Shown: in pieces, positions 1-64,000 of the stretch | Position numbering within the stretch: position 1 is the first letter of the stretch | Layout: every line of letters begins with the position of its first letter | Origin: a virus | Lineage: Duplodnaviria; Caudoviricetes | Reading direction: 5' to 3' (one strand) | Length of the DNA: 64,000 bases | Virus record (IMG/VR): IMGVR_UViG_2595698332_000001 | Span: 4,528-68,527 of that record | Position numbers and translations under genes: made by a program | The notes under the pieces: model-generated | Database searches by the model: none | What the model saw: the letters and a program-made list of their open reading frames with translations, nothing else | What the model was told of the DNA's origin: nothing

Positions 1-2
1 CT

Positions 3-236
3 TCGCTACACCAGCGAGAGAACGTGTCTGGTCAGGAGTTCAAAGGGATTGACAAACCCGATGACGCCGAGGGCGAAGGTGGAGTGCGCGAACTCCGCCA
101 GCGCCACGCGAGTCGTCGTCAATACGGCGACAGTCCGCACATCCCTGACGGCGTGCGGCTCCGAAGCGGCGGGTCGTCGTCTCGCTCGATGAACAGATAC
201 AGTTCGCGTCACTCGCGCCGACGCAGTTCACGCTAA
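3..236 (+). CDS. 3' end of the gene upstream of portal, probably terminase large subunit C-terminal tail (partial)
   Basis: Frame is open from the window edge to TAA at 234-236; lies directly upstream of portal; no diagnostic motif visible. Confidence 0.5.
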   Translation, partial: SLHQRENVSGQEFKGIDKPDDAEGEGGVRELRQRHASRRQYGDSPHIPDGVRLRSGGSSSRSMNRYSSRHSRRRSSR

Positions 237-242
237 CATTTC

Positions 243-1760
243 ATGAAAACAGGAAACTTCATAGAGCCTACTGAGGAGGAGGCCGCGCTCGATTTCTACG
301 CGGAGTCTCCGAAGGGGGTCATTAAGCAACAGCAGAACGCAGGCGCGAGCGTTGCCGACCGCGCCGTTGAAGCACCCGAACAGGAAATCGAGAACCACCG
401 TGAAATTGCCTACACGGACCCGCACGTCCACGAGGCGATTTACACGCTGGTAGACTGGATTGTCGGTGACGGCTTCAACATCCGACCTCGCTCGTTCGCT
501 GAAGCCCTCGAACAGGGCGTCGGTGAAATCGCGGCGGAGGTTGCGACCGGCGGAGAGGTCACAGACGCGGCCACCGAGGAAAATCAGGAAGCAGTCGCCG
601 CGAAGTTAGAGCGGCTGTTGAAGTCCTCGCGGTTCTGGAACGTCTTCAACGACTGGGTGTACTACGCCATCGTTGACGGACACGCTTTCATGGAACTGGT
701 CGTGGAAGACGGCCAGTTCGACCCTCGTCTGCTCCCCACAGAGCGGATGAAGCGGGAGACCGACGAGTACGGGCGGGTCATCAAATACTACCTCGAAAAT
801 CCCGACGGCGGCGGTGGTAATGGGGCAAATTCCGAGGGTATTCCCTATGACCCCCACGAAATCGCCGAACTCTACTTCCGAAAAGAGCCGACGCAGGACT
901 TCGGGCGCTCGTTCATCGAGCCAATCGTGGAGGCCGCAGACATCCTCCGCGACATGGAAATCGACTACGCACGCTTCATCGCCACGAAGGCGTACCCTCC
1001 AATCCTGTGGAAACTCGGGACGGAGGACGAAAAATGGACTCCGACGCAGATTGACAACTGGCTCGATACGGTTGACGCCATCGAGCCGGACTCGATGCTC
1101 GCGGCGGGCCACGACGTGGACTTCGACCTCGTTGGAACTACGTCTACATCCTCGACTGCTGGCGCAATGAGGCTGGAGGAGACCTTCCTCCACTTCCAAG
1201 ACCGCATCATCACCGGCCTCGGCGTTCCCGCGCTCCTAATGAACATGGAGGGCGGGGCTGGCGGGCAGGGTGAAGCGGTCGCGGCGATGCCGTCGTTCAA
1301 GCGGCGCGTGAAGCGGCTTCAGAACATCATCAAGACGGAGGTCGAACAGCAGATTCTCCGTTCGCTGGTGTTCAACTCGCTCGAAGCGAGTGAAGCGGCT
1401 GGCCCTGTTCCCGAGTTCGAGTTCGGAGAGTATTCGAGCGCCGAGGAGAGGCTGGATGCCGACGTTGCCATTATGCTTCTCAACAACGGCCTGCTCAAGC
1501 CCGAGGCGGCGGCCCGGCGCGCGGGAATCGACCCCGACTCCGAGTTGCCTGAACTGTGGGACGGCGGCGACCTCATCGAGATTCTGTCCGCACTTGCCAA
1601 CGTTGGCGATAGGATTCAGAACCCCGAGGGCGGCTCGCCCACCGATTCGGGTGGTGGCGCTGAATCTCCGGGCGGCGAAGTCACGACCCGACAAGACCCA
1701 ACGGCTGACCCCGCGAGTGGTCGCAATCGCAGGTCTGTGACGGAGGATGAAGATGCCTAA
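243..1760 (+). CDS. Portal protein
   Basis: 505 aa; DGHAFMELV, FGRSFIEP and ITGLGVP segments typical of phage portals; first gene of head module. Confidence 0.88.
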   Translation: MKTGNFIEPTEEEAALDFYAESPKGVIKQQQNAGASVADRAVEAPEQEIENHREIAYTDPHVHEAIYTLVDWIVGDGFNIRPRSFAEALEQGVGEIAAEVATGGEVTDAATEENQEAVAAKLERLLKSSRFWNVFNDWVYYAIVDGHAFMELVVEDGQFDPRLLPTERMKRETDEYGRVIKYYLENPDGGGGNGANSEGIPYDPHEIAELYFRKEPTQDFGRSFIEPIVEAADILRDMEIDYARFIATKAYPPILWKLGTEDEKWTPTQIDNWLDTVDAIEPDSMLAAGHDVDFDLVGTTSTSSTAGAMRLEETFLHFQDRIITGLGVPALLMNMEGGAGGQGEAVAAMPSFKRRVKRLQNIIKTEVEQQILRSLVFNSLEASEAAGPVPEFEFGEYSSAEERLDADVAIMLLNNGLLKPEAAARRAGIDPDSELPELWDGGDLIEILSALANVGDRIQNPEGGSPTDSGGGAESPGGEVTTRQDPTADPASGRNRRSVTEDEDA

Positions 1761-1762
1761 AC

Positions 1763-2047
1763 ATGAATCCAGATGAGAAGGACAAGTTAGACCTCATACA
1801 TGAGGACATCAACGAAACCCGGAAAGAAGTCCACGAAGCCCTGACTCGGGTAGAGGTCGTTGATGAACGAACCGAACGTATCGACGCAAAGACAGAGAAA
1901 GTTGACCAGCGCGTGTTCGGCCCCGGTGGGCTGGAATCTCAAGTTCATCGAAACCGCGCTGAAATCAGTCGGCTTCAGAGTGTTGGAGTAATCGTCGTCA
2001 GCGCGGCTTCTGCGATGGTTGCTAAAATTCTCGACATACTTCCATGA
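1763..2047 (+). CDS. Small coiled-coil protein with C-terminal hydrophobic segment
   Basis: 94 aa; heptad-like N-terminus, hydrophobic VGVIVVSAASAMVAKIL tail; coupled to neighbours. Confidence 0.7.
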   Translation: MNPDEKDKLDLIHEDINETRKEVHEALTRVEVVDERTERIDAKTEKVDQRVFGPGGLESQVHRNRAEISRLQSVGVIVVSAASAMVAKILDILP

Positions 2048-3204
2048 CGCAGGAACTACAACTCGACGCTGAACTTGAGTTTGCCGCCGAGGCGGCTGGC
2101 TCTGAATCGTTGGACTTCGACTCGGAGGAGTTCCGCCAGCACGCTGGTACGGGCTTCAACGAGTACGGTGTCCGAGAAAACTACGACAGCGAGGGCAACA
2201 TCGAGTCGGTCGATGTCGTCTTCGAGGCGATGGAACCCGGCCCGCCGGAGCGGCGGAACGGCGTTCGCATCACCGATGAGTTCCTGCGCCGGGTCGGCGG
2301 CAAAGACTACACGCAGGAACCCCCGCACCTGCTCGACCACCGAGCCAGCGAGACGTTCGCCAACATCGGCCACGTCCGCGAGGTCTGGTTCAGCGAGCAG
2401 GCGGAAAAACTCGCGCTGATGGTTCGAGTCCCCAACACGGGCGGCCCGACCCACAGCGAGGCTATCGCCCGCTACACCTACCAGCCGCCCGCGATTCGGA
2501 ACGGCTCGGTGGGCTTCGGAAAGGACTACAAGGCCGTCCGAAACGACGACGGCGAGCCTGAACTCGTTGACGGGCAACTGCGGGAGTTCTCTACCGTGAA
2601 CTTCCCCGGTGGCTACGACAACGGCGGTGTCGCGGCGGCGTTCGCTGAAGCCGCCACCGACGCCGTTAGCGAGTTCGAGGGTCACGACGAAGGCGATGAA
2701 GGGTCAGTAGACCCCGAGTATCGTGACGAAGTGTACGAGCAGTGGTCGTCGCTGGTCAACATGACCAACGAGGAAATGGAGATGTGGGACGACCACCCGT
2801 GCGCTGACGCTGAAGTCGATGATGGCGAAAACACCCGCGACGAGACGCTGATGCTGATGGGCCAGCCCCCGGAAGGTTGGGGGATGGAGAGCGTTGAAAT
2901 CGCCAATCAGGTCATCGACTATCTTGCGAGCGAAACTGAAGACGGTATGCCCGATGACGCCGCGGAAGGCGGCCCGGGTACTTGCCCGAGCAGATGGGCG
3001 GTTAATCTGTTGAACCGTGGTCACAACCCGTTTGACGGGTTCCCCACGGGCAATCCTCAGTTCGGCGAACTGTCGGCTGAGGTCGAAACCCTCGGGTTCG
3101 ATGACGAGGCGCACGACACGTCCGCGGAGGACGATGCCTCAGAGAACTCGGCGGCGGAATCGACTTCTGAGTTTTCGGTAAAGACCGAGACTCTAAACTT
3201 CTGA
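2044..3204 (+). CDS. Prohead protease with C-terminal DUF3140-like domain
   Basis: HLLDH...NIGHV...GSVGF...LREFSTVNFP match caudoviral prohead protease motifs; VNMT...SRWAVNLLNRGHNP in C-terminal part. Confidence 0.8.
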   Translation: MTQELQLDAELEFAAEAAGSESLDFDSEEFRQHAGTGFNEYGVRENYDSEGNIESVDVVFEAMEPGPPERRNGVRITDEFLRRVGGKDYTQEPPHLLDHRASETFANIGHVREVWFSEQAEKLALMVRVPNTGGPTHSEAIARYTYQPPAIRNGSVGFGKDYKAVRNDDGEPELVDGQLREFSTVNFPGGYDNGGVAAAFAEAATDAVSEFEGHDEGDEGSVDPEYRDEVYEQWSSLVNMTNEEMEMWDDHPCADAEVDDGENTRDETLMLMGQPPEGWGMESVEIANQVIDYLASETEDGMPDDAAEGGPGTCPSRWAVNLLNRGHNPFDGFPTGNPQFGELSAEVETLGFDDEAHDTSAEDDASENSAAESTSEFSVKTETLNF

Positions 3205-3212
3205 AAAACTAC

Positions 3213-3686
3213 ATGAATTTCAACAAGGTCAACTACGACGGCGACCTCGGAGACGCGGATGAGGAGGCCCTTCGGTCCCTCGTTTCGGACTTCGAGAAGG
3301 CACAGGAGGCGAACGTCGCCGAGTTCGAGGCGGCAAAGGAACAGATGAGCGAAGTTCTCGGCGACGAGGCTTCGTTCGAGGACATTTTCGGTGAGGTTCA
3401 GGACTTCGCCGACGCGAAGGACGAACTCATCGCGGAAATCAGCGAGTTCGAGTCGTTCGAGGCGTCCCCGGTTTCGGAGGACGACCTCGGCGACGCCTCT
3501 TTCTCCCGCGTGCGTGAGTACCACGCTTACTTCGCGGAACTCGACGCCGCCGACGAGGCGGACGAGGGCGAGGAGAAGGAGTTCGAGGACATGGGCCGAC
3601 GCGGCGAGACCCACACCGATGAGGACGGTGACATGGCCTTCGCGCGAAAGCACCTCGCCGGGATGCCCGGCTTCAACAAGGAGTAA
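3213..3686 (+). CDS. Putative scaffold protein
   Basis: 157 aa, very acidic and helical; between protease and capsid genes. Confidence 0.6.
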   Translation: MNFNKVNYDGDLGDADEEALRSLVSDFEKAQEANVAEFEAAKEQMSEVLGDEASFEDIFGEVQDFADAKDELIAEISEFESFEASPVSEDDLGDASFSRVREYHAYFAELDAADEADEGEEKEFEDMGRRGETHTDEDGDMAFARKHLAGMPGFNKE

Positions 3687-3689
3687 ATA

Positions 3690-4226
3690 ATGGTGGACTT
3701 CAACATCGCAACCGGCGCTGAACAGCCTCTCAACCGCACGGGTTTCCCCGACAACCACGTCTCCGGCGCTGACGTTCAGGGGACGCTCGTCGGGATTCAG
3801 GACAACGGTGACGGCACGTACAGCCTCGTGGAGGCTGACGCCGACTCGTCTGTCGCTATCCCGACTGTGGGTGTTCTGTTCCCCGAGGAAGTCGTGGACA
3901 AGGAAGCAATCCCGCAACACGCTCTCTACGACCTTCACGAGCAGTTGGTCGAGGAGAACCGGACGCTCAAGGGCGACCGCGCGACGGCCATCTTCACCGG
4001 CATCGAGATGGTCAACGACGACGACGACACCGACTTCGACGCCGGGAAGCCCGTCTACCTCGACGTGGGCGGCGGCTTCACGCAGACTGCCCCGTCCGGC
4101 TCGGGCGAGGTCGTCCAGCGCGTCGGTCTTGCGCTCCCCCCGAACGAGGATGGCGGCATCGGCACCGAGCAGGGCGACCGCATCCTTCTCGACGTGGACC
4201 TCACCGGATTCGAGGTGCTGGCGTAA
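3690..4226 (+). CDS. Minor capsid / cement (decoration) protein
   Basis: 178 aa; FDAGKPVYL..GGGFTQTAP...VVQRVG resembles decoration/cement proteins; directly upstream of MCP. Confidence 0.65.
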   Translation: MVDFNIATGAEQPLNRTGFPDNHVSGADVQGTLVGIQDNGDGTYSLVEADADSSVAIPTVGVLFPEEVVDKEAIPQHALYDLHEQLVEENRTLKGDRATAIFTGIEMVNDDDDTDFDAGKPVYLDVGGGFTQTAPSGSGEVVQRVGLALPPNEDGGIGTEQGDRILLDVDLTGFEVLA

Positions 4227-4272
4227 TCGCCGTAACTGCTCAAAGACTTAACTAACAAGGAGACAATTCTAT

Positions 4273-5247
4273 ATGCCTGTTCAAAACCGACACGAAGTGA
4301 AGACGAAGGACGGCGTTGACCTCGATGAACTGCTCGAAAAGTCGCGCACCCTCATCGACATCTACAACGACCAAGAGCGCCCTTTCCGCGACATGTTCGC
4401 GGAGATGGTGGACCAGCAGACCTTCTACAGTGAGCCGCAGAACGCGGATGTCTACTGGGAGGAACTCGCAGAGGGCGAACACCCGCGCACCGTGGGTCGT
4501 GAGCCGGAGGACAACCAAATCTTCATCCGCGACAAGAAGTTCGGTCGCTCGGTGGGGATGACTCAGGACTTCATCGAGAAGCACACTGAGGAGCGCGTCC
4601 TGCGGAAGATTCGCAACATGCTGGAGGGTGCGGACAACACGATGCGCGAACTCATCATCTCCGCGCTGGAGACCGGGTACGCGCAGGGTCAGGAACTCTG
4701 GTACGAGGTTCCCGACTACGGCGAGTACCAGTTCTCGCAGACGCACAGCCACAAGTTCGATACCACGGACTCGCTGTTTGACAACGACGGCACCGACGAC
4801 ACGGCCTACCCGGCCCACCGTCACATCGAGAAGGCGAAGCAGGAACTCACCCACCACGGGTTCGAGGGGCCGTTCGTGGCCCTCGTCTCGTCCGAGTTCA
4901 AGTACGCCCTCCGCGACGAAATCGCGTGGGACGCGCAGTACCACATCCCGATGGCGACCGGGATGCGCTCGGCGGACATCTTCGACCTCGACATCGTAAT
5001 CGACGGCGTGCGGCTCGTTGAGTCGCCGTGGATGACCGGCATGAAGATGTGGGTCACGCAGGCCAACAACGGCTCGCCCGTGAAGGTCTACGAGGACTCC
5101 CCGGTCCACCTCCGGCAGGGTAGCGAGGGCGGCGGTCCCGTCCTCTCGCCCGGCGACTTCGTGGGCGCGAACGCCTACGCTCGGTGGGGCGTCAAGAACG
5201 TGGACCCGCTCCGTGCGGTCTACGTCAACGCCACGCAGGTCGAGTAG
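4273..5247 (+). CDS. Major capsid protein (HK97 fold)
   Basis: 324 aa; position, strong codon bias, GGAG upstream; WEELAEGE and ARWGVK segments. Confidence 0.82.
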   Translation: MPVQNRHEVKTKDGVDLDELLEKSRTLIDIYNDQERPFRDMFAEMVDQQTFYSEPQNADVYWEELAEGEHPRTVGREPEDNQIFIRDKKFGRSVGMTQDFIEKHTEERVLRKIRNMLEGADNTMRELIISALETGYAQGQELWYEVPDYGEYQFSQTHSHKFDTTDSLFDNDGTDDTAYPAHRHIEKAKQELTHHGFEGPFVALVSSEFKYALRDEIAWDAQYHIPMATGMRSADIFDLDIVIDGVRLVESPWMTGMKMWVTQANNGSPVKVYEDSPVHLRQGSEGGGPVLSPGDFVGANAYARWGVKNVDPLRAVYVNATQVE

Positions 5248-5260
5248 AGGAGCCTAATTA

Positions 5261-5737
5261 ATGGCTTCCTCTGATGCTGACCTTCTTCCACAAGTGCGAA
5301 TCCAGACGGGCTACTCGGCCCGCGTGCTGGACGACGATACTTTTTCTGCTGTGATGGACGTGGCTCGACGCCACATCCGCACGCGGAAGGGAATCGAGCA
5401 GGAGTGGACGGAGGCAGACTGGTACGACAACGAGTACCGAGAGGAAGCCCTGTTCTGGTGGACGTGCCTTTTTGCGAAGGTCGCAACGGGCGAACTCGAC
5501 TCGCAGACCCTTCAGGTCGGCGCGGTCGATTCGCGCCAACTCCTCGCTAAAGAGAAAGGCGAAGTTACGACGTGGTTTCGGAACGCCGAGCGCGCTCTTG
5601 GGGCGGTTGAACCCGGTGAGCAGACCGACTCCGGCTACGGATTCGGCATCGGCGGCCCGAGACGCGACGACCGGCGCTACTCCTACGGCGACAACACTCG
5701 GTCTGACTCCGAGGTAGATACGGATGACGTATCGTAG
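5261..5737 (+). CDS. Head-tail adaptor (putative)
   Basis: 158 aa directly after MCP; synteny. Confidence 0.6.
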   Translation: MASSDADLLPQVRIQTGYSARVLDDDTFSAVMDVARRHIRTRKGIEQEWTEADWYDNEYREEALFWWTCLFAKVATGELDSQTLQVGAVDSRQLLAKEKGEVTTWFRNAERALGAVEPGEQTDSGYGFGIGGPRRDDRRYSYGDNTRSDSEVDTDDVS

Positions 5738-6113
5738 TTGGCAGGTTACAGCACAGATTGACCGGCTCGGCGATGAAGCGAGTCTCTATAAACGGCAGGA
5801 CGCCGGGAGAGACGCTTTCAACAACACCGAGTGGGACTTTTCTGAGGCGACAGACGCCGAGGGCAACCCCGTCCGGGTTCTGTGCTTCCGAACCTACGAC
5901 AATCGTAACACCGAGGTTCAGGGGAACGAGGGAGACCGTCACCGCGACGCTCCGCTATTTCTGTTTCCACTCGATGAGTGGGCGGAGGTAGAACCCGACG
6001 ACCGAATTGGCTACCCGGAACCCACGGGTGGCGAGACGGTCTATGAACTTCAGGCACCGACGCGGTACGATACGCACGTCGAAATTTTCGGCGAAGCAGT
6101 CAATCACGAGTAA
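5724..6113 (+). CDS. Head closure / stopper protein (putative)
   Basis: 129 aa; GRDAFN and EPDDRI...VYEL beta-rich pattern; synteny. Confidence 0.6.
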   Translation: MTYRSWQVTAQIDRLGDEASLYKRQDAGRDAFNNTEWDFSEATDAEGNPVRVLCFRTYDNRNTEVQGNEGDRHRDAPLFLFPLDEWAEVEPDDRIGYPEPTGGETVYELQAPTRYDTHVEIFGEAVNHE

Positions 6114-6119
6114 TCCTTC

Positions 6120-7592
6120 ATGGGCAAAGACCTACGCTTCGACTACGATGTCGAGGGAGTCGAGAAGACGATGCGGCGCATCCGCCGCGGTCTCCGCGAG
6201 GGGATGGAAAAATCCGCCGACGACCTCATCGGGCGTGGGAAAGACGCCGCGAAGGACAGAATCTACCAGCGTCGCCGCATCTGGAACAAAGAAGTCTACC
6301 GCTACGGGTGGTACGAGCGTGTTGACACGCTTTCACCGACCCGAGTTCAGGGCTTCCTCGCTAACTACGCGAAGCACGCCCGAGTCGTTGACGAAGGTCG
6401 GCGACCGGGCGCTACAGCGCCGCAAGTTCAGCACATCATCGACTGGGTAGACGACAAAGTGACCGGCGGATGGTCGCTCGATACGGGCGACGGCAACGAC
6501 GGCGGTTTCCCGCCGACGACTTCCACGGACACTCACGCTGTTCTACGCGAAGACGCCAGCATCAAAGAACTCGTCACGGGGGCCGACGCGGGTCTTTCAG
6601 ACTCCGCGAACTCCCGAGACATCCGCAAAGTCACCTTTGACAGCGGCGATGAGGGCGTCTTCAAGCCGAACAAAGTGATGGTCTCCGAAGACGGCGTTGT
6701 CCAAAACGAGGAGGTCGTCCACCGCTTCGCCGAGAAGATGGGGTGGGTTGACAGCGGCGGGTTCCCCGCTTCGCGTCAGCGCACCATCACCGACCTCGAC
6801 GGGACGGAAAAGACGGGCAACATACAGGCGTTCGTTGACTCACCGACTGAAGTCGGCGATGTAGTGCGGAACTACTACCGGCCCGAGTCTTCGATGAAGC
6901 CTGAAGACTTCGCGGAGGAGAACATGGATTTTGCCGCCCGGCTCGGCGTCCTCGACTACATCGTCGGGAACGACGACCGCCACTACGGCAACATCCTGAT
7001 GGATGGCGACAACAAGCCGTGGGCCATCGACTCGGGTGGGCACACGATGCCCTCGATGAACATGGACAACCGGCGGTCGAACCGGCTCGTCATCTTTGAC
7101 GAGTGGGCGAATCTCGACCGTATGACCCCGATGGATGGGTACGTCATCGAAGACCCCGAGCGGATGCACGCGACGATGAACGCCATCCTCGACCGGCAAG
7201 AGGAAATCTTCCGTGAACTCCGCGACAGCCCCGACCTCCGCGATGAAATCATCGAGATGGCCGAGGGGCTTCACTCAGGCGGGACTACGTGGTCCGGTCA
7301 CTACGAAGACCTTCTATCCGATGACTCGTCGTGGAGATACGCCATCTTCAAAGAGAGCGACGACTGGGGCGGCGATGAACTGTGGCAGTACGACATCGAC
7401 CGAATCCGCGGGTGGCTGGACGACGGTCTTGGCGACCGCGAGCCGGAGTTCCCGAGCGGCGGGAGCGATGGCGTAGACAGCACCCCGTGGTGGGACAACC
7501 CGATGACGCTGGACGACAGCGACGCGCTCGCCGCGATTGACCGTCAACTCGACTACTTGGTCGGGACGGACAACGAGGAAGATGCCAACTAA
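6120..7592 (+). CDS. HK97 gp10-like neck protein N-terminal part fused to HipA/PI3-PI4-kinase-like domain
   Basis: N-terminal ~113 aa with YAKHARVVDEGRRPG...IIDWV; then GVFKP, QNEE, LDYIVGNDDRHYGNILM and WAIDSG kinase motifs. Confidence 0.8.
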   Translation: MGKDLRFDYDVEGVEKTMRRIRRGLREGMEKSADDLIGRGKDAAKDRIYQRRRIWNKEVYRYGWYERVDTLSPTRVQGFLANYAKHARVVDEGRRPGATAPQVQHIIDWVDDKVTGGWSLDTGDGNDGGFPPTTSTDTHAVLREDASIKELVTGADAGLSDSANSRDIRKVTFDSGDEGVFKPNKVMVSEDGVVQNEEVVHRFAEKMGWVDSGGFPASRQRTITDLDGTEKTGNIQAFVDSPTEVGDVVRNYYRPESSMKPEDFAEENMDFAARLGVLDYIVGNDDRHYGNILMDGDNKPWAIDSGGHTMPSMNMDNRRSNRLVIFDEWANLDRMTPMDGYVIEDPERMHATMNAILDRQEEIFRELRDSPDLRDEIIEMAEGLHSGGTTWSGHYEDLLSDDSSWRYAIFKESDDWGGDELWQYDIDRIRGWLDDGLGDREPEFPSGGSDGVDSTPWWDNPMTLDDSDALAAIDRQLDYLVGTDNEEDAN

Positions 7593-7812
7593 AGTCTACA
7601 GATGGGACTACCGGGAAGGTACGTATGAACTCGCCGCCGAGTGGCACGAAGACGCCACAGTAGTCGGCGAGGGACAACTCGCCCAACGTCTCCGTCTTGC
7701 TGTCGAAGTAATCGAGGGCCGCGACAAAGACCCAGTAGACTTCTACGACGACATACGCCGCCGCCTCATCGGTTCGTGGGACGGCTCTTTCTACCGAGTG
7801 GAGTGGGAGTAA
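7582..7812 (+). CDS. Small hypothetical protein (76 aa), candidate immunity/antitoxin
   Basis: ATG at 7582 after GAGGA, overlapping the end of the kinase gene; acidic/aromatic composition. Confidence 0.6.
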   Translation: MPTKVYRWDYREGTYELAAEWHEDATVVGEGQLAQRLRLAVEVIEGRDKDPVDFYDDIRRRLIGSWDGSFYRVEWE

Positions 7813-8028
7813 ATGGCTAAGGACATCAACCCCGAAATTCAGGCTCTCGTAGACGAGTACGGCGAAAACACGGTACGCGCCGCGTTCGCTATCGCTCAGT
7901 CTATCGGCGAGAAAGGCATCAAGGGGATTGACTTTTCCGGGGCCGCTGAAACCGAAATCCGCGAGAACCACTACTGGGTCACGAAGCAGAAGTGCGAGGA
8001 CGAAATCCGCAAAAATCTCAGGCGCTAA
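7813..8028 (+). CDS. 71 aa protein resembling the C-terminal part of HK97 gp10-like neck proteins
   Basis: AAFAIAQSIGEKGIKGIDF resembles the AFAIAxxIxxxGxKxxxF motif ending gp10-like proteins. Confidence 0.65.
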   Translation: MAKDINPEIQALVDEYGENTVRAAFAIAQSIGEKGIKGIDFSGAAETEIRENHYWVTKQKCEDEIRKNLRR

Positions 8029-8031
8029 TTC

Positions 8032-8544
8032 ATGGACGTAACGACAGCAATCGAAACGCTCGTTAGTCACCTCTCTGCGAGGCTCGCGGTTCCGGTGCGA
8101 GTCTCAGGGATGGAAGACGAGCGCCCTGTTCCTGTTGTTCTCATCGAGGACTGGGACATAACCGACCGAACATACCACAATTCGGCGTTCTCCGGGCAAG
8201 CAGTTGACCCCGAAGATGGCGTTGAAAAGCGGTATCACCGCTTCTACTACGACATGCGCGTTGAACTCGTGGTGCGACACCACGACGACGTGCTGGCTCA
8301 TCGGGTTCTGGACTCGCTTCGGAGCGAGTTGGCGATGGTTCGAGAAGAACCCCACCTGTTCCACGATGACCTGAACGACCTGAAAATGCGCGGTAGTGGC
8401 GGCATCAATCACCAGTTCATCGAGCCGAAGGAGACCGAACTCCAGCAGGCCATCGTTCTGTCATCGTTCCACGAGGTGAAGCGGGCGATTTCGCAGTACG
8501 ATACCATCGAGGACATCCTGAACGACTTCACCATCATCGACTAA
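8032..8544 (+). CDS. Tail terminator / completion protein (putative)
   Basis: 170 aa directly upstream of sheath; RPVPVVLIE segment. Confidence 0.6.
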   Translation: MDVTTAIETLVSHLSARLAVPVRVSGMEDERPVPVVLIEDWDITDRTYHNSAFSGQAVDPEDGVEKRYHRFYYDMRVELVVRHHDDVLAHRVLDSLRSELAMVREEPHLFHDDLNDLKMRGSGGINHQFIEPKETELQQAIVLSSFHEVKRAISQYDTIEDILNDFTIID

Positions 8545-8551
8545 TTGACAT

Positions 8552-9865
8552 ATGGCAAACACCTACGGAGACAACACTGAACCCGGCATCATCACGGAGG
8601 AAACCTCGGCGAATAACATTTCTCGCTCGGGGACTGCTCCCTCCGACCTTTGCATCGTCGGGCAGGCCGACCTCGCCAACGCGAACAGTCCGGCCAGCCC
8701 AAACACCGTCTACGAAGTCACGCGAGACATCACCGCAGTAGAGTGGTTTGGACCCGAGGAGTCCAGCCTGCTCACTACGGCCATCGTGGACGCGCTCCGC
8801 GAGGGCGCACAGCCCGTCTACGCGGTTGCCCCGTCGGCCACCGAGGTCGTCGGCGAAGACCGCAGTTCGGACGGCTCGACCACCATCTCGCTGGACAACG
8901 CTCCGCTTTCGGAGAACGCCGACGACATCACGGTCACGCTCGACGGCACGGAGCAGACCGTTAGCATCGTCTACGACGACGTGAGCGGCTACAGCCCGGC
9001 GGCTGACGAAGCCTACGTGAACCCGGTCGAGGGCCACATCGAGGTCTCGACGGACACGTACACGTCGCTCGACGTGGACTACACGCACTACGATTACGCG
9101 GCTGGACTCGATGAGGTCGAAACGAACCTCGAAGCGGCTGAGGCCATCGACTTCCTGACCGCCATTTCGGAGAACGCGGCTGTTCAGCAGGACGTGCGCG
9201 ACACGGCGGAGAGCATGTCCACCGAACACAACTACACGGTCGCGCTGGTCGCCCCGAACGCGGCCCGTATCGACCCGGACACTTACGAGCAGACCTACGA
9301 CTCGTCCCGTGTTCAGTCGGTCTACCCGACCCGGTTCGCCGACAACACGAGCGCGCTGGCCGCCTACGCGGGCAAGCGCGCCGACCTCGGCGTGAGCCGG
9401 ACACCCATCGGGCAGTCGCTCACGACCGACAAGCGCCTCGCCGTGCGGCTCACGCGAGCCGAGCGGGGCAACCTCATCGAACAGCGGGTCGTTCCGCTTG
9501 AGAACCGCGCCGCTGGTGCGGTCATCAAGGACGACCCGACGACTGTTGACACCATCAACAACACCGAGGAGGCCCACATCAACTACGGCTTCAAGCGCCT
9601 CGTTCTCGATTACGTCTACAACACGTCGCGCGAGAACGAGAAGCCGTTCATCGGTCGCCTGAACCAGCGACACGTCCGAAACGCGCTGGCAGACCTCATT
9701 TCCGGTGAACTCACTGCTCTCCGGCAGTCGAACGTCATCGAGGGGTTCTCTGTCCGCATCTACGAGGAGTCCGCGACGAAGGCCCGTCTCGAACTCAACA
9801 TCACGGCCCCCGACCCGCTCCGCTTCATCGAGAACGACGTGACGGTCGGCTCGTCTTCGGCCTAA
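8552..9865 (+). CDS. Tail sheath protein
   Basis: 437 aa; N-terminal EPGIITEE, C-terminal FIGRLN...ITAPDPLRFI sheath signature. Confidence 0.88.
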   Translation: MANTYGDNTEPGIITEETSANNISRSGTAPSDLCIVGQADLANANSPASPNTVYEVTRDITAVEWFGPEESSLLTTAIVDALREGAQPVYAVAPSATEVVGEDRSSDGSTTISLDNAPLSENADDITVTLDGTEQTVSIVYDDVSGYSPAADEAYVNPVEGHIEVSTDTYTSLDVDYTHYDYAAGLDEVETNLEAAEAIDFLTAISENAAVQQDVRDTAESMSTEHNYTVALVAPNAARIDPDTYEQTYDSSRVQSVYPTRFADNTSALAAYAGKRADLGVSRTPIGQSLTTDKRLAVRLTRAERGNLIEQRVVPLENRAAGAVIKDDPTTVDTINNTEEAHINYGFKRLVLDYVYNTSRENEKPFIGRLNQRHVRNALADLISGELTALRQSNVIEGFSVRIYEESATKARLELNITAPDPLRFIENDVTVGSSSA

Positions 9866-9893
9866 ACAATTCACTCTGGAGAGTTAATTCAAC

Positions 9894-10415
9894 ATGGTAT
9901 TCAACAACCAGCCGCAAGGCGTTGACCGAATCGAATCGGCGGCGAACATCACGCTTCAGGTCTCGAAGGGGGCCAAGCAGGCCCGCACGGCGACCGAGGG
10001 CGGCCCCGACGGAGCGGGCACTGGTGATGTGGACGCGGCCACGCAGGAAGTTCCCATCTCCCGACTGGACACCACGAAGGAAATCCAGATTTCCGAAGTG
10101 CGCGAGTCCAGCCTGAAGGCGACGGGCTACAGCATCACGGCCATCTCGTACAGCGGTACGATGATGTTCCGCGGCTCGACCCTCACGCGCATCTTCGATG
10201 AGGGCGAGGGCGGGATTAACGCGCTCGTCTACGACGAGAACGGCGTCCCTGTCCCCGTTTCCATCACCATCACCCACGACCTCAACGGCGAGGCCGAGAC
10301 CTACCAGACCGTTCTGGTCACGAGCGAGTCCTATCAGGTTCGCACGGAGGAAGTCACCGAGACGGCCTTCGATTGGGTGGCTATGGACCGCACCACGGAC
10401 CAGCCGGACAACTAA
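9894..10415 (+). CDS. Tail tube protein
   Basis: 173 aa after sheath; beta-rich, ISYSGTM and ETAFDWVA segments. Confidence 0.75.
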   Translation: MVFNNQPQGVDRIESAANITLQVSKGAKQARTATEGGPDGAGTGDVDAATQEVPISRLDTTKEIQISEVRESSLKATGYSITAISYSGTMMFRGSTLTRIFDEGEGGINALVYDENGVPVPVSITITHDLNGEAETYQTVLVTSESYQVRTEEVTETAFDWVAMDRTTDQPDN

Positions 10416-10454
10416 GCGCGTAGCACCGCTCGCTAACATTTTCTTCATACAAAC

Positions 10455-10988
10455 ATGACTGAATCCGAAACTGAACTCACCGAAACCGCAGAAGACACCG
10501 AAAACGACAGCGAGAAGGACGTTAACATCAGCAAACTGCGCGAGATGGCCCTTCGGGGCGACTCTTACCGCGAGCCGATGGACTTCACGTACTACGGGCT
10601 GGAAGGCGAACTCGTTCTCCGCCCGCTCGCAGACCCGCAGTTCCTCCCCATCGCCGCGATGCTCGAAGCCCGGCTCGACATCGACGCCGAGGAGGCGCAG
10701 GAGATGCTGGAAGACGGCAAAGACCCCGAGGACGGCTCTATCGACCCCTCGCAGTTCGATGAGGAGTTCGTCCAAATCATGAGCGAAGCCGCGGTTATGG
10801 GCATCGACCGCACGCAGGGCATCGCCGAGGGTGAAACCGAGGAGGGCATCCGCGAAATCCTCGGCGTCGGCGGCGAAGGCATCGGCCTTCAGGGCGGCAA
10901 GACGCTCAAAATCGCGGAGCGCGTGCTGAACATGTCCAGCGACGCGGAGAGTGCGAAGTCCTTTCGCAGAGACGGGGGCGGCGAGTAG
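10455..10988 (+). CDS. Tail assembly chaperone
   Basis: Between tube and tape measure; ends in S-F-R encoded TCC TTT CGC. Confidence 0.75.
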   Translation: MTESETELTETAEDTENDSEKDVNISKLREMALRGDSYREPMDFTYYGLEGELVLRPLADPQFLPIAAMLEARLDIDAEEAQEMLEDGKDPEDGSIDPSQFDEEFVQIMSEAAVMGIDRTQGIAEGETEEGIREILGVGGEGIGLQGGKTLKIAERVLNMSSDAESAKSFRRDGGGE

Positions 10989-11286
10989 TTTCGTCACTCT
11001 GTTCAAGGACTACAATATGGGCTTCCACGGCTCGGATGACCAACTTTCGCTGACTCCCCTTCAGCGTCAAATCATTGAGGCCGAGGAAGCCCGCAGGGCG
11101 CGCGCACAGGAAGAAAAGATGGAGGAGATGCGAAACCCCTCGGGTTCATCTCCGGGCGCGCAGGCGGGCGCAGGACGCCCGAGAAATAGCAGAGCCGGTG
11201 GGGCGGGGAACTCCACCGACCAGAAGGAGACCGTCCGGTACATCAACAAGAGCGAGAACCCGGACTTCCAGTTCCCCAACGAGTAA
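10951..11286 (+). CDS. Frameshift extension of tail assembly chaperone (G-T-like)
   Basis: +1 frame ORF overlapping the chaperone and ending just before the tape measure gene. Confidence 0.65.
   Translation: MRSPFAETGAASSFVTLFKDYNMGFHGSDDQLSLTPLQRQIIEAEEARRARAQEEKMEEMRNPSGSSPGAQAGAGRPRNSRAGGAGNSTDQKETVRYINKSENPDFQFPNE
10959..10967 (+). promoter_or_regulatory. Programmed +1 frameshift site TCC-TTT-CGC
   Basis: In frame near the end of the chaperone gene; the +1 frame stays open to 11286. Confidence 0.75.
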
Positions 11287-11289
11287 CTA

Positions 11290-13254
11290 ATGTCAGTTGA
11301 AATCAAAGTAGACCTCGACGCCTCACAGGCTTACGGGGAACTGGCGCAACTCGAAGTTCTGCTGAAGTCTCTCGGTCACGACATGCGTGACCTCGACCTC
11401 AACCTCGGCGAATCTCTCGGCGGTATTAGCGACGAGATTCAGCAGATGGTTGACGCACTTGAGGACGCGGAAGACCGACTTGGGCGGATGGCGCGCGACA
11501 TGAGCATCGCCGCTGAAGCGTGGGAAGACGTAGACTTCGGGATTCACCAGTTTCCGTCTGTTGAAGGCGGGAGTAGCATCGGAGATGACCCACCCGGTAG
11601 AGGCGACGGTGCCGGAAAAATGGCCTACGATGCGGCAACCCGTCGTGACGTAGACCTCGCACAAGGAATCGAGAGTTTATTCGGCCTCGACTTTGGCTCG
11701 GTCAGCAAGGTAGACGACATTGACGCCGACAAGTTCCGTGACGCAATCGCGGACTTTCACAACCTCGTCAACCACGGGGAGACGTTCAACCTGAAAGGCG
11801 CGTCTCTACCGGGGGATGTCCAACCGATGAGGGGGGCGGAGTATGTCCACGATGGACGCTTCGGCCTCGAACCGGCGAGCATGGCCGCGAAGCGCCGAAA
11901 GTACGGCGCTGACCTCGACTTCGAGGACTTCCCGGCGGCGGGCGACTTCCCGAAGGCCCCGAGAGTCGAACTGATGGAACTGTTCGGGTTTGACAAAGAC
12001 TCGGACGCTTCTCTCGCCAACGTCCTCGACGGCTTTGAGGACCGCATCAAGCGCATCATGCCGACCATGAAGAAGTGGTGGCAACTGATTGCGCTTCTCA
12101 TCCCCCTGCTCATCGCGTTGGTGCCGCAGATTCTCGGCGTCGTCGCCGCACTCGGAGCGATGGCGGTCGCCGGAGCGGCGGTCATCGGAGTTGGCCTGCT
12201 CGGCCACGCGCAGAGTATGGAAGAATCGTTCGCGGCGGCGAAGCGTGAAGTACAAGACTTCAAGCGGGCGCTATTCGAGGTCTTCCAGCCGACGGCGCAG
12301 ACGTTCGCACCCATCTCGGGTGAGTTCATGGACTTCGCGCCGACCGAGTTGGAGAGCGTCGCTCGGGCGATGCAAGACCTCGTAGTCTACGAAGACCTCA
12401 TCTTCAATATGTTCTCCGGGCTGTCCGGGGGGCTTGAGGAGTTCGTCAACATCCTCGTCCAGAATCAGGTCGCTATTGACCACCTCTCTCGGAAGTACGG
12501 CGGCCTCATCGGTTCTGGACTCTTAGAGTTCTTCGAGTGGCTGATTCAAGCGGCTTACCGTAATCAGGCCGTCCTCGATGGCCTCGGTCGCATCATCGTG
12601 AAAATTGCGGTCGCGCTCTACAACGTCTCGATGGCAGTCTCGACTGTCCTGACGACGTTCGAGCCGTTCTTCACGATACTCGTCTGGATTAGCGAACTCA
12701 TCAACAGCGAAATCATCATCGGACTCATCACGATGGTTTCGTGGCTGTTCGTCCTCGGCAAGATGGCGCTGTTCATCAAGGCGCTGTACGGGGCGTTCAT
12801 GACGCTCGTTACGGGCATGAAAATCGCTTCGGCGATGATGCTTGGCTACCAGATGACGACGTGGGGCGCAGTTGCCGCCACGCTCGCGCTTGTGGCCGCG
12901 GTCGGGATGCTGACCCTCGGCGCTTCGGCAGTCATCGGTGGCATCGTCACGGGCGGTGCGATGGCTGGAACCGGAGCCGCTACGGGTGCCGGTGGCCCCA
13001 ACTTCGCGGGCGGCGGGGTCGGACCCGGAGCGCAGGTCGGCGGTATGGGAACGACAGTCGTGAACAACTACAACTACAACTTGGAGAACCACGGCCCGAT
13101 GGACAGTTCAACTCAGCAGGGCTTCCGCTCGCAGTTCAAGCGGTTTGAAGGCGAGAGCCAAGCGATGAAGCCGCCCGAGGTGGAGACCTCGGCTACTTCC
13201 TCGAAGTCGAACGTTGAGAACGCTCCAACTGATGGAAGTGAGGGTGGTAACTGA
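11290..13254 (+). CDS. Tape measure protein
   Basis: 654 aa, helical with hydrophobic Ala/Gly-rich segments; follows chaperone. Confidence 0.8.
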   Translation: MSVEIKVDLDASQAYGELAQLEVLLKSLGHDMRDLDLNLGESLGGISDEIQQMVDALEDAEDRLGRMARDMSIAAEAWEDVDFGIHQFPSVEGGSSIGDDPPGRGDGAGKMAYDAATRRDVDLAQGIESLFGLDFGSVSKVDDIDADKFRDAIADFHNLVNHGETFNLKGASLPGDVQPMRGAEYVHDGRFGLEPASMAAKRRKYGADLDFEDFPAAGDFPKAPRVELMELFGFDKDSDASLANVLDGFEDRIKRIMPTMKKWWQLIALLIPLLIALVPQILGVVAALGAMAVAGAAVIGVGLLGHAQSMEESFAAAKREVQDFKRALFEVFQPTAQTFAPISGEFMDFAPTELESVARAMQDLVVYEDLIFNMFSGLSGGLEEFVNILVQNQVAIDHLSRKYGGLIGSGLLEFFEWLIQAAYRNQAVLDGLGRIIVKIAVALYNVSMAVSTVLTTFEPFFTILVWISELINSEIIIGLITMVSWLFVLGKMALFIKALYGAFMTLVTGMKIASAMMLGYQMTTWGAVAATLALVAAVGMLTLGASAVIGGIVTGGAMAGTGAATGAGGPNFAGGGVGPGAQVGGMGTTVVNNYNYNLENHGPMDSSTQQGFRSQFKRFEGESQAMKPPEVETSATSSKSNVENAPTDGSEGGN

Positions 13255-13781
13255 TGAACGTAAACGAGCCATTTAGCGGCGGTGGTGTGGGCGACTCCGG
13301 GGGAATCTACGACTACGAAATCCCCAATGAACCCCACAAGTCGCTCCCCTTCGAGATTCAACGAGTTTCCCCAACCGGGGAAAACTTGTACCCTACCTTC
13401 GCGCCCGAATACTACCCTGACAGGTTCCCACAAACGAAGGACAAGGAACTGAACCGAAACGGACAGCAGTGCGGCGGTGAGGACGTGACCATCAAGGCGG
13501 TCAAAAACACCGAGTTTCACATCTCGGGGGTCGTCCTCGCTAAAGAAGTTCCTGTCCTGAAACGGCTACAAGACCACGATGGAGTCACAAACGTCTACTC
13601 TCCGCTGTCCCCGACCGGGGGCGTCGAGAGTTACGTAAAAAAGGTAGAAATCGACGCGACGCCCGAGGGCTACGACGGCGTGTTCCGCCAGTGGCGGTTC
13701 GCGTACACGATAGACCTCGTGAGTACCGGAAAGGACGAGTACGAGCGCGGCACGAACGCCATCGTCTCGGCGATTATTTAA
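13254..13781 (+). CDS. Tail tube initiator / baseplate protein (putative)
   Basis: 175 aa after tape measure; synteny. Confidence 0.55.
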   Translation: MNVNEPFSGGGVGDSGGIYDYEIPNEPHKSLPFEIQRVSPTGENLYPTFAPEYYPDRFPQTKDKELNRNGQQCGGEDVTIKAVKNTEFHISGVVLAKEVPVLKRLQDHDGVTNVYSPLSPTGGVESYVKKVEIDATPEGYDGVFRQWRFAYTIDLVSTGKDEYERGTNAIVSAII

Positions 13782-13785
13782 TCCG

Positions 13786-15303
13786 ATGACCTGCACGAAT
13801 CCACAGTGGACGGTTCGGTTCCCGATGGTCGATGGGGCGCGTGGTCCGTTCGAGATTAAACCGCGAGAGTTGACGCTTCGGATGGAGCGGAACTCCTACG
13901 ATTACGCTCGGGCCGAGTTCCCCGTCGAGGTCGGCGAGGCCATGAAGCCGCACACCCGCGAAGATGATGGGAAACTGCGCTACTCGCAGTACGTCCACAT
14001 CTGCGTTGACGGCGTTCCCGTTCACTCGCTCTACTTCCGGCCCGACTTCGTGACCTACGGCGAACACGGGACGTTCATCGAGTTCCACGACCTTCAGGAG
14101 TCGATGGACTCCGGCATCGTGGACAAGCACTGGTCGAGCGTGACGCTCGAAGAAGCCTACACGTACATCTTCGAGAAACGCAAGAGCGACCTCATCACGG
14201 ACATCAAGTTCACCGTCCCCGACGAAAACCTCGTCGGGCAGGCTCGTGTTGACACACTCGTCGGCGAGCAGGCCCTCGAAGGCCGCGACGAGCGGTTCTT
14301 CGGAACCGGCCTGACGATGGACGACCTCGAAGGCTTCGGCGGCGGCGCGCTTGGCCGTGCTGGCGGTCAATTGAACCGCTACATCAATCCCTTCGAGAAG
14401 GGGAAGATTGACCGCGACAACACAAAGGAGTTGATGGACGGCTACTACGCCATCGACTTCGAGCAAATTTCCCCTGCTACTGCGATTTGGAAGTTGAACG
14501 AGATGTTCAACGTTCAGACGTGGGTGGACATCGACCGGACGCTTCACGTCGGCGTTCCTGAAGCAGAGAGCATCCGCCACGTCGCCGCACCCGATGACTC
14601 GCGGGCGTGGCGGTACAACAGCGACGGCGTGAACATCAAGCACCCCCGCGACCCCATCTACGCGGTTCTTGTGGAGGGCGAGTGGGTAGACGAGCCGGGC
14701 GTCGGGACGCTCGATGACATCGTTTCGTGGTTCAACCAGAGCGACGAGGATGGATTTGGTGACGTTCGAGCCGAGGGCGTGGCGTTTATTCCGGGCGTTG
14801 ACCCCGAGATGGGACAGACGCTCAAGGTGAAAGACACGAACGCGAAGCGCGACTCGCTCGGCGCGGTCGCCCGGCTCGCGCTGTACGAGCAGATGAAAAA
14901 CCAGCACTCCGGGTCTGTCCAAATCAACCCCGCGCTTTCCGGGGGCCGCTTCGGTCGGCCCGAATCACTTCGCGTTGGGGACGCGCTTCACATCGTTCCC
15001 GACGACCAGTGGTTTGACAACCCCGGCGCTGAGTCGGGGGAACTCGGAGACCGCCCGGACAACTTCAACGACTTCTGCGGCGGCTTCATACACAACGAGG
15101 TCTACCTCGTCCACGGAGTCACCCACAGCGTCACCGGGTCTGAGTGGACAATGACGGCCCACGTCGGGATGTTTCCCGACTTCGAGGCCCAGTCGTTCGT
15201 CCGCTACTTCGACCCGCGCTCCGGCGAGTACGTGAGCGAGGAGGACGTGTTCGGGAGCGACATCGACTTCCTCCCGGCTTGGATGTCCATAGAGGACTTC
15301 TAA
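13786..15303 (+). CDS. Baseplate hub protein (putative)
   Basis: 505 aa upstream of spike; LRVGD...YLVHGVTHSV...WTM C-terminal pattern of hub proteins. Confidence 0.65.
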   Translation: MTCTNPQWTVRFPMVDGARGPFEIKPRELTLRMERNSYDYARAEFPVEVGEAMKPHTREDDGKLRYSQYVHICVDGVPVHSLYFRPDFVTYGEHGTFIEFHDLQESMDSGIVDKHWSSVTLEEAYTYIFEKRKSDLITDIKFTVPDENLVGQARVDTLVGEQALEGRDERFFGTGLTMDDLEGFGGGALGRAGGQLNRYINPFEKGKIDRDNTKELMDGYYAIDFEQISPATAIWKLNEMFNVQTWVDIDRTLHVGVPEAESIRHVAAPDDSRAWRYNSDGVNIKHPRDPIYAVLVEGEWVDEPGVGTLDDIVSWFNQSDEDGFGDVRAEGVAFIPGVDPEMGQTLKVKDTNAKRDSLGAVARLALYEQMKNQHSGSVQINPALSGGRFGRPESLRVGDALHIVPDDQWFDNPGAESGELGDRPDNFNDFCGGFIHNEVYLVHGVTHSVTGSEWTMTAHVGMFPDFEAQSFVRYFDPRSGEYVSEEDVFGSDIDFLPAWMSIEDF

Positions 15304-15324
15304 CGCGGTTCTCACCCCCCTCCG

Positions 15325-15332
15325 TATATAAA
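15325..15332 (+). promoter_or_regulatory. TATA box for leaderless spike gene
   Basis: TATATAAA beginning 27 nt upstream of ATG 15352. Confidence 0.55.
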
Positions 15333-15351
15333 CCAATTACCTTTCATAGTT

Positions 15352-15762
15352 ATGGAACACGGCATCATCACGGCTACACGATACGAGAAAGGCGTGGTCC
15401 TGTGTAACGTTCAGGCAATCCGCGTCGATACCGAGTACCGCGACGTACCTATGCTGAAGCCCTTTGATGGCTTCGCCGTGGTTCCTTCTATCGGTCAAAA
15501 GGTCACGATGACCAAACTCGGCGACGGAACGCGGTTCATCACCCAAGTTCTCGCGCGCCGACCGGAAGAAGAACGCCCCGCTTCATTAGAATCGGGTGAA
15601 GTCTCTATCCAACTGGACGCCGACACAAAACTCACGTTTACGAAAAACGGAGCAGACGGTTACAACGTTGAACTATCGGCATCCGGCGACGTGACGGTCT
15701 CGTCGGCGGGCCACCTTCAGTTCAACGCACAGACGGTAGACTTCAGCACGGGTGGTTCCTGA
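15352..15762 (+). CDS. Baseplate central spike (gpV-like)
   Basis: VPSIGQKV OB-fold motif and SLESGEV; followed by PAAR. Confidence 0.72.
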   Translation: MEHGIITATRYEKGVVLCNVQAIRVDTEYRDVPMLKPFDGFAVVPSIGQKVTMTKLGDGTRFITQVLARRPEEERPASLESGEVSIQLDADTKLTFTKNGADGYNVELSASGDVTVSSAGHLQFNAQTVDFSTGGS

Positions 15763-16127
15763 TGCCTAAAATCGCTCTCATCGGAGCGTCGTGTGAAGCG
15801 ACAGGACACCCGGGCGAGTGTGGCTCGGTCGCCAGCGGAGCGACGCAAGACTCCGACGGCGACACGAGTGTCACAATCAACGGGACGCCTGTGGCGACCC
15901 ACGGCGATGTGATGAACTTCCCAAGCCACGCTCACGCCTACACTGGCGACCCTCCGGCTTGTACCTCGTACTCGTCTCACGACCTCACACCCGATGAGGC
16001 TCCGGCGATTACAGTCAACGGACAGCCCGTAATGCGAGCGGGAGATTCGACTACCGACCCGGGAAGCGGTGGCACGGCGAGCATCATCAACAGCGGCGGA
16101 AACGGCGCAGTAACGCACACTGAATAG
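15762..16127 (+). CDS. PAAR-repeat spike tip protein
   Basis: VTINGTPVATHGD and ITVNGQPVMRAGD repeats with His/Cys ligands. Confidence 0.85.
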   Translation: MPKIALIGASCEATGHPGECGSVASGATQDSDGDTSVTINGTPVATHGDVMNFPSHAHAYTGDPPACTSYSSHDLTPDEAPAITVNGQPVMRAGDSTTDPGSGGTASIINSGGNGAVTHTE

Positions 16128-16166
16128 AGCCGCGGTCCCCGCGGCGCACTCATCGAGTTCCAATAC

Positions 16167-16490
16167 ATGGACTTAGCCCTCAACAGTGACTTCTCCGTGT
16201 TTCTGGACGACCGCAACGACCTTGCGGTAGTCGAGGGACGAGAAGCGTTCGAGCAGTCGGTAGTCATCACGCTCACCGACTTTATGCAGGACGTTCTCTC
16301 GAACTACAACCCCGACACCATCAAGTCGAAACTACGGCTTCAGGTCACGCGCGTCGCTCGGGAACACGACCAGATACAGAGCATCGACTACATCAACATT
16401 TACCGTAAACAAGACGCGGGCGACACCTACGTCGTTGAGGTCGTGTACCTCACCGATGAGGCCGCCTTCTCTACCGAGGTGGCCGCTTAA
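16167..16490 (+). CDS. Baseplate wedge gp25/gpW-like protein
   Basis: DLAVVEGREAFEQSV motif; upstream of baseplate J. Confidence 0.72.
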   Translation: MDLALNSDFSVFLDDRNDLAVVEGREAFEQSVVITLTDFMQDVLSNYNPDTIKSKLRLQVTRVAREHDQIQSIDYINIYRKQDAGDTYVVEVVYLTDEAAFSTEVAA

Positions 16491-17704
16491 TGACGCTCAG
16501 GAACGGCAGGTTTGCCTCGCAGTCCGAGGAGGAAATCCTCGATGCGATGGTCGCCGACGCGAAAGAATACTTCGGCGAAGACCTGAACGACACCGAGACG
16601 GCAATCGTCCGTACTTTCTACCGTCCTATCGCGGCCCGGCTCGCCGAGGCTCAAGAGGACATCGGACTCGTCCTCGACTCCTCGCAAATCGACCACGCGA
16701 GCGGAGCCGCGCTGGACCTGCTCTGCGCGCTCATCGGAATCCGACGCAAGTCGGCGAAGCGCGCCAGCGGCGAAGTCACGTTCTCGCGGGATACCGCCGC
16801 TGACAACGACTACGTTGTGAAGACCGGGACGCTCGTTCAGACGGACTCCTCGGCGCCACTTCGGTTTCAAACCACGAAGCGAGTTACGCTCGCTGAAGGC
16901 AACACTTCCGTAAGTGCGCCGGTCGAGGCGGTCGAGGGCGGAGTGGACTACAACCTCGGGACAAACACCCTGACCGTGATGCCCGACCCCCCAACAGGGG
17001 TTCTCAACGCCACGAACACCGCCGAAATTACCGGCGGGCAAAACCCCGAAAGCGACGAAGACCTCCGAATCCGCGCGAAAGAAGAACTCGCAGAAGGTTC
17101 GCGCGCCTCTGCTCCGGCGCTCATCAACGCGGTTCAGTCGGTTCAGGGCGTCACGTCTGTCGCTATCGACATCAGGGACGCGCCTGAAGACGACGACGGC
17201 TTCGAGTTGACTATCGCGGGTGGGAAGGACAAAGAAATCGGACAGGCCATCCTCGATACGAAGGCAGTCGGAGACACGTCGTTTGGCGGTCAGGTCGGAA
17301 CCGCGGTTACGGTCACGGCTGACCTTCCGAACGGACAGACGCACGACGTGACGTTTTCTCGACCGTCTGAAATCCTCATCTACGTCACGGCTGACCTCAA
17401 GGTCACAGACGAGTTCGAGGGCATCGAGGCCATCCGCGACAGCATCGTGGGCTACCTCGGTGGAATCACGACGAGCGGGGCTGACATCACCGGCCTCGGC
17501 GTCGGCGACGATGTAATCCACGGCGAAATTGAGTACGCTATTCGGTCGGTCACGGGCGTCTACGACGTTACTTCGCTCACAATCGGCAAGAGCGCGAACC
17601 CGACCGGCACGGACAACCTCACCATCACGAACACCGAGGTCGCCTCTGGTGACGCGACCGACGGCTCGATTGAAGTGACGACTACCGAGGTGACTTCCTC
17701 ATGA
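16490..17704 (+). CDS. Baseplate J-like protein
   Basis: ASGAALDLL, A.GEVTF, GG.NPESDEDLRIR and V.GV motifs. Confidence 0.9.
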   Translation: MTLRNGRFASQSEEEILDAMVADAKEYFGEDLNDTETAIVRTFYRPIAARLAEAQEDIGLVLDSSQIDHASGAALDLLCALIGIRRKSAKRASGEVTFSRDTAADNDYVVKTGTLVQTDSSAPLRFQTTKRVTLAEGNTSVSAPVEAVEGGVDYNLGTNTLTVMPDPPTGVLNATNTAEITGGQNPESDEDLRIRAKEELAEGSRASAPALINAVQSVQGVTSVAIDIRDAPEDDDGFELTIAGGKDKEIGQAILDTKAVGDTSFGGQVGTAVTVTADLPNGQTHDVTFSRPSEILIYVTADLKVTDEFEGIEAIRDSIVGYLGGITTSGADITGLGVGDDVIHGEIEYAIRSVTGVYDVTSLTIGKSANPTGTDNLTITNTEVASGDATDGSIEVTTTEVTSS

Positions 17705-18687
17705 GCGGGACTAAGTTGAACGACGATGGGCTGAAGATTGAGGCTCAAGACCTCTCGCTTCTCAGCCCGACGAACGAGGACGACAACCGGCTGTTCAATC
17801 ACGACGGCTCATCGGCTATCACACTCGCTGGCGGAACCACGACCTCGAACGCGGGGTACTACATGTGGGACAACGCCGCCGGGGCTTGGGCACCGATGAA
17901 AGAGAACGTCGAGCGAGTCGGCGGCTACACGGCTTCTGAAATCGCCAAACTGGCCGAGAACGAGTCTGTCTCCGGGCTGTGGGACTTCGGACAGAACCCC
18001 ACGGTTAACGGAAACCCGGTGTTTCACGGCGGAAACAAGATAGACTCGACCGACCTCGCTTTCGACCCCGCCGAGCAAGTCGAACTCGACGCTCACGTTT
18101 CGCGGTCGAATCCTCACAACACAACGGCAAGCGACGTAGGCGCGGCCCCGGAATCTCACGCTACAGACAAGAGCAATCCACACAGCGTGACCGCGGCGCA
18201 GGTTGGAGCATTAGAAAATCCAATCTCGTCCGCGGTAAATATGAACGGGAACTACCTCGACAACCGCAAGGGAGTGTTCTTCGGCTATGGAGCATCACAC
18301 GGCGGGATGGACGGAGGAGTTCACGCAAACGTTGCTAACAACGTTGTTGTTTCTAATGGCTACTCCAAAAATTCTTCTTCTTCTGTTCAAGTAAACCGCT
18401 CTGGTCTGTACAAAATTAACTACTCCATCAATTTCCATCAAACTGGAGGAGGTGGGCGAGCCGTTATGGCGGCCCGCGTTGAAGTTAACGGGTCAGCAAA
18501 GGGAGGCCAAAGCGAATCTCGGTGTTACATCCGCAACACAGCAGATGGTGACATGAACCACGTCACCGCAGAGTGCGTGTTAAATCTGAACTCTGGTGAC
18601 GACATCCAAGTTTATGCTTGGAGGCATCACGGAGTTACTGGACACGACATCACGCACGGTCGAATTTCGATGGAGTATCTTGGCTGA
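17701..18687 (+). CDS. Tail fibre-like protein with C-terminal C1q/TNF-like domain
   Basis: NPHxxTAxxVGA repeats; SGLYKINYSI...LNLNSGDDIQVY resembles C1q-like fold. Confidence 0.65.
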   Translation: MSGTKLNDDGLKIEAQDLSLLSPTNEDDNRLFNHDGSSAITLAGGTTTSNAGYYMWDNAAGAWAPMKENVERVGGYTASEIAKLAENESVSGLWDFGQNPTVNGNPVFHGGNKIDSTDLAFDPAEQVELDAHVSRSNPHNTTASDVGAAPESHATDKSNPHSVTAAQVGALENPISSAVNMNGNYLDNRKGVFFGYGASHGGMDGGVHANVANNVVVSNGYSKNSSSSVQVNRSGLYKINYSINFHQTGGGGRAVMAARVEVNGSAKGGQSESRCYIRNTADGDMNHVTAECVLNLNSGDDIQVYAWRHHGVTGHDITHGRISMEYLG

Positions 18688-18689
18688 CC

Positions 18690-19094
18690 ATGAAACTGGG
18701 AGCCAACGTCGAGTTCGAGTGTAGCAACGGCGGCTCTATTCGTATGGTCGGCAATGCGACCGACCTCGGAGAGATTGGAACCGATGAGGGGTGGGCGTTC
18801 TACGACGACCTCTACATCAACACCAACACCGCTCTTACGCTCGACCTGTCCGGGGTGAACTTCGTACAAGCCCTGCTCGAAACACGAGACGGAGCGACGG
18901 TTATGATGTTCGGTATCCAGAGCCGGGAACCGAACGGAACGGCAGACATCCGGCTCACCGGACTTTTGCCCGAGACGTGGTATCGGCTTCAGTTTGACGG
19001 CGCGCTCGCCGAGACGGCGAGCGGGCGGTCTCACGGCCAGTCTACGCCGAGTGGCGAGTTACAATTCAACGAAGTGAGCATCCCAAATGAGTGA
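18690..19094 (+). CDS. Hypothetical virion protein
   Basis: ATG at 18690 just after upstream stop; 134 aa, beta-rich. Confidence 0.6.
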   Translation: MKLGANVEFECSNGGSIRMVGNATDLGEIGTDEGWAFYDDLYINTNTALTLDLSGVNFVQALLETRDGATVMMFGIQSREPNGTADIRLTGLLPETWYRLQFDGALAETASGRSHGQSTPSGELQFNEVSIPNE

Positions 19095-19761
19095 CGCAGA
19101 AATTCTGGTTTCCACCGGGGAGACCTCAGACTCGGGCCAAGAAATCGTTGACAGCCTGCCTACGTGGATGCCAACCGATGAGGCCAGCGGGAACTTCAAA
19201 CTCCTCGACGTGGTTGGGCGGGCGATTGACCGGCTCGACTCCGACATCGAGAGCGTAGACGACGCGAAAAGCGTCCAGAGCGCAACGAGCATCGCGCAAA
19301 TCGAGCAGTTGGCGCGGCTCGTGAACTCCCCGCCGCGAGATGGGGAGACGCTTGAAAAGTACCGCGCCCGGACGATGGTCCGGTTCGCGCAGAACACGTC
19401 CGAAGGGACTATCGGCGACGTAATCAACGGCCTTTCGGCCATCTTCGATACCGACGCCGAGAACTTCCGCTATCAGGACTGGAAGCGCCTGTTCGACCTC
19501 AAGCGGCAGGTCTTCTTGCTTCCCTACGACGACGTGAAAGCCCACCCGTTCAAAGCACCTGACCTTCAGGAACTTCTGAACGACATCACCGCCGCCGCGA
19601 AGACCGTCGAGCCGATGTGGAACGGCGACCTCGTGGCTTGGTCCGCAGAGGACTACGAGAAGCAGGGTGCGTGGGACACCTACGCCGACGGTGCTGACGG
19701 ACTGGACGCGGAAGGAAATCCTACCGGCGAAGGTGGAACCCCCGCCGGACTCATCGAGTAA
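19087..19761 (+). CDS. Baseplate wedge protein (gpI-like)
   Basis: ATS..QIEQLA...RDGETLEKYRAR...GT motif. Confidence 0.7.
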   Translation: MSDAEILVSTGETSDSGQEIVDSLPTWMPTDEASGNFKLLDVVGRAIDRLDSDIESVDDAKSVQSATSIAQIEQLARLVNSPPRDGETLEKYRARTMVRFAQNTSEGTIGDVINGLSAIFDTDAENFRYQDWKRLFDLKRQVFLLPYDDVKAHPFKAPDLQELLNDITAAAKTVEPMWNGDLVAWSAEDYEKQGAWDTYADGADGLDAEGNPTGEGGTPAGLIE

Positions 19762-19767
19762 TCACAC

Positions 19768-21186
19768 ATGGCATACCAAAGCAAAGTCAAAACCTACGGC
19801 GCTCCGGCGGACGAGCGGGCCGAGCGGCCCGATTCGTGGCGCTGGAAACAAAACGAGCCGCCTGTCGCTGAGTACCTGAACGACCTGAACTACAACGTCA
19901 TCGAGGACATCAAGCACCTCGTGGCGCTGACGAACGCCATCGACCCGGACAACGACGGGATGGTGGCGAACGCCGACAAGTTGGACGGCAAGCACGCCGA
20001 GGAACTTGGCGGATTCAAGTACGTTCAAACCGAGACCCCGGACACACCCGCAGTGGGTAATTCGTGGTTCAAAGACACGAACGGCCTCATCCTCGTTGGT
20101 GACGGCGAAAAATACCAGCCTCAACCCGAAGTCGGCTACAGTGAAACTAACGACTTTACTGAAGCGGGCTACAGCGTTCTTCACGAAACTGTTCCAAGAA
20201 CGAAAATAGATGAACTCGGTAGTATCCGACTCATCAACGAACTCGTTGTTGAGAATTTTGATGGGGGAAAAGTTGGTCCGGGCCTTAGCACTTGGGCGTG
20301 GACCGACTCATCGGGTCTGACCGCGCAGAACACCACGGTCATCTCGGGTACTCACAGCGGCGAGTATTCGGTCGCTGGCACGCTCGACGCAATTACGCTA
20401 AAGCGTGAAGCGCCCATCATCCAAGACTTCGAGACGACGTTCCAAATCGGCTCTGACACCGGGAACATCAGCGACTACTCGGAACTCATCGTCAAAGCAC
20501 AGGACGGAACGCTCATCGGGGGCGTTCGGTTCAACGACGGTAACGGCTCGCTGGTCGTACTCGATGACGCCCGCTCGCCTATCGAAAACATCCAGTCCGC
20601 GTGGTCTGTCGGACAGAACTATTCGTTCGAGTGGGATTGGGACTTCGGGAACTCCCAGTACGACCTGTATATGGACGGCGCGTTGGTCGGGACGTACTCC
20701 CTTCCAGCGGGCGTGAGTGACTTCGGTGAGTTCACTGTCCGGCAAGACAACTCCTCGTCCGGTGCCACCCGGTCGGTCTTCATAGACGACCTCCACACCG
20801 GAGCGCGTGAATACGGCGAAGCAGTCATTACTCTACCCGAGCCGGACCAGCGTATTCAGTCGTGGGACATCATCCGCATTATGCGGACTTCGGCTAACGA
20901 GAGCGTCGTCGTAGACGTGGAAGACTCTACAGGCACGACGCTACTTGCAGACGTTCACAGCGAAGACGACCTTTCGGCTTTCGTCTCTGCTTCAGAAAAC
21001 TTCCAATTCAGGGCAAAATTCAGTCGGACTAACACGGCAAATAACCCTTCTCTCGATGGCGTGTACCGGCGCTGGACGATGCGCCCCGGCGACACGGGTC
21101 TCAGCAAGAAGGTACGAGAACGACAAGAAGCAGAACGAAACAGAGCGCGATACATCCACACTCGGCTGGCAACGCGCGGTCAATAA
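19768..21186 (+). CDS. Tail fibre protein
   Basis: 472 aa; NADKLDGKHA fibre motif; beta-sandwich central region. Confidence 0.7.
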   Translation: MAYQSKVKTYGAPADERAERPDSWRWKQNEPPVAEYLNDLNYNVIEDIKHLVALTNAIDPDNDGMVANADKLDGKHAEELGGFKYVQTETPDTPAVGNSWFKDTNGLILVGDGEKYQPQPEVGYSETNDFTEAGYSVLHETVPRTKIDELGSIRLINELVVENFDGGKVGPGLSTWAWTDSSGLTAQNTTVISGTHSGEYSVAGTLDAITLKREAPIIQDFETTFQIGSDTGNISDYSELIVKAQDGTLIGGVRFNDGNGSLVVLDDARSPIENIQSAWSVGQNYSFEWDWDFGNSQYDLYMDGALVGTYSLPAGVSDFGEFTVRQDNSSSGATRSVFIDDLHTGAREYGEAVITLPEPDQRIQSWDIIRIMRTSANESVVVDVEDSTGTTLLADVHSEDDLSAFVSASENFQFRAKFSRTNTANNPSLDGVYRRWTMRPGDTGLSKKVRERQEAERNRARYIHTRLATRGQ

Positions 21187-21208
21187 ATCACGGAAAACAT
21201 AACAACAC

Positions 21209-22249
21209 ATGGTCAATTACGGAGCAGGACTATCCGGTGACAAGGTAGTCTCTACGAACGAAACGGCAGACGACCCCATCCTTCAGTACGACAATCTCAC
21301 CATCGAGGACGGAGCCAATTTTTCGGTAGCCTCGCCTTGCATATTGATGGTACGCGACACGCTCACCGTCAACGGAATCCTCGAAGTCATCGACGGTCCT
21401 GTCGGCGGCGCTGGCGGAAACGGAACTGGGTATGGTGGCGGCGGCGGCGATGCTGGCGGCTCTATTCTCATCGCCTCGAAGCACGTCAGGGGCACGGGCA
21501 CTATTGTTTGTGATGGAAAAGATGGCGGAAACGGAGGGGCAACTAATAATAGCAACCCTGGTGGAAACAACGGAGCAAACGGAGTTGCCTACTCTATCAA
21601 CGGCCAAATCCAAGGCGCTGTTCCTCAAGGTGGAAACAGCGGTAGGAGTAACAATAACAACAATCAAAGCGGAAACGGCGGTAACTCGGTCAACGGTCTG
21701 AGCGAAGACCTCCACCTGAAGTCGCTTATTGAGGACTACCTGATTTCGGGGGCGTACATTAGTGAGTCCATCTACGACATCATCTCTGCGGGAAGCGGTG
21801 CTGGTGGCGCGAGTGGACAAACCGAATCCAACAACGGCGGTTCCGCATCTGCTGGTGGTGGTGGCGCGGGTGGCAGTCTGCTCTCGAAGTCAGGAAGCGC
21901 CGGAGACGGAGTTCAAGTCAACAACAATCCTTCAAGCGGCGGCGGTGGCGGCGGCGGTGGAGCCGGTGGCTTCAACGCTATGATTACCGAGGACTACCAA
22001 GGCAATATTACTGTCAACGCAAACGGCGGAGACGGTGGAGACGGTGGAACACCGAATGACGCCAACCTTGCTGGCGGTGGTGGCGGTGGGGGCAGTGGTG
22101 GATTCGGTATCTACTACACGAACGAAAAGACCGTTCCCGATGTAAACGTGGACGGCGGACTGGGCGGCTCAAGTAACGCCGCAAACCAAAGCGGAACAGA
22201 CGGAAAAAGCGGTTCCGTGCTGGTTTACGACATCAATCAACTCATCTAA
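21209..22249 (+). CDS. Glycine-rich adhesin (T-even gp38-like)
   Basis: Multiple poly-Gly motifs (GGGGGGGG, GGNGG); after fibre gene; lower GC. Confidence 0.75.
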   Translation: MVNYGAGLSGDKVVSTNETADDPILQYDNLTIEDGANFSVASPCILMVRDTLTVNGILEVIDGPVGGAGGNGTGYGGGGGDAGGSILIASKHVRGTGTIVCDGKDGGNGGATNNSNPGGNNGANGVAYSINGQIQGAVPQGGNSGRSNNNNNQSGNGGNSVNGLSEDLHLKSLIEDYLISGAYISESIYDIISAGSGAGGASGQTESNNGGSASAGGGGAGGSLLSKSGSAGDGVQVNNNPSSGGGGGGGGAGGFNAMITEDYQGNITVNANGGDGGDGGTPNDANLAGGGGGGGSGGFGIYYTNEKTVPDVNVDGGLGGSSNAANQSGTDGKSGSVLVYDINQLI

Positions 22250-22251
22250 TT

Positions 22252-22593
22252 ATGGTCAAAGAAAAGACAGTTCTGCTTGTTCCTCCGGGCCACAATCGTC
22301 GCCCGGCAGGCAGATACGATGAAGTTCGAGAATCAGACGAAGTATCGTCTCCCAAAGTCATCCAAGAAGTAGTTCCCGAAGATGGTGACACGTCTGTTGA
22401 CCGCTCTCTTGTCAGCGCCGACTCAAAAAAGAAAGTCGCCGAGTCCCGTCGGAACTACAACGCCGCAAAGAACGCAGGAGACCTTCAGGCACAAATTGAT
22501 GCACTTGAAGTCGTGGTGGACGACCTCTGGAACATCGTGACAGGCGAAACTGTCGATGATACAGAAGGTAGTTACCCCCCCGACGAGGTGTAA
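22252..22593 (+). CDS. Hypothetical protein (possibly fibre chaperone)
   Basis: 113 aa, tightly packed after adhesin. Confidence 0.6.
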   Translation: MVKEKTVLLVPPGHNRRPAGRYDEVRESDEVSSPKVIQEVVPEDGDTSVDRSLVSADSKKKVAESRRNYNAAKNAGDLQAQIDALEVVVDDLWNIVTGETVDDTEGSYPPDEV

Positions 22594-23100
22594 ATGCTCC
22601 CGAAGTTTTTGCTCGACGCAGACGACGACTGGCAAGAAGGCTTCCGCGGCTATTGGTTCCCGAAACTTCACGGAACTCTCGACGGTCTCGGCGACCTAAT
22701 CGGCGTTCCGCTCTACGCAGTTGGCACTACTGGATTCGACCAGTACGTGGCTAAACTCAATGAGGGCGAGGAGGCCATCGAGGAAGAATTTGTGGACATG
22801 GGCTTCCGCCGCAACCCAGTTGCGTGCTTCAAGTCCCTTCCCGACGGGCGCGACAGCGAAGGCTCGTGGGTGTTACTTCACGAGGACGCACCCGACTTCG
22901 TGGCCCCCGGGATGCAACTCCACGTCACAATGTACGAGCGAAAAGACCGCCAGCCCGGGCGTGAACTCTACGCCCACTACGAGGACGACTGGCGCGTCGC
23001 TCCGCTCGCCCACCTTCGCAGTAAGAACCTCAGCGTCACCGCTGGCGTTGAAATCGCGCACGACTACTTCGACCAGAAATCGTTCCTCGTCCTCAACTAA
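22594..23100 (+). CDS. Hypothetical protein
   Basis: 168 aa acidic ORF, GAGGTG upstream. Confidence 0.7.
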   Translation: MLPKFLLDADDDWQEGFRGYWFPKLHGTLDGLGDLIGVPLYAVGTTGFDQYVAKLNEGEEAIEEEFVDMGFRRNPVACFKSLPDGRDSEGSWVLLHEDAPDFVAPGMQLHVTMYERKDRQPGRELYAHYEDDWRVAPLAHLRSKNLSVTAGVEIAHDYFDQKSFLVLN

Positions 23101-23108
23101 CCCTAATC

Positions 23109-23243
23109 ATGTTCGACTTCGTAACTAACACTCCGCCGGAGACCGCGCTTCTACTCGGCTTTTTCATGGGGCTGTCGCTCCGGCAAGGACGCATCGCATC
23201 GCTACTCGACCGTATTCTGCCCGATGAGGCTCGCAAGGATTAA
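23109..23243 (+). CDS. Small membrane protein, 44 aa (holin candidate)
   Basis: Read by hand: MFDFVTNTPPETALLLGFFMGLSLRQGRIASLLDRILPDEARKD. Confidence 0.55.
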   Translation: MFDFVTNTPPETALLLGFFMGLSLRQGRIASLLDRILPDEARKD

Positions 23244-23347
23244 TGGGCGGCTTCGCAGACCAGTGCCGCGAGTGTCGGTCTCCGAACGTCCAACCCGTCG
23301 GCGGCTGTCCAGTCTGTCAGGACTGCGGCTGGTCGGCCTGCGGGTAG
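23243..23347 (+). CDS. CxxC zinc-finger microprotein, 34 aa
   Basis: MGGFADQCRECRSPNVQPVGGCPVCQDCGWSACG; TAATG coupling. Confidence 0.65.
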   Translation: MGGFADQCRECRSPNVQPVGGCPVCQDCGWSACG

Positions 23348-23403
23348 AATAGGCACTGCGGCCTCATCGAGTGGGAACGCGGGTGGGCGCGAAACTTTTC
23401 AGG

Positions 23404-23541
23404 TTACTCGGTGAGTGCCACTTCGGCCTTTTGACGGAGCCGCCGCGCTTCAGAGCGCGCTGATGGATAGCGGGTTTCATCGGCTTCGATGTCTTCCATC
23501 TCATCCAGCAGAAACGCGGCTTCTCGCGGATTCAGTTCCAT
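23404..23541 (-). CDS. Small acidic protein, 45 aa
   Basis: MELNPREAAFLLDEMEDIEADETRYPSARSEARRLRQKAEVALTE; GTGGGGG upstream. Confidence 0.5.
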   Translation of the reverse strand: MELNPREAAFLLDEMEDIEADETRYPSARSEARRLRQKAEVALTE

Positions 23542-23604
23542 ACCCCCACTTCACGGGGGTTTGGCTTAACTGTGACAGTTAAGTCTTTTAATACGACTTG
23601 TTCA

Positions 23605-24474
23605 TTACCCGCGGTGGAACGGGCACGACGAGCCTTCGGAGTCGTCGGAGTCCTCGACCACTTCAGGTGGGAGGTTTCGAGAACCCTTTTTCTGGACCCA
23701 TCGGTCGTTTCTGTAAGTAGATTCAACTGAACTCAGTTCAGTCTTGGTTTTTTGCTGTTCGATTTTTTCTCTTTCAGTCATTTCACGAACAACAGCGTCC
23801 GTGAGCATCGAGTCGCGCTTGAACGGGATGACCTGAACGATAGGAGTCCCGGCTTCTGCGACACCTTCCCAATCGCCGCCCGTCCACATGAACGGCGCGT
23901 TGATGTAGTTGAAGTAATTGTCGGCGTCAACGACCCCGGAGAACGTCTGCCAACGCGGCTCGATGCGGTTCATCGGGTTCGTGACGAGGAGAGAGTAACC
24001 TTCTGGAACTTTAATACACCAGTGGTTGTGGAATTTTAGAACGGGCCACTCGTGATTTGGGAACGCCTCTCCGCCGACTTGTTCCAAACTGTGACTGGAT
24101 ACCATTTCTCGCTGAAATCCCCACTCATATGAGACGTATCCGTCTTCAGCGTAGAATTGGACTTCTGCGGCGAGTGGTATGAGCCAACCCATAGTTAACG
24201 CTTCCATGAACGGCATACACCGCTTGACAGTAGACGAACTGATAGATTTTCGCTCCGTTCCATCCATGAACGGATTCAGATTTCGATACCACTCGGGAAG
24301 GATTTTGTTAGCCGGGACAGGCTCAGGAATCGCCCCGTAGAGTTCCTTTTCAGTGACGAACTCGATGAGTCGGTCTTCGTCCGGCTCGTCCTCTGCGCTG
24401 GAACCATCGGGTCTGACGTAGTTTGAGAGGTCTCTAACGGTTTCAGTTGCTCCAGTAAGGTCGAACATCTTCAC
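23605..24474 (-). CDS. DUF6065-like protein
   Basis: P.PA...LPEWY, TVKRCMPF.EA...GW, PEGYSLL.T.P.NR, SGVVDAD and GTPIVQVIPFKR motifs; lower GC. Confidence 0.65.
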   Translation of the reverse strand: MKMFDLTGATETVRDLSNYVRPDGSSAEDEPDEDRLIEFVTEKELYGAIPEPVPANKILPEWYRNLNPFMDGTERKSISSSTVKRCMPFMEALTMGWLIPLAAEVQFYAEDGYVSYEWGFQREMVSSHSLEQVGGEAFPNHEWPVLKFHNHWCIKVPEGYSLLVTNPMNRIEPRWQTFSGVVDADNYFNYINAPFMWTGGDWEGVAEAGTPIVQVIPFKRDSMLTDAVVREMTEREKIEQQKTKTELSSVESTYRNDRWVQKKGSRNLPPEVVEDSDDSEGSSCPFHRG

Positions 24475-24522
24475 TAAACTAAACGTGGTCTGTAGACTTA
24501 ACTCTATCGCCGTTAATTCTTT
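24472..24522 (-). promoter_or_regulatory. Conserved viral promoter repeat, copy 1
   Basis: AAAGAATTAA-N8-AGAGTTAAGTC-N9-CGTTTAGTTTAGTG, ending at the start codon 24474. Confidence 0.7.
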
Positions 24523-24535
24523 GCTCTGTACGCTT

Positions 24536-24570
24536 CCCCCTTCGGGCTTCGGCCCGAAGGGGGTTTTTTT
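24536..24570 (+). terminator. Hairpin plus T-tract terminator
   Basis: Perfect 12-bp stem CCCCCTTCGGGC/GCCCGAAGGGGG, TTCG loop, then T7. Confidence 0.7.
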
Positions 24571-24892
24571 GCTTTGTAGAGGAGCGTTTTCTACGCTCTT
24601 AGGTAAACTCTCTACTAAGAGTGTTATACTACAGCGACCTCATCGAGTTTAAACAAAGTGTTTAGAGAGTAGTTACTCTTAGAGTATCCCTTAGAGATAG
24701 TGTGCTACGGGAGTGACACGCAGTTTTTGCCGCAACTACGTTATTGGTGCGGCCCGCGTATCCACCACTCGGGGAACTCGACAGGCCGGTCGCCTCGTGC
24801 GCGCACACGCGCGTAGCGACGCCGGAGCCGGTCCACGAGACCTATCCTACTCGCACATTTCCGAACGGCCTCAGCGCGCGTCCTGTGGCCTC

Positions 24893-25624
24893 TCATGGAG
24901 CGCGGAGAGAATTGTTGTTCAAGTGGGCCTCGTAGCCCTCGAACGTGAGCGGCGACCACTCGTGGCACAGGTCGAGTACCTGCTCGGCGAACTCCTGCGT
25001 CTCCGGCTGTGCCTTCGTGTTGTTACGCAGGTCGAAGAAGTGCATCAGCGTCCGCGCGTTGGCGCTGAACGTCATGTTGACCTTCGTCCCAAGCGGGAGG
25101 ACGTAGCGCGCGTCCTGTTGGGCCTTCTTCCCCGCCATCGACTCTTTGAAGCCCTCGCTCAGGTAGTGGGCCTTCAGTTCGTCGTAGAGGTAGTCGTAGC
25201 GGTCGAGCGAGTCTATCATGTGGTCTTCGATGACGTGTTCCAATCCGATGAGGCGCACGGCCTCGGGAACCACGACGCTGGCGTCATCGAACTCTACGTA
25301 CCTCATACTCTGAACGTCGAAGGAGATGCCGACGCGGTGCCTCGTGGCCTGCGCTAACAGCACGCGGCTGATTCCCTCGACCGCGAAGTACGCGGTGACG
25401 TGTTCAAAGGGGCCGAAGTGGCCCCGCCGAAGGAGTTTGTTGATGAAGTCACGCTTCTGGTCTTCCTCGTTCCAGACTTTCATTTTCGGTTCAGCCGCAC
25501 CCTGAAGTGCGTCCGAGACCGACTTCCCGACCAGCGATTCGCTCATGTAGTCACCTCGGGCGGCCATGATGGCAACGTCGTCCGGGTTCGCGGTGCTGTA
25601 TTCCGTCTTGAGTTCGATTTCCAT
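24893..25624 (-). CDS. thyX: Flavin-dependent thymidylate synthase
   Basis: GHFGPFEH, RHR..ISFDVQSMRY, ARYVLP, NARTLMHFFDLR and AQPE motifs. Confidence 0.95.
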   Translation of the reverse strand: MEIELKTEYSTANPDDVAIMAARGDYMSESLVGKSVSDALQGAAEPKMKVWNEEDQKRDFINKLLRRGHFGPFEHVTAYFAVEGISRVLLAQATRHRVGISFDVQSMRYVEFDDASVVVPEAVRLIGLEHVIEDHMIDSLDRYDYLYDELKAHYLSEGFKESMAGKKAQQDARYVLPLGTKVNMTFSANARTLMHFFDLRNNTKAQPETQEFAEQVLDLCHEWSPLTFEGYEAHLNNNSLRAP

Positions 25625-25735
25625 TAGTTGCGTTCTGCTAATTCTTCGAGAGTCTGTCCACAGGCCGAACACGCCGTGCCTTCATCGTTCAGGGTACAGA
25701 CCCCGATACACGGGCTTTCTTTGCTTGTCATTTTG

Positions 25736-25843
25736 TCAGAAGGGGTCGGAGCAGTCTTTGATTACGCCGCACTGCTCACAGCACACCTTACAGTGTCGCT
25801 TGTAGAGCGGGCCTTCACAGCGCGGACATCGTTCAGTCTTCAT
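25736..25843 (-). CDS. Zinc-finger microprotein (haloarchaeal CPxC...CSDPF type), 35 aa
   Basis: MKTERCPRCEGPLYKRHCKVCCEQCGVIKDCSDPF. Confidence 0.7.
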   Translation of the reverse strand: MKTERCPRCEGPLYKRHCKVCCEQCGVIKDCSDPF

Positions 25844-25949
25844 CTTCTTCTTCCTCGAAGTCGTACAGCGACGACTGTCCGGCGTCGTCTATCGGGTGCC
25901 GTATCTTCTGGTACGGCTTCCGCTCGTCAGAACTCGATGGCGTCGGCAT
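25833..25949 (-). CDS. Small acidic protein, 38 aa
   Basis: MPTPSSSDERKPYQKIRHPIDDAGQSSLYDFEEEEDED; fills the gap between neighbours. Confidence 0.45.
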   Translation of the reverse strand: MPTPSSSDERKPYQKIRHPIDDAGQSSLYDFEEEEDED

Positions 25950-26118
25950 GAGTCTCGCCTTCAGGCCACGCCGCTATCAGTCGGCTCCACCGAAGGCGTT
26001 CTTCGTAGTCGAAGGTCTCGTCGGTCGGGTGAACACAGCAGGGCAGGAACGGTAGGATGTCCACCTCGATGAGAACATCCCACTGCTGTCCTGCGGCGTC
26101 ATCGGTTTTAAAGAGCAT
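25927..26118 (-). CDS. Hypothetical protein
   Basis: 63 aa, coupled to the PolB stop. Confidence 0.5.
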   Translation of the reverse strand: MLFKTDDAAGQQWDVLIEVDILPFLPCCVHPTDETFDYEERLRWSRLIAAWPEGETHADAIEF

Positions 26119-28769
26119 CAGATGAACGCCCCCAGTCCACTCTGTGTGGTGGCTCGGCCCATCAGAGCATCTTCTATTTCGAGACCGAACGAGTCGAGGA
26201 TGTCCTCCATCGGGTTCACGAGAACTTTCTGTTGCATCGCGGCGCTGTCAATGCGGAGTTCATCCTCGACGGGTTCGAGGTCGTAGTGGTCCTCGAAGGC
26301 GATTACGTCCACGGCTTCACCGTTCACGGTCAGGTTCGGTTTCAGGTAGACGCGCTTCGGCTGGTCGCCCTGACTGAGTTTCACGTCGAGCAGGTGGTTG
26401 GCGAACCACGCGCCGCGGGGGTGAGCCGACTGCGGGTAGTCACCCTTCGGCGACCAGTCGTAGTAGTCGTCGCCGTCTGCCTTCTCGCGGTTGATTTTCT
26501 TGCCGAGGCCCTGCGGCATCCCGATGGCGTCCCAATCCGGTGAGGCCGGGTCGATACTTCCCGCGGCCTCGAACATGATGTCGGCCACGTCCTGCTTCGA
26601 GCCGCCTTCGAGGATGGTTTCGAGGACTTCACGCTGAGTCTCCTTCGTGAGCGTCGAGAAGTTTGACTTCACGCAGGCGTATCCTTTGATGGAGATTTTG
26701 CCCTCGCCGCCGTTGACCTTCTCGTCAAAGTCCATGCCTTCACTCCACATCGAGCGGTAGGCGTAGAACTTCTTGGAGCCGGACTGGAAGAAGCGGTCGG
26801 CCAGCATCTCCAGTTCGATTTCCCACCGATTCTCGGCGGGGTCTATGTTGAACTCACCGCAGAGTTCGGGGTAGACTTCATCGGTCAGCGTGTCGCAGAC
26901 CTCGGTTGCGTATTCGAGGACTTCACGCTGTTCCCAACTGTCAGGATACTGAACGTAGTTCGAGTCGGTATCCCCGTAGACCACCGTAGCGACCGTCTCC
27001 TCCTCAATGTATTCCGCAGTGCGCTTGATGACTCGCTGACCAGTTAGCGTGACTGCGGCGGCGATGGCCGGGTCGTACAGCGGCGACTTGTCCCATCCGG
27101 TGTACCCGTAGTACGAGTTGTAGATGGTCTTCGTCGTCCCGTAGGCTTCATCGAGGGCTTCATACTCGGGAGTGCCGTACTCGACCTTCTTCTTGCGCCG
27201 CTTGAACTCCATCTTGAGTTCATCGTACTCGTCCACGAGTTCTTTGATGATGGAGTCAACGTCCGTTCGGAAGGCCGTCCCGTTGGCCGCGACGACGTGG
27301 GGGATGCCCTCGGCCCACGCGGTCTTCCTGTCGATTTTCGTGTCCGGGGAGGCGTTCAGCATCGCCTGCGTCATCGGGTACAGGCTCGCCAAGTCTTTGC
27401 CGACGACGTTCTCTTTCAGGCCCCGGAACGCCTCGAAGACGAACGCGCCCTCGTAGTTCACGTCGTTGGAGCCGTTTGCGTTGGCTTCACGGACGTACTC
27501 GTTGTCCCACGCCGTGACCATCACGACTCCGTGTTCGGCGCACTTCCGGCGGACGGACATAGCAACGAACTCGTTGTTCTCGCGCGTCTCCTCCCAGTCC
27601 ACGCCAATCATGTCCTTCAGGCGCTTCTTGAAGCCGAAGACGTTCTCCGCGGCATTGATTTCGACCGTGAGCCGCGTGTCCTTCGTGTTGTAGTCCACGA
27701 ACTTCTGCGGGTCTTTCTCCCACATCTCGTAGTACCCCATGTCGGGGTGCGGGATTTTCACGTCGTCCAACGCGGCCTGCGCCACGTCATCGAGCCGCTT
27801 CGAGTCCGGCTTTGTGAACTTCGTGCCGACCCACCCGTCCATCAGGTCGTAGGTCGTCCGACCGCGGATGGAGACGCGCCACTCGTCGTCGCCGATGTCT
27901 CGGCACTTCACGTAGCCCTCTCGGGACAGCCGGGCCGTGTTGACGCGGTGCTTGTCCATCCGCTCGATGAGGTGGGGCAGGTCGAAGCCGTCGTTAGCGT
28001 CGTCGCCGGAGTTCCAGCCCGAGATGATGTCCGGGTCGCGCTCCTGAATCCACTGCGCGAACTTCAGGAGCATCTGCCGCTCAGACTTGTAGCACTTGAG
28101 TTCGCCCGGCTCGGTGACTTGGAAGTCGGCGAGTTCCTGCGGCGGGTTCTCCAACTTGAAGAACTGCCCCGGAGCCTTCTTGTCCGTATCGAGGAAGGTG
28201 ATGTATTCCTGCTCGTATGAATCGTATGCCGCGATACTAAGTATGCGGGCATCGCCCGGCGACGGGAACCCGGAGGCTCGGTCGTCGGTCTCGATGTCGA
28301 AGAACAGGACGCGCGGCTCCACGTCCTCGATAGTGACTGCCTCAACGTCTTCGTAGTCGCAGGTGTTGTCGGGAACGCGGACGCCGGTCTTGATGCCGCG
28401 GTCGATGCGGAGCCGGTTCGTGAACGTCACGTCAGCGCCCCACGTCTTGTCCCACTGCGAGCGAAGGTCGCGCACTGCGCCCGGATTTGCCGCCACGACC
28501 TTCGTGAGCCGCCGTGGCTCGTCGGCGAAGCGGTCTTCGAGCGGGATGATGTCCGTCTCCTCGTAGCGGTCGAGGCCGTCGTTCTCGTTCGGTTTGACCT
28601 TCCCGGCCTCGCTGGCGGGGATGAAGAAGTACGGCTCGAAGCCGGTGACGGTGATGGGTTCGTGTTTCCCGTCGCGTGTCCGCCCGTACATCCGCACCAC
28701 GACCTCGTTCAGGTCGTTGTCCCGGCGCGGGTACAGGGTCTCGGAGTTGGTGATGTAGGCTTCTATCAT
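26118..28769 (-). CDS. polB: Family B DNA polymerase
   Basis: FDIET, GWN...FD, DLASLYP, K..YNSYYG, YGDTDS and KKFY motifs; no intein apparent. Confidence 0.97.
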   Translation of the reverse strand: MIEAYITNSETLYPRRDNDLNEVVVRMYGRTRDGKHEPITVTGFEPYFFIPASEAGKVKPNENDGLDRYEETDIIPLEDRFADEPRRLTKVVAANPGAVRDLRSQWDKTWGADVTFTNRLRIDRGIKTGVRVPDNTCDYEDVEAVTIEDVEPRVLFFDIETDDRASGFPSPGDARILSIAAYDSYEQEYITFLDTDKKAPGQFFKLENPPQELADFQVTEPGELKCYKSERQMLLKFAQWIQERDPDIISGWNSGDDANDGFDLPHLIERMDKHRVNTARLSREGYVKCRDIGDDEWRVSIRGRTTYDLMDGWVGTKFTKPDSKRLDDVAQAALDDVKIPHPDMGYYEMWEKDPQKFVDYNTKDTRLTVEINAAENVFGFKKRLKDMIGVDWEETRENNEFVAMSVRRKCAEHGVVMVTAWDNEYVREANANGSNDVNYEGAFVFEAFRGLKENVVGKDLASLYPMTQAMLNASPDTKIDRKTAWAEGIPHVVAANGTAFRTDVDSIIKELVDEYDELKMEFKRRKKKVEYGTPEYEALDEAYGTTKTIYNSYYGYTGWDKSPLYDPAIAAAVTLTGQRVIKRTAEYIEEETVATVVYGDTDSNYVQYPDSWEQREVLEYATEVCDTLTDEVYPELCGEFNIDPAENRWEIELEMLADRFFQSGSKKFYAYRSMWSEGMDFDEKVNGGEGKISIKGYACVKSNFSTLTKETQREVLETILEGGSKQDVADIMFEAAGSIDPASPDWDAIGMPQGLGKKINREKADGDDYYDWSPKGDYPQSAHPRGAWFANHLLDVKLSQGDQPKRVYLKPNLTVNGEAVDVIAFEDHYDLEPVEDELRIDSAAMQQKVLVNPMEDILDSFGLEIEDALMGRATTQSGLGAFI

Positions 28770-29164
28770 TTTGCTATGTGAACGTCCTCTGCGTCCCACG
28801 TTCGCCGAGCATCGGCGATTGGAACGCACCGCTGTCGGTCGTAGTCGTCGTAGTCGAGCAGAATTGCGCCGTAGAAGTCAGACGCATCGTACTCGTACAT
28901 CGTCGCCGTGTCATCTTCTGCGATGAACACGGTCTCGATGTCGTTCCCCTGAATTTCGCGTTCGAGGATGCTTTCGCTGATTGCGTAGCCCTCGTGCTTT
29001 CGGAAGAAGTGTTCTTCTTTCGTCCGGGGAGAGAGGTACGCATTTCCCGGCCCGTTCCAGTGAGCAAACCACCCGATGAGGCCGCCGCCGGTCGGATGGT
29101 TGACTGGACGGACGAGGATTAGTTCGAGCGCGTCTTTTTCCTCGAAGTCAAACAGCGAGGACAT
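28766..29164 (-). CDS. Hypothetical protein
   Basis: 132 aa acidic; HFFRKHEGYAIS; coupled. Confidence 0.7.
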   Translation of the reverse strand: MSSLFDFEEKDALELILVRPVNHPTGGGLIGWFAHWNGPGNAYLSPRTKEEHFFRKHEGYAISESILEREIQGNDIETVFIAEDDTATMYEYDASDFYGAILLDYDDYDRQRCVPIADARRTWDAEDVHIAK

Positions 29165-29553
29165 TAGTTCGTGACCTCAACAGCGCCGCGGGGCCACGAG
29201 GGCATCTCGGAGACCTCCACGGCCCGCCCGTCCACGTCTTCGCCGAACTTCCGCCCGGTGTGAAGCACGGAGTCCTCGATGACGAGAGGCGTCGCGTGGT
29301 ACACGTCGCCTTCATCGAGGATGTAGATGTGGAGGTCTTCCTCGATGGCCCGCCACGCCTCTTTCTCGGGGATGACGAAGCGAGTGACCGCGGGCTGTTC
29401 GCGGACGGCGGGAAGGGTCTCGGCCTTCAGCACGAGGCAGTCGTGGCCGAGCATCACGTTGCGGCCCTCGAAGCCGAGGACGACCGCAGGGTCTACGGGG
29501 TGCGAAAGTGTCTTAGAGACCTTCAGCCGCGGCGGGACTTTCGTGGCGCTCAT
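29164..29553 (-). CDS. Hypothetical protein
   Basis: 129 aa; coupled. Confidence 0.65.
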   Translation of the reverse strand: MSATKVPPRLKVSKTLSHPVDPAVVLGFEGRNVMLGHDCLVLKAETLPAVREQPAVTRFVIPEKEAWRAIEEDLHIYILDEGDVYHATPLVIEDSVLHTGRKFGEDVDGRAVEVSEMPSWPRGAVEVTN

Positions 29554-29735
29554 GCCACCACCTCCGCGGCCTCATCGGACACCTGCTCGGCGATGACCGA
29601 CCGGAGTTCTTCGACCCGCTCGATGCTCTCGTCGTCCAGATAGAACGCGGTCTTGGGCCGGTCGGCTTCGATACAGAGGTCGAGCAGGCTCAGGAGTGCG
29701 GTACTGTCAGCGTCGTTGATTTCGATGTTGCTCAT
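29550..29735 (-). CDS. Hypothetical protein
   Basis: 61 aa acidic; preceded by the ACACAACC leader. Confidence 0.65.
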   Translation of the reverse strand: MSNIEINDADSTALLSLLDLCIEADRPKTAFYLDDESIERVEELRSVIAEQVSDEAAEVVA

Positions 29736-29827
29736 AGTTGGAAGGTTGTGTCGGCACGGATGCCGCCGCCCCGGTAGGGTCCGAGGCGGTTACGACTCCG
29801 TACAAACAAAGAAGGAAGTCGAGCGAC

Positions 29828-30583
29828 TTAATTCTTCGCGTCGAGTTTCGAGAGCGCCGAGTCGTCCACGATGTCCACGTCGATTTCGTCGCCGTGGATG
29901 GCCTCTCGGAGCCGGACGCTCAGGACGTTCGGCCCGGCGTCGTTGTCCAGCCGCACGTCCGGCTCGACCGCGGCCATCAGTTCCGCGAAGCCGAGGTCGT
30001 AGAGTTCCCGCTCGTCGCGCTCGGCCAGCGAGACGGGGGTAAACGCCCCCTCGCCTTCGCGGTTCCGCATTTTCACCCGCCGCAGGCGGATGTAGAACGG
30101 CGCGTCTACATGGAGGAGGTAGAACTCGCCGAACTCCTCGTTCAGCACCTCGTAGTCCGTGAGCGACCGCACGCCGTCGATGATGACCACTTCGGCCCGT
30201 TCCTCTCGGGCGAGGTCTGCCGTCCATTCGGGGATGGTCTCGGGGCGGTCAGCCCGCGTCACGGCGGCGAAGTCTCCAAGAGCGTCGCTGTCGCCCCGAG
30301 CCTCATCGGGTAGGTTCGCTCGGATTGCGTCGCCCATCGAGACGACCGGGGCGTGATACACGTCGCCGAGCATGTCCGCGACGTGGGACTTCCCCGCACC
30401 GGGCAGGCCGCAGAGCGCGATTGCCGTGTCACCCACGTAGTTGCCGCGCTGGCCGTCGATGGTGTCGGCGATTGCGAGGCGGCGGTCACGGGGAACGCCG
30501 TGGTCGTCGTAGTCAGACTCGGCGTTGAGTACGTCGGTGATTTGGTCGATGCTGTCGCTTCGGAGTGTGAGTTGTTCGTCCAT
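29828..30583 (-). CDS. P-loop nucleotide kinase (dephospho-CoA/NMP kinase-like)
   Basis: GLPGAGKS Walker A, SMGDAIR, IIDGVRS, R..R...R.R. Confidence 0.85.
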   Translation of the reverse strand: MDEQLTLRSDSIDQITDVLNAESDYDDHGVPRDRRLAIADTIDGQRGNYVGDTAIALCGLPGAGKSHVADMLGDVYHAPVVSMGDAIRANLPDEARGDSDALGDFAAVTRADRPETIPEWTADLAREERAEVVIIDGVRSLTDYEVLNEEFGEFYLLHVDAPFYIRLRRVKMRNREGEGAFTPVSLAERDERELYDLGFAELMAAVEPDVRLDNDAGPNVLSVRLREAIHGDEIDVDIVDDSALSKLDAKN

Positions 30584-30741
30584 TAGGGTCGTGCCTCTTG
30601 GAGGCGGTCGAGGAGTTCGTTGTAGTAGTCGCGCGTTTCGTCGGTCGTCGGGGCGTTGATGTGATAGCCTTCGGAGAGTGCTTCGACCATCTCCTCGATG
30701 TGGTCGAGGTCTTCCGAGTGCATCACGAGCGGTTCTCTCAT
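30583..30741 (-). CDS. Small hypothetical protein, 52 aa
   Basis: MREPLVMHSEDLDHIEEMVEALSEG...; coupled on both sides. Confidence 0.55.
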   Translation of the reverse strand: MREPLVMHSEDLDHIEEMVEALSEGYHINAPTTDETRDYYNELLDRLQEARP

Positions 30742-30845
30742 AGCAGTCGGTTCAGCAGGCTTCGTATCCCGATGAGGCCGCCGAGAAGGACGAGGGCGAC
30801 CAGCAGGGCTACGAATAGGAGTGCGTGTCGGATTGGGGTCAGCAT
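30738..30845 (-). CDS. Small membrane protein, 35 aa
   Basis: MLTPIRHALLFVALLVALVLLGGLIGIRSLLNRLL. Confidence 0.55.
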   Translation of the reverse strand: MLTPIRHALLFVALLVALVLLGGLIGIRSLLNRLL

Positions 30846-30849
30846 AGGT

Positions 30850-31299
30850 TCAGTAGAACGGGTCGAGGCCGTACATCTCGACGTAACGGTCGGCGTGAAG
30901 CCACAGCAGGTCGTGGGGGTCAGCGAGCGGTCTCGCCATCCTGACCCGCTGGAACGCTTCTTCGGTGGACAGGTCTTCGGTCACTGCGAGGGCCGCCGTG
31001 GCGACCGCGACGGAGCGAGAAACGCCAGCGTGGCAGTGAACGAGGACGGTATCCCCCACGGTCAGCCCGGCAACCACGCGGTCGGTGGCTTGCTCGAACA
31101 TCTCGAACGACGAGTCGCCGGGGACGTGCCCCGACTCCACGCCGTCGGCCATACAGAAGAAGTCGTAGTGAACTCCCTCGGGGAGGTTGTCCTCTACGGA
31201 GTCCTGACAGACCGTGACAACGTGGTCGATGACATCCAGCGAGCGTTCTCGAACGCTCTGGATGTCCGTAACGTACAGCCGCTCGGTGATGGGGTTCAC
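30850..31299 (-). CDS. Dual-specificity protein phosphatase
   Basis: VLVHCHAGVSRS (HCx5R) and R...DP motifs. Confidence 0.9.
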   Translation of the reverse strand: MNPITERLYVTDIQSVRERSLDVIDHVVTVCQDSVEDNLPEGVHYDFFCMADGVESGHVPGDSSFEMFEQATDRVVAGLTVGDTVLVHCHAGVSRSVAVATAALAVTEDLSTEEAFQRVRMARPLADPHDLLWLHADRYVEMYGLDPFY

Positions 31300-32339
31300 T
31301 GTCCGTAGGTCGAAGGACAGATGTTATAGAAGTGACAGTTCCCCGAGGAGTAGTTACACAGCGGTTGTTCTTCGTGGGGGTAGTTCTCCGGCGGGCCGTT
31401 GCCTTCCACGTCCGGCTCGCGTTGCATCCCGATGACGGCCCGCTTGATGAGACGCCGCCGGTCTTTGTTCGGGTACGGACTCACAACGAGTTCGTCGTCG
31501 CCGGGGTAGTACCCCGCCACGGCGTCCACGTCGTAGAAGTTCTCGAACAGCCAGCCGTAGTATTCCCCTTCGAGGTAGATGCCCTCGTTGAGGATTTGTT
31601 CGAGCATCCCGTGGTCTTTGTACCGCACCGTGGGGGCGCTCCCGGTCTTGTAGTCGATGATGGTGACGCCGTTGCCCTCGACCCCCGGAAGGCTCTGCGT
31701 CTTCACGATGAGGTCGGCACGCCCCATCCACGGCGCGTCGCCGACGGGCGGCTCACCGGATACGTAGTCGGGTTCGCCGTTCGCCTCGACCCACGACTCC
31801 GGCGGCTCGCCGAGCCACGCTTCGGCCTCGACCTCGACGGGGGTCCAGTTTTCCATCGCGCCTTCGTAGACGCTCGCTACCGGACCCCGCTCATCCAGTG
31901 CGCTACTATAGGCTTCACGCCAACGCCGTTCCTCGAAGACGAAGAACGCCCCCACTTGGTCGAGCCACTGCGAGTAGTTGCGCCAGTGGGGGAGCAGGTC
32001 GGTGAAGCGGTCGGGCCGGGAGTCGTTCACTTCCAGATAGTCGAACAGATTGAGGTGGAACTTCTCGAAGGTCTCGTGGAGCCGCGACCCCTTCTCGGTG
32101 TAGTACGAGCCGGGGCCGCGTTCACCACACCAGTATTTCCAGTAGAACTTCGCAGGACACTGGACGAACGTCTTGATGCGTGACTTCGAGATGTACGGCA
32201 TCCCGCCCTCGGCGACCTCGGGCATGATTTCGAGCGTCGTCCCCGGCTCGATGCCCGGAAGGGCCTCGGCTTTGGACGGCTTTGCTCGTGTCGTTGCCTC
32301 GCCGTCTTTCGTCGCGTCGTGAGAGTTGTATCTACTCAT
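31296..32339 (-). CDS. Cas4/RecB-like PD-(D/E)XK exonuclease
   Basis: SKSRI...CP.KFY, G..LH, GRADL, IIDYKTG; C-terminal three-Cys cluster. Confidence 0.85.
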   Translation of the reverse strand: MSRYNSHDATKDGEATTRAKPSKAEALPGIEPGTTLEIMPEVAEGGMPYISKSRIKTFVQCPAKFYWKYWCGERGPGSYYTEKGSRLHETFEKFHLNLFDYLEVNDSRPDRFTDLLPHWRNYSQWLDQVGAFFVFEERRWREAYSSALDERGPVASVYEGAMENWTPVEVEAEAWLGEPPESWVEANGEPDYVSGEPPVGDAPWMGRADLIVKTQSLPGVEGNGVTIIDYKTGSAPTVRYKDHGMLEQILNEGIYLEGEYYGWLFENFYDVDAVAGYYPGDDELVVSPYPNKDRRRLIKRAVIGMQREPDVEGNGPPENYPHEEQPLCNYSSGNCHFYNICPSTYGQ

Positions 32340-32535
32340 CTTCTTCGAGCCTCTTTTCGAGTTCTGCGACGTGTTCGGTGATTTCCAGTGCGTGAGCGAG
32401 GTAACGCCGCCCGCTCGCCGTCTCTGTGGTTCGGAACTCGATGACCGTCCGGTCTTTCGAGGCCGCTTCGGCGAGGATTTCGCTCAGTGCGTTCTTGAAC
32501 GTCGGCGGAAGACCGACCTTTTCGTCATCAGCCAT
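32332..32535 (-). CDS. Hypothetical protein
   Basis: 67 aa; coupled. Confidence 0.6.
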   Translation of the reverse strand: MADDEKVGLPPTFKNALSEILAEAASKDRTVIEFRTTETASGRRYLAHALEITEHVAELEKRLEEDE

Positions 32536-32692
32536 CTACCCGCTCTCCCCGGAAGAACTGCTCTGCTTGCCGGGCGCGGATGCTCCGGGGGTCGAACTCG
32601 CCGACTTCATCGAGGACTTGCTGGTTGCGCTCGATTTCTGCTTCGATACGCCGCTCGATTTCACGAATTTGGGAGTCGAGGTCATCGCTCAT
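32528..32692 (-). CDS. Small hypothetical protein, 54 aa
   Basis: MSDDLDSQIREIERRIEAEIERNQQ...; fills operon gap. Confidence 0.55.
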   Translation of the reverse strand: MSDDLDSQIREIERRIEAEIERNQQVLDEVGEFDPRSIRARQAEQFFRGERVDG

Positions 32693-32900
32693 CCGTGTCC
32701 GTTAGTTGTTCGACTCGGCCCATTACTGTATCGAGGTCGTCGGCATCGAGTTCCAGAACGAGTTGGAACCGTCGAAACTCTCGCGGTGTGTCTTCGTGTT
32801 CAGAGACTACCGCGTTTAGGTCTTCGAGCAGGCTCATCGGGTTGTCCTGCTGTTCTACGAGCGTTTCGGCGACGCTTTCTAAGACGATTGTGTCGTACAT
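32682..32900 (-). CDS. Hypothetical protein, 72 aa
   Basis: Start re-assigned to MYDTIV (TGATG coupling). Confidence 0.55.
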   Translation of the reverse strand: MYDTIVLESVAETLVEQQDNPMSLLEDLNAVVSEHEDTPREFRRFQLVLELDADDLDTVMGRVEQLTDTDER

Positions 32901-33046
32901 CAGTTTATGGTCTGTCGGGATGCTTGGCGGCGGGAGCGTTCCTCGTGGAACCACTCGTTCTTCTGCTCGGGGGTCATCAGTCCCCACCCTTTCGGGAAGT
33001 CGTAGTCGGTGCTGTTCGGTTTGGCTTCCGGTTCTTCAGGTTCCAT
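32900..33046 (-). CDS. Small hypothetical protein, 48 aa
   Basis: MEPEEPEAKPNSTDYDFPKGWGLMTPEQKNEWFHEERSRRQASRQTIN. Confidence 0.5.
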   Translation of the reverse strand: MEPEEPEAKPNSTDYDFPKGWGLMTPEQKNEWFHEERSRRQASRQTIN

Positions 33047-33449
33047 CTGCGAAGTCTCCGTAGTCCATCGCCGCGTACTGCTCGGCGATTTCAGTGTGCA
33101 TCGCGGCGTATGGCACGTCGTCGGTGTGCGTCTCTGCGATGGCTTCGTCCACCAGCAGTTCGTCGGCGACGAACCAACCGTTGAAGGTTCGTATCATCTT
33201 GTCCAGTCGCCGCGTGAACAGCCCGAGGGAGTTCATCGTGTATTCGTTCACCGGGATGGTGAGTTCGTCTACGCCCTGATGCTGGAGCCACAGGGCCATC
33301 GTCTTCCCGGCGAGTTTCCACGAGTCGCCGTAGTCGGCGTTCTTTCGCTTGTAGAGGTCGGTCGAGTCGCCGAGAACGGTCACGGCATCTCTCGCGGTGG
33401 CGTTTTCGATGTGTTCCGTCTCAACGAGTTGGCTGTTTCCTTCGTTCAT
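33036..33449 (-). CDS. DUF1599 / nucleotide-modification-associated domain 1-like protein
   Basis: KRKNADYGDSW...RRLDKMIR...E...D...Y pattern. Confidence 0.65.
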   Translation of the reverse strand: MNEGNSQLVETEHIENATARDAVTVLGDSTDLYKRKNADYGDSWKLAGKTMALWLQHQGVDELTIPVNEYTMNSLGLFTRRLDKMIRTFNGWFVADELLVDEAIAETHTDDVPYAAMHTEIAEQYAAMDYGDFADGT

Positions 33450-33450
33450 G

Positions 33451-33792
33451 TTAGTCGGTTTGACTGTCAGGTGATTCATTACCGTGTTCGATTCCGATGA
33501 GGTGTCCGAGACGGAGCATCTTCGGCGACAGCGCCGTGAACTCCAGCCGCACCTTCTCGACCATCGGCGGGAGTTTGACCGCCGTGATTTCCTCGTAGGT
33601 GCGAAGGTCGCCGTCAGGACTTTCGAGTGTAACTCGACCACTGCCCACGTCGGTTACTGCGGTCACGCGACCGAGCAACTTCTGCCCGTCCATCGCTGGA
33701 CGAGAGTAGGGCGGGTGGACGAACAATTCGCCTTCGTACATTTCTACGACCGACTCACCGCGAGTGGTCGTGCGTTCTGTTCGGACTTTCAT
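33451..33792 (-). CDS. Hypothetical protein
   Basis: 113 aa; preceded by the leader motif. Confidence 0.6.
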   Translation of the reverse strand: MKVRTERTTTRGESVVEMYEGELFVHPPYSRPAMDGQKLLGRVTAVTDVGSGRVTLESPDGDLRTYEEITAVKLPPMVEKVRLEFTALSPKMLRLGHLIGIEHGNESPDSQTD

Positions 33793-33880
33793 GGTTGTGT
33801 CCCGCGGTTCCGGCTTTCATCGAGGCTCGGGAGACCTCTATTTTCAAACTCGTGGCCGGGTGCGAAAAAGAGCGGTTAGG

Positions 33881-34261
33881 CTACGCTTCGTCGTCGTAGT
33901 AGCCGGAATACTTACCGTCGCGGTCGCCGAGGAGTTCGTCGTCTCCTCGCTTGATGCGGAGGTAGATGCCGAAGGCGGTGCGCTTCAGTTCTTGAAGGAT
34001 TTGAACTACGTCGTCGTTTCCAGCGACCTCGTGTTCGATGATGGCCTCATCGAGATACTGGCTGTATGCCAGTGCGCCGTTCTTGTAGGACTCGATTTCC
34101 TCGTGTCCGACCACGAGGTCAGCGGCGACTTCAGCGAGCGTCGCGGTTTCACCGTCCGGCGTGTCGATTTCAGTCGAGGTCAACACCTCGCTGATTTCGT
34201 CTTCGGCGAGTTCTTCGAGAGACAGGTCTTCGTTCGGGTTTGGAGAGGGTGCTTGGCTCAT
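33881..34261 (-). CDS. Hypothetical protein
   Basis: 126 aa from MSQAPSP; acidic. Confidence 0.65.
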   Translation of the reverse strand: MSQAPSPNPNEDLSLEELAEDEISEVLTSTEIDTPDGETATLAEVAADLVVGHEEIESYKNGALAYSQYLDEAIIEHEVAGNDDVVQILQELKRTAFGIYLRIKRGDDELLGDRDGKYSGYYDDEA

Positions 34262-34262
34262 G

Positions 34263-34589
34263 TTAATTGTCGTTTGAGCCGCTGTCAACGCGGCCAGCAG
34301 ATTTGGCGTCCGTGAGGATTGGCGAACCGTCGCTCGTTCGGGGAACACCGTCCTCGGAGAGGATGATGCCGCAGTCTTCACAGACGGGTTCTTTCTCGTC
34401 AATATACCGGCCTTCTTGCCCGCAGTCAGGACAGCAGAGCGTGGTATATTCAACGTGCTTGTCAACTATGTATCCCAGTGGCGTGGTAGTCAGCACAGGA
34501 ACGCCTACCTCGTAATACTGAGTGTGGGGGTGGTCGGAGATAGTGAACGTATCTGCCCGAGTCCCCACCCGGGATGTGTTTTCGACCAT
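34263..34589 (-). CDS. Zn-ribbon protein (TFIIB-like ribbon)
   Basis: CPDCG...VCEDCGIIL. Confidence 0.65.
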   Translation of the reverse strand: MVENTSRVGTRADTFTISDHPHTQYYEVGVPVLTTTPLGYIVDKHVEYTTLCCPDCGQEGRYIDEKEPVCEDCGIILSEDGVPRTSDGSPILTDAKSAGRVDSGSNDN

Positions 34590-34695
34590 GTGTTTTCCTG
34601 TTAGGTTCCGGTTAGTAGTCAGAAGGGTCGATGCTTAATTCTTTCGAGCATCGGTTAAGAGCGTCTTACTTTTTCTCTAAGGCGCTCTTAACTGA

Positions 34696-35958
34696 TTACT
34701 GAAAGTCGATGGGGTAGAGCCAAGTCACGGGCCTCTCGTCGGAGACACCGTGAACCGTAGCGGCGGGTTCGGACCACGCCGCCAACCCCTCCTCGAAGTC
34801 GTCAGGCGGGCAGATGCTCCCGCTCATCAGCACCGGCTTCGAGTCGATGTGTTCGAGCCGGAACTCGTGGTAGTGACCCCGGTAGCCGATGTCGGCTTTG
34901 TGCCGGTCGTGCATCCAGTGCCGCCACTTGTTTTGACCCGATGAGGTGCCGATGTGGAACAGGGACTTCTGACCGTGGCGAAGGTGCCCACGGTGCCCCG
35001 TCTGGTACTCCGGCGGGAGGTCGCTCACCGAGTCGAGTCCCAGTGCGTCGGCCCGCCGCTGGTCTTCCTGCTCATCGACTCGCATCCTGAAGTTCGTGTA
35101 GTAGCCGCCGCCACGACGCCAAATCAGCGAGATGTTGTCGTAGCCGCGGTCGAGGATGCGCTTTTCGAGCATCATGTAGCAGATGTCGTCGGCGTTCGCG
35201 TCCGGCGACATACCATCGCCGCGAAGTTCCCCGTGGTTGCCCCGCTGACAGACGATTTGGACGTGGGGGAACTCGTCGCTTGCCCGGTCGATGAACTCGG
35301 TGTAGAGGTCCACCCACAGGCTGATTTGTTCCACAAGGTCCAGTTCAGTTTCCCACGGCTGATTGCCGTGGATGCCCTCACCGTGTACGCCGTCGCCGCC
35401 GAGCAGGAGGTGGAACGTATCGAAGTTCACTCCGGCGGCTTCTTGGCGCTCCTTCAGGCGGAACGTGCGGTCGTTCACCGCCCGCACTCGTTGGGCGAAG
35501 ATTTCCGCGTCGTAGGCGTTTTCCTCTCCGTCGTTGACGTACCACGCCCCGGCGTGGTCATCGGAACGATGCACCACCATGTCCTCGTGGGAGTCACGAG
35601 CCGGTGGTGGACTGTCGGGGATGACTGCTCGACCCGTGAGGTCTTCGGCCAGCCAGTCACGAAGTTCGTTCAGGATTTCTCGCTTGCTCTTGGTGTGAGA
35701 CGCCTTCGAGGACATCGGCGCGGGACGCCGACGTTCCAGCGACTCTTGGGTTTCTTCTGAGCGGTAGATGAGTTTCGCACCGTTCTCTCCTGTGTCTTCA
35801 CCGAGCGGAATACCCGTTCGGCGGATGGCGGCTACGTGGTCTCTCGCTGTGGACTCGCTGATGTTCAGAATTTCGGCGAGTTCGGCATAGGTAGTCGGCT
35901 CATCCAGCAGAGTAAGTACGTTCTGTTCGGATTCTCTAAGTTCGGCGATAGTTCGCAT
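34696..35958 (-). CDS. HTH plus calcineurin-like metallophosphoesterase
   Basis: N-terminal YAELAEILNISESTARDHV; SDDH, GDGVHG, GNHG, HG and GHYH motifs. Confidence 0.85.
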   Translation of the reverse strand: MRTIAELRESEQNVLTLLDEPTTYAELAEILNISESTARDHVAAIRRTGIPLGEDTGENGAKLIYRSEETQESLERRRPAPMSSKASHTKSKREILNELRDWLAEDLTGRAVIPDSPPPARDSHEDMVVHRSDDHAGAWYVNDGEENAYDAEIFAQRVRAVNDRTFRLKERQEAAGVNFDTFHLLLGGDGVHGEGIHGNQPWETELDLVEQISLWVDLYTEFIDRASDEFPHVQIVCQRGNHGELRGDGMSPDANADDICYMMLEKRILDRGYDNISLIWRRGGGYYTNFRMRVDEQEDQRRADALGLDSVSDLPPEYQTGHRGHLRHGQKSLFHIGTSSGQNKWRHWMHDRHKADIGYRGHYHEFRLEHIDSKPVLMSGSICPPDDFEEGLAAWSEPAATVHGVSDERPVTWLYPIDFQ

Positions 35959-36021
35959 GAAGTCGGATGTAAGGGTGGAGGTAGCGCCTGTTCAGAAAAG
36001 GCGCAACGGGGGAAGGGACAG

Positions 36022-37284
36022 TTACCGCGCGGTTCGTCGGTGAAGTTGGATGTCGTCGTTTCGGGAGTAGACGCCGCACTCCGAACCGAGACAGAACTCC
36101 TCTGCTCTGCCTCGAACCGGCTGACCGTCTTGGTCATAGCCGCCAGCGATGTTCTCGCAGTTGAACTCTTTGAATCCCCGACCGATGAGGTCGGTGATGA
36201 GTTCTTCCGTGTAGTCTTCGCTGTAGCCGGGTATGACCTCGAAGAACTCGTGCATCACCTCGATGGGAACGCCCATGTCGATGAATCGGCCCATGATGGA
36301 GAGTTCCATCATACGGGACTGTTGGCCGTGTTCGTAGGCGTCTTCACGCTCTCGGAAGGCGCGGATGCACGGCTTGTTTCCCGTGATGAGCGGGTCGAGT
36401 AGGTCTTCGAGTTCGATGTTGTCGTTCGCGTTCTCGCGGTAGTTCTTGACCGCTTTCGGGTCGTACCGCGAGATTGAGCCGGAGCGCGACGAACTCACCG
36501 AGGCCGTCCGTATCTTTTGGATGACCTGCCGCCCGGCGCGCTCTGATGGGTTTCGTTCCATCTCCGGCGTCATCGGACGTGGGCGCTTCGTGAGTTCGAG
36601 GTAGTCGTCTACCGTGATTTCAGACAGTTCTTCGATGGTGACGGGAACACACCAGCGGTCTACGTCGTCGTAGGCCGCGCCGTGGTGTCGCGTGTTCGGA
36701 TGCCGGGCGAGCCGGGCGAGGTCCGAAGCGTCCACGTCAACCCACGGGAGGATGTTCACGCCGCCAGCCATCGAATCTATCCAGTCCACGACTTCTTCGC
36801 CGTAGGACCGGAGGCCGTTTTTGAACTGCTGGAACTCCCCTTCTTCGGGGGAGATGGGCGGGAAGTCGAGGTACAGATGGATGCCTTTGTGGCCCGACAA
36901 GACAGCCCGGAAGTGCTGTGCGGCGTCGGACTCGATGAGCGCCGAGGCTATCATCCGCGCTCGGGCGAGCAGTGCGCTGATGGCACGCCGCCAGTCCTCG
37001 AAGTCCGTGTTCCCCCGGTTGGGGTCGTACTTTCCATCGGCCACGTCGAGGTCGATGAAGATACAGTCAACGCGGGGGATGTTCTCGTGCATCGGGTGGC
37101 CCCACGGGAACGAGTAGACGGAGTAGTACCCCGGCATCCCGCCTTCGGAGGCCGCTTTCAGTCCCGCGACGAACTCGGCGCGGTTGTCCCTCCGGGCTTG
37201 GATTGTCCCATCATCGGAGCCGCGTCGTGGGAAGTCCGGGCCGTACACCTTCGAGGCGTCCCACAGTGACTTTTCCCAGTTCAT
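36022..37284 (-). CDS. Archaeo-eukaryotic primase
   Basis: IFIDLD, SGHKGIHLY, RLARHPNT; C-terminal Cys cluster (PCI...NCENI...C...C). Confidence 0.85.
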   Translation of the reverse strand: MNWEKSLWDASKVYGPDFPRRGSDDGTIQARRDNRAEFVAGLKAASEGGMPGYYSVYSFPWGHPMHENIPRVDCIFIDLDVADGKYDPNRGNTDFEDWRRAISALLARARMIASALIESDAAQHFRAVLSGHKGIHLYLDFPPISPEEGEFQQFKNGLRSYGEEVVDWIDSMAGGVNILPWVDVDASDLARLARHPNTRHHGAAYDDVDRWCVPVTIEELSEITVDDYLELTKRPRPMTPEMERNPSERAGRQVIQKIRTASVSSSRSGSISRYDPKAVKNYRENANDNIELEDLLDPLITGNKPCIRAFREREDAYEHGQQSRMMELSIMGRFIDMGVPIEVMHEFFEVIPGYSEDYTEELITDLIGRGFKEFNCENIAGGYDQDGQPVRGRAEEFCLGSECGVYSRNDDIQLHRRTAR

Positions 37285-37472
37285 GCTTCGAGTTCGGCTT
37301 GGTGTTCGCGTTTCCGCTTTTCGAGTTTCTTTTCCTCGTGAACTGCGAGTTGGCCTTCAGAGTGCTTGGAGTGGAACGCGGTACACCCCGAGCGCCAGCA
37401 GACCGGGCAGAGGTTGTGTTCCTGTGCCCAATCGGGTTCCATCGGTCGGTTACAGCAGGCGCAGATGCTCAT
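37281..37472 (-). CDS. Zn-finger protein
   Basis: CACC...CPVC; coupled. Confidence 0.6.
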   Translation of the reverse strand: MSICACCNRPMEPDWAQEHNLCPVCWRSGCTAFHSKHSEGQLAVHEEKKLEKRKREHQAELEA

Positions 37473-38950
37473 GTGAAGGAAGCCAGCCCTCCGTCATCGT
37501 TGCCCGCGTCAGGCTCATCGTCGTCGTTGTCGAAGACTTGCGAGTCCATTTCGTCGGCCAGTTGTTCCTCTTTCTGCTGGAGTTCGTTCGCCGTGGCTTC
37601 GGTCAGGTTGACCGTCTCTCCGGTGAAGGGGTGCGTAACGAGCAGACCCTCACCCTCACAGAAGCGGTCGATGTACTGGTCGCCAATTTTGCCGGGCAGG
37701 GCTTCTGCCGCGGTCTCCTTCGTGGTCTCCACGACCTGCGACCAGTCGAGGTCCACGTACCGCCGCGCCTTCGAGGCGAACGGCGTCGCGGAGTAGACGA
37801 CGGGGGAGCCGGACTTGTCGGGCCGGACGTACCCTTTGTACTGCATGTCGTCCATCGCAGAGCGCACGTCGGGCGTCGTGATGTTGTAGCCCCGCGAGCG
37901 CATCTCCATCTGAAGTTCGTCCGCGCTCAGGGCCTCATCGGGCCGATTACGCAGGATGGATAGCAACTCGAAGTGCTTGTCGCGGAGGTTCAGCGCCGAC
38001 AGCACCATCGTCTCGCCGAACACCCGCATCGCCAGCCACGCATCGGCGGGCGTCACGAGCATCGTGACCATCCCCTGCGCGGCGTCGCCCATCAGTTTGT
38101 TCGGCACTTCGAGGCGGTTGTTGTAGTGGAACAACGTGACCGCTTCCATGAAGTTGAGGAGCCGCGGGAAGTCACGGCGAGCCTCAGTGAAGTGCTGTGG
38201 GAGCGGGTTCTGCTCGTCTATCGCAACCGCGACCGGGTTGAGCATCCCGCCCGAGCCGCCGTCGCCGTAGGTAGACGTGGGGATGGAGTCCACGTAGTTG
38301 CGGATTTCCTCGGTGCGCTCCGGGGTGAGGTTGTCCTCGATGAGGCCCGCCTCTTGCTTCGCCTGTCGGGTGTTGACCTTCTCGGTGAGTTCCTGCGAGT
38401 CGTCAATCGGAACGACCAGCGCGCGGTTCCGAACCTCGGCGTAGTCGTTCAGGTTGACCTGCTGGTTGTCCTCGGCGAGGAACAGCACCATACAGTTCGG
38501 CGGGTGGAGCGTCTGCGAGCGGCTGTGTCGCTCCTGCCCGATGACTTCAGTCCACGAGTGGGTGATGGACTTGCCCTCACCGTGCGCCTTCCACACGTCT
38601 TCGAGGAACTGCTTGTCGCGCAGGCTCGAAATGTCCATGTGGACGTGGACGGGCTTCGAGTTCACGACCTCGTGGTCGGAGTAGAGTTGCGTCTTCGAGA
38701 GCGAAGTCGAGACCTGATACACCCAGTCAGAGTCTTCGGCTTCTTCCGCACCGCCCGGCGTACAGTACGCCGCGGAGTTGACCACGGCGTTCTTGCCGCC
38801 GGATGAGAGGCCCGTCATGATGACGAACCCGCCTTTGATGAACGAGAGGAACAGGACGAGGTGAGTCTGTTCTTCACCTTCGAGGCCCCAATCCTCTTTC
38901 ATTTTCGATACTTCGTACAACGTCGGAGTCCTGATGCTATCTATGTCCAT
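37469..38950 (-). CDS. AAA+ replicative helicase-like protein
   Basis: GLSSGGKN Walker A, EVRNR, RRDFPRLL; C-terminal winged helix; adjacent to primase. Confidence 0.7.
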   Translation of the reverse strand: MDIDSIRTPTLYEVSKMKEDWGLEGEEQTHLVLFLSFIKGGFVIMTGLSSGGKNAVVNSAAYCTPGGAEEAEDSDWVYQVSTSLSKTQLYSDHEVVNSKPVHVHMDISSLRDKQFLEDVWKAHGEGKSITHSWTEVIGQERHSRSQTLHPPNCMVLFLAEDNQQVNLNDYAEVRNRALVVPIDDSQELTEKVNTRQAKQEAGLIEDNLTPERTEEIRNYVDSIPTSTYGDGGSGGMLNPVAVAIDEQNPLPQHFTEARRDFPRLLNFMEAVTLFHYNNRLEVPNKLMGDAAQGMVTMLVTPADAWLAMRVFGETMVLSALNLRDKHFELLSILRNRPDEALSADELQMEMRSRGYNITTPDVRSAMDDMQYKGYVRPDKSGSPVVYSATPFASKARRYVDLDWSQVVETTKETAAEALPGKIGDQYIDRFCEGEGLLVTHPFTGETVNLTEATANELQQKEEQLADEMDSQVFDNDDDEPDAGNDDGGLASFT

Positions 38951-39028
38951 TTGTGATGTATCGGTGGCCCACTCACCGCGTGAGTTACCCCCGTAACAAG
39001 AGTGCGGGGAGCGGGTGCGGTTTCGTGC

Positions 39029-39328
39029 CTACTCGTCGCCGAACGCCGCTTTGCGAACGTGTTCCTCGTAGCGGCGAGCGACGTTCGTCTCGCACACATC
39101 CCGAGCGTACCGGGCGTTGTGCATCACGACCGCCGTCCAGTCCTCGGCGCTCATGCCGTCAGGCTTGGCGACGGTGATGGTCGCGCGGTCGTCTATCGGC
39201 TCGAACTGCTCGACCTGTACCTTCTTGCCAGCCGAGAGCGTGGCCTCGGTCTGGAACTCGATGACGCTCACTTCAGAACCGTCGGCGAGCGTGATGGTGT
39301 AGGCGTCCGGGTCTACGTCGTTACTCAT
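39029..39328 (-). CDS. Hypothetical protein
   Basis: 99 aa; KKVQVEQFEPI. Confidence 0.7.
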   Translation of the reverse strand: MSNDVDPDAYTITLADGSEVSVIEFQTEATLSAGKKVQVEQFEPIDDRATITVAKPDGMSAEDWTAVVMHNARYARDVCETNVARRYEEHVRKAAFGDE

Positions 39329-39743
39329 CGGCGTCCTCGATGGCGTCTTCGATGGCGCTCACGGCGGTCGTTCGGTCGCCATCCGCCTGCTCGGCTTCGA
39401 GCAGGGCTTCCAGTTCAGCGACCGAGAGGTCGCGGGCGTTCATCTGCTCGGTCAGGTCAGCGACAGAGAAGTCGGCGGGGTTCAGCGGCGACTCAGTTAC
39501 CCCCGTAGCGTCGTCGCCGTCGTCTTCCGCGTCTTCCTCGTCGGCGGCCTCATCGGGTTCCTCACCCGGAGGCGTCAGGTCTGCGTCGTCCACGTCGCCG
39601 TAGAGGACGCGAGTGATGCGGCCCTGCGGATACTTCGAGTAGCACCGCTCGACCGCCGCCTCGGCGTCGAGACTCGCACCCGAAGTCCGGTACTCTTGTT
39701 CGTCACCGTTCGGGACGGTAACGACGAAGCCGTACTCAGGCAT
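39321..39743 (-). CDS. Hypothetical acidic protein
   Basis: 140 aa; C-terminal SV.DL...E.....RTTAV.AIE helical domain. Confidence 0.7.
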   Translation of the reverse strand: MPEYGFVVTVPNGDEQEYRTSGASLDAEAAVERCYSKYPQGRITRVLYGDVDDADLTPPGEEPDEAADEEDAEDDGDDATGVTESPLNPADFSVADLTEQMNARDLSVAELEALLEAEQADGDRTTAVSAIEDAIEDADE

Positions 39744-40840
39744 TAGGCCCGAGCCTCCACTTCCGCCGCCGCGGCGTCCCAGTCCACGTCGTCCGGGTTG
39801 TCCACCTCGTCGGCGGCGAACTCGCGGAGTTCTTCGGGTTCGACCGAGCCGTCGGTGCGGGCGAAGTAGTTGATGAGGTCGTCCAGCACAGCCGGGATGT
39901 TGGCCTCGCTGTCGCCCTCGTCGTCGGCCTCGTCGGCCTCGTCGTCAGCCGTCTCCGCGGGAGCCTGCGCGGCCTGTGCGCCGCCGTCGGTGGCCTTCGC
40001 GGGTTCTGCCTCGGCTTCCGGCTCGGGCGCGTCAGCGGCCTCGTCAGCCCCACCGTCGCCGTCGCCGAAGTTGTCGATGGTGATGCGCTCGCCGGTCTTC
40101 GAGTCGAGGAGGATGGGCGTGGAGTACGTCACCTCGCCGTCGTCGCCTTCCAGCGACTCCTCGATGATGAACAGTTCCATCTCGCGGCCCTCGATGCCGT
40201 CGCGGATGGCCGGGTCCATCGTGGTGAGCCAGCCGTGCTGTTCGTACTTCGGGTTCCCGTCTTCGCGGGTGCCGCCGTCGTCGTTGATGATGCCGTCACC
40301 TTCGGCGGTCAGCAACTTGGCGAGCGTGCGAACCCACGACTTGTTCTTGAGGAGCATCGAGACCTCGCCGACGACGATGGCGTTGTCTTCGGTCTCCACG
40401 TCGAGGTCGCTGTTGACCTCGATGTCGTCTCCGGCCTCGACCGCCACACCAACGGGGGTGTAGAAGTAGTCGTTGCCGCCGAACGTCTCGGAGAAGCCGA
40501 GAACGCGCGGGTGGTTGAGGATTTCCTCGGCGGTCATCTCGTTGCCGTCGCGGTTCAGGACGAGGCCCGTGTCCGGGTCCACGTCGAAGAACTTGCCGGG
40601 CGAGAAGACCTTCCACGTATCGGGCTTGTCCTCGCGCTGGAAGACGATGCCGTCCAGCACCTTCACGTCCTCGAAGCCGACGACGAACGTGTCGCCGTAC
40701 TGCGAGTCGAAGGCGTTCACGCGGTTGCCGACGACGGACAGCGCGCTGTACTTCTGGAGTTTCAGCGTGATGTCATCGAAGTCGCCGCCGCTGGTCGAGG
40801 AGCCGGTGCCGCTTCCGCTGTAGGAGTTGTATCGGGACAT
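39743..40840 (-). CDS. Hypothetical protein (possible ssDNA-binding)
   Basis: 365 aa, strong codon bias, acidic tail; heads the replication operon. Confidence 0.65.
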   Translation of the reverse strand: MSRYNSYSGSGTGSSTSGGDFDDITLKLQKYSALSVVGNRVNAFDSQYGDTFVVGFEDVKVLDGIVFQREDKPDTWKVFSPGKFFDVDPDTGLVLNRDGNEMTAEEILNHPRVLGFSETFGGNDYFYTPVGVAVEAGDDIEVNSDLDVETEDNAIVVGEVSMLLKNKSWVRTLAKLLTAEGDGIINDDGGTREDGNPKYEQHGWLTTMDPAIRDGIEGREMELFIIEESLEGDDGEVTYSTPILLDSKTGERITIDNFGDGDGGADEAADAPEPEAEAEPAKATDGGAQAAQAPAETADDEADEADDEGDSEANIPAVLDDLINYFARTDGSVEPEELREFAADEVDNPDDVDWDAAAAEVEARA

Positions 40841-40900
40841 TGTTGTGTTGTGGTTGTGTTTGCTCCGAGTTCCGGTAGGGCACGTCGTTCGTGCCTACCC

Positions 40901-40965
40901 AAAGAATTGAGTCGTTCAGACTTAACTCTATCGCTAAGAGTTGAGTCTTGCCGAGTCAATTCTTT
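40901..40965. promoter_or_regulatory. Promoter-repeat variant flanked by inverted AAAGAATTGA
   Basis: AAAGAATTGA...GACTTAACTCTATCG...TCAATTCTTT. Confidence 0.55.
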
Positions 40966-40989
40966 CCGCGGTGGAGTAGGCCGCGGATG

Positions 40990-41043
40990 CCGACCGGCGG
41001 AGTCGAACCGCCGACGTAGAGTGTTTACGTGCGCCAGCGTCGG
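40990..41043 (-). ncRNA. D-armless tRNA-like element
   Basis: CCGAC/GTCGG closing stem; ACGTA-AACACTC-TACGT hairpin; GGCGG-TTCGACT-CCGCC T-arm. Confidence 0.55.
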
Positions 41044-41272
41044 TGTGAGCGAAGGAGGAGGGAGATAGCATCAGGGGGAGCCGGGGCGGGAAGCCCCGGA
41101 AACAAATTGTGGGATTTGAGCCGATGAGGCTCGGGGTTAGACAGCAGGTGGTAGACGCTTTCGTATCAGTTCGTGGTCGGGAGTAGCAGGAGGGAGAGAG
41201 ACAGGAGAGAGACTGCGAGATTCGTCGTGGCAAGAACACCGGCAGAGGTCGCCGCAGGGGCGACAGCGGCAG

Positions 41273-41779
41273 TTATTCATCGTCTTCCCACCCCGGAACG
41301 TCGTCTTCGTTGTCGCGCTCCGCGGCGGCTTTGTATGCCTCGGCGAGTTCTTCGTCGTCGGCGTCATCGGCTCGCACCGCGTCCCACAGAACCATCGGGT
41401 TGCCGCCGACAATTTCCATCGGAACCGTCGCGCCGCGGATGTCAGCGATTTCGTCAGCGCCCACTGCGTCCATCAGCACGTACAGGAGCGAGTCGTCGTC
41501 GTTCCGGCCTCGGGGGAGGTCGAAGACCAGCGAGCCGGGGTCTTCGTAGTCGCTCGCGGAGACCGGGACGACGACCTTCCAGTCGGGCTGGAAGTACCCG
41601 CCGAAGTCTTTGATGTCCGGCTCGCCGAGCGTCGCCTCGAACACGCGGTCGGTGATTGCTTCGACCTCGCTGATGGCGGCCTCGACGGCTTCTGCGCCGC
41701 TGATGGGGCGTTCGGGTGCTGTGCTACGGAACGGACTAAGCGCCGCGACGACGCTTGCGATGGCTACTGTCAGGTTCAT
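41273..41779 (-). CDS. Hypothetical protein
   Basis: 168 aa acidic with hydrophobic N-terminus; leader motif variant upstream. Confidence 0.65.
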   Translation of the reverse strand: MNLTVAIASVVAALSPFRSTAPERPISGAEAVEAAISEVEAITDRVFEATLGEPDIKDFGGYFQPDWKVVVPVSASDYEDPGSLVFDLPRGRNDDDSLLYVLMDAVGADEIADIRGATVPMEIVGGNPMVLWDAVRADDADDEELAEAYKAAAERDNEDDVPGWEDDE

Positions 41780-41804
41780 GGTTTGGAAGGTTGCTCGGGT
41801 CGCA

Positions 41805-41877
41805 TAGCCCTGCGCGGAGTCGAACCGCGGTCCCGAGTTCCAAAGACTCGGATGATTGGCCGCTACACCACAGGGCT
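41805..41877 (-). tRNA. tRNA-Gln(TTG)
   Basis: Acceptor AGCCCTG/CAGGGCT; anticodon arm CGAGT-CTTTGGA-ACTCG; T-arm CGCGG-TTCGACT-CCGCG. Confidence 0.95.
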
Positions 41878-41879
41878 TC

Positions 41880-42318
41880 TAAGGTGACGCTCGTCACACG
41901 CCACCACTTGCTTGTCACTTGATTGCTACCACACTGTGCCACGCGGTTTCGCTGTTAGGCTACCCAAGAACGTGCGGTTAACCTCGGGCCGGGCGACCAG
42001 TCCGGCTAATATAGGCGACGAGTTGTGTAACAGGTGATTTGATGGTGGACTGCTCTTTTGCGTTGGCGGCAGTCCTCGGGTTTCGGCCAAAATCAGTTCA
42101 GGCGTTCCTCGGAGGTTCAGTGTAAAAGGCGGCGCGAAGGCCGCCTGCCCTACCGGAACTAACGGCGGGACACAACCTTCCGAGGGCCGTACAAGCCCTC
42201 ACGAGAACCCACGCCGCGCCCGCTCTTAAGGATTGATGACCGTCAGAACAGAGGCGGGGGGCCTCGGGGGGTGTGTCCTCGGAACGAGGTTCGCCGCCCG
42301 TTGGGGCAACGCCCTCAC
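41880..42318 (-). ncRNA. Putative non-coding RNA upstream of tRNA-Gln
   Basis: No convincing ORF; downstream of promoter repeat; hairpins; contains the antisense of the mRNA leader motif. Confidence 0.45.
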
Positions 42319-42366
42319 TAAACTAAACGCGACCTGATGACTTAACTCTGTCGGCTTCAATTCTTT
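42316..42366 (-). promoter_or_regulatory. Conserved viral promoter repeat, copy 2
   Basis: AAAGAATTGA...AGAGTTAAGTC...CGTTTAGTTTAGTG. Confidence 0.7.
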
Positions 42367-42459
42367 GGGAGAGCCTGAAATGTACGGTATCCTTCACGAA
42401 ACCGCACATCTGGTGAGCAACAATTAAGTCTTTGGGCGTTCTTTCTTTCATCGTTGGTT

Positions 42460-43062
42460 ATGAGCCAAAGCAAGAGCGGGGGTGAGAGGACACACAAGAA
42501 CAACGAGCGTGTGGTTCGTTGTCCTGCCACATACCCCGACGGTTCACAGTGCGAGAAAGAAGTTCTTTCTCGCGCTTTGCACCTTCACGTACTCCGTAAG
42601 AGCGACGAAGCGCACGGTGAATCAGGTGACATACCGCCGAATCTCGACGTTGAACACGCCGAGGTCGTCGGTGAGAAAGAAGTCGAGGTGGACTACCCCG
42701 AAGAACGCGAGCAGGAGGAAGTCGCCCGGCAGTGCCCGTACTGTCGGCAGGTGTTCCGCGGGAAGCAGGGCCTCGAAATTCACTTCGGGCAGGTCGTCGG
42801 GCGGATGAATCACCCGAAAGACCGCGACGAGTTCCCCGAGGCGACCGAGTGCCCCATCGTCCGGGTTGACGACAACAAGAACGTTATTGATGTCGTCCAA
42901 GAAGGCGCGGTGATGCCCTCGACCCGTCAGCGGAAGGAAGGACAGCGGCGCGAAGATGAGACGGTCGATGATTTCATCGCCCGGCTCCGCGCTTCGGGCC
43001 GGGACGACCAAGCCGACGCGGTAGAAGAAGCCCTTCAGGAGATGGGCGAAAAACTCTCTTAG
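42460..43062 (+). CDS. C2H2-type zinc-finger protein
   Basis: CPA..C...LHLHV..H and CPYC...GLEIHF motifs. Confidence 0.7.
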   Translation: MSQSKSGGERTHKNNERVVRCPATYPDGSQCEKEVLSRALHLHVLRKSDEAHGESGDIPPNLDVEHAEVVGEKEVEVDYPEEREQEEVARQCPYCRQVFRGKQGLEIHFGQVVGRMNHPKDRDEFPEATECPIVRVDDNKNVIDVVQEGAVMPSTRQRKEGQRREDETVDDFIARLRASGRDDQADAVEEALQEMGEKLS

Positions 43063-43598
43063 TTTTCTTCTGCGTTCCACAAGTCCTCGAAGTAGGATTG
43101 CGTGTACTTAGCCTCGGCTCCGTAGCGGGAGGTCTCTCGAAGGCGGTCTACGTAGCCCATAATCTCGATGAGGCCGCCCTCGGTCAGGTGGAGGTCGTCT
43201 TCGACTCGGGGGAGGATTTCTTCGAGCATGATGATGGCTTCTTCGTGGTTAACGACGAGGTAGTCCATCATCGGCATCAAGAAGTTGCGGATGCCCTCGG
43301 GGCTTTTGGCCTCGAAGACGAACGAGCCGCTGTCGCTTCGCTTTGTGATGCTGTGGTCTACGTCGTAGTCTTCGCAGTAGGCGTCCAACTTCCCCATCAG
43401 GACTTCTTGGTCTTCGGGGCGGTTGATTCGGATGAGTGGGTGGAAGCGGAAGCCGATGCGAGTGTCTTCGGTTTTCGTGAGTTGGGCTGTCACACTGCCT
43501 ACTACGTCGAAGACTCCGGCGAGGTGGGCTACGTGGTCTCGTTCCATACGAGTTGGTTGGAGTGCTGTGCCTTTTAATGCTATTGCTTGTTCTGTCAT
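43059..43598 (-). CDS. LAGLIDADG-like protein (degenerate motif)
   Basis: HLAGVFDVVGSV; FL..M..YL; HLTEGGLIEI. Confidence 0.7.
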   Translation of the reverse strand: MTEQAIALKGTALQPTRMERDHVAHLAGVFDVVGSVTAQLTKTEDTRIGFRFHPLIRINRPEDQEVLMGKLDAYCEDYDVDHSITKRSDSGSFVFEAKSPEGIRNFLMPMMDYLVVNHEEAIIMLEEILPRVEDDLHLTEGGLIEIMGYVDRLRETSRYGAEAKYTQSYFEDLWNAEEN

Positions 43599-43614
43599 TT
43601 GTGTTCTTGCTCAT

Positions 43615-43663
43615 AGAATTGACCCCGACAGAGTTAAGTCTTCGGGGAGCGTTTAGTTTAGTG
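43615..43663 (+). promoter_or_regulatory. Conserved viral promoter repeat, copy 3
   Basis: AGAATTGA...AGAGTTAAGTC...CGTTTAGTTTAGTG. Confidence 0.7.
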
Positions 43664-43920
43664 AGGGCAATCGGGCTGGTGTCCCTCACCTCTCCTCTTG
43701 GGTTACTTCGCGTTCTATACTACTCTCTGTTAGAGAGCGTAGTAAGAGAGCGTTCTACACTACCGAGCCTCATCGAGTTACAGCACGAGTTTCTACTCTT
43801 AGAGTTTCTATCTCTTAGAGTATCCCCCTCTGTAGTCTCCCCCTTAGAGAGAGCGTGAAATCTTCTGTGTGAAGTCACGCTGACGAGGTGGTCCCCGCTG
43901 GTCTCTGCCCTCTGGTATCT

Positions 43921-44403
43921 ATGGAACACATCTCCGAGAAGCAACCGCCGAGTGTCCTTACTTCAGACACCGAGAACGCGACTACTATTCAACCGAGTGA
44001 AGCACCGCCCTCCCAACGGGAGAAATACGAACGACTTCGGGCCTACAACACAGGTCTCTGGAACGGCCCGAAGCGCGAGAATAAGAAGGCGATGCACCGG
44101 CAGGACGACCTCCACAGGTTCGACGCCGTTGCCTCGCAACTTGAACTCACGCCGTTCCAGAAGGAACGTGGCCGTGAAATCTTCGATGAACTCGACTACT
44201 TCGGCCCTCCAGTCGAACACACTATCTTTGCTGTCTGCGCTGTTGTAGCGAACGCTGACTATCCTGACGGTACTCGATACTGGCCGCATCCACAGAAGGA
44301 AGACAACGACCCGATGTTCACCGAAATGGCCGACGAGTTGGACATGTCTGTCTCGAAGCAGATGTCCACGGTCATGAAGGTGAAGTCTCGCACGGGGTTG
44401 TAA
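43921..44403 (+). CDS. Hypothetical protein, possible TFB cyclin-like fold
   Basis: DAVASQLELTPFQKERGREIF...FAVCAVV. Confidence 0.55.
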   Translation: MEHISEKQPPSVLTSDTENATTIQPSEAPPSQREKYERLRAYNTGLWNGPKRENKKAMHRQDDLHRFDAVASQLELTPFQKERGREIFDELDYFGPPVEHTIFAVCAVVANADYPDGTRYWPHPQKEDNDPMFTEMADELDMSVSKQMSTVMKVKSRTGL

Positions 44404-44888
44404 TGCCTGTTCTGACTATTCTTGCCGACAATCGAGAACAGAAAGGCTGGTCGTTCGAGGACTACCCGGTCGAGGTCGAGAACGTGACGCTCGAAACCGG
44501 GGACTACACAATCCCTGAAGCCTGCGACTACGACGAGCGGCTGGACACCTACATCCCCGAGTTCGCCGTCGAGCGGAAGTCGGGGCAGGACTTCCTTCAG
44601 TCCATCACTCACGGTCGGGAACGCTTCAAGGCGGAGATTAAGCGTGCCGAGTCGTGGGATGACCCGCTGAAGGTGAACGTCGCCGAGCCGTGGACGACCT
44701 TCCAGAATCGCTATTCGGAGTTGCTGAAGTTCAGGAAGGTGTACCCGAATCAAATCGCCGGGACGGTTCGGGAGTGGGAGAAGTGGTACAACGTGGGGTT
44801 TCACTTCTACCCGAACCGAGCCGCCGCCGAGCAGGACACGTTCGATACGCTGATGACGTGGTATCGAGCGCATCAGTACCTCCCCTGA
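44403..44888 (+). CDS. ERCC4/XPF-family nuclease
   Basis: DNREQ, LETGDY, VERKS..DF..SI...R motifs. Confidence 0.88.
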   Translation: MPVLTILADNREQKGWSFEDYPVEVENVTLETGDYTIPEACDYDERLDTYIPEFAVERKSGQDFLQSITHGRERFKAEIKRAESWDDPLKVNVAEPWTTFQNRYSELLKFRKVYPNQIAGTVREWEKWYNVGFHFYPNRAAAEQDTFDTLMTWYRAHQYLP

Positions 44889-45104
44889 GTACGTATCGCG
44901 GCATACGGTTTACGAGAGCCGTTGTCGCGGTACGGTTCAAAGACGATTCTCATTTGCGGGCCTCATCGGCTCATAGAACGGAGTTAGTTTGTATCGCTGT
45001 GCCGCAGTAACGTTTATAAGCAACCCCCGGAAAGTACCGTTACCGAAGTAGAAATCGGGTGGGTACTTTAAGTCAGGCCGTCGTTACGGGCCGCAGGCCC
45101 GTCG

Positions 45105-45160
45105 CGGCGTTGAGGGCGCTGTCCTGTAGAGGTCCGCCGGTTCAAATCCGGTCCCACGCA
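45105..45160 (+). other. attP: 3' portion of tRNA-Leu(GAG)
   Basis: Anticodon arm CGGCG-TTGAGGG-CGCTG, long variable arm, GCCGG-TTCAAAT-CCGGT, CCCACGCA; 5' half absent; 47 nt upstream of integrase. Confidence 0.85.
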
Positions 45161-45207
45161 TCAGACGGCTCCGCCGTCTTGCGATTTTTACTTCGGTAGG
45201 TCAACCC

Positions 45208-46371
45208 ATGAACGCAGACCTACCAATCACCCTCGAAAACTGCGACGTAGACGTACAGCACAATCTCGACCCCGGTCGAAGCATCGTCGTCGTCCCGAAA
45301 ACGCTGGACGGCGCGCTGACCGACCGGCAACTCGTAGATTACAAAGACCAACGAGTGAAGTTCTTGTCATGGCTGTTGAACGTCGGGAAGAACCCCCACC
45401 GCGCGTCAGGATACGCGCCATACACCGTCTATAGCGACGCTTACCGGACGGCTCGGTTCGACCAGTGGGTGTGGGAACAGCGGGACGAATACAAGTACCC
45501 ACCCGATGAGCAGGACGCTCACGACTACATCGACCACCTCGCCTACTCCGACAAAGGGCAGGTCGAGAAAGGCAAACTTCAGGAAGGCATCGAACACCTC
45601 AACAAGTGGCTTCAGCACACGACCGGCGAGCCGGAGTGGGAGTTCAAAGTCTCGTTCCGCTCGTCCAGCGGAAACCTCGAACCCCGCGACTACCTCTCGG
45701 CGGAGGAACGCCGCGCCGTCAGGCAGGCCGCCCTCAACGCCGGGAACATCCCCGCCTACAACTCGCTGTCACCAGCGGAGCGTCGCGGCTGGAAGCAACA
45801 CATCTCGAAGATTCTCGGCAAGCCCTACGAGGACGTAACCCCCGAGGACTGGGGCGAAGTTGACGGGTGGGAAGTCACCTCGCTCGTTTGGGCCAGTCTC
45901 GACGCCGGGTTCCGACCCGATGAGGTCGGCAAGGCGAAGGTCTCGTGGGTGGACACCGAGAACGGCGTCCTTCGCATCCCCCACGAGGACTCCTCGAAGA
46001 ACGAAGGGAACTGGACAGTCACGCTCACCGACCGCACAACGACTGCGCTTCAACGGTGGCTCCGAGAGCGGGAGAACCGTCCTCGGTATGATGACTCCGA
46101 ACTCCTGTGGCTTACCAGCCACGGGAACCCCCACGGCTCAAAGAGCCTGTCTCGCCTCATCAAGCGGCTCTGCGACGAGGCTGGCATCGACTACGAGAAC
46201 CGGCAGATGTCGTGGTACACGATTCGTCACTCCGTCGGGACTCACATGGCGCACCACCGCGACCTGAAGGCCGCGAAAAGTCAACTCCGACACAAGAGTC
46301 CGAAGACGACCATGCAATACGACAACGTATCCGTGGAAGACCGGCGCGACGCCCTCGACAAGATGGGCTAA
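45208..46371 (+). CDS. int: Tyrosine integrase
   Basis: GFRPDE, K, YTIRHS and LRHKSPKTTMQY catalytic residues. Confidence 0.93.
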   Translation: MNADLPITLENCDVDVQHNLDPGRSIVVVPKTLDGALTDRQLVDYKDQRVKFLSWLLNVGKNPHRASGYAPYTVYSDAYRTARFDQWVWEQRDEYKYPPDEQDAHDYIDHLAYSDKGQVEKGKLQEGIEHLNKWLQHTTGEPEWEFKVSFRSSSGNLEPRDYLSAEERRAVRQAALNAGNIPAYNSLSPAERRGWKQHISKILGKPYEDVTPEDWGEVDGWEVTSLVWASLDAGFRPDEVGKAKVSWVDTENGVLRIPHEDSSKNEGNWTVTLTDRTTTALQRWLRERENRPRYDDSELLWLTSHGNPHGSKSLSRLIKRLCDEAGIDYENRQMSWYTIRHSVGTHMAHHRDLKAAKSQLRHKSPKTTMQYDNVSVEDRRDALDKMG

Positions 46372-46549
46372 TCGCTCGCGTCTTCGGTCAGAGTACGCAC
46401 CTCCTCCCGGTGCGCCTCGTCCAGTTCAGCAACCATACCGCGGATTATTTGAACCGCTTCATCTTCGCTGACGTGATGGAGTCCCCGCTCCGGGTGCTGG
46501 TCGTCGCCCTGAAGCCGATGACCCGGCACACGAACCGGAACGCTCGGAG

Positions 46550-46972
46550 TCACCACACCACCTCGTCTTCGTCGTAGGCCGCGTACAGTTCGCTCATATG
46601 CTCCAGCATCGTGTCCGAGTCTGAAGCGTCTATCGGCTCCTCCGCGGCGGCGTTGTGGCGGGCGATGGACAAGCAGGTGTCGCACAGTCCGTTGTTCGGG
46701 CCGGGAGTCTCGTTGCCGCAGACCTCGAAGTATTCGCACTCCAGTTCCTCCGCGCTCGGCTCCGGCTGGTATTCCTCTAACGCTTTGTTCATCCAGTACG
46801 ACACCTGACTTTCGGAACACCCGAGGACGTGGGCGATTTCATACTGGTACTTGTGCTTCTCGTTCAGTTTCACCATCAACTTGGCGTCCTTCCACGGCTC
46901 GCCCTTCTTAGCGAAGAAGGGGTTTGGGGAAGGGCCGAGTTCTTCGGTGAGGTCTCGCTCGCTTTTGCTCAT
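46550..46972 (-). CDS. HTH plus Zn-finger protein (regulator/excisionase candidate)
   Basis: YEIAHVLGCSESQVSYWM; C...C...CDTC. Confidence 0.7.
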   Translation of the reverse strand: MSKSERDLTEELGPSPNPFFAKKGEPWKDAKLMVKLNEKHKYQYEIAHVLGCSESQVSYWMNKALEEYQPEPSAEELECEYFEVCGNETPGPNNGLCDTCLSIARHNAAAEEPIDASDSDTMLEHMSELYAAYDEDEVVW

Positions 46973-47190
46973 TTGATTGTCCCTATGGTTGAGATTTCCT
47001 CGATGAACTCCGGGTCTGGTTCATCGCAGTTGGGGCAGAGGTCAACAGGCGCGTCGCTGAAGCCGGGAGCGTCCGGCGTCGGCCAGCGCGTCTGCTTCCA
47101 TCCGTCTTTCAGTTGGTACGACTTTCTACCACAGCCGTCGCATTTGTAGCCGTAGTAAAACGACCGCCCGACCCAGTACCCCCGGCTCAT
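46969..47190 (-). CDS. Zn-finger protein
   Basis: CDGCG...DLCPNC. Confidence 0.6.
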   Translation of the reverse strand: MSRGYWVGRSFYYGYKCDGCGRKSYQLKDGWKQTRWPTPDAPGFSDAPVDLCPNCDEPDPEFIEEISTIGTIK

Positions 47191-47366
47191 CTGTCGCCTA
47201 TCACCCGACAGTACGATTCCTCGCAGTCGGGTGAGTTACACACGAACCGGGTGAACGGGTGTTCGTATTTGACTCGCGTCGCCCCCATCTCGCAGTCACA
47301 CGTCAACTCCTCGTTGGCGTGTTCCCACCACTCCGGGGGAGTACGTCGGTCACTCGGCGGCCTCAT
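47187..47366 (-). CDS. Small Cys-rich protein, 59 aa
   Basis: MRPPSDRRTPPEWWEHANEELTCDC...CNSPDC; ATGA coupling. Confidence 0.5.
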   Translation of the reverse strand: MRPPSDRRTPPEWWEHANEELTCDCEMGATRVKYEHPFTRFVCNSPDCEESYCRVIGDR

Positions 47367-47370
47367 CGGA

Positions 47371-47808
47371 CTACTCCGCGCTATACCGAAGCGTGTAGCC
47401 GTCCATCTCCAACTCCACGCACCCCGAGTCGGGGTCGGGGTCTACGTGGATGTCTACTCGCTCGTTCCCTTCGTGGAACGCTTGCTCGATGTGGAGGACT
47501 CGTTCTTCGGCGTAAGAAGAAACGTCGTCCCACTCGGTGATGTCGGGCAGGTCGATGCGGTCGCCGTCCGGGGTGTCGAGTTCATCGTACTCGAAGCGGT
47601 ACGTGCGGGTTTCCTCACACGACCACCCCTCGCCCCACCGGCCCTCGACGTAGCGACAACGCTCGTGGAAGATGGCCGCGCCATCCTCGATTACGGGGTT
47701 GTCAATGTCGCCGAGTTCCCACTCGTGTTCGTGAGCGTGAGGCTCGATGATGCCGCCGCGGATGAGGTCACGCCGGGAGGTTCCCGGCGGGTAGTTGCCC
47801 CCGACCAT
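47371..47808 (-). CDS. Hypothetical protein
   Basis: 145 aa acidic. Confidence 0.7.
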   Translation of the reverse strand: MVGGNYPPGTSRRDLIRGGIIEPHAHEHEWELGDIDNPVIEDGAAIFHERCRYVEGRWGEGWSCEETRTYRFEYDELDTPDGDRIDLPDITEWDDVSSYAEERVLHIEQAFHEGNERVDIHVDPDPDSGCVELEMDGYTLRYSAE

Positions 47809-47870
47809 TAGACCTCAGCCTCCTCGTTGCCGAGCGATGCGACTATCTGTTCCGCGTGCTTGTTGTTCAT
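47808..47870 (-). CDS. 20 aa micro-ORF
   Basis: MNNKHAEQIVASLGNEEAEV; directly follows the leader motif; TAATG coupling. Confidence 0.5.
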   Translation of the reverse strand: MNNKHAEQIVASLGNEEAEV

Positions 47871-47933
47871 AGGTTGTGTCCCGCCCCCGTTGGGCGGAGA
47901 AACCGCCGCCGGGGAGTGACCCCGGTTACGTCG

Positions 47934-48098
47934 TTAGCGTTCGGCGGTGGTTTCGAGCCGGTCTTTCGCACAAGACCGACAAGCGAACTTCGAGGACGGG
48001 TTCACGCCGTTGGCGCGCGTCCAGCCCCCGGTTCGTGGGTCTCGCCGGATGGGGAGACCGTTGATTCGAGGCCCGCCGCAGAAGTCACACTCGTTCAT
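47934..48098 (-). CDS. Zn-finger microprotein, 54 aa
   Basis: MNECDFCGG...ACRSCA. Confidence 0.55.
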   Translation of the reverse strand: MNECDFCGGPRINGLPIRRDPRTGGWTRANGVNPSSKFACRSCAKDRLETTAER

Positions 48099-48337
48099 GT
48101 GCCCTCGATGCGGTCGGCGGCCTCGCGCAGTTCTTCCACGATGCGTTCTGCGTCGTCGGGGCCTCGCTCCAGCCCGGTCGCCATCTCCCGCGCTCTGTCG
48201 GGGGACAAGTGCTGGTGCGTTTCGCCCTGCTCGTAGACGACTGTCGCCGTCTCGTCGTCGGTGTAGACCCGGATGGGGCCATCACCGAGTTTAAGCGACC
48301 AGTCCGGGTCGTCAGCGAAGCCGAAGTCATCACCCAT
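48095..48337 (-). CDS. Hypothetical protein
   Basis: 80 aa acidic. Confidence 0.65.
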   Translation of the reverse strand: MGDDFGFADDPDWSLKLGDGPIRVYTDDETATVVYEQGETHQHLSPDRAREMATGLERGPDDAERIVEELREAADRIEGT

Positions 48338-48343
48338 GAAGGC

Positions 48344-49708
48344 TTAGGCGGCCTCCTCGCCCTCGTCGGTTTCGGTCTCGCCGCCAGCGGTGACGAGCAT
48401 CGTGCGGAGTTCTTCCTGCCGCGTCTCGAACTCGTCGCGCTGGTGGCTGATGTTCTGCTCGAACTTCTCGACCGCCGCGGAGTACGAGAACTCATCGAGT
48501 TCTCCCTCGCCCTCGGCTTCACGGCGACGACGCTCGGCGAACTGCTCGGCCCGAGCATCGACCGTGTTGATGGCCTGCGCCGGGTTCATCACCATGTCGT
48601 TCGAGGCGTTCACGAGGTCGTTGAGGCGGCTCGTGTTCTCACCACCGCGGTAGTGGTGGGTGATGGCGTAGGTCGCGCCGGAGTGGAGTTCCCACATCGT
48701 GGGGAGGAACTGGTTCTCGGCGCGGCTCCGAACGTTCGAGGCGGCTTCGCGGGCGAGGTAGGTCGGGAACCCGGCCATCTCGAACCACGCCTGAAGGTCG
48801 TCGTTGTGGCCCGTGACTTCCGAGAACTCGAAGTCGAGGTAGTCCACTTCGATGTTGTTCGCTTCCTCGATGACCTCGGCGAGCCGGTCGGTCATCAAGT
48901 CCATCTCGGCGAGGATGTCGTCCCACCACTCGCGGGTTTCGGACGGCTCGCCGACGTGCCGCCGGGTCTTCTCCTCCGTGATGTTGCGGATGGAGTTCTG
49001 ACAGTAGCGGTCTTGGGCGAAGCCTTCCGCGTAGAGGGCCGTTCCGCCGAAGTAGTCGTACCCCGTGCGGATGCCGAGCAGGATGGGGCCGCCCTCGGTG
49101 TCGTCGCCGATGTCGATGCTGAAGGCGTCGAACAAGAGTTCCATGTGAACTTCGCCGCCGCCTTTGTAGGTGCGAACCTCACCGAACACCGCGTCGCCGA
49201 GGTCTTCATCACGAAGCGCCTGCTCCAGCGGCTCGTAGAAGTCCATCGGGTTGACGATGGTGTAGTCGGTGGTCGGGACGTGCCACAGAGGGTCACGCCA
49301 CTGGTTATTGTTCTCTTTGCGGAACTCGCCCTGTACCCACTCCGTCATCTTGTCGGGCGAAACGACCGACTGGAAGCGGTCGGTAGCGATGAAGATGTCT
49401 CCCTGTGCCGTCTCGAAGGCTTCGACCCCATCGGGCGAGTCCTCGTTGATGGTGTCCACGTCGAGGCGGTTGGCGACCTGCTCGGGCACCTTCCAAGCGT
49501 TGGTCGTCGGCTCGGCGCGTTCGAGGCCCCGAAGGGCCGTCGCCAGTGAAGTCTCCGGCATGTCGTCCGGGTAGACCTCGGTGCCGAGGTTGCCCGTGTA
49601 ATCCACGGAGGCGGCCTGCTGTGCCTTCTCCGAGAGTTCCACGTTGTTGTGGCGGGTGAGTCCTGCGAACTGTACCACGTCGTCGGGTTTCGTGCTTCGT
49701 CGGGGCAT
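48344..49708 (-). CDS. DUF932/DUF945-like protein
   Basis: T.DYTIVNP, GYDY.G, RYCQNS, RRHVG and TMWELHSGATYAITH resemble DUF932 motifs. Confidence 0.55.
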   Translation of the reverse strand: MPRRSTKPDDVVQFAGLTRHNNVELSEKAQQAASVDYTGNLGTEVYPDDMPETSLATALRGLERAEPTTNAWKVPEQVANRLDVDTINEDSPDGVEAFETAQGDIFIATDRFQSVVSPDKMTEWVQGEFRKENNNQWRDPLWHVPTTDYTIVNPMDFYEPLEQALRDEDLGDAVFGEVRTYKGGGEVHMELLFDAFSIDIGDDTEGGPILLGIRTGYDYFGGTALYAEGFAQDRYCQNSIRNITEEKTRRHVGEPSETREWWDDILAEMDLMTDRLAEVIEEANNIEVDYLDFEFSEVTGHNDDLQAWFEMAGFPTYLAREAASNVRSRAENQFLPTMWELHSGATYAITHHYRGGENTSRLNDLVNASNDMVMNPAQAINTVDARAEQFAERRRREAEGEGELDEFSYSAAVEKFEQNISHQRDEFETRQEELRTMLVTAGGETETDEGEEAA

Positions 49709-49789
49709 AGGTTGTGTCCCGCCGTCTTTGTTTTAGGACGCAGGCGGCTTCGTCCGATGAGGCGTCGGGGTCGTGAACCCCGTGGAGTC

Positions 49790-49879
49790 TTACTCTACGC
49801 CTTCACAGCACTCGTCGGCTACCTGCTTGCCGTAGTAGCGGGAGCCGCACGTTTCGCACTCGTACTGTGGCTCACTCAT
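49790..49879 (-). CDS. Zn-finger microprotein, 29 aa
   Basis: MSEPQYECETCGSRYYGKQVADECCEGVE. Confidence 0.6.
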   Translation of the reverse strand: MSEPQYECETCGSRYYGKQVADECCEGVE

Positions 49880-50150
49880 CTCCATCTTCGGCCACCTCCA
49901 CGGCCTCGGTCACGACCTCCTCGACCTGCGCCGGAGGAATCGTGATGTTCGCCTCGATGCTTTCGACCTCGACGGTCGGGACGTTCACGGCGAGCGTCAT
50001 CGGGACTGCGACCTCGTAAGGAGACGACCGGCCCGAAGCCGGTGCCGTCTTCCTGAAGCGGATGTCGTCATCTCGCCAGTTCACGACGAGGTAGCCGTCG
50101 TACTCTTTCGTCTGTTCTTCAGTCCGGGCGTTTGTCGTGATTTCACTCAT
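49872..50150 (-). CDS. Hypothetical protein
   Basis: 92 aa from MSEITT. Confidence 0.65.
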   Translation of the reverse strand: MSEITTNARTEEQTKEYDGYLVVNWRDDDIRFRKTAPASGRSSPYEVAVPMTLAVNVPTVEVESIEANITIPPAQVEEVVTEAVEVAEDGDE

Positions 50151-50424
50151 CGTAGGGCGGGAGTTCGTGCTTCTTCCTGAACTCGGGGTCGTCAACTTCG
50201 CCTGTCTTCAGGGCTTCTTTCATCACCGGGTCGTCGGGGCCGTACTTCTCGACGTGTTCATCCCACGTCAGCATCTCCGGCGGCTCGTGGTGGGGTAGCG
50301 GCTCCATCCGAGGCGGGGCGGTTAACCCCGCGAGGATGAGCGGAACCACGATGATGAGGAACACCGCACCAACGACGGCCAGCCCGCCGAGAATAGCGGA
50401 TTCGAGGGTCACGGATGACCACAC
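50143..50424 (-). CDS. Small membrane protein
   Basis: Hydrophobic AILGGLAVVGAVFLIIVVPLILAG; start uncertain. Confidence 0.6.
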   Translation of the reverse strand: MWSSVTLESAILGGLAVVGAVFLIIVVPLILAGLTAPPRMEPLPHHEPPEMLTWDEHVEKYGPDDPVMKEALKTGEVDDPEFRKKHELPPYDE

Positions 50425-50588
50425 TCCCCGTCGATGTGACGCCGGACAGTCGCCTCCTTTCGTTCGAGCATGAAGGCGATGTCAGCCGGGGTTCGGCCCG
50501 CGAAGCGAAGGTGCCGCATCGCCTCGCACTCGTGGTAGCCGACGTAGTTCTCTTTGACCTCCGCCGGAGTTCGAGTATCAGTAGTCAT
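50409..50588 (-). CDS. Small HTH-like protein, 59 aa
   Basis: TPADIAFMLERKEATVRRHIDGECGH. Confidence 0.55.
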   Translation of the reverse strand: MTTDTRTPAEVKENYVGYHECEAMRHLRFAGRTPADIAFMLERKEATVRRHIDGECGHP

Positions 50589-50794
50589 AGGCTCTCACCC
50601 TGTTGAGACTCTGTATAGAACTCGGCGGGGTCATCGGGTTTTAGCCCGAGTATCACAGAACGATTTACTACCGGGAGTCGTACTGTGAGAGACCTGTAGA
50701 TTCCTCTCGGTGTGATGATGCTCCGGTACTTGAACCCCGGAGAGTACCGAGGGGTGCGTTCCACCATACGAACCGACGGCTTCGGGAACTTCAT
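50585..50794 (-). CDS. Hypothetical protein
   Basis: 69 aa from MKFPKP; ATGA coupling on both sides. Confidence 0.5.
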   Translation of the reverse strand: MKFPKPSVRMVERTPRYSPGFKYRSIITPRGIYRSLTVRLPVVNRSVILGLKPDDPAEFYTESQQGESL

Positions 50795-51267
50795 GCGTGC
50801 CTCTTGCTCCAGTTCACGTACTCCGCCCACTCCTCGCTGAAGCGGCGGTAGTTACGCGACTTCTTATTGAACGCCTCGATGGTGTCCAGTTCGTCGTCTG
50901 TCCAGCCCGACTTCAGGGCCTTCTGCCGGTCGCGGAGATACGGCCACGCAGTTACCGCGATGCGATAGCCGTCGAGATGAAACCCCGCGAGGAACCAGTA
51001 TTCCACGCCGTCGCCGTTGCGAGTCCACGAGAAGGCCGCACAACCGTCGCCGTTGTCCTTCAAGTCGCCCTCGACAATACAGCGGGCGATGACCTCGCCG
51101 TCGAGGAACCGCTCGGACTCTTTCATCCGCTGGCGGAAATGCGAGCAGACGTGGTACGCCTCGGGCTGGTGGGGGTAATCGCTCGGGTGAAACCGCCGGG
51201 CGCGGTCGATGGGGATGACTTGCTTGCCAACCTCATCGGGGTGAATCATAGATTCACTGACCGCCAA
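50791..51267 (-). CDS. Hypothetical protein
   Basis: 158 aa; SHFRQRM...IAVTAW, loosely RelE/BECR-like. Confidence 0.65.
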   Translation of the reverse strand: MAVSESMIHPDEVGKQVIPIDRARRFHPSDYPHQPEAYHVCSHFRQRMKESERFLDGEVIARCIVEGDLKDNGDGCAAFSWTRNGDGVEYWFLAGFHLDGYRIAVTAWPYLRDRQKALKSGWTDDELDTIEAFNKKSRNYRRFSEEWAEYVNWSKRHA

Positions 51268-51553
51268 TTGGAATCACCTCTGCGTCCGGGTCGAGCATCG
51301 CTCGCTCGATGAGCAGTCGGATGCCGATGCCCTCGCCCATCATCTCGGCGACCATCGCGTCGTTCTCAGCCCGCCGTGCGAGGCCCGGAGAGAGGCCACC
51401 GACCGCCGTCGTGCGTCGCTCGCTTTCGCCAGCGAACTGGATGTAAGCCCTGTCAGGCACTTGGTCGAGGTCGGTGTTCTCCGAGTCCGTCACGTCGAAG
51501 CCGTTGATACCGTGGATGTACGCCGCAACTTCGTCCGTCATTTGGTTGTTCAT
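51254..51553 (-). CDS. Hypothetical protein
   Basis: 99 aa; leader motif upstream. Confidence 0.65.
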   Translation of the reverse strand: MNNQMTDEVAAYIHGINGFDVTDSENTDLDQVPDRAYIQFAGESERRTTAVGGLSPGLARRAENDAMVAEMMGEGIGIRLLIERAMLDPDAEVIPIGGQ

Positions 51554-51692
51554 AGTTGGAAGGTTGTATCCCGCCCCGTTGGCGGGGAGGACACCGGGCG
51601 GGACTCGAACCCGCCGCCGCCCTGTCGGTGTCGGTCGCTTACTCCCTACTCAAAGAATAGAGTCGTGGAGTATTAATTCTTTCTGCGAAGAA

Positions 51693-52601
51693 CTACCCGT
51701 TGATGGCCTCCTCGGCGGCGTCCCGCAGGTCTTCGATTTCCTGCCGGGTTTCCGACGAGATGGGGGCGTGGCCCGCCGCGTCCTTCACCGCCTTCAGGCG
51801 GCGGTAGTACGCCTCGAAGCCGTCGTACATCTCCTCGGAGATGTCACGGGAGCCGAAGGCGTCGCGGATGGCCGAGCGAACGGTCGTCCCCTTCGGGGCG
51901 TCTCGAATCTCGATGACGACGCCGCGGATGTCTTCGTTGCTCAGGTCGTTGACCGGGCCGAAGTCGGCCTCGTCGGTGAAGATGGGCGTGTTGATGTGAC
52001 CGAAGAAGTCCATCAGCATCGCCAGTTCGTTCACGCCGCAGTGGCAGTAGGGGCAGAACTCCATCGAGTCAGCGAAGCGCGACGTGACGTTGAACGCCGT
52101 GCGGATGTCGTGCTTCTGGTCGCTGTGGCCGTGGTTCAGGCCGCAGACCGGGCACTCGAAGCCGGATACGCTGGCCGACTTCACCATCCCCTGCGCCTGC
52201 TGAAGGATGCTCGCCAGTTCGGGGTTCACGTCTTCGGCCTCCGTGATGGCGTCGCCGAAGTCGAGGTCGTTTCGCATCGTGTGGTCGCCGAGGCTCCAGC
52301 GGGTGGACTGGAAGCCAGCCGTGAACTCATCGACGGTCGTCGCCCGCTCCAAGAACGGGTAGACGAAGGACTCCTCGACCTCATCCGTCACGTCGTTGAT
52401 GTCCTCGGCGTCGGCCTCGTAGTAACCAGACTCACCGAGTTCCTGCGGCTCGACGGTGATGTCCACAAAGGGGTAGTCGTACCGGAGGTCTTCGGCCACG
52501 TCTTCGGCTTCCTCCTCGCTGAGGAACACGTCGTATTCGTCGCCCTCGAACAGCACCACGTACTCGAACTCGCCGCCGTTGTTGTCGTTGTTGTCGTTCA
52601 T
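51693..52601 (-). CDS. Hypothetical Zn-binding protein
   Basis: CPVCGLNHGH...KH...CPYCHC; leader motif upstream. Confidence 0.75.
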   Translation of the reverse strand: MNDNNDNNGGEFEYVVLFEGDEYDVFLSEEEAEDVAEDLRYDYPFVDITVEPQELGESGYYEADAEDINDVTDEVEESFVYPFLERATTVDEFTAGFQSTRWSLGDHTMRNDLDFGDAITEAEDVNPELASILQQAQGMVKSASVSGFECPVCGLNHGHSDQKHDIRTAFNVTSRFADSMEFCPYCHCGVNELAMLMDFFGHINTPIFTDEADFGPVNDLSNEDIRGVVIEIRDAPKGTTVRSAIRDAFGSRDISEEMYDGFEAYYRRLKAVKDAAGHAPISSETRQEIEDLRDAAEEAING

Positions 52602-52697
52602 TTTCGGTTGTGTCCCGCCGTCATTTGTAGTGCGCCCAACGGGTTGGCGCGAAACGCAGTCGGGGTCGTGAACCCCGAGGGGTCTTAGCCTACTGCG

Positions 52698-53387
52698 TCA
52701 GACCGGAGTGACCGTCACTCCCCACATCGCTCGGGCTATGAACTCCATCTCGGCGTTGGTGAGCCGGTAGCGCACTCCGTCTACCGTGAGTTCACGCTCC
52801 ATCTCGCTCGGCGCGTTGCCGAAGCGCACCTGATACGCCTTCTCCGTGGAACCGGGGGCCACCGACGACCCCACGACTCGGCGGCTCGTCGTGTCCGGGT
52901 GGTAGAACTTCCGCGACCACGTTAGGAGCAGGTGGCCGTTGAGGAGCCAGCCGTCGCCGTTCACCTCAACGTGGCCCGCAAAGGGCGGCTGTTCGGCCAG
53001 CCCGTCGATGACCCGTCGCCGCACCCGGCCTTCACGAACGTTGTCGTAGAGCCGGATGATGGGGGTAGGGTCGTCGCCGTCGGCTTCTTCGTAGACCTCG
53101 ATGAGAGCATCCACGAGTTTCGTCTTCAGGTGAACCCCGAGGTGAAGGGGGTCGTAGTCGCCGATGCGGATGGTGTAGTTTTCCGCCGCGTCGTCGGGCT
53201 GAACTGTAACCTGCGGGTGGTCGTCGTTCGCCGCGAAGATGAGGATTTCATCACCCCGGCGGAGCAGGCCCCATAGGCCGTGGTCGAACAGCAGGCGGTT
53301 CAGGGGAGACAGCGGGACGAGTTCGATTTCGCCGTCGTCGTTCTCTACGAGCAGGTTGGCGTCGTTCTTGTCGAGTAGTTTAGGCAT
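52698..53387 (-). CDS. Hypothetical protein
   Basis: 229 aa; GGAGGT upstream. Confidence 0.7.
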   Translation of the reverse strand: MPKLLDKNDANLLVENDDGEIELVPLSPLNRLLFDHGLWGLLRRGDEILIFAANDDHPQVTVQPDDAAENYTIRIGDYDPLHLGVHLKTKLVDALIEVYEEADGDDPTPIIRLYDNVREGRVRRRVIDGLAEQPPFAGHVEVNGDGWLLNGHLLLTWSRKFYHPDTTSRRVVGSSVAPGSTEKAYQVRFGNAPSEMERELTVDGVRYRLTNAEMEFIARAMWGVTVTPV

Positions 53388-53508
53388 CGTTACCTCCGAA
53401 TAGGTCGCCGAGCGTTCGCTCCTCGTACTCGAACAGCGAGTGGTACTCGGTGGGGTCGATGTGTTCGTGCGGCTTGCCGGGCTTGTAGGTGGGTTCAGGT
53501 AGGTTCAT
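53380..53508 (-). CDS. Small hypothetical protein, 42 aa
   Basis: MNLPEPTYKPG...; GGAGG upstream. Confidence 0.5.
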   Translation of the reverse strand: MNLPEPTYKPGKPHEHIDPTEYHSLFEYEERTLGDLFGGNDA

Positions 53509-53509
53509 C

Positions 53510-56308
53510 TCACTCCTCCAGTAGTTCAGCGACGAGGCCAGCGCGGCCAACGAACTCCTGCGCCTCATCGGGTTCGAGGTCGGTCGGGTCGAGGCCCGCC
53601 TCGTGGAAGCCGAGCAGGATGCCCTGAACTACGCCGTCGCGCTTCTGCTTGTGGAACAGCCGGTAGACATCGCTGTTGTTGCTCCACTCGGGGGTCTTCG
53701 CTTTCGTCTCCAACTTCTTGAAGTCCGAAGACGAGATGTGCTTGAAGTTCAGGCCGCACGAGCCGTAGTAGTGGCTCGAACCAACGCGAAGGCCGACGAT
53801 GCTTTCGCGGTTGGGGAACTCCTTACGGAGCGCGTACTCGGCTCGCTTCAGGGTGCGACTGTCGGCCACGGCCAGCAACACGTCGGGCTTCTCCGCGGGG
53901 TCATTCCAGTAGACCTCGCCCTGCGTGTAGTCGGCGACGAGCCGCCGAAGGCGGCTGTGGTAGCCGTCGGTCATCAAGAGTTCGCGGTGCTTTCGGGCGG
54001 TGACGTAGACCAGAGCGACGAAGCGGTCGTCGTCGTTGAGTTGGGCGGGGGTCATCGCGCCGTCTTCGGTTGCGATGGCCGCCGTCTCACTCCACGACTT
54101 GAACTCCTCGAAGGTGAACACTCGGTCGTAGTCTTTCAGGGCCTCGTACTCGGCGTTAGTCGCCGAGGCGATGGCGGCGTGACGCTGAAGGTCGTAGTGG
54201 TCGCTGATGGATTCGCCGGAGCGAAGGAACAGCACGACGTTTTTGTGGCCGCCGATGTTGCCGTTGCCTTCGAGCGTCTTTTTGACCCGCTCGATGGAGA
54301 GCCGCTGGTCGATTTGCTTGTTCCGGTTGTTCGTGCGGAACTTCAGGATGCGGTCGCCGACCGTCTGCGGCTTCGACTTCTTTTTGTCCGACCGCTGTTG
54401 CCGCTTCTTGTGGCGGTCGTGAACCGACTGCGGAACGGTGAAGTCGTGGTCGTCGCTCTGTTCGAGCGGGACTTCCTTCAGGAGTTTGAACCCGAAGTTC
54501 TCCTCGTACTCCTCGTACTTTCGGGCACTGCCGGTCACGATGACGGCGGCGTCGCTGAACGTCTCGTAGACGACCTTATACTGGTCGCCGAAGTTGCCGC
54601 CGGTCGAGGCGGCCATAAAGACGTGCGACGGGTCGCTCTTTGCGAGGATGTCCCCGAGGTACGTCTCGCTTCGGGACTTCTTTTTCCGCGGCGAGTAGGT
54701 GTTCCGCTTTGCGTGGTCAACCTCTTTGAACAAGAGGTAGACGCGCTCTGCCGTCTTGTCGTTGTAGTCCGGCGTGCCTTCGAGGTCACGAAGGAACGAC
54801 TTGAAGTTGTGCGACGACCGGAAGGTGCTGTACGACTTGTGGTACATCACCATCCGCTTGAAGACCTTCCAGTCGTCCGGGTACTGCTGGATGGCTTCAG
54901 CCGGGTGGTCGAGGTCGGCCATCGCTTGTGCGATGTCGCTCACGACCTCGAACTCGGCCTGCTTCACCTGCTCGGAGAGCCAGTTGAAGAACGCCTTCGA
55001 GTGGCTGTCTTTCTGGAAGCGGTCACGGTCAACCGTCGGCTCCGGCAGGATGATGTCGTCGTCGTGAAGTTCGTCCACCTGACTGCGGTACTCACCCCGA
55101 TGAGGCCCGGCGATGATGCGGCCCTGCTCGTCGTGGATTTGGAGCGCGACCTTCCAGAAGGACTTCACCTTCTGCCCGGTGTTGCGGTCAATTTCCATCG
55201 AAACGAGCCACGTATCGGGCGACTTGTGGCTGTCGGGGATGTTCGGGCCAGCGACCGCCGTGAACTCACCGGGCCGGTCGATGACGACCGGGGGGTTGTT
55301 GAACTTGTCCACGAAGGACTCGCCGCCGTACTCCTCCTTCACGATGGTCTGCCCCGAACGGTGTTCGCGGTACAGCATCGGAACGCGAAGCGCGGCTCCG
55401 AACTTCTTCGCCCACGACTTGAACGACTTCAGGCTCACGGACTCCTGAATCGGGATGGTGAAGCGGGTGCCGTAGAAGTCGTCCACCTCGTCGTTGAGCA
55501 GGTCGTAGCCGCCGGGGTAAATGTAGGCCCGGTGGCCGTCGTTGTCGAAGTCCTGCTTCACGGCGGCGTCGTCGGGGAGTCGGGAGCGGGTTTCACCGAC
55601 CATACCCCCCTCCATCCCGGTCATAATGGCGAAGGTTCGCGCCCCCGCACCCCACTTGCCGCCCGTGTCGCCATCCACGGCGGCCCCGGAACGACCGAGG
55701 AAGTTGTACGCCCCGTCGAGTTCTTCGAGCGTCATCCCGATGCCGTTGTCCGTGAAGACGACCTTCCGTTCGTCGTGGTGAAGGTCAACCTCGATGGTGG
55801 GGTCGTAGCCGATACTGCGAGCCGCCTCGACCACTTCGTGAAGGTGGCGGGGGACGGTAATCGTCTTCAAGTCGCCGGGGTCATCGGCATACCGCGCGAG
55901 AATCTTCTGCCGGTCGCCGTCAACAGCGACCGTCTCGCCCGTCTCTTTGTTCACCCATAGGGTGTGGTGAAGCCACTCCGCCCCGTAGTCGGGGTGGTTC
56001 TTCAGGGCGAGCCGGGCGGCCCGAAGGCACGCGGTCTCTGCGTTTTGCGTGAACTCACGGAAGAACACCTCGTCGTCGCCGTAAATCTGGTCGGTGAAGA
56101 CCTCCTTAATCCAGTCGGGGTCAACCTGAAGCGCCCGCGACCCAGTTCCACCGAGCGCGGCGGCTCGGGGGTCGTCGGAGTCGATGACGCCGAGGTTCTT
56201 CAGTTCGCCTTTGCCCTCGGCGGCACTCACGATGTCGCCGTCGTTCGGGATGGTCGCAACGTCGTTGTCTGCCTGTTCGGCCTGCGTCGGAAGGTTGTGT
56301 TCGCTCAT
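53510..56308 (-). CDS. GHKL (Hsp90/MORC-like) ATPase, rIIA-like architecture
   Basis: REFTQNA, FTDNGIGM, GKWGAG and GTRFTIP Bergerat motifs; 932 aa. Confidence 0.82.
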   Translation of the reverse strand: MSEHNLPTQAEQADNDVATIPNDGDIVSAAEGKGELKNLGVIDSDDPRAAALGGTGSRALQVDPDWIKEVFTDQIYGDDEVFFREFTQNAETACLRAARLALKNHPDYGAEWLHHTLWVNKETGETVAVDGDRQKILARYADDPGDLKTITVPRHLHEVVEAARSIGYDPTIEVDLHHDERKVVFTDNGIGMTLEELDGAYNFLGRSGAAVDGDTGGKWGAGARTFAIMTGMEGGMVGETRSRLPDDAAVKQDFDNDGHRAYIYPGGYDLLNDEVDDFYGTRFTIPIQESVSLKSFKSWAKKFGAALRVPMLYREHRSGQTIVKEEYGGESFVDKFNNPPVVIDRPGEFTAVAGPNIPDSHKSPDTWLVSMEIDRNTGQKVKSFWKVALQIHDEQGRIIAGPHRGEYRSQVDELHDDDIILPEPTVDRDRFQKDSHSKAFFNWLSEQVKQAEFEVVSDIAQAMADLDHPAEAIQQYPDDWKVFKRMVMYHKSYSTFRSSHNFKSFLRDLEGTPDYNDKTAERVYLLFKEVDHAKRNTYSPRKKKSRSETYLGDILAKSDPSHVFMAASTGGNFGDQYKVVYETFSDAAVIVTGSARKYEEYEENFGFKLLKEVPLEQSDDHDFTVPQSVHDRHKKRQQRSDKKKSKPQTVGDRILKFRTNNRNKQIDQRLSIERVKKTLEGNGNIGGHKNVVLFLRSGESISDHYDLQRHAAIASATNAEYEALKDYDRVFTFEEFKSWSETAAIATEDGAMTPAQLNDDDRFVALVYVTARKHRELLMTDGYHSRLRRLVADYTQGEVYWNDPAEKPDVLLAVADSRTLKRAEYALRKEFPNRESIVGLRVGSSHYYGSCGLNFKHISSSDFKKLETKAKTPEWSNNSDVYRLFHKQKRDGVVQGILLGFHEAGLDPTDLEPDEAQEFVGRAGLVAELLEE

Positions 56309-56339
56309 TTTTGGAAGGTTGTGTGTTGGTTGCGTCGCT

Positions 56340-56579
56340 CTACGCCTCGATGTCGTCCACCGACAGAACCATCGGCTCGTCGTCGGTGTCTATGGCGTTC
56401 TCTGCGGTGAAGAACACGCCAATAGTCTCGTCGTCGTAGCGGTGGAAGTCGTAGAACTCCGTGTAGTTCTCGGCGTCGTCAAACGCTTCGTGAAACGCGA
56501 CGAGGGCGTCTTCACGGGTCGAAGCCTGCGTTAGCAGTTCGTAGCGGTGCGGCATCTCGGGTGTGGTTGTGTCCATCAT
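56340..56579 (-). CDS. Hypothetical protein
   Basis: 79 aa from MMDTTTPE. Confidence 0.6.
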   Translation of the reverse strand: MMDTTTPEMPHRYELLTQASTREDALVAFHEAFDDAENYTEFYDFHRYDDETIGVFFTAENAIDTDDEPMVLSVDDIEA

Positions 56580-56729
56580 TTTCGGTCGAGTCCCGCCGTC
56601 TTCACGGGGTTGGGCACCCCGAAGAAATGAAGCGGGTAACGTTAATTCTTTCGCTATGCGTTTCACCCACTCGATGTGGGCAGGAGCCGGAGGGGAGTCG
56701 AACCCCTCGGGGGCCTGATTACCCGCGGC

Positions 56730-56903
56730 TTAGTTCTCGGAGTAGTCGTCGGCGGCGTCGTCCACGATGTCGTGAAGCGAGTCTATCGCTTCATCGAGTT
56801 CGTCCCAGTCGTCCGGGTGAAGCGTCTGCTTCAGTCCTTCGAGGTCGTCAACGTGGTCGTGCCATCGCTCGCGGAATACCTCGGGGTCGTCGGTCGTCGT
56901 CAT
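56730..56903 (-). CDS. Hypothetical protein
   Basis: 57 aa acidic; TAATG coupling. Confidence 0.6.
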   Translation of the reverse strand: MTTTDDPEVFRERWHDHVDDLEGLKQTLHPDDWDELDEAIDSLHDIVDDAADDYSEN

Positions 56904-57694
56904 TACTCCAGCCCCCACACGAAGTCTTCGAGGTCGTCCATCGCGTCGAACTCGGGGTAGTAGCGTTTCACGGGGTAAGCGTCTGCGTGGATGACTGTTA
57001 AGTCGTTCGCCCCTCCGTCGAGTTCGGCGTCGTTACGACGCCGCAGTTCACTCAGGTAGAAGTTGTGAGCCTTTGCCGACGAGGTGTGCCACATCCGGCG
57101 CGACTTCGTGGCCGTCGCCATCTGTTGCCCCTCCTCCATCCAAAGGTCGAAGGCGATTTCGACCTCGTAGAGCGTGAACTTCAGCATCTCATCCCAAAGG
57201 CGGCGGCGGGTGTCTACGTTTTCCGCGCCGTACTCCTCGGCCAGTATTTGCCGAAGGACGAGTTCACGAGCGAAGTCTTCGGGGTGGTCGTAGGGGACGT
57301 TTTGGGCGTAGTGAACCTGTTCACGGACGATTTCCTCGCCGAGCCACGCCGGGAGGTCTTCGACTTCGTAGGACACTATTCGAGCGAACTCTCCGGGCGA
57401 CGAAGCGTTACGCTCGCTGATACTTTGCTCTGCCCACGAAGTGATGAGCCGCCGGAGGCCCTGAAAGCACTCGCCGTCGTTTCGCACGACGTTCTCGATG
57501 GTGACTCGGGTGATGCCGTTCTCGGGGTCGGGGGACAACGCCCCCAACACGTCGCTTCGCGTTACCGGCTCCACCCCCGCTTCGGGGTCGCCATCCCGCA
57601 GGATTCGGGCCACGTCTCGGGGGCCGAGGTAGGTCAGCACTTCATCCACAAGGTCTTTCGCGCGGTCGTTGTCGTCGTTGGTGGTTTCGCTCAT
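56903..57694 (-). CDS. Hypothetical protein
   Basis: 263 aa from MSETTND; leader motif upstream. Confidence 0.7.
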   Translation of the reverse strand: MSETTNDDNDRAKDLVDEVLTYLGPRDVARILRDGDPEAGVEPVTRSDVLGALSPDPENGITRVTIENVVRNDGECFQGLRRLITSWAEQSISERNASSPGEFARIVSYEVEDLPAWLGEEIVREQVHYAQNVPYDHPEDFARELVLRQILAEEYGAENVDTRRRLWDEMLKFTLYEVEIAFDLWMEEGQQMATATKSRRMWHTSSAKAHNFYLSELRRRNDAELDGGANDLTVIHADAYPVKRYYPEFDAMDDLEDFVWGLE

Positions 57695-57708
57695 AGGTTG
57701 TGTCTCCG

Positions 57709-57843
57709 TTAGTTCGCAGTGCGTTCGTCGTGGCAATCGCCGCAGTAGTACCCGATGTAGAGGCCCCGTCCCGTGTTCCACGGGATGAAACTCTCGCCAC
57801 ATCTGATACATCTCTTTTCGCCGGGGTTGCTGATGGCACTCAT
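57709..57843 (-). CDS. Zn-finger microprotein, 44 aa
   Basis: CIRCG...YCGDC. Confidence 0.55.
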   Translation of the reverse strand: MSAISNPGEKRCIRCGESFIPWNTGRGLYIGYYCGDCHDERTAN

Positions 57844-58076
57844 CGGATTCTTCCTTCGACCTCCGAAGGCCGGATGGAGTAGCCATCGCCGTTCTTCCAC
57901 ACGTTTCGTTCATCAACTTCGACCATCTCGCCCCCGTCGAGCAGGATGGTGTACCGGGGGCCAGCATCGAGGACTTCGCCGACCACGACGCCTTCCCACG
58001 GGATTTCAGCCATCACTTCATCGCCGGTTTCGGGCATCTCCATCCCGGCCAGTTCGCCGAGCGAAGCGACGCTCAT
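57840..58076 (-). CDS. Small SH3-like beta protein
   Basis: 78 aa from MSVASL; ETGDEV...GEVL...YTI. Confidence 0.55.
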   Translation of the reverse strand: MSVASLGELAGMEMPETGDEVMAEIPWEGVVVGEVLDAGPRYTILLDGGEMVEVDERNVWKNGDGYSIRPSEVEGRIR

Positions 58077-58363
58077 AGGCCCACCCCCTCGGGGCTGGTG
58101 CGGCCTGTGTAACAGGTCACTTTGGCCTTTGCCCACTTGAGGAGGCCACGGAACGCTTCTTCGCTGTCGATGATGAGGTAGGAGCCGCCCTTTCGCTCGC
58201 CGTCGGCTTCGACGTGAATCGAGTTGTTTTCGCGGATGAACAGCAGGCCCTCGAAGTCTTCCACGCCGCTGATGCCGAACCACAGGCACTCTAAGCGGGT
58301 GGCGAGGAGTTCGTCTTCGGTAGTCGGTTCAGGCGTTTCGTTCGGGTTCTTGCTTGCGAACAT
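58073..58363 (-). CDS. Hypothetical protein
   Basis: 96 aa; leader motif upstream. Confidence 0.6.
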   Translation of the reverse strand: MFASKNPNETPEPTTEDELLATRLECLWFGISGVEDFEGLLFIRENNSIHVEADGERKGGSYLIIDSEEAFRGLLKWAKAKVTCYTGRTSPEGVGL

Positions 58364-58469
58364 TTTTGGAAGGTTGTGCCCCCCCGATGAGGCTGGCCGT
58401 CCCGCCGCCGGGGGAAGGCGGTGGGGTCATCGCCAAGACTTCACGCTATCGCTTCAATTCTTTGCGTCG

Positions 58470-58793
58470 TTAGACTGTTTCGCCGTTCAGCAGTCGCTCA
58501 CGGTTCCCCGTCTTGCCATCTTCGACCGACTCCCAGTAGGAGTCGGGGATGTGGCGGGGGTCGTAATGCTCGTGAAGCCGTCGCTCGTCTTTCGGGGCTT
58601 CGGCTTCACGCTTTCGCCGCATCTCCTCGCGCCGTTCCCGGTTCGTGCGACCATCGGCGATGTACGCCTCGGTTTCCTGCCGGGAGAGGTTCGGGCCGGT
58701 GGCCCGCTCGTTAACGTTGGCCGAAACGGCCTTCAGGCCGGGGTCGCGGGGGCCGGTGAACTGGCTTCGGTGGTTCCAGTCGTCGTCACTCAT
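58470..58793 (-). CDS. Hypothetical protein
   Basis: 107 aa; coupled. Confidence 0.6.
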   Translation of the reverse strand: MSDDDWNHRSQFTGPRDPGLKAVSANVNERATGPNLSRQETEAYIADGRTNRERREEMRRKREAEAPKDERRLHEHYDPRHIPDSYWESVEDGKTGNRERLLNGETV

Positions 58794-59064
58794 TATTAAT
58801 GACTACCGCGACTTGTTCGATGTCTTCGGCGACCCCCCGCTCTATCAACTTCGGGAGTTCTTGAAGGTATGCCGTATGAACAGCGAACGTTACCATCGTG
58901 AGGGAGGTCGTCAGGGCTTCGTTCCACAAGATTCGGAACTCGCCGACATTACACCCCACTTCCTGAAGTTCTCGGGCGACTTGCTGTTCCGCGTTGTCGC
59001 CGTTGTCTGAAGCGACAGTCGCGGCGAACGTCTGGTACTCAAAGGGCTTGTCTCTGAAGTTCAT
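58786..59064 (-). CDS. Hypothetical protein
   Basis: 92 aa; coupled. Confidence 0.6.
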   Translation of the reverse strand: MNFRDKPFEYQTFAATVASDNGDNAEQQVARELQEVGCNVGEFRILWNEALTTSLTMVTFAVHTAYLQELPKLIERGVAEDIEQVAVVINNE

Positions 59065-59435
59065 TATTCCACGACCCCCACAACGTCGTAGCCGGGTTCT
59101 GCGCCGCCTTCGCTCTTGGCCTGCTCGTGGCTCTCGAAGGGGCCAGCCACCACCGGAAGGGAAATCACGTCTTCGTTAGTGAGTTCGGGCCTCGTTTCGT
59201 GTATCTCTCCGATGAGTTCCACGATGTAGAAGACCTCTTTAGACCCGGCGGGGTCATCGGGTTTCTGCTCGATTTGTTTCCGAAGGGCTACTAACGCTTC
59301 GTCTACATCCTTCCGAGTTAGCCTCTCTCCGTTAGAGACTACGACGGCCTCGTCTTCGTCAAAGTGGAAGGCGTCTTCGTTCATCTTGCTATTCGCGTAT
59401 TCGGCGACTACTTCAATCGGGTTCATTTCGCTCAT
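59064..59435 (-). CDS. Hypothetical protein
   Basis: 123 aa from MSEMNP. Confidence 0.6.
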   Translation of the reverse strand: MSEMNPIEVVAEYANSKMNEDAFHFDEDEAVVVSNGERLTRKDVDEALVALRKQIEQKPDDPAGSKEVFYIVELIGEIHETRPELTNEDVISLPVVAGPFESHEQAKSEGGAEPGYDVVGVVE

Positions 59436-59557
59436 TTCTGTGCGCCGTTGTGGCGCGAGGCCCGGTGGGGGTCGTGAACCCCCCGGCGGCATTACCGCGT
59501 CCGGGTTGTGTCGCTGAAGCAATTAACTTACCGGGAGTTAAATCTTTGCTTCAGACT

Positions 59558-60616
59558 TCAGAGGCCGACCATCTCTTTCGCTTCCTCGATGGGAACGCCG
59601 TCGTCCTCGTGAAGCGACATCGCCATCTTCACCTTCGTCGCTTTGCCGACATCCTTCGAGCCGTCAACAGCCACGGCTTCGGCCTCGCCTTCGGCTTCGC
59701 CGTCGTCGTCGTCGTTGCCGAAGAACGCCGCGGCGTCGTTGTCGGGGGCCGACTGCTTGGCCTGCTCGGCCTTTTCGAGCAGGCGGTTGTGGCGGCCTTC
59801 GAGTGCCTTCAGGGCGGTGCTACGGTTGTCCATCGCTTTCTCGACCCGAATCATCGTGTAAACCACGTCTTTGTCTTCGAGGTCGGTGATGAGTTCGCGG
59901 ATTTCTTCCACGCTCATCTCGCCGGGGATGGGGAAGCCCTCCAGTTCGGCATCGAGGACTTCGGGGCTGATGCCGAGGGCGTCGGCGGCTTTCTCGAAGT
60001 CGGTCATCTCCGGCTCGGCGACTTCGGCGACCTCCGGCTCATCGGGAATCTGTTCGAGCAGTTCAAGGGCGGCTTCGAGGTGGCCCTCGTTCTGAACCAG
60101 AACGGGGAGCGTCGTCCCGTCTATGACGGGGAGCAGGAGGGGGAGGCCCATACCGAGTTCGTCGGTGTCTCCCTCCTCCCAGTCGTCCGTCTTCCCTTCC
60201 TGCGCCTTTAGCGCGGCGAGGATGCCGGGGTCAATCTCCTCCGTCTCGATGGTGGGGAGTTCGTGGCCGAACTCCGCGGCGTAGCCGTCGTCCCGCCCGA
60301 AGTTGATGCCGAAGGGGTTGTCGTCCTTCTGCCGGGCACCGAGGGGCTTCTTCACTTCGTGAAGGGCTTTCATCCACTCGACTTGGGGGTCGAGTTCGTC
60401 TTTGCCAGTCCACGAGGTTTCGAGGTCGGGGTGGGCTTTCACGAACGCCGTTGCCGCGGCTTTCGTGTGACCGAGGCTGACGTAGTAGTCCGAAGTCTCG
60501 TTCGCCACCACTTCGGGGGTGTCGTCGTCCGATGACGCCGAAGGCGTCGAAGCGTCGCTGTCGTCGTTGTTTCCAAAGAACTGTTCCGCGGCCTGAGTGT
60601 AGCGGTTTTCGCTCAT
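59558..60616 (-). CDS. Hypothetical acidic early protein
   Basis: 352 aa; leader motif upstream. Confidence 0.75.
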   Translation of the reverse strand: MSENRYTQAAEQFFGNNDDSDASTPSASSDDDTPEVVANETSDYYVSLGHTKAAATAFVKAHPDLETSWTGKDELDPQVEWMKALHEVKKPLGARQKDDNPFGINFGRDDGYAAEFGHELPTIETEEIDPGILAALKAQEGKTDDWEEGDTDELGMGLPLLLPVIDGTTLPVLVQNEGHLEAALELLEQIPDEPEVAEVAEPEMTDFEKAADALGISPEVLDAELEGFPIPGEMSVEEIRELITDLEDKDVVYTMIRVEKAMDNRSTALKALEGRHNRLLEKAEQAKQSAPDNDAAAFFGNDDDDGEAEGEAEAVAVDGSKDVGKATKVKMAMSLHEDDGVPIEEAKEMVGL

Positions 60617-61769
60617 TTTCGGTTGTGTCCCGCCATTAACGCTGGCGTGGCTTTTCGCGCACTCTTGTTCGCCGGGAGTGCGAGCCGGGGTCAGGGGGTC
60701 GCGTGCCTAATTCCACGCGACCCCTTACTGACCTGTAAGTCCGGTCAGGTTGCGAGCCATCATCGTCGTGAGTAATCCTTTCGTGCTACCTTTCCCACCC
60801 TCATCGGGTGGTACTCGTCACCGAAGGTGCTACCGTTGCGCCGTTGGTTTGCGGGTTCCTGTCGGGGCTAACTCTCTTTAAAGAGGACTCCTCCGATGGG
60901 GTTCCGGGCGTGTTTCCTGCCCTTTTTTCGCGTTGTCGGTAACTCCACGTCGTGGGGGGTTCACCTCTCGGTGGCCTTTCCTCGACGCTTCAGCGTCCCG
61001 ATTTCCGCGGCGGTTGACTTTGGCTCGGTGGTATCTCGGGGGTTCCATCGCCGGTCGGTCTTCGTCAGGTCGTCGTTCGTGACTCGAACCCCTTCGGGGG
61101 TCACGAACTCGCTTTCCGCACTTCGGTCGAATCCACTTCTGCCCTTTGGGCCTTCATCCTGCTTACGCTTTCAGAAGGGTTCCAAAGGGGGGTGCTGGTC
61201 TGCCATTAGGGCACGAATTAATCACCGTGTCCGAGTTTCACTCACCGTCCCCGCTAAGGGCACATCCGGGGAAGTCCCGAGGTGGGATGTATTCGGGGGT
61301 GCGCGCCTACTTCCACATCCACGTCCCGTAAGGGACGCTTCGGCGTCGCCCGAAGACCGCGACGGGGCTTGCTTAAGATACGTGGGGTTTGGGGTCGAAC
61401 TAAGCGTGGTCGCACCCCCAAAGGGGGCAACACGCCTTTTAGGTATTCGGCGGCTACTACCACGCTCCACCCCATAGGGGTGAAGCCCGAGCAACCGTCC
61501 CCGTTTTAGCCCCTCTTAACATCGGCGAGGTTCCAAAGGAACCAGCGTTGGTCTGAGGGGCATCCACTTCGCGTTTAAATAACGCGGGTAACGTACCTGA
61601 CGACCGCCGGGAGGGGGGAAGACCCCCTAACACGCCAAACGTGTGTGCGGTCATCGTCGTCACGCCGGAGCCGTCGGGGAAGTCCCGAGTCGCCGCGACC
61701 GGCGACCGTCCGTGCGTGAGAGGCAGTTTGTCGTAGGATGGGAGGGTACATAAACCTGTCGCAACCTGA

Positions 61770-61800
61770 CAGGTACACTATACGGAGTATAGTGTACCTG
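61770..61800. repeat. Perfect 14-bp inverted repeat
   Basis: CAGGTACACTATAC-GGA-GTATAGTGTACCTG. Confidence 0.85.
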
Positions 61801-62618
61801 AGTAGGCAATCGTGAGACGAGGTAGCACGGTATGAGTGAGTCGTACCACCGGCTACTATTCACCGTCGAGAGAGACGAGGAAAAGCCGAAATCGACAGGC
61901 TGAGGGGGTTGAGAGTACCGAATCGCCGAATCTGTCGAAAACCGCCGAAAACCGGAAACCGTACAGCGTCGGGCTGAGAGTGCCGAAAACCGGATAGTTG
62001 CGGTGTTGAGGCGGCGGAATCAAGTCGGAGGAATCGACGGAGAAAGCGGCAAGAACCGCCGGAGACTCCGGGGAGAGTCGGGGGGTAGAGTTCTACATAG
62101 TAGAGTAAAAGGAGGGGGGCCTCGGCTCTTTCCAGAACTACTGATTACTACTTCTTGAACTTTCTATTGGGGCCACCCCGACCCCCGACCCCCGACCCCC
62201 GACCCTCTCCCTTCCCTCTCTCTCTTACTGTTGTAACTCTCCCTTTAGACGGCGGGGTCATCGAGTTTAAACAGAGTTTAGGGGGCCTCGGGGTTTCCAG
62301 CGGGGGCCATAGCCTTCGGCTCACCCCCGGAGTTCGGCTCACCCCCGACTTTCGCCGCGAGCCTCCGGCTCGCCGAGCCGGTCGCCGATGAGGCCCGCGA
62401 AGCGGCTGACCCCCGAAGGGGGTGCGCGTTGCTAAATTCGCGGGGGGTGGGGGGCCTCGCGCGCGAAAGTTCCGCGCGACCCCCCGCGCGCCTGCGATTT
62501 ACGCGCGGCTATGGGGGTCGCGCGCGAAAAAAATGCGCGAGCGCACGCGAAGCGGCGGAGCCGCTTGGGGGGTGGTGCCTCGCAAAAAAAGCCGCGACCG
62601 CCTAAGCCCCGAAGGGGC

Positions 62619-63380
62619 TTACTGAACCGCTTCGAGGGCTTCCTCGGGGTTCTTGCCACCCTCTATGAGGGTGGCGAAGATGTCGTTCTCACCTTCGGTG
62701 AGGGTCGTCAGGTGGAAGCCGGTCTTCTTACGAAGACAGCCAGCACAGAACGGCTTAAAGCCGTTTTCATCGAAGTTCCGACCAATCGGAGATTGGTCGT
62801 GGTCGTGGTGGTCGGCAGGACACTCGCCGCCAAAGGCGGCGTAGTCCTCGCCGTCTTCCAGACGGTCTTTGACCGTCTCGATGACCCCTTCGGGGTCGTT
62901 CTCGAACTCCTTACGGAGTTCGTCCTGTTCGTCCTTCGGAAGTTCTCCGAACTTCCGGTCGTCTTCGACGGCTTCGCCGTCGGTGTTGGCGACCTCGACG
63001 GCCTCACTCCCTTCGGGAGTGGCCCCCAACTCTACGAGTTGGTCGATGCGGTGTTGCTTGTCACCTTCGGTGACACCCCAGTTCTTGGCCTTCGACTGGA
63101 ACTTGTTCCAGTCGTCAGATGCCACCTTTGCCCAAGCCTCCCGAAGGGAGGCTTCATCGACGGCTTCGCCGTCCGGGGCGTCATCGGGTTCAGACCCCTT
63201 CGGGGTCTGCGTCTCAGGCTCCTTCGGAGCCTGCGGCTCGGATTCCACGACCCCGAACTCCTTACGGAGTTCCGTTCCGTCGTCCATTTCGACCACGATG
63301 GCAACCCCCGTTGGGGTTGCGAACTTCGCCGCGTTGTTCAGCCACGATGCCACTTCGTCGGCCACTTTGTCTTCCGACAT
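62619..63380 (-). CDS. Hypothetical early protein with Cys/His cluster
   Basis: 253 aa acidic; ECPADHH...FCAGC; TTTAAG TATA about 25-30 nt upstream. Confidence 0.72.
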   Translation of the reverse strand: MSEDKVADEVASWLNNAAKFATPTGVAIVVEMDDGTELRKEFGVVESEPQAPKEPETQTPKGSEPDDAPDGEAVDEASLREAWAKVASDDWNKFQSKAKNWGVTEGDKQHRIDQLVELGATPEGSEAVEVANTDGEAVEDDRKFGELPKDEQDELRKEFENDPEGVIETVKDRLEDGEDYAAFGGECPADHHDHDQSPIGRNFDENGFKPFCAGCLRKKTGFHLTTLTEGENDIFATLIEGGKNPEEALEAVQ

Positions 63381-64000
63381 AGCAACTGGTCGTTGGGGGG
63401 GAGGGTACTTAAAGCCGTCGGTCGGTTAGCGCGGGAGGGACTCGCGCCGCATAATGCGCGCGGTCCCCGCGCCCACCGACCAGCCGGTTTGTTTCGGGCT
63501 TGATACGCCGAACGAAAGGCCGGAAAAAAGACGGGGAGTATATAAACCCCCGGTGAAAGTCGGGGGGTTGAGGGGGGTCGGAAACGGCGAATTGACTGGG
63601 TAGAGAGGCTGAAACCAAGGTTTAGAGTTTCTATGTCGGGCGGCTAAACCGTCGGTACAAGCCCTGAAACCCCGAACTTCAGGGGGTCGTGAAATCCTGA
63701 AGCCGGGGGGTGATGGACGGCGGCGATGAAGTCACCCCCTGAAACCCCTGAGAACCGGAGCGGAGCGACGGGGGGAGGGGGTCGCCTCGGGGTCGCGCGG
63801 CGCGCGAAGGGCCATCGCGCAGGCTCGCGCGGCTACTGCGGGCGGGCGACCGCGGGCATTATGCGCGGGGGCGGGGCGCGCGGCGGGCCGGGGAGGCGCG
63901 GGCGGGGGAGGCGCGCGGGCATCGCGGGCGGGTGGGCGCACGCCCCGCCCGAAGGGCGGGGTTGGCACACGGGCGAGGGCGGGGGCGCGCGCGATTTGGT

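Follow-up and report, generated by a model that had tools for sequence, protein, structure and literature searches.

Covarying mini-tRNA-like elements between early genes of haloviruses as candidate t-elements for transcript processing

Here we describe a family of compact RNA elements in a Mincapvirus-like hafunavirus, a virus that infects salt-loving archaea. Six of them (E1-E6, 43-54 bases each; 38-54 nt in the wider family) are sited between early genes, and in each an acceptor-like stem is stacked on a T-arm-like hairpin, the two being joined by a short linker that usually holds GG; behind most elements comes a GC-rich hairpin and then either a start codon or a promoter-like box (Table 1). 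Both helices covary, which means that a folded RNA is under selection. We put at about an even chance the proposal that these elements are viral t-elements, that is, marks at which host tRNase Z and/or RNase P cleave the transcript, the cutting itself being what we infer by analogy with known systems. We found no description of this family in the published literature.

The punctuation of transcripts by tRNA enzymes is known from animal mitochondria and from vertebrate long non-coding RNAs. It has also been reported for plant mitochondria and for one haloarchaeal rRNA, according to the available parts of the sources (PMC1920247, PMC4326828, PMC3296008). Mimics of the top half of tRNA that covary and lie at gene boundaries give a concrete and testable signal for the unexplained transcript processing of the HF2 type; if the proposal is true, an archaeal virus borrows the tRNA-maturation enzymes of its host for mRNA punctuation. 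Such compact elements could become natural insulator or processing parts in haloarchaeal genetics, and recognising them would improve the annotation of halovirus genomes.

Table 1 Mini-tRNA-like elements and neighbouring features, in coordinates of the window (the whole 64,000-nt stretch of viral DNA that was analysed)
Feature	Position	Strand	Details
E1 mini-tRNA-like element	40990..41043	-	acceptor 5 bp; 25-nt linker with hairpin (stem 5 bp, loop 7 nt); T stem 6 bp; loop TTCGACT
GC-rich hairpin right after E1	40966..40986	-	z -3.4
Promoter-like box beyond E1 hairpin	40956-40965	-	
E2 mini-tRNA-like element	49760..49802	-	acceptor 6 bp; T stem 5 bp; loop TTCACGA; linker contains TAA stop of upstream small ORF
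Hairpin after E2	49736..49755	-	then leader 49710-49720
454-aa gene behind E2 hairpin and leader	48344-49708	-	
E3 mini-tRNA-like element, short-linker type	51590..51632	-	acceptor 7 bp; 10-nt linker including GG; T stem 6 bp; loop TTCGAGT
Hairpin after E3	51570..51586	-	z -3.1; 3' arm runs into leader 51562-51572
ATG behind E3	51553	-	
Promoter-like box upstream of E3	51673..51682	-	AAAGAATTAA
E4 mini-tRNA-like element	52654..52698	-	acceptor 7 bp; T stem 5 bp; loop TTCACGA; first base is last base of upstream TGA
Hairpin after E4	52632..52650	-	then leader 52606-52616, ATG 52601
E5 mini-tRNA-like element	56685..56730	-	acceptor 5 bp; T stem 6 bp; loop TTCGACT; first base is last base of upstream TAA
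Hairpin after E5	56666..56680	-	z -2.4
Promoter-like box beyond E5 hairpin	56642-56651	-	
E6 mini-tRNA-like element	59461..59505	-	acceptor 5 bp; 1-nt gap; T stem 5 bp; loop TTCACGA; first ATG 26 nt after element
Hairpin after E6	59442..59456	-	z -2.2
Promoter-like box upstream of E6	59538..59547	-	AAAGATTTAA
Genuine tRNA-Gln(UUG)	41805..41877	-	52.1 bits

An earlier, sequence-only reading of the window had placed six such elements on its - strand. Both strands of the complete genome (68.5 kb) were scanned strictly for a loop TTCRNNN on a T stem of 5 bp or more, adjoined at a distance of 0-1 nt by an acceptor that also has 5 bp or more, with none but Watson-Crick pairs allowed. The scan gave six matches, which were exactly E1-E6 at the positions given by that reading and all on the - (coding) strand; the chance expectation from 200 dinucleotide shuffles was a mean of 0.12 and a maximum of 2 matches per genome. 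The six are non-random and strand-specific, which counts for their being t-elements. The closing stems listed in the earlier reading are correct in the sequence, and so are its T-arm-like stems of 5-6 bp with 7-nt loops (TTCGACT twice, TTCGAGT once and TTCACGA three times). It had also noted that three elements touch the upstream stop codon (E2, E4 and E5), that three precede the leader GGGA[CT]ACAACC (E2, E3 and E4) and that the tRNA-Gln sits in the same slot before ORF 41779, all of which we recovered, the 3' end of the tRNA being 25 nt ahead of the ATG. The small hairpin with TAA that it drew is part of the minimum-free-energy fold in E1, E2 and E6, but is weak or has rival folds in E4 and E5.

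In tRNA, the combined helix of acceptor and T stem amounts to 12, a length measured by the tRNA end-processing enzymes. The corresponding layers number 11, 11, 13, 12, 11 and 11 from E1 to E6; among 20 distinct elements of the family there are 11 layers in 10, 12 in eight, 13 in one and 10 in one, while each stem varies individually (acceptor 5-7 bp, T stem 4-6 bp). The coaxial acceptor/T arm near 12 bp that characterises a t-element is thus found as 11 or 12 in 18 of the 20 members; that the acceptor stems are not always 7 bp counts against this assignment. The linker has GG at positions 4-5 in 13 of the 20 elements and GG at any position in 19; it resembles a D-loop, and the GG of most copies could form an elbow. 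The T-arm motif GGTTCRANYCC (used in PMC1920247) is present in E1, E3 and E5 and absent from E2, E4 and E6, whose loop TTCACGA (three of the six elements) deviates from the T-loop consensus of tRNA and lacks A58; the missing A58 and the option of folding as a plain hairpin count against t-elements.

Covariation in related loci, a check set beforehand, was found both within the family and among orthologues. Across 15 distinct family members, 95.9% of the cells were paired vs 61.1% when shuffled, a value that 0 of 500 shuffles reached; slid controls paired 39-53% of the cells, and 11 of the 12 pairs change on both sides. The orthologous copies of the six modules carry 17 distinct substitutions across four relatives, 12 at unpaired and 5 at stem positions, and pairing was kept in all five stem cases with no pair broken. 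E5 alone shows four distinct stem substitutions, always with pairing kept, including one pair that goes from G-C to A-U via G-U, and the T stem of E6 changes from G-C to G-U in HCTV-6. E1 is kept in four of four relatives, with the changes in HCTV-6 confined to loop positions, and the hairpin downstream of E2 keeps its stem among the relatives while its loop varies. E3 was recovered by a model (R1) that had been built without it (31.6 bits, E 1.5e-5). Structure and covariation together support the earlier view that the elements mimic tRNA, as RNA folds under selection that reproduce its acceptor/T-arm half.

The same build occurs in the four sequenced relatives, of which HRTV-7 has a seventh copy (E7), twice in halovirus HF2 (HF2-a and HF2-b) and in five IMG/VR virus records; among 57 matches to the pattern in cellular genomes, none had it. 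In HRTV-7, a homing-endonuclease insertion brings a new element, with its hairpin and leader, directly ahead of the displaced downstream gene, which counts for t-elements; this E7, like E2, contains the upstream stop codon. Several elements of the relatives presently lie under doubtful small CDS annotations.

Real tRNAs occupy the same slots as the mini elements, which also counts for t-elements: in HF2, tRNA genes stand behind the promoters IR2 and IR3 and ahead of a protein gene, and the gene next downstream of E1 has as a homologue the HF2 gene situated behind tRNA-Asn and tRNA-Tyr. The elements are not tRNA genes themselves, as they have no anticodon arm, ARAGORN found only the tRNA-Gln, and none of the six matched tRNA (RF00005) in Rfam at E up to 10. 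When 71-nt pieces were compared with Rfam, the same-strand family that scored best along the full element was the tRNA-like mascRNA-menRNA (RF01684), which counts for t-elements. The scores, 20.0 bits (E3) and 16.5 bits (HF2-b), are far below the gathering cut-off of 42.5 bits, so that membership was rejected; such low scores count against t-elements. A partial tRNA serving as the attP of a temperate halovirus, which would be the 3' part of a host tRNA gene beside the integrase gene, was likewise rejected, since both acceptor strands are present in all six elements; they lie 1.6-14 kb from the integrase gene, and no pile-up of metagenome contigs was seen at any of them, while one is present at the true attP candidate (~45103-45161). 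A hammerhead ribozyme was rejected as well, with no match at the gathering score in the window; HF2 has a type II hammerhead at 10292-10359 (41.1 bits). A published primer tried as a handle on the Haloferax 5S rRNA t-element matched protein-coding metagenome DNA with no 5S rRNA adjoining.

If the elements act as t-elements, the fold would offer the coaxial acceptor/T-arm helix of a tRNA from which the anticodon arm is missing. Host tRNase Z would cut just 3' of the element, and RNase P just 5' of it wherever the transcript includes the 5' strand and the cut costs no stop codon. With E2 and with HRTV-7 E7, which contain the upstream stop codon, an RNase P cut would give stop-less mRNAs, a point against t-elements. 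Long early and middle transcripts would thereby be split at fixed points, the downstream mRNA beginning 1-4 nt before the protective GC hairpin and 26-61 nt before the start codon, and the upstream RNA ending in, or just before, the tRNA-like structure. With the spacing of the HF2 5' end mapped at 4384, transcription would by analogy start ~12 nt before E3 and ~4 nt before E6. The earlier reading had pointed to the tRNA-like element with which Haloferax matures its 5S rRNA, and the available parts of the literature bear out that haloarchaeal cells process tRNA-like elements within transcripts (PMC4326828, PMC4946936): tRNase Z cuts the tRNA-like structure upstream of the Haloferax 5S rRNA, and in vivo both RNase P and tRNase Z act on t-elements placed on either side of a crRNA (PMC4326828, PMC4946936, PMC3296008). 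Judged by this analogy, the host machinery is competent for such processing, which counts for t-elements in the virus. Counting against t-elements, other Haloferax tRNA-like elements were reportedly not cut in vitro in the work of Hoelzle et al. of 2012 in Biochimie.

The transcripts of HF2 bear on the same proposal, with mixed results. Primary transcripts of haloviruses are very long, whereas the RNAs on Northern blots are far shorter; in HF2 the RT-PCR products run up to 35 kb and the Northern bands measure 0.5-9 kb, and the authors proposed that long primary transcripts are processed (PMC8707807). cDNA primed inside HF2-a (2937-2924) links back to the upstream gene, and the cDNA of the downstream 12.7-kb RNA reaches gene 010 (3073-3093) and not gene 005 (PMC8707807 Table S4, Fig. 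S2), from which it follows that a break in the RNA lies at the 3' end of HF2-a (2944) or immediately beyond it, an indirect support for t-elements; a terminator plus a promoter could explain this equally well. The 5' end found by primer extension, T-4384, lies 9 nt inside HF2-b (PMC8707807), so a transcript started by that promoter would be missing the 5' strand of the acceptor, which counts against t-elements. RNA running across HF2-b was detected by RT-PCR, and likewise across the hammerhead ribozyme (PMC8707807), so that uncut precursors are among the RNAs detected.

That continuous RNA also suits an alternative that we regard as unlikely, namely that the elements are uncut folds which, with the following hairpin, block exonucleases or separate cistrons and need no tRNA enzymes. 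A GC hairpin does stand behind most copies (z below -1 in 16 of 23; mean z -1.62), and the TTCACGA type can fold alternatively as a longer plain stem with a 3-nt loop. A plain stabiliser, however, has no need of a two-helix geometry of 11-12 layers, a TTCGAnT loop and a GG linker, and it leaves the slots shared with real tRNAs unexplained.

A shade less probable is that the elements function by themselves as mimics of tRNA. They would either be set free as small RNAs, such as the decoy RNAs proposed in the earlier reading, and titrate host enzymes or tRNA-binding defence proteins, or stay in the leader, where their elbow would engage the ribosome or translation factors for genes without a Shine-Dalgarno sequence. 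The elbow-like combination of GG linker and T loop exceeds a bare minihelix, the distance to the start codon is constant at 26-61 nt in most copies, and there are many copies per genome; yet after E1 and E5 comes a promoter-like box and not a start codon, and our analysis linked the elements to no defence system. We hold it improbable, more so than such mimicry in general, that released RNAs of 40-55 nt with a tRNA elbow, perhaps CCA-tailed, accumulate and soak up host proteins binding the upper half of tRNAs (processing, modification or tRNA-directed defence enzymes); if they did, the virus would re-tune host tRNA metabolism or blunt a defence in addition to cutting its own messages.

Equally improbable is an action at the level of transcription, in which a viral regulator binds sites in promoter regions or nascent RNA and the likeness to tRNA is incidental. 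A promoter-like box stands just ahead of each of E3, E6, HF2-a, HF2-b and the two G004 copies and just behind E1 and E5, and the HF2 5' end at 4384 falls within HF2-b, but no such box is near E2, E4 or HRTV-7 E7, box and element are anywhere from 26 to ~50 nt apart, and the covariation of both helices points to a folded single strand. Very unlikely, and already disfavoured by covariation, is that they are decaying relics of viral tRNA genes without present function: E1 has a 5-bp stem with a 7-nt loop in the place of an anticodon arm and stands where HF2 has two tRNA genes, and tRNA relics occur in this virus family, for which the available text of PMC7230728 describes partial copies of tRNA-Arg and tRNA-Thr, but the stems are perfectly preserved, with compensatory changes, both among the six paralogues and between virus genera, all copies share one compact build, and a recent gene insertion (HRTV-7) carries a fresh copy.

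Among known systems, the tRNA genes after the IR promoters of hafunaviruses and the hammerhead of HF2 are likewise RNA-cutting features on the coding strand, lying between a promoter or upstream gene and the next gene. The hammerhead cleaves itself and real tRNAs also serve translation, whereas anticodon and ribozyme core are both missing from the mini elements; the window holds one tRNA and no hammerhead. In vertebrates, cutting of mascRNA and menRNA by RNase P and RNase Z forms the 3' end of a long RNA. The acceptor and T arm of these RNAs of MALAT1 and MEN-beta (RF01684) align with the viral element, a likeness that is one of functional analogy and not of membership.

The t-elements of plant mitochondria, as the available text describes them (Forner et al. 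2007, PMC1920247), are dispersed, have a conserved T arm and lie at the 5' or 3' ends of mRNAs; their mapped ends coincide with RNase Z and RNase P sites, released elements carry CCA-like tails, and some cuts fall within reading frames, which is paralleled by the stop-codon overlap of E2, E4 and E5. They differ in being organellar, mostly ~74 nt long and of a non-canonical cloverleaf shape, while the viral elements have 38-54 nt and no anticodon arm. The 5S t-element of Haloferax volcanii (Hoelzle et al. 2008, 2012, as cited in the available parts of PMC4326828, PMC3296008 and PMC4946936), compared here by description only, comes from the same group of archaea as the hosts of this virus and is likewise a tRNA-like fold in a longer haloarchaeal transcript; the tRNase Z cut makes the 5' end of the downstream RNA, and when copies are engineered into transcripts, RNase P and tRNase Z process them in vivo. 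It is cellular and described as a single copy upstream of the 5S rRNA, whereas the viral elements number six per genome and stand before or behind protein genes.

The sequence-only reading had placed six mini-tRNA-like elements (E1-E6) on the - strand of the window, and all six were found where it had put them, with the stems and loops it described. Both strands of the whole genome (68,527 bp with direct terminal repeats, 64 kb of which lie in the window) were scanned with a strict descriptor that accepted only Watson-Crick pairs, a T stem of at least 5 bp, a 7-nt loop TTCRNNN, a linker of 6-30 nt and, 0-1 nt past the T stem, an acceptor of 5 bp or more. The scan gave six matches, which were exactly E1-E6, all on the - strand; 200 dinucleotide-preserving shuffles gave a mean of 0.12 matches and a maximum of 2. 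Minimum-free-energy folding recovered the closing stem and an additional hairpin just downstream in all six elements, as well as a hairpin at the T-arm position in four of the six, with rival pairings in E3 and E5. The sequences described as a T arm with a 7-nt loop are indeed present, but a longer stem with a 3-nt loop is predicted there in E2, E4 and E6, which leaves the T-loop reading of these three copies uncertain. A short G-rich motif, GGGGTTTCAGGG, and its variants also occur in several copies near the right genome end and may be related to the terminal repeat or packaging; one copy is a false match in a G-U-tolerant scan.

The early-gene stretch at 49000-53000 is 95-98% identical to the Halorubrum and Haloarcula viruses HRTV-2, HRTV-11, HCTV-6/15 and HRTV-7, and the records of HRTV-11, HRTV-2, HCTV-6 and HRTV-7 are classified as Hafunaviridae, genus Mincapvirus. 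Mincapviruses can be plated on Haloferax gibbonsii LR2-5 (PMC9229481). In these four records, the element positions are unannotated, save for doubtful small CDS in some, and a tRNA-Gln is the sole annotated RNA feature of the element region. The strict scan counted 6 elements in HRTV-2, 5 in HRTV-11, 3 in HCTV-6 and 7 in HRTV-7; the orthologues that it missed are present, with G-U pairs or, in E1 of HCTV-6, one altered loop base. Among the 17 distinct substitutions in the six modules of the four relatives, 12 fall at positions unpaired in the model; the other 5 affect stems without breaking any pair, one pair passing from G-C through G-U to A-U. The seventh element of HRTV-7 (E7) lies at the end of an inserted LAGLIDADG homing-endonuclease gene, with the stop codon in the E7 linker, and the insertion brings a new hairpin and leader to the displaced downstream gene. 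This insertion sits directly after E2, and the mobile gene is thus bracketed by two elements. In a model-fitted alignment of 15 distinct sequences, whose members were selected by and aligned to the covariance model, which favours the structure, 95.9% of cells pair compared with 61.1% after shuffling (none of 500 shuffles reached 95.9%) and 39-53% in slid controls, and 11 of the 12 pairs show changes on both sides. Contigs of four metagenome runs had no variant inside E1-E6 among the variants listed, and added no covariation. Overall, we regard it as almost certain that the elements form a genuine structured RNA family shaped by selection.

Elements of the same build were also found in the first 45 kb of halovirus HF2, which belongs to a different genus (portal protein 57% identical); both of them (HF2-a and HF2-b) are followed by a hairpin and an ATG. 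A first degenerate pattern matched at least 118 loci, with three true elements among the matches listed. A second one, in which the loop, two T-stem pairs and just a portion of the linker were fixed, matched at least 119 loci in IMG/VR; among the matches listed, 33 lay inside ARAGORN tRNAs, and an abutting acceptor was present in 10 of the 11 non-tRNA matches with a fully paired T stem (at least 6 bp). A similar, tighter pattern had 57 loci in one genome each of 185,579 bacterial and archaeal species, none with the element build. The exact T arm of E2, E4 and E6 occurs at 55 IMG/VR loci, and the single one with an abutting acceptor, on a contig of 39% GC, is likely a chance match. A covariance model (R1) built from five seeds, with the window's elements excluded, found E3 at 31.6 bits and multiple copies in each of five virus records of IMG/VR; a strict scan of regions from these records yielded 5, 2, 2 and 1 further copies, on one strand within each record. 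The window's leader motif follows one of the mini elements of a related IMG/VR virus, G004. ARAGORN also calls five clustered tRNAs (Gln, one undetermined, Tyr, Asp and Thr) in this 71.8-kb virus; they share a strand with both of its mini elements.

From 5' to 3', the module begins with an acceptor-like stem (5-7 bp) and a linker (10-25 nt), continues with a T-arm-like hairpin, the 3' acceptor strand and one unpaired base, and 1-4 nt beyond this base comes a GC-rich hairpin, unrelated in sequence. Across 20 distinct members, drawn from the window, HRTV-7, HF2 and five IMG/VR records, the summed length of acceptor, gap and T stem is 11 ten times, 12 eight times, and 13 and 10 once each; while individual stem lengths vary, this sum remains close to the 12 bp of a tRNA. 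The linker starts with A in 13 of the 20, has GG at positions 4-5 in 13 and contains some GG in 19. On the basis of textbook tRNA structure, we infer that it may be a D-loop remnant (A14, R15, Y16, G18, G19), for which the T loop could serve as docking site. The TAA noticed earlier in the window's longer linkers comes after G or GG, and may be part of the same motif as the D-loop-like GG. The downstream hairpin has a z below -1 relative to shuffles in 16 of 23 elements (mean z -1.62), a set including three near-duplicates that differ downstream.

The box AAAGA[ACT]T[TC][AGT]A, with 10 sites on the window's - strand and 2 on its + strand, is similar to the alpha/TATA portion of the intergenic-repeat promoters of HF2, whose activity was shown in PMC8707807. 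E3 and E6 lie 42-50 nt downstream of such a promoter-like box, E1 and E5, each with its own hairpin, just upstream of one, and E2 and E4 between cistrons, touching the upstream stop codon; thus, one pair of elements stands at the head of transcription units, a second pair at their end and a third pair inside them. As proposed in the sequence-only reading, the leader GGGA[CT]ACAACC and an ATG follow three elements (E2, E3 and E4), and the genuine tRNA-Gln is in the same kind of position, 25 nt before an ATG. The leader, which is not a Shine-Dalgarno sequence, stands 0-8 nt before an ATG at six of its seven - strand sites (the exception being 37422), often with GGC in front. No element was detected in the late-gene arm (+ strand) by the strict scan. 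None of the 14 - strand ORFs near the elements matched a Pfam family, and two of the three + strand ORFs did (integrase and ERCC4; 17 neighbouring ORFs tested). Several further features of this neighbourhood were observed. A long inverted repeat centred on a palindrome has as its arms two promoter-like boxes (AAAGAATTGA) that point towards one another; lying between the E1 module and the next gene, it may serve as an operator or a bidirectional promoter. Directly before the integrase gene (Pfam Phage_integrase) is a stretch that resembles the 3' portion of a tRNA (T arm, loop TTCAAAT and 3' acceptor strand) and is likely an attP site; metagenome contigs pile up there (summed depth 600-4200 in bin 44644-45267, loose ends at 45103 and 45149/45161). 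Small or 5'-extended CDS are annotated across E1 and E6 in some relatives and absent in others, and these calls probably need revision.

Coordinates of the elements and associated features
Feature	Sequence	Strand	Position
E1	window	-	40990-41043
E2	window	-	49760-49802
E3	window	-	51590-51632
E4	window	-	52654-52698
E5	window	-	56685-56730
E6	window	-	59461-59505
E7	HRTV-7 (L004)		14424-14464
HF2-a	HF2 (L060)		2906-2944
HF2-b	HF2 (L060)		4375-4414
Leader GGGA[CT]ACAACC	window	-	60631, 52616, 51572, 49720, 47882, 37422, 33803
Leader GGGA[CT]ACAACC	window	+	42167
LAGLIDADG insertion	HRTV-7 (L004)		13738-14530
Inverted repeat with facing boxes	window		40901-40975
Apparent partial tRNA (likely attP)	window	+	~45103-45165
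Integrase gene	window		45208-46371
G-rich motif copies	window	-	63640-63760
tRNA cluster	G004 (L371)		45165-46387
Type II hammerhead	HF2 (L060)		10292-10359
tRNA genes after promoters IR2 and IR3	HF2 (L060)		18366-18583, 20655-20897
CDS calls in question	relatives' records L002, L001		L002 22759-22896, L001 25590-25739
CDS calls in question	relatives' records L002, L001		L002 4459-4917 versus L001 4587-4958

The proposal that the virus cuts long transcripts by means of tRNA mimics survives as the best-supported reading: we give an even chance to a role of the elements as processing signals for host tRNA enzymes. The elements conserve a tRNA-length two-helix stack, in half of the window's copies a T loop, and possibly an elbow, which are the features recognized by RNase P, tRNase Z and the CCA-adding enzyme. 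In Haloferax, the 5' end of 5S rRNA is made by a tRNase Z cut of a tRNA-like structure, and both RNase P and tRNase Z process engineered t-elements (tRNA-like processing signals) in living cells (parts of PMC4326828, PMC3296008 and PMC4946936); in plant mitochondria, t-elements occur at the 5' and 3' ends of mRNAs and even within reading frames (PMC1920247, in part). A CRISPRi tool for knocking down the RNase P RNA is described in PMC4946936. No RNA data set containing this virus turned up among the sequencing runs listed. For HF2, supplementary Table S4 and Fig. S2 of PMC8707807 show that RNA primed inside HF2-a is continuous with the upstream gene, and that the 12.7-kb downstream RNA falls short of the gene upstream of HF2-a. 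This discontinuity is compatible with cleavage on the element's 3' side, and also with termination followed by re-initiation. Under the processing reading, tRNase Z is favoured as the main enzyme, because cutting on the 5' side would take away the stop codons held in E2 and E7 and because the host precedent is a 3' cut. Two results from portions of PMC8707807 count against this reading. One is a primer-extension 5' end, T-4384, which falls 9 nt inside HF2-b; the same spacing would put starts 7-14 nt inside HF2-a and both G004 copies but, at E3 and E6, 12 and 4 nt before the element. The other is RNA detected across HF2-b by RT-PCR; this RNA also crosses the hammerhead ribozyme, so that RT-PCR sees uncut precursors. 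In one picture that fits these results, read-through RNA would carry the whole element and be cut, promoter-started RNA would begin nearby, and both routes would yield similar mRNAs.

Other identities of E1-E6 were rejected. They are not members of the mascRNA family (20 versus 42.5 bits), and not tRNA genes, since ARAGORN found only tRNA-Gln and Rfam had no match at any of them (E up to 10, 36000-64000), and no more than sub-threshold matches on 71-nt pieces. Terminators were dismissed because a T run follows none of the elements, and att sites (attP) and ribozymes, including hammerheads, were likewise dismissed. Primer itele1 (from sections of PMC4326828), tried as the 5' part of the host t-element, was dropped: it matched 3 metagenome loci, all lacking both a 5S rRNA and an R1 match, and the one examined (L378) is protein-coding.

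No description of this viral element family was found in the literature searched, a scope outside which lie bioRxiv supplements and the Hoelzle 2008/2012 papers; in the portions of PMC7230728 and PMC8707807 on HF1/HF2 genomics, the only tRNA-like or RNA features mentioned are a partial tRNA-Thr (attP), an aberrant tRNA-Pro and a hammerhead. In the HF2 genome, the helicase gene is closely preceded by a type II hammerhead (41.1 bits), and real tRNA genes directly follow promoters IR2 and IR3. Together with the mini elements, whose cutting is predicted, these suggest that the virus family may use three kinds of RNA-cutting features at gene boundaries. By their structure, the elements belong with the t-elements and would work like them. 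The Haloferax 5S t-element and the viral elements are both tRNA-like structures, and the 3' cut is a feature of the host system.

Follow-up and report, generated by a model that had tools for sequence, protein, structure and literature searches.

How archaeal viruses time the expression of their genes is poorly understood, and the mRNAs of haloarchaea mostly lack both leaders and Shine-Dalgarno sites. Bacteria, phages and archaea have small RNAs that act in trans by base pairing; these present a short conserved unpaired seed, held between hairpins and complementary to sequence beside several start codons. One such RNA, 3'ETS-leuZ of E. coli, is reportedly cut out of a tRNA precursor, and the tRNA cluster of phage T4 yields small stable RNAs with no known function. 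We know of no archaeal virus example of such a trans-acting base-pairing RNA. In phiH1, as related in the discussion of PMC8707807, the RNA Tant is antisense to the 5' part of an early lytic mRNA, and a host RNase cuts the duplex and leaves the mRNA untranslatable. The available text of the same paper gives measured promoter activity and start sites for the class I intergenic repeats of HF2, with 26 nt from TATA element to start, and its authors suggest that unknown virus factors act at the repeats of the HF1/HF2 group (PMC8707807).

The window, that is, the whole stretch of 64,000 nucleotides analyzed here, comes from a Mincapvirus-like haloarchaeal virus with 96 to 99% identity to HRTV-2 and HRTV-7. 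In 11 minus-strand ORFs the ATG is preceded, at a distance of 0 to 11 nt, by a shared motif, GGCGGGACACAACC (11 to 14 nt). We call it the leader, and its inverted copy, which reads ACGGCGGGACACAACCTTCC on the plus strand at 42162 to 42181, the anti-leader. The region around the anti-leader contains the following features, given from the divergent neighbor gene to the tRNA gene.

42460 to 43062, plus strand: divergent neighbor gene gp72 (HRTV-2 annotation)
42310 to 42366, minus strand: promoter repeat, with AAAGAATTGAAG (42366-42355), AGAGTTAAGTC (42349-42339) and CGTTTAGTTTAGTGAGGGCG (42329-42310)
42201 to 42318, minus strand: 5' structured part of the predicted leader RNA, poorly conserved and of varying length among relatives (about 75 to 190 nt)
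42182 to 42200, minus strand: hairpin H1 (GAGGGC / GCCCUC), adjoining the anti-leader on its 5' side in the minus-strand RNA
42162 to 42181, minus strand: anti-leader, with the sequence GGAAGGUUGUGUCCCGCCGU, which is the leader motif in reverse complement
42147 to 42171, minus strand: small hairpin Hm, predicted to form between GUCCCGCCG in the anti-leader and a conserved block, CGGUAGGGC (42155-42147)
42124 to 42146, minus strand: hairpin H2 (AGGCGGC / GCCGCCU, stem 42127-42146), followed by UUUU on the minus strand
41878 to 42123, minus strand: spacer from H2 to tRNA-Gln, with a hairpin at 41989-42005 (loop UGGUCG) and a TATA-like TAATATA on the plus strand at 42007-42013
41805 to 41877, minus strand: tRNA-Gln (UUG), found by ARAGORN and by Rfam RF00005 at 52.1 bits

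The locus resembles phiH1 Tant in that an RNA of a haloarchaeal tailed virus would be complementary to the 5' part of early mRNA, here as read from sequence only (PMC8707807). As Tant is presented in that source, it acts in cis, from opposite its single target, whereas the copy here would have 11 or more targets, at distances of 1.3 to 18 kb, with matches of only 11 to 17 nt; the unit in the window would also sit within a tRNA precursor leader, unlike Tant (PMC8707807). No gene or leader is found opposite 42124 to 42318, the targets being 1.3 to 18 kb away. The predicted arrangement of a conserved unpaired seed between hairpins, complementary to sequence beside several start codons, is that of the trans base-pairing small RNAs, and the RNA would share with 3'ETS-leuZ and the T4 RNAs its standing as a by-product of a tRNA precursor or a neighbor of viral tRNA genes. 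Unlike those of trans base-pairing small RNAs, its targets would be the virus's own operons, reached through one shared leader. Searches of the literature found no report of a leader or small RNA in mincapviruses, and papers containing the motif were unrelated to archaea. The available part of PMC7230728 likewise has no passage on a leader or small RNA in these viruses.

A minus-strand promoter repeat had been proposed upstream of the inverted copy in an earlier sequence-only reading of this region, and one was located at 42366 to 42310, with the inverted copy about 140 nt downstream of it and a TATA-like TTAAGTC inside AGAGTTAAGTC (42349-42339). The repeat family recurs before minus-strand genes, with five minus-strand copies (at 58463, 56651, 42366, 40965, and 24522) and a sixth on the plus strand at 40901, paired with the one at 40965. 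A minus-strand start is predicted at about 42318 to 42319, since the motif order is the same as in the HF2 class I repeats with mapped starts; at the 24522 copy an ATG directly follows the last motif, which fits a start inside that motif. The window repeat thus has three ordered motifs, a TATA element about 26 nt before the predicted start, and recurrence before operons, as HF2-type class I repeats do. In the text of PMC8707807 the HF2 repeats have the same order of three motifs, a TTAAGTC-type TATA element, and a recurrence before early and middle operons. However, HF2 is a Haloferacalesvirus and the window a Mincapvirus, and their repeats, compared through the motif strings quoted in that text, are only partly alike; the relative L036, for example, has CCTCTAATAGAG where HF2 has CGTCTNNTAGAG (PMC8707807). 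A BLAST search with the unit gave no match in the HF2 group, and the available text of the HF2 paper describes neither the leader motif nor the anti-leader (PMC8707807).

The distribution of the motif is strongly oriented. Allowing up to 2 mismatches, GGTTGTGTCCCGCC has 9 matches in the window where 0.88 are expected, and eight of the nine are in the sense orientation for minus-strand genes. The ninth, at 42164 to 42177, is inverted and has no ATG within the next 18 nt, which bears out the claim of a single opposite-orientation copy with no start codon after it. When a leader site was defined as the 11-nt core (up to 2 mismatches) with an ATG no more than 11 nt further on that opens an ORF of 40 aa or longer, 11 sites were found in the sense of minus-strand genes and none on the plus strand. 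Exact 11-mers or longer in common with the unit occur at 10 minus-strand sense sites and at none on the plus strand, compared with a mean of 1.87 and a maximum of 7 in 100 shuffles of the unit. All 10 lie 0 to 11 nt before an ATG, so that complementarity to the seed falls near the translation start of several mRNAs. The leaders and leader matches in the window are as follows.

60621 to 60634, minus strand: sense leader, 14-nt exact complement, 4 nt before the ATG of a 352-aa ORF
58372 to 58385, minus strand: sense leader, 11-nt exact match, 8 nt before the ATG of a 96-aa ORF; promoter repeat at 58463
57696 to 57718, minus strand: sense leader, bipartite, GAACTAACGG plus ACACAACCT; a 263-aa ORF follows, its ATG 1 nt on
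56584 to 56597, minus strand: sense leader with 2 mismatches; a 79-aa ORF follows, its ATG 4 nt on; promoter repeat at 56651
56343, minus strand: leader match, 12-nt exact complementarity
52606 to 52621, minus strand: sense leader, 16-nt exact match (52619), 4 nt before the ATG of a 302-aa ORF
51558 to 51577, minus strand: sense leader matching at 17 of 20 positions (all 17 among the first 18); a 99-aa ORF follows, its ATG 8 nt on
49709 to 49725, minus strand: sense leader, 17-nt exact match (49723), 1 nt before the ATG of a 454-aa ORF
47871 to 47885, minus strand: sense leader, 15-nt exact match; the ATG 1 nt on starts a reading frame of just 20 codons
40843 to 40882, minus strand: leader of ORF 39743-40840 (gp69 of HRTV-2), bipartite, TGCCCTACCGGAACT (15 nt) plus ACACAACC
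33793 to 33806, minus strand: sense leader, 13-nt exact match, directly before the ATG of a 113-aa ORF
29738 to 29779, minus strand: leader, bipartite, CCCTACCGG plus GACACAACCTTCC, 13-nt exact match (29754), 8 nt before the ATG of a 61-aa ORF

These matches agree largely with those listed in the sequence-only reading. Complementarity of 16 nt had been given for two leaders and stands at 52619, but at 49723 it extends to 17 nt; the figure of 17 of 18 for the leader at 51558 applies to its first 18 positions. The match to the second half of the anti-leader does begin at 40868 but is 15 nt long (40868-40882), not 13, and the 9-nt match at 29771 to 29779 exists and belongs to the same leader as the 13-nt core match. 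The 454-aa ORF behind the leader at 49709 to 49725 encodes a DUF932 protein in the HRTV-2 annotation, and its orthologues in G001, G002, G003, and G005 also have the leader, in degenerate form in G005. A T-arm-like element lies 25 nt upstream of the leader at 51558 to 51577. By predicted duplex energy, only five or six of the leaders stand out from the GC-rich background.

Other explanations of the leader itself fared poorly. A role as a core promoter of leaderless mRNAs was rejected, as an AT-rich box precedes the motif in only about half of the copies and is too near the ATG. A role as an rRNA-complementary enhancer, with the anti-leader as an rRNA mimic, was rejected because the best duplex with the 16S rRNA of one Haloferax (-20.4 kcal/mol) equals the shuffle mean (-20.4), with 47% of shuffles equally good and no core match within 2 mismatches in that rRNA. 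A pattern scan of the same Haloferax genome gave 16 forward and 26 reverse matches, versus 6 and 16 for the control, none of them duplicated as rRNA copies are.

The reading we prefer is a trans-acting antisense mechanism, which we hold with a little less than even confidence. Positions 42124 to 42318 would form the 5' part of a minus-strand transcript that starts near 42318, driven by a promoter like the class I intergenic repeats of HF2, and continues into one or more viral tRNA genes. The 3' module of this leader RNA would consist of H1, some ten unpaired bases (GGAAGGUUGU), Hm with the rest of the anti-leader, and H2. Its 3' end might lie at H2 with its U run, or be produced when RNase P cuts where the first tRNA begins, and either end would give a fragment of roughly 120 to 260 nt. 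The unpaired bases would seed pairing with ACACAACC(UUCC), which in at least 11 early and middle mRNAs, all from the minus strand, is separated from the AUG by 0 to 11 nt, and opening of Hm would extend the duplex to 13 to 17 bp. Such a duplex beside the start codon could block ribosome access or serve as a substrate for a duplex-specific RNase, as with phiH1 Tant and T1. One RNA would then damp a whole viral gene set, with its supply coupled to that of the viral tRNAs, and early and middle genes could be switched off jointly. What the sequences show directly is the motif itself, its orientation bias, its conservation, and its fixed place between promoter repeat and tRNAs. We infer that the unit is transcribed into a discrete small RNA, how the ends of that RNA form, that it pairs with the leaders, and in which direction it acts on translation; a "master" role and an effect that would either shut off or license translation, both put forward in the sequence-only reading, we infer likewise. 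Overall, that reading of the unit as a trans-acting regulator is plausible. One point against the antisense mechanism is that its regulatory logic is hard to see when some of the presumed targets share the promoter class of the anti-leader.

The predicted fold has several consistent elements. Both hairpins named at the outset, GAGGGC/GCCCTC (42182-42200) and AGGCGGC/GCCGCCT (42127-42146), are present in the window. H1 occurs in all eight sequences compared, with differing stems and loops (CCGAGG/CCUCGG in G001 and G002), and the H2 stem is kept in all eight with different sequences, followed by a run of four U's in three of the six displayed; the stems of both thus vary among relatives yet remain paired. 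Among five close genomes, substitutions are located in hairpin loops, that of H2 included. Hm is predicted in most of the eight sequences, with a bulge at the single variable base of CGGUNGGG, and GGAAGGUUGU is predicted to be unpaired between H1 and Hm. The seed is unpaired in most folds of 92 to 119 nt, and the anti-leader is partly paired in the 202-nt minimum-energy fold of the window. Searches with Rfam covariance models passed tRNA-Gln only, and at E values up to 10 still returned nothing on 41903 to 42480. A scan for bacterial-type promoters and terminators, which is not suited to archaea, found none of either.

Which strand is folded is less clear from these data. The 202-nt minus-strand RNA has a z-score of -3.03, equaled by 0 of 200 shuffles, versus -1.46 for the plus strand. 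In 119-nt segments with composition controlled, z runs from -0.94 to -3.95 on the minus strand and from -0.59 to -4.24 on the plus strand, which is the better in five of eight; the folding statistics do not identify the strand. G.U pairs make up 30 of 195 pairs on the minus strand and 9 of 168 on the plus strand; two G.U pairs in the window Hm would be mismatches if read on the plus strand, and one in the G009 H1 would be an A.C mismatch there. The minus-strand surplus of G.U pairs may reflect only base composition. The plus-strand z-scores, being as good, are one reason to consider that the plus strand is the functional one, with a read-through transcript whose sense copy of the leader would be a decoy for leader binders, or with the motif serving as a far-upstream leader of gp72. 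Long counter-transcripts cover about 70% of the HF2 genome in the account of PMC8707807, and the motif and gp72 are on the same strand both in the viruses and in a Haloferax chromosomal cassette. We nevertheless consider this very unlikely. On the plus strand no promoter-like box precedes the unit, a separate TTAAGTC box serves gp72 (42424-42430 in the window, conserved in relatives, and about 30 to 45 nt before the ATG in five genomes), and the motif lies about 150 to 280 nt from the gp72 ATG, compared with 0 to 11 nt in real leaders. In Haloferax, moreover, the motif is downstream of gp72, and no conserved plus-strand ORF follows it. The nearest plus-strand ORF behind the inverted copy, of 33 to 34 codons at 42233 to 42337, was rejected as it is not conserved. 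The surroundings had been described as free of ORFs, and indeed ORFs in 41878 to 42459 do not exceed 54 aa and none is annotated in the counterpart regions of HRTV-2, HRTV-7, HCTV-6, and HRTV-11.

The unit is widely kept among relatives. A 61-nt unit is 98 to 100% identical in five GenBank mincapviruses, and no feature overlaps it in any of six GenBank records. The syntenic region is available from six divergent relatives (G001, G002, G005, G009, L036, and L371), with 37 to 74% protein identity for gp66, gp69, gp71, and gp72 in the four compared (G001, G002, G005, and G009), and all six keep the order of promoter repeat, H1, anti-leader, Hm, H2, and tRNA. Wherever the syntenic region was available, relatives with leaders also had the inverted copy. 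Another relative, G003, has five exact leaders and no inverted copy, but its contig has no part matching the window at about 34 to 46 kb, and it is therefore uninformative on loss. G004, G007, and G008 have a single core match apiece. A query with gp71 found none of the relatives' loci. Degenerate-pattern scans of metagenome and genome collections gave matches mostly by chance: among the matches listed, 21 of 252 passed a context filter, seven of these being real relatives (L005, L028, L036, L040, L064, L093, and L142), and L371 was the only relative that the scan newly added. L283 was found by eye.

Within the unit, the seed is more conserved than the rest. In a 360-column intergenic alignment of seven divergent sequences with a mean column identity of 53%, GGTTGTGTCCCG is the only long invariant run, at 12 consecutive columns. 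A module copied without a gene behind it might be a functionless relic of an inverted duplication, but the 12 invariant columns against this background, and the occurrence of the copy at the same place in six divergent relatives, make such a relic hardly credible. The element is conserved, unannotated, and probably functional.

Its constant companion in the viruses is a tRNA gene. In the six divergent relatives the first tRNA of a minus-strand array begins about 6 to 30 nt past H2, too near for a separate promoter, which almost forces co-transcription, and the anti-leader falls within the 5' leader of a tRNA precursor. Relatives have further tRNA genes where the window has its spacer; the spacer is nearly invariant among the five close genomes, and part of it is 73% identical to G001. 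The earlier proposal of co-transcription with tRNA-Gln in particular is less sure for the window than co-transcription with a tRNA is for the relatives, as 245 nt separate the unit from tRNA-Gln, which is provided with a TATA-like box itself. Judging from gene order, the tRNA transcript probably carries the putative antisense RNA. Hairpins with similar loops (UGGUCG) recur around viral tRNA genes. This recurrence, the fixed position of the unit directly before the first tRNA, and the copying of the whole leader module with its hairpin would also suit a structure acting only in cis in the tRNA precursor leader, in attenuation, stability, or RNase P processing, with the likeness to leaders inherited from an inverted duplication. 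A structural role of that kind leaves unexplained why the unpaired core is the most conserved part while the stems vary, and the Haloferax cassette has the unit with no tRNA at all; we regard it as quite unlikely. That chromosomal cassette is short, with a promoter-like box, the anti-leader, and a terminal hairpin, and has a gp72-like gene next to the unit, beside an integrase; no leaders were found within 30 kb of it. A bolder version of the antisense mechanism, in which the 5' leader of a viral tRNA precursor, freed by RNase P, would silence early and middle operons in trans through the 11- to 17-nt leader, and the Haloferax cassette beside its integrase could silence incoming relatives as a form of RNA-based immunity, seems to us doubtful.

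Compensatory changes between the unit and the leaders had been suggested as a check, and co-variation is seen for the leader of a single gene, gp69 (ORF 39743-40840). In a lineage-specific spacer this leader tracks the unit of its own genome (the window and G005 have CCCTACCGGAAC, G001 has CCGAAGTGG, and G002 has CCGAAAGTGG), and predicted duplexes between gp69 leaders and units are best within the same genome in five of five columns and four of five rows. Gene conversion between repeated modules could explain this. Outside the invariant core, the flanks of the other leaders are no closer to the unit of the same genome than to the units of other genomes. The unit is a complete inverted copy of the leader module, hairpin included, and duplication alone suffices to account for its complementarity to the leaders.

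The absence of general co-variation in the flanks, together with an invariant core of 11 to 12 nt of the sort typical of protein sites, also fits a different explanation, that the motif is bound by a viral or host protein, as RNA or DNA, with a leader as the site at each operon, and that the inverted copy is an extra site controlling the divergent promoter region, for the tRNA transcript or gp72, with no RNA-RNA pairing. A candidate protein is the zinc-finger-like gp72, which adjoins the unit in five of seven viruses and also in the Haloferax cassette beside the integrase. Its C2H2 zinc-finger match is weak (zf-C2H2_4, E = 0.01) and below the curated Pfam cutoff, and G005 keeps the unit and leaders with no gp72 homologue at E < 1e-5. 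The sense copies, further, hold a single orientation and a tight spacing to the ATG rather than to a TATA element, which points to a role at the RNA level, and a protein that binds the sense motif as RNA would fail to recognize the complementary sequence in a minus-strand RNA. We therefore consider a protein site unlikely, though less so than the plus-strand and cis-only explanations.

If the antisense mechanism is correct, it would give a concrete and testable switch for gene timing in an archaeal virus, in which one RNA acts on the start regions of about 12 operons, and the isolates HRTV-2 and HRTV-7 make such a test feasible. No archaeal virus would have had an antisense regulator with many targets described before, and the long non-coding sequence ahead of viral tRNA arrays would gain a function. 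The leader motif calls for an explanation of its own, given that haloarchaeal mRNAs are mostly leaderless, and it marks a regulon either way.

The source virus record is 68,527 bp long and carries direct terminal repeats; the window covers its positions 4528-68527. Identity to the mincapviruses (Hafunaviridae) HRTV-2, HRTV-7, HRTV-11, HCTV-6, and HCTV-15 is 96 to 99% over 3 kb. The gene layout was taken from the HRTV-2 annotation, and the tRNA was also called by ARAGORN and Rfam.

Up to ~23.7 kb, + strand: late structural genes
Ending with tRNA-Gln (41805-41877), - strand: replication gene block
41805-41877, - strand: tRNA-Gln
42460-43062 (gp72) to 45208-46371 (integrase), + strand: short block of gp72, further genes, and integrase
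After the integrase block to the right end, - strand: remaining genes

A 582-bp gap separates tRNA-Gln from gp72, and the element under study is located there. HRTV-2, HRTV-7, HCTV-6, and HRTV-11 have no annotated feature in this gap, and none lies beneath the 61-nt unit in any of six GenBank mincapvirus records.

The leader, a short motif 0 to 11 nt before the ATG of many - strand ORFs, has an inverted copy, the anti-leader, on the + strand at 42162-42181 (ACGGCGGGACACAACCTTCC). A 14-mer search allowing up to two mismatches gave 9 copies against 0.88 expected, eight in sense orientation for - strand genes and one opposite, which confirms the sequence-only reading that this is the sole inverted copy. 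The two flanking hairpins named in that reading were both found, and the ATG it reported missing behind the copy is indeed absent within 18 nt. No conserved ORF follows either; the nearest, 42233-42337, is not kept in relatives. The 11-nt core followed within 0 to 11 nt by an ATG and an ORF of at least 40 codons occurs 11 times, always on the - strand, and no + strand gene in the window has the core before its ATG. Exact matches of at least 11 nt to the unit occur at 10 sites in a single orientation (100 shuffles: mean, 1.87; maximum, 7). The following leaders are exactly complementary to the unit's - strand reading.

Leader 49723, - strand: 17 nt
Leader 52619, - strand: 16 nt
Leader 47885, - strand: 15 nt
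Leader 60634, - strand: 14 nt
Leader 33806, - strand: 13 nt
Leader 29754, - strand: 13 nt
Leader 56343, - strand: 12 nt
Leader 58385, - strand: 11 nt

Three leaders, of ORFs starting at 40840, 29735, and 57694, match the unit in two parts, a block opening with CCCTACCGG and a block containing ACACAACC. At 47808-47885, a perfect leader precedes an ATG opening just 20 codons; the 145-codon ORF has its start 62 nt farther along, at 47808. Either a short upstream ORF or a frame error might account for this.

BLAST of the unit in the phage collection returned six near-identical mincapvirus records and nothing else. Pattern scans of IMG/VR and genome contigs gave, among the matches listed, six more distant relatives: the whole records G001, G002, G005, and G009, with 37 to 74% protein identity to the window for gp66, gp69, gp71, and gp72, and the loci L036 and L371 (L005 and L093 are near copies of G005). 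All six show the same - strand order of promoter repeat, a variable ~75 to 190 nt, hairpin H1, anti-leader, a conserved CGGUNGGG block, hairpin H2, and tRNA array. We looked for relatives that keep the leaders and lack the inverted copy, a refuting condition named in the sequence-only reading; the unit was kept in all six, and the idea was not refuted by this check. The related genome G003 shows five exact leaders without an inverted copy; the stretch matching window ~34 to 46 kb is missing from its contig, which thus says nothing on loss of the unit. GGTTGTGTCCCG is the sole long invariant run, 12 columns in a 360-column alignment of 53% mean identity, and the few changes in the unit among five close genomes fall in the loops of H2 and the middle hairpin, Hm. 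This is a real and conserved element that lacks annotation, and it is very probably functional; conservation rules against a functionless relic, which we regard as extremely improbable.

Most folds of eight sequences contain a module of H1, an unpaired GGAAGGUUGU, Hm (in which GUCCCGCCG pairs with CGGUAGGGC), and H2. The H1 and H2 stems vary in sequence among relatives with pairing kept, and the single variable base of CGGUNGGG is a predicted bulge. Raw folding energies were better for the - strand in 7 of 8 sequences, and the 202-nt window RNA gave z = -3.03 on the - strand versus -1.46 on the + strand. With composition-controlled z-scores on 119-nt segments, the + strand was as good, and better in 5 of 8. 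G.U pairs numbered 30/195 on the - strand versus 9/168 on the + strand, a surplus that composition may explain. Folding therefore does not identify the strand; it is the promoter repeat and tRNA genes that argue for the - strand.

The - strand at 42366-42310 carries, in order, AAAGAATTGAAG, AGAGTTAAGTC, and CGTTTAGTTTAGTGAGGGCG, a three-part repeat that recurs on that strand at 58463, 56651, 40965, and 24522. Judged by its sequence and the order of its motifs, this putative promoter belongs with the class I repeats of halovirus HF2, whose CGTCTNNTAGAG (as given in PMC8707807) corresponds to CCTCTAATAGAG in L036. According to the passages of PMC8707807 on these repeats, promoter activity was shown (Russ et al.), a TATA element lies within the middle motif, and the transcription start, located within the last motif, is 26 nt farther downstream. 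Applied here, that spacing predicts a - strand RNA start at ~42318-42319, which agrees with the upper end, 42318, proposed from sequence alone. The copy at 24470-24522 has an ATG straight after the last motif, which fits a start inside that motif and would give a nearly leaderless mRNA; at the other copies, leaders of ~40 to 60 nt follow. Upstream of ORF 39743-40840, two facing repeats form a near-palindrome (40901-40965), possibly a two-way promoter of the sort reported in PMC8707807 at 17 kb in HF2. A role for the + strand is very unlikely, as it has neither promoter nor ORF there and gp72 has its own TTAAGTC box.

The leaders most likely lie in RNA rather than forming parts of promoters, given their single orientation and narrowly set spacing from the ATG. 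Only about half of the copies have an AT-rich box immediately before them; this box was rejected as the TATA box of a leaderless mRNA, being too near the ATG. Promoter repeats lie ~75 nt (58463) and ~55 nt (56651) upstream of the leader motif, and ~110 nt separate repeat 40965 from the ACACAACC core downstream of it. The remaining leaders are in gaps within gene strings, often with a hairpin or T-arm-like element 25 to 48 nt upstream. The idea that leaders pair with 16S rRNA was rejected after a test against a single Haloferax sequence. T-arm-like elements (5-bp stem, TTCGANT loop) occur outside called tRNA genes at 56691-56707, 51598-51614, and 40996-41012 and in G001, G002, G005, G009, and G003, all on the - strand; chance alone would give ~0.2 per genome. 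Relatives commonly have them 37 to 48 nt upstream of a leader core, and at window 51614 the distance is 25 nt; they may be tRNA-like cut sites punctuating long early transcripts.

In the distant relatives, the first tRNA follows H2 closely.

G001: ~8 to 10 nt
G002 (locus L106): ~6 nt, tRNA-like 5' end uncalled by ARAGORN
G005: ~12 nt
G009: ~17 nt
L036: ~30 nt
L371: directly after H2, tRNA-like 5' end

This leaves no space for a separate promoter after H2, so in those six relatives the 5' leader of a tRNA precursor would contain the anti-leader. RNase P cleaves at the tRNA 5' end, and such a cut would free the anti-leader. The window's array is reduced to tRNA-Gln, 245 nt away, which a TATA-like box at 42007-42013 could serve separately, and H2 plus UUUU may terminate an RNA of ~195 nt. 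A U4 run follows H2 in three of six sequences, and a bacterial terminator scan found none. Transcription of the element on the - strand together with tRNAs is likely; the co-transcription first proposed for tRNA-Gln is more probable for the relatives than for the window. ARAGORN, run in bacterial mode, made no tRNA call for the tRNA-5'-end-like sequences (opening with GGCUGGUGUAGCUCAG) at L106 and L371, which may be archaeal tRNA genes with introns. Hairpins with a UGGUCG loop (CGACCA on the + strand) recur before and after viral tRNA genes in the window (41989-42005), G001, G009, and L036, and the loop is also found in H2 of G001, G002, and G009.

The Haloferax sp. S1W chromosome (G006, ~781.6-783.7 kb; locus L283) carries a tRNA-Leu, an integrase 67% identical to the window's, a gp72-like gene, an anti-leader unit, and a promoter-like CAAAGAATTG box directed back across the unit. 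It looks like an integrated element with a tRNA-less cassette, and a search within 30 kb of it found no leaders. A purely structural role in a tRNA leader is decidedly unlikely, since it would explain neither this cassette nor why the unpaired core is the best-conserved part. An invariant core would also suit a protein-binding site, and zinc-finger-like gp72 (a match below the cut-off) adjoins the unit, in S1W too, together with integrase and tRNA-Leu. However, G005 retains unit and leaders without gp72, and the ATG-linked, one-way arrangement points to an RNA-level role; we consider a protein site rather unlikely.

The best single reading, which we put forward tentatively, is that the element acts through base pairing to the shared leader. 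The features of a trans-acting base-pairing RNA visible in sequence are present, namely, a conserved seed complementary to many start regions. Outside the core, a leader's flanks fit the unit of the same genome no better than the units of other genomes. The exception is the gp69-gene leader, which reads CCCTACCGGAAC in the window and G005, CGAAGTGGCGG in G001, and ACCGAAAGTGG in G002, each variant being the spacer of its own genome's unit. For gp69, the own-genome combination gave the best predicted duplex in all 5 columns and in 4 of the 5 rows. Selection for pairing would fit this pattern, but gene conversion between the inverted repeats, which lie 1.3 kb from each other, would produce it as well.

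Possible parallels to the unit are the small RNAs encoded in the tRNA cluster of phage T4, and E. coli 3'ETS-leuZ, reportedly cut from a tRNA precursor. Functionally, the closest precedent is Tant of phiH1, described in PMC8707807 as a cis-antisense RNA that targets an early transcript. Unlike Tant, the unit has nothing encoded opposite and so fails the defining cis-antisense feature. None of the papers that came up in literature searches describes the motif or such an RNA in these viruses. If the pairing mechanism is true, it would be a novel form of antisense control.
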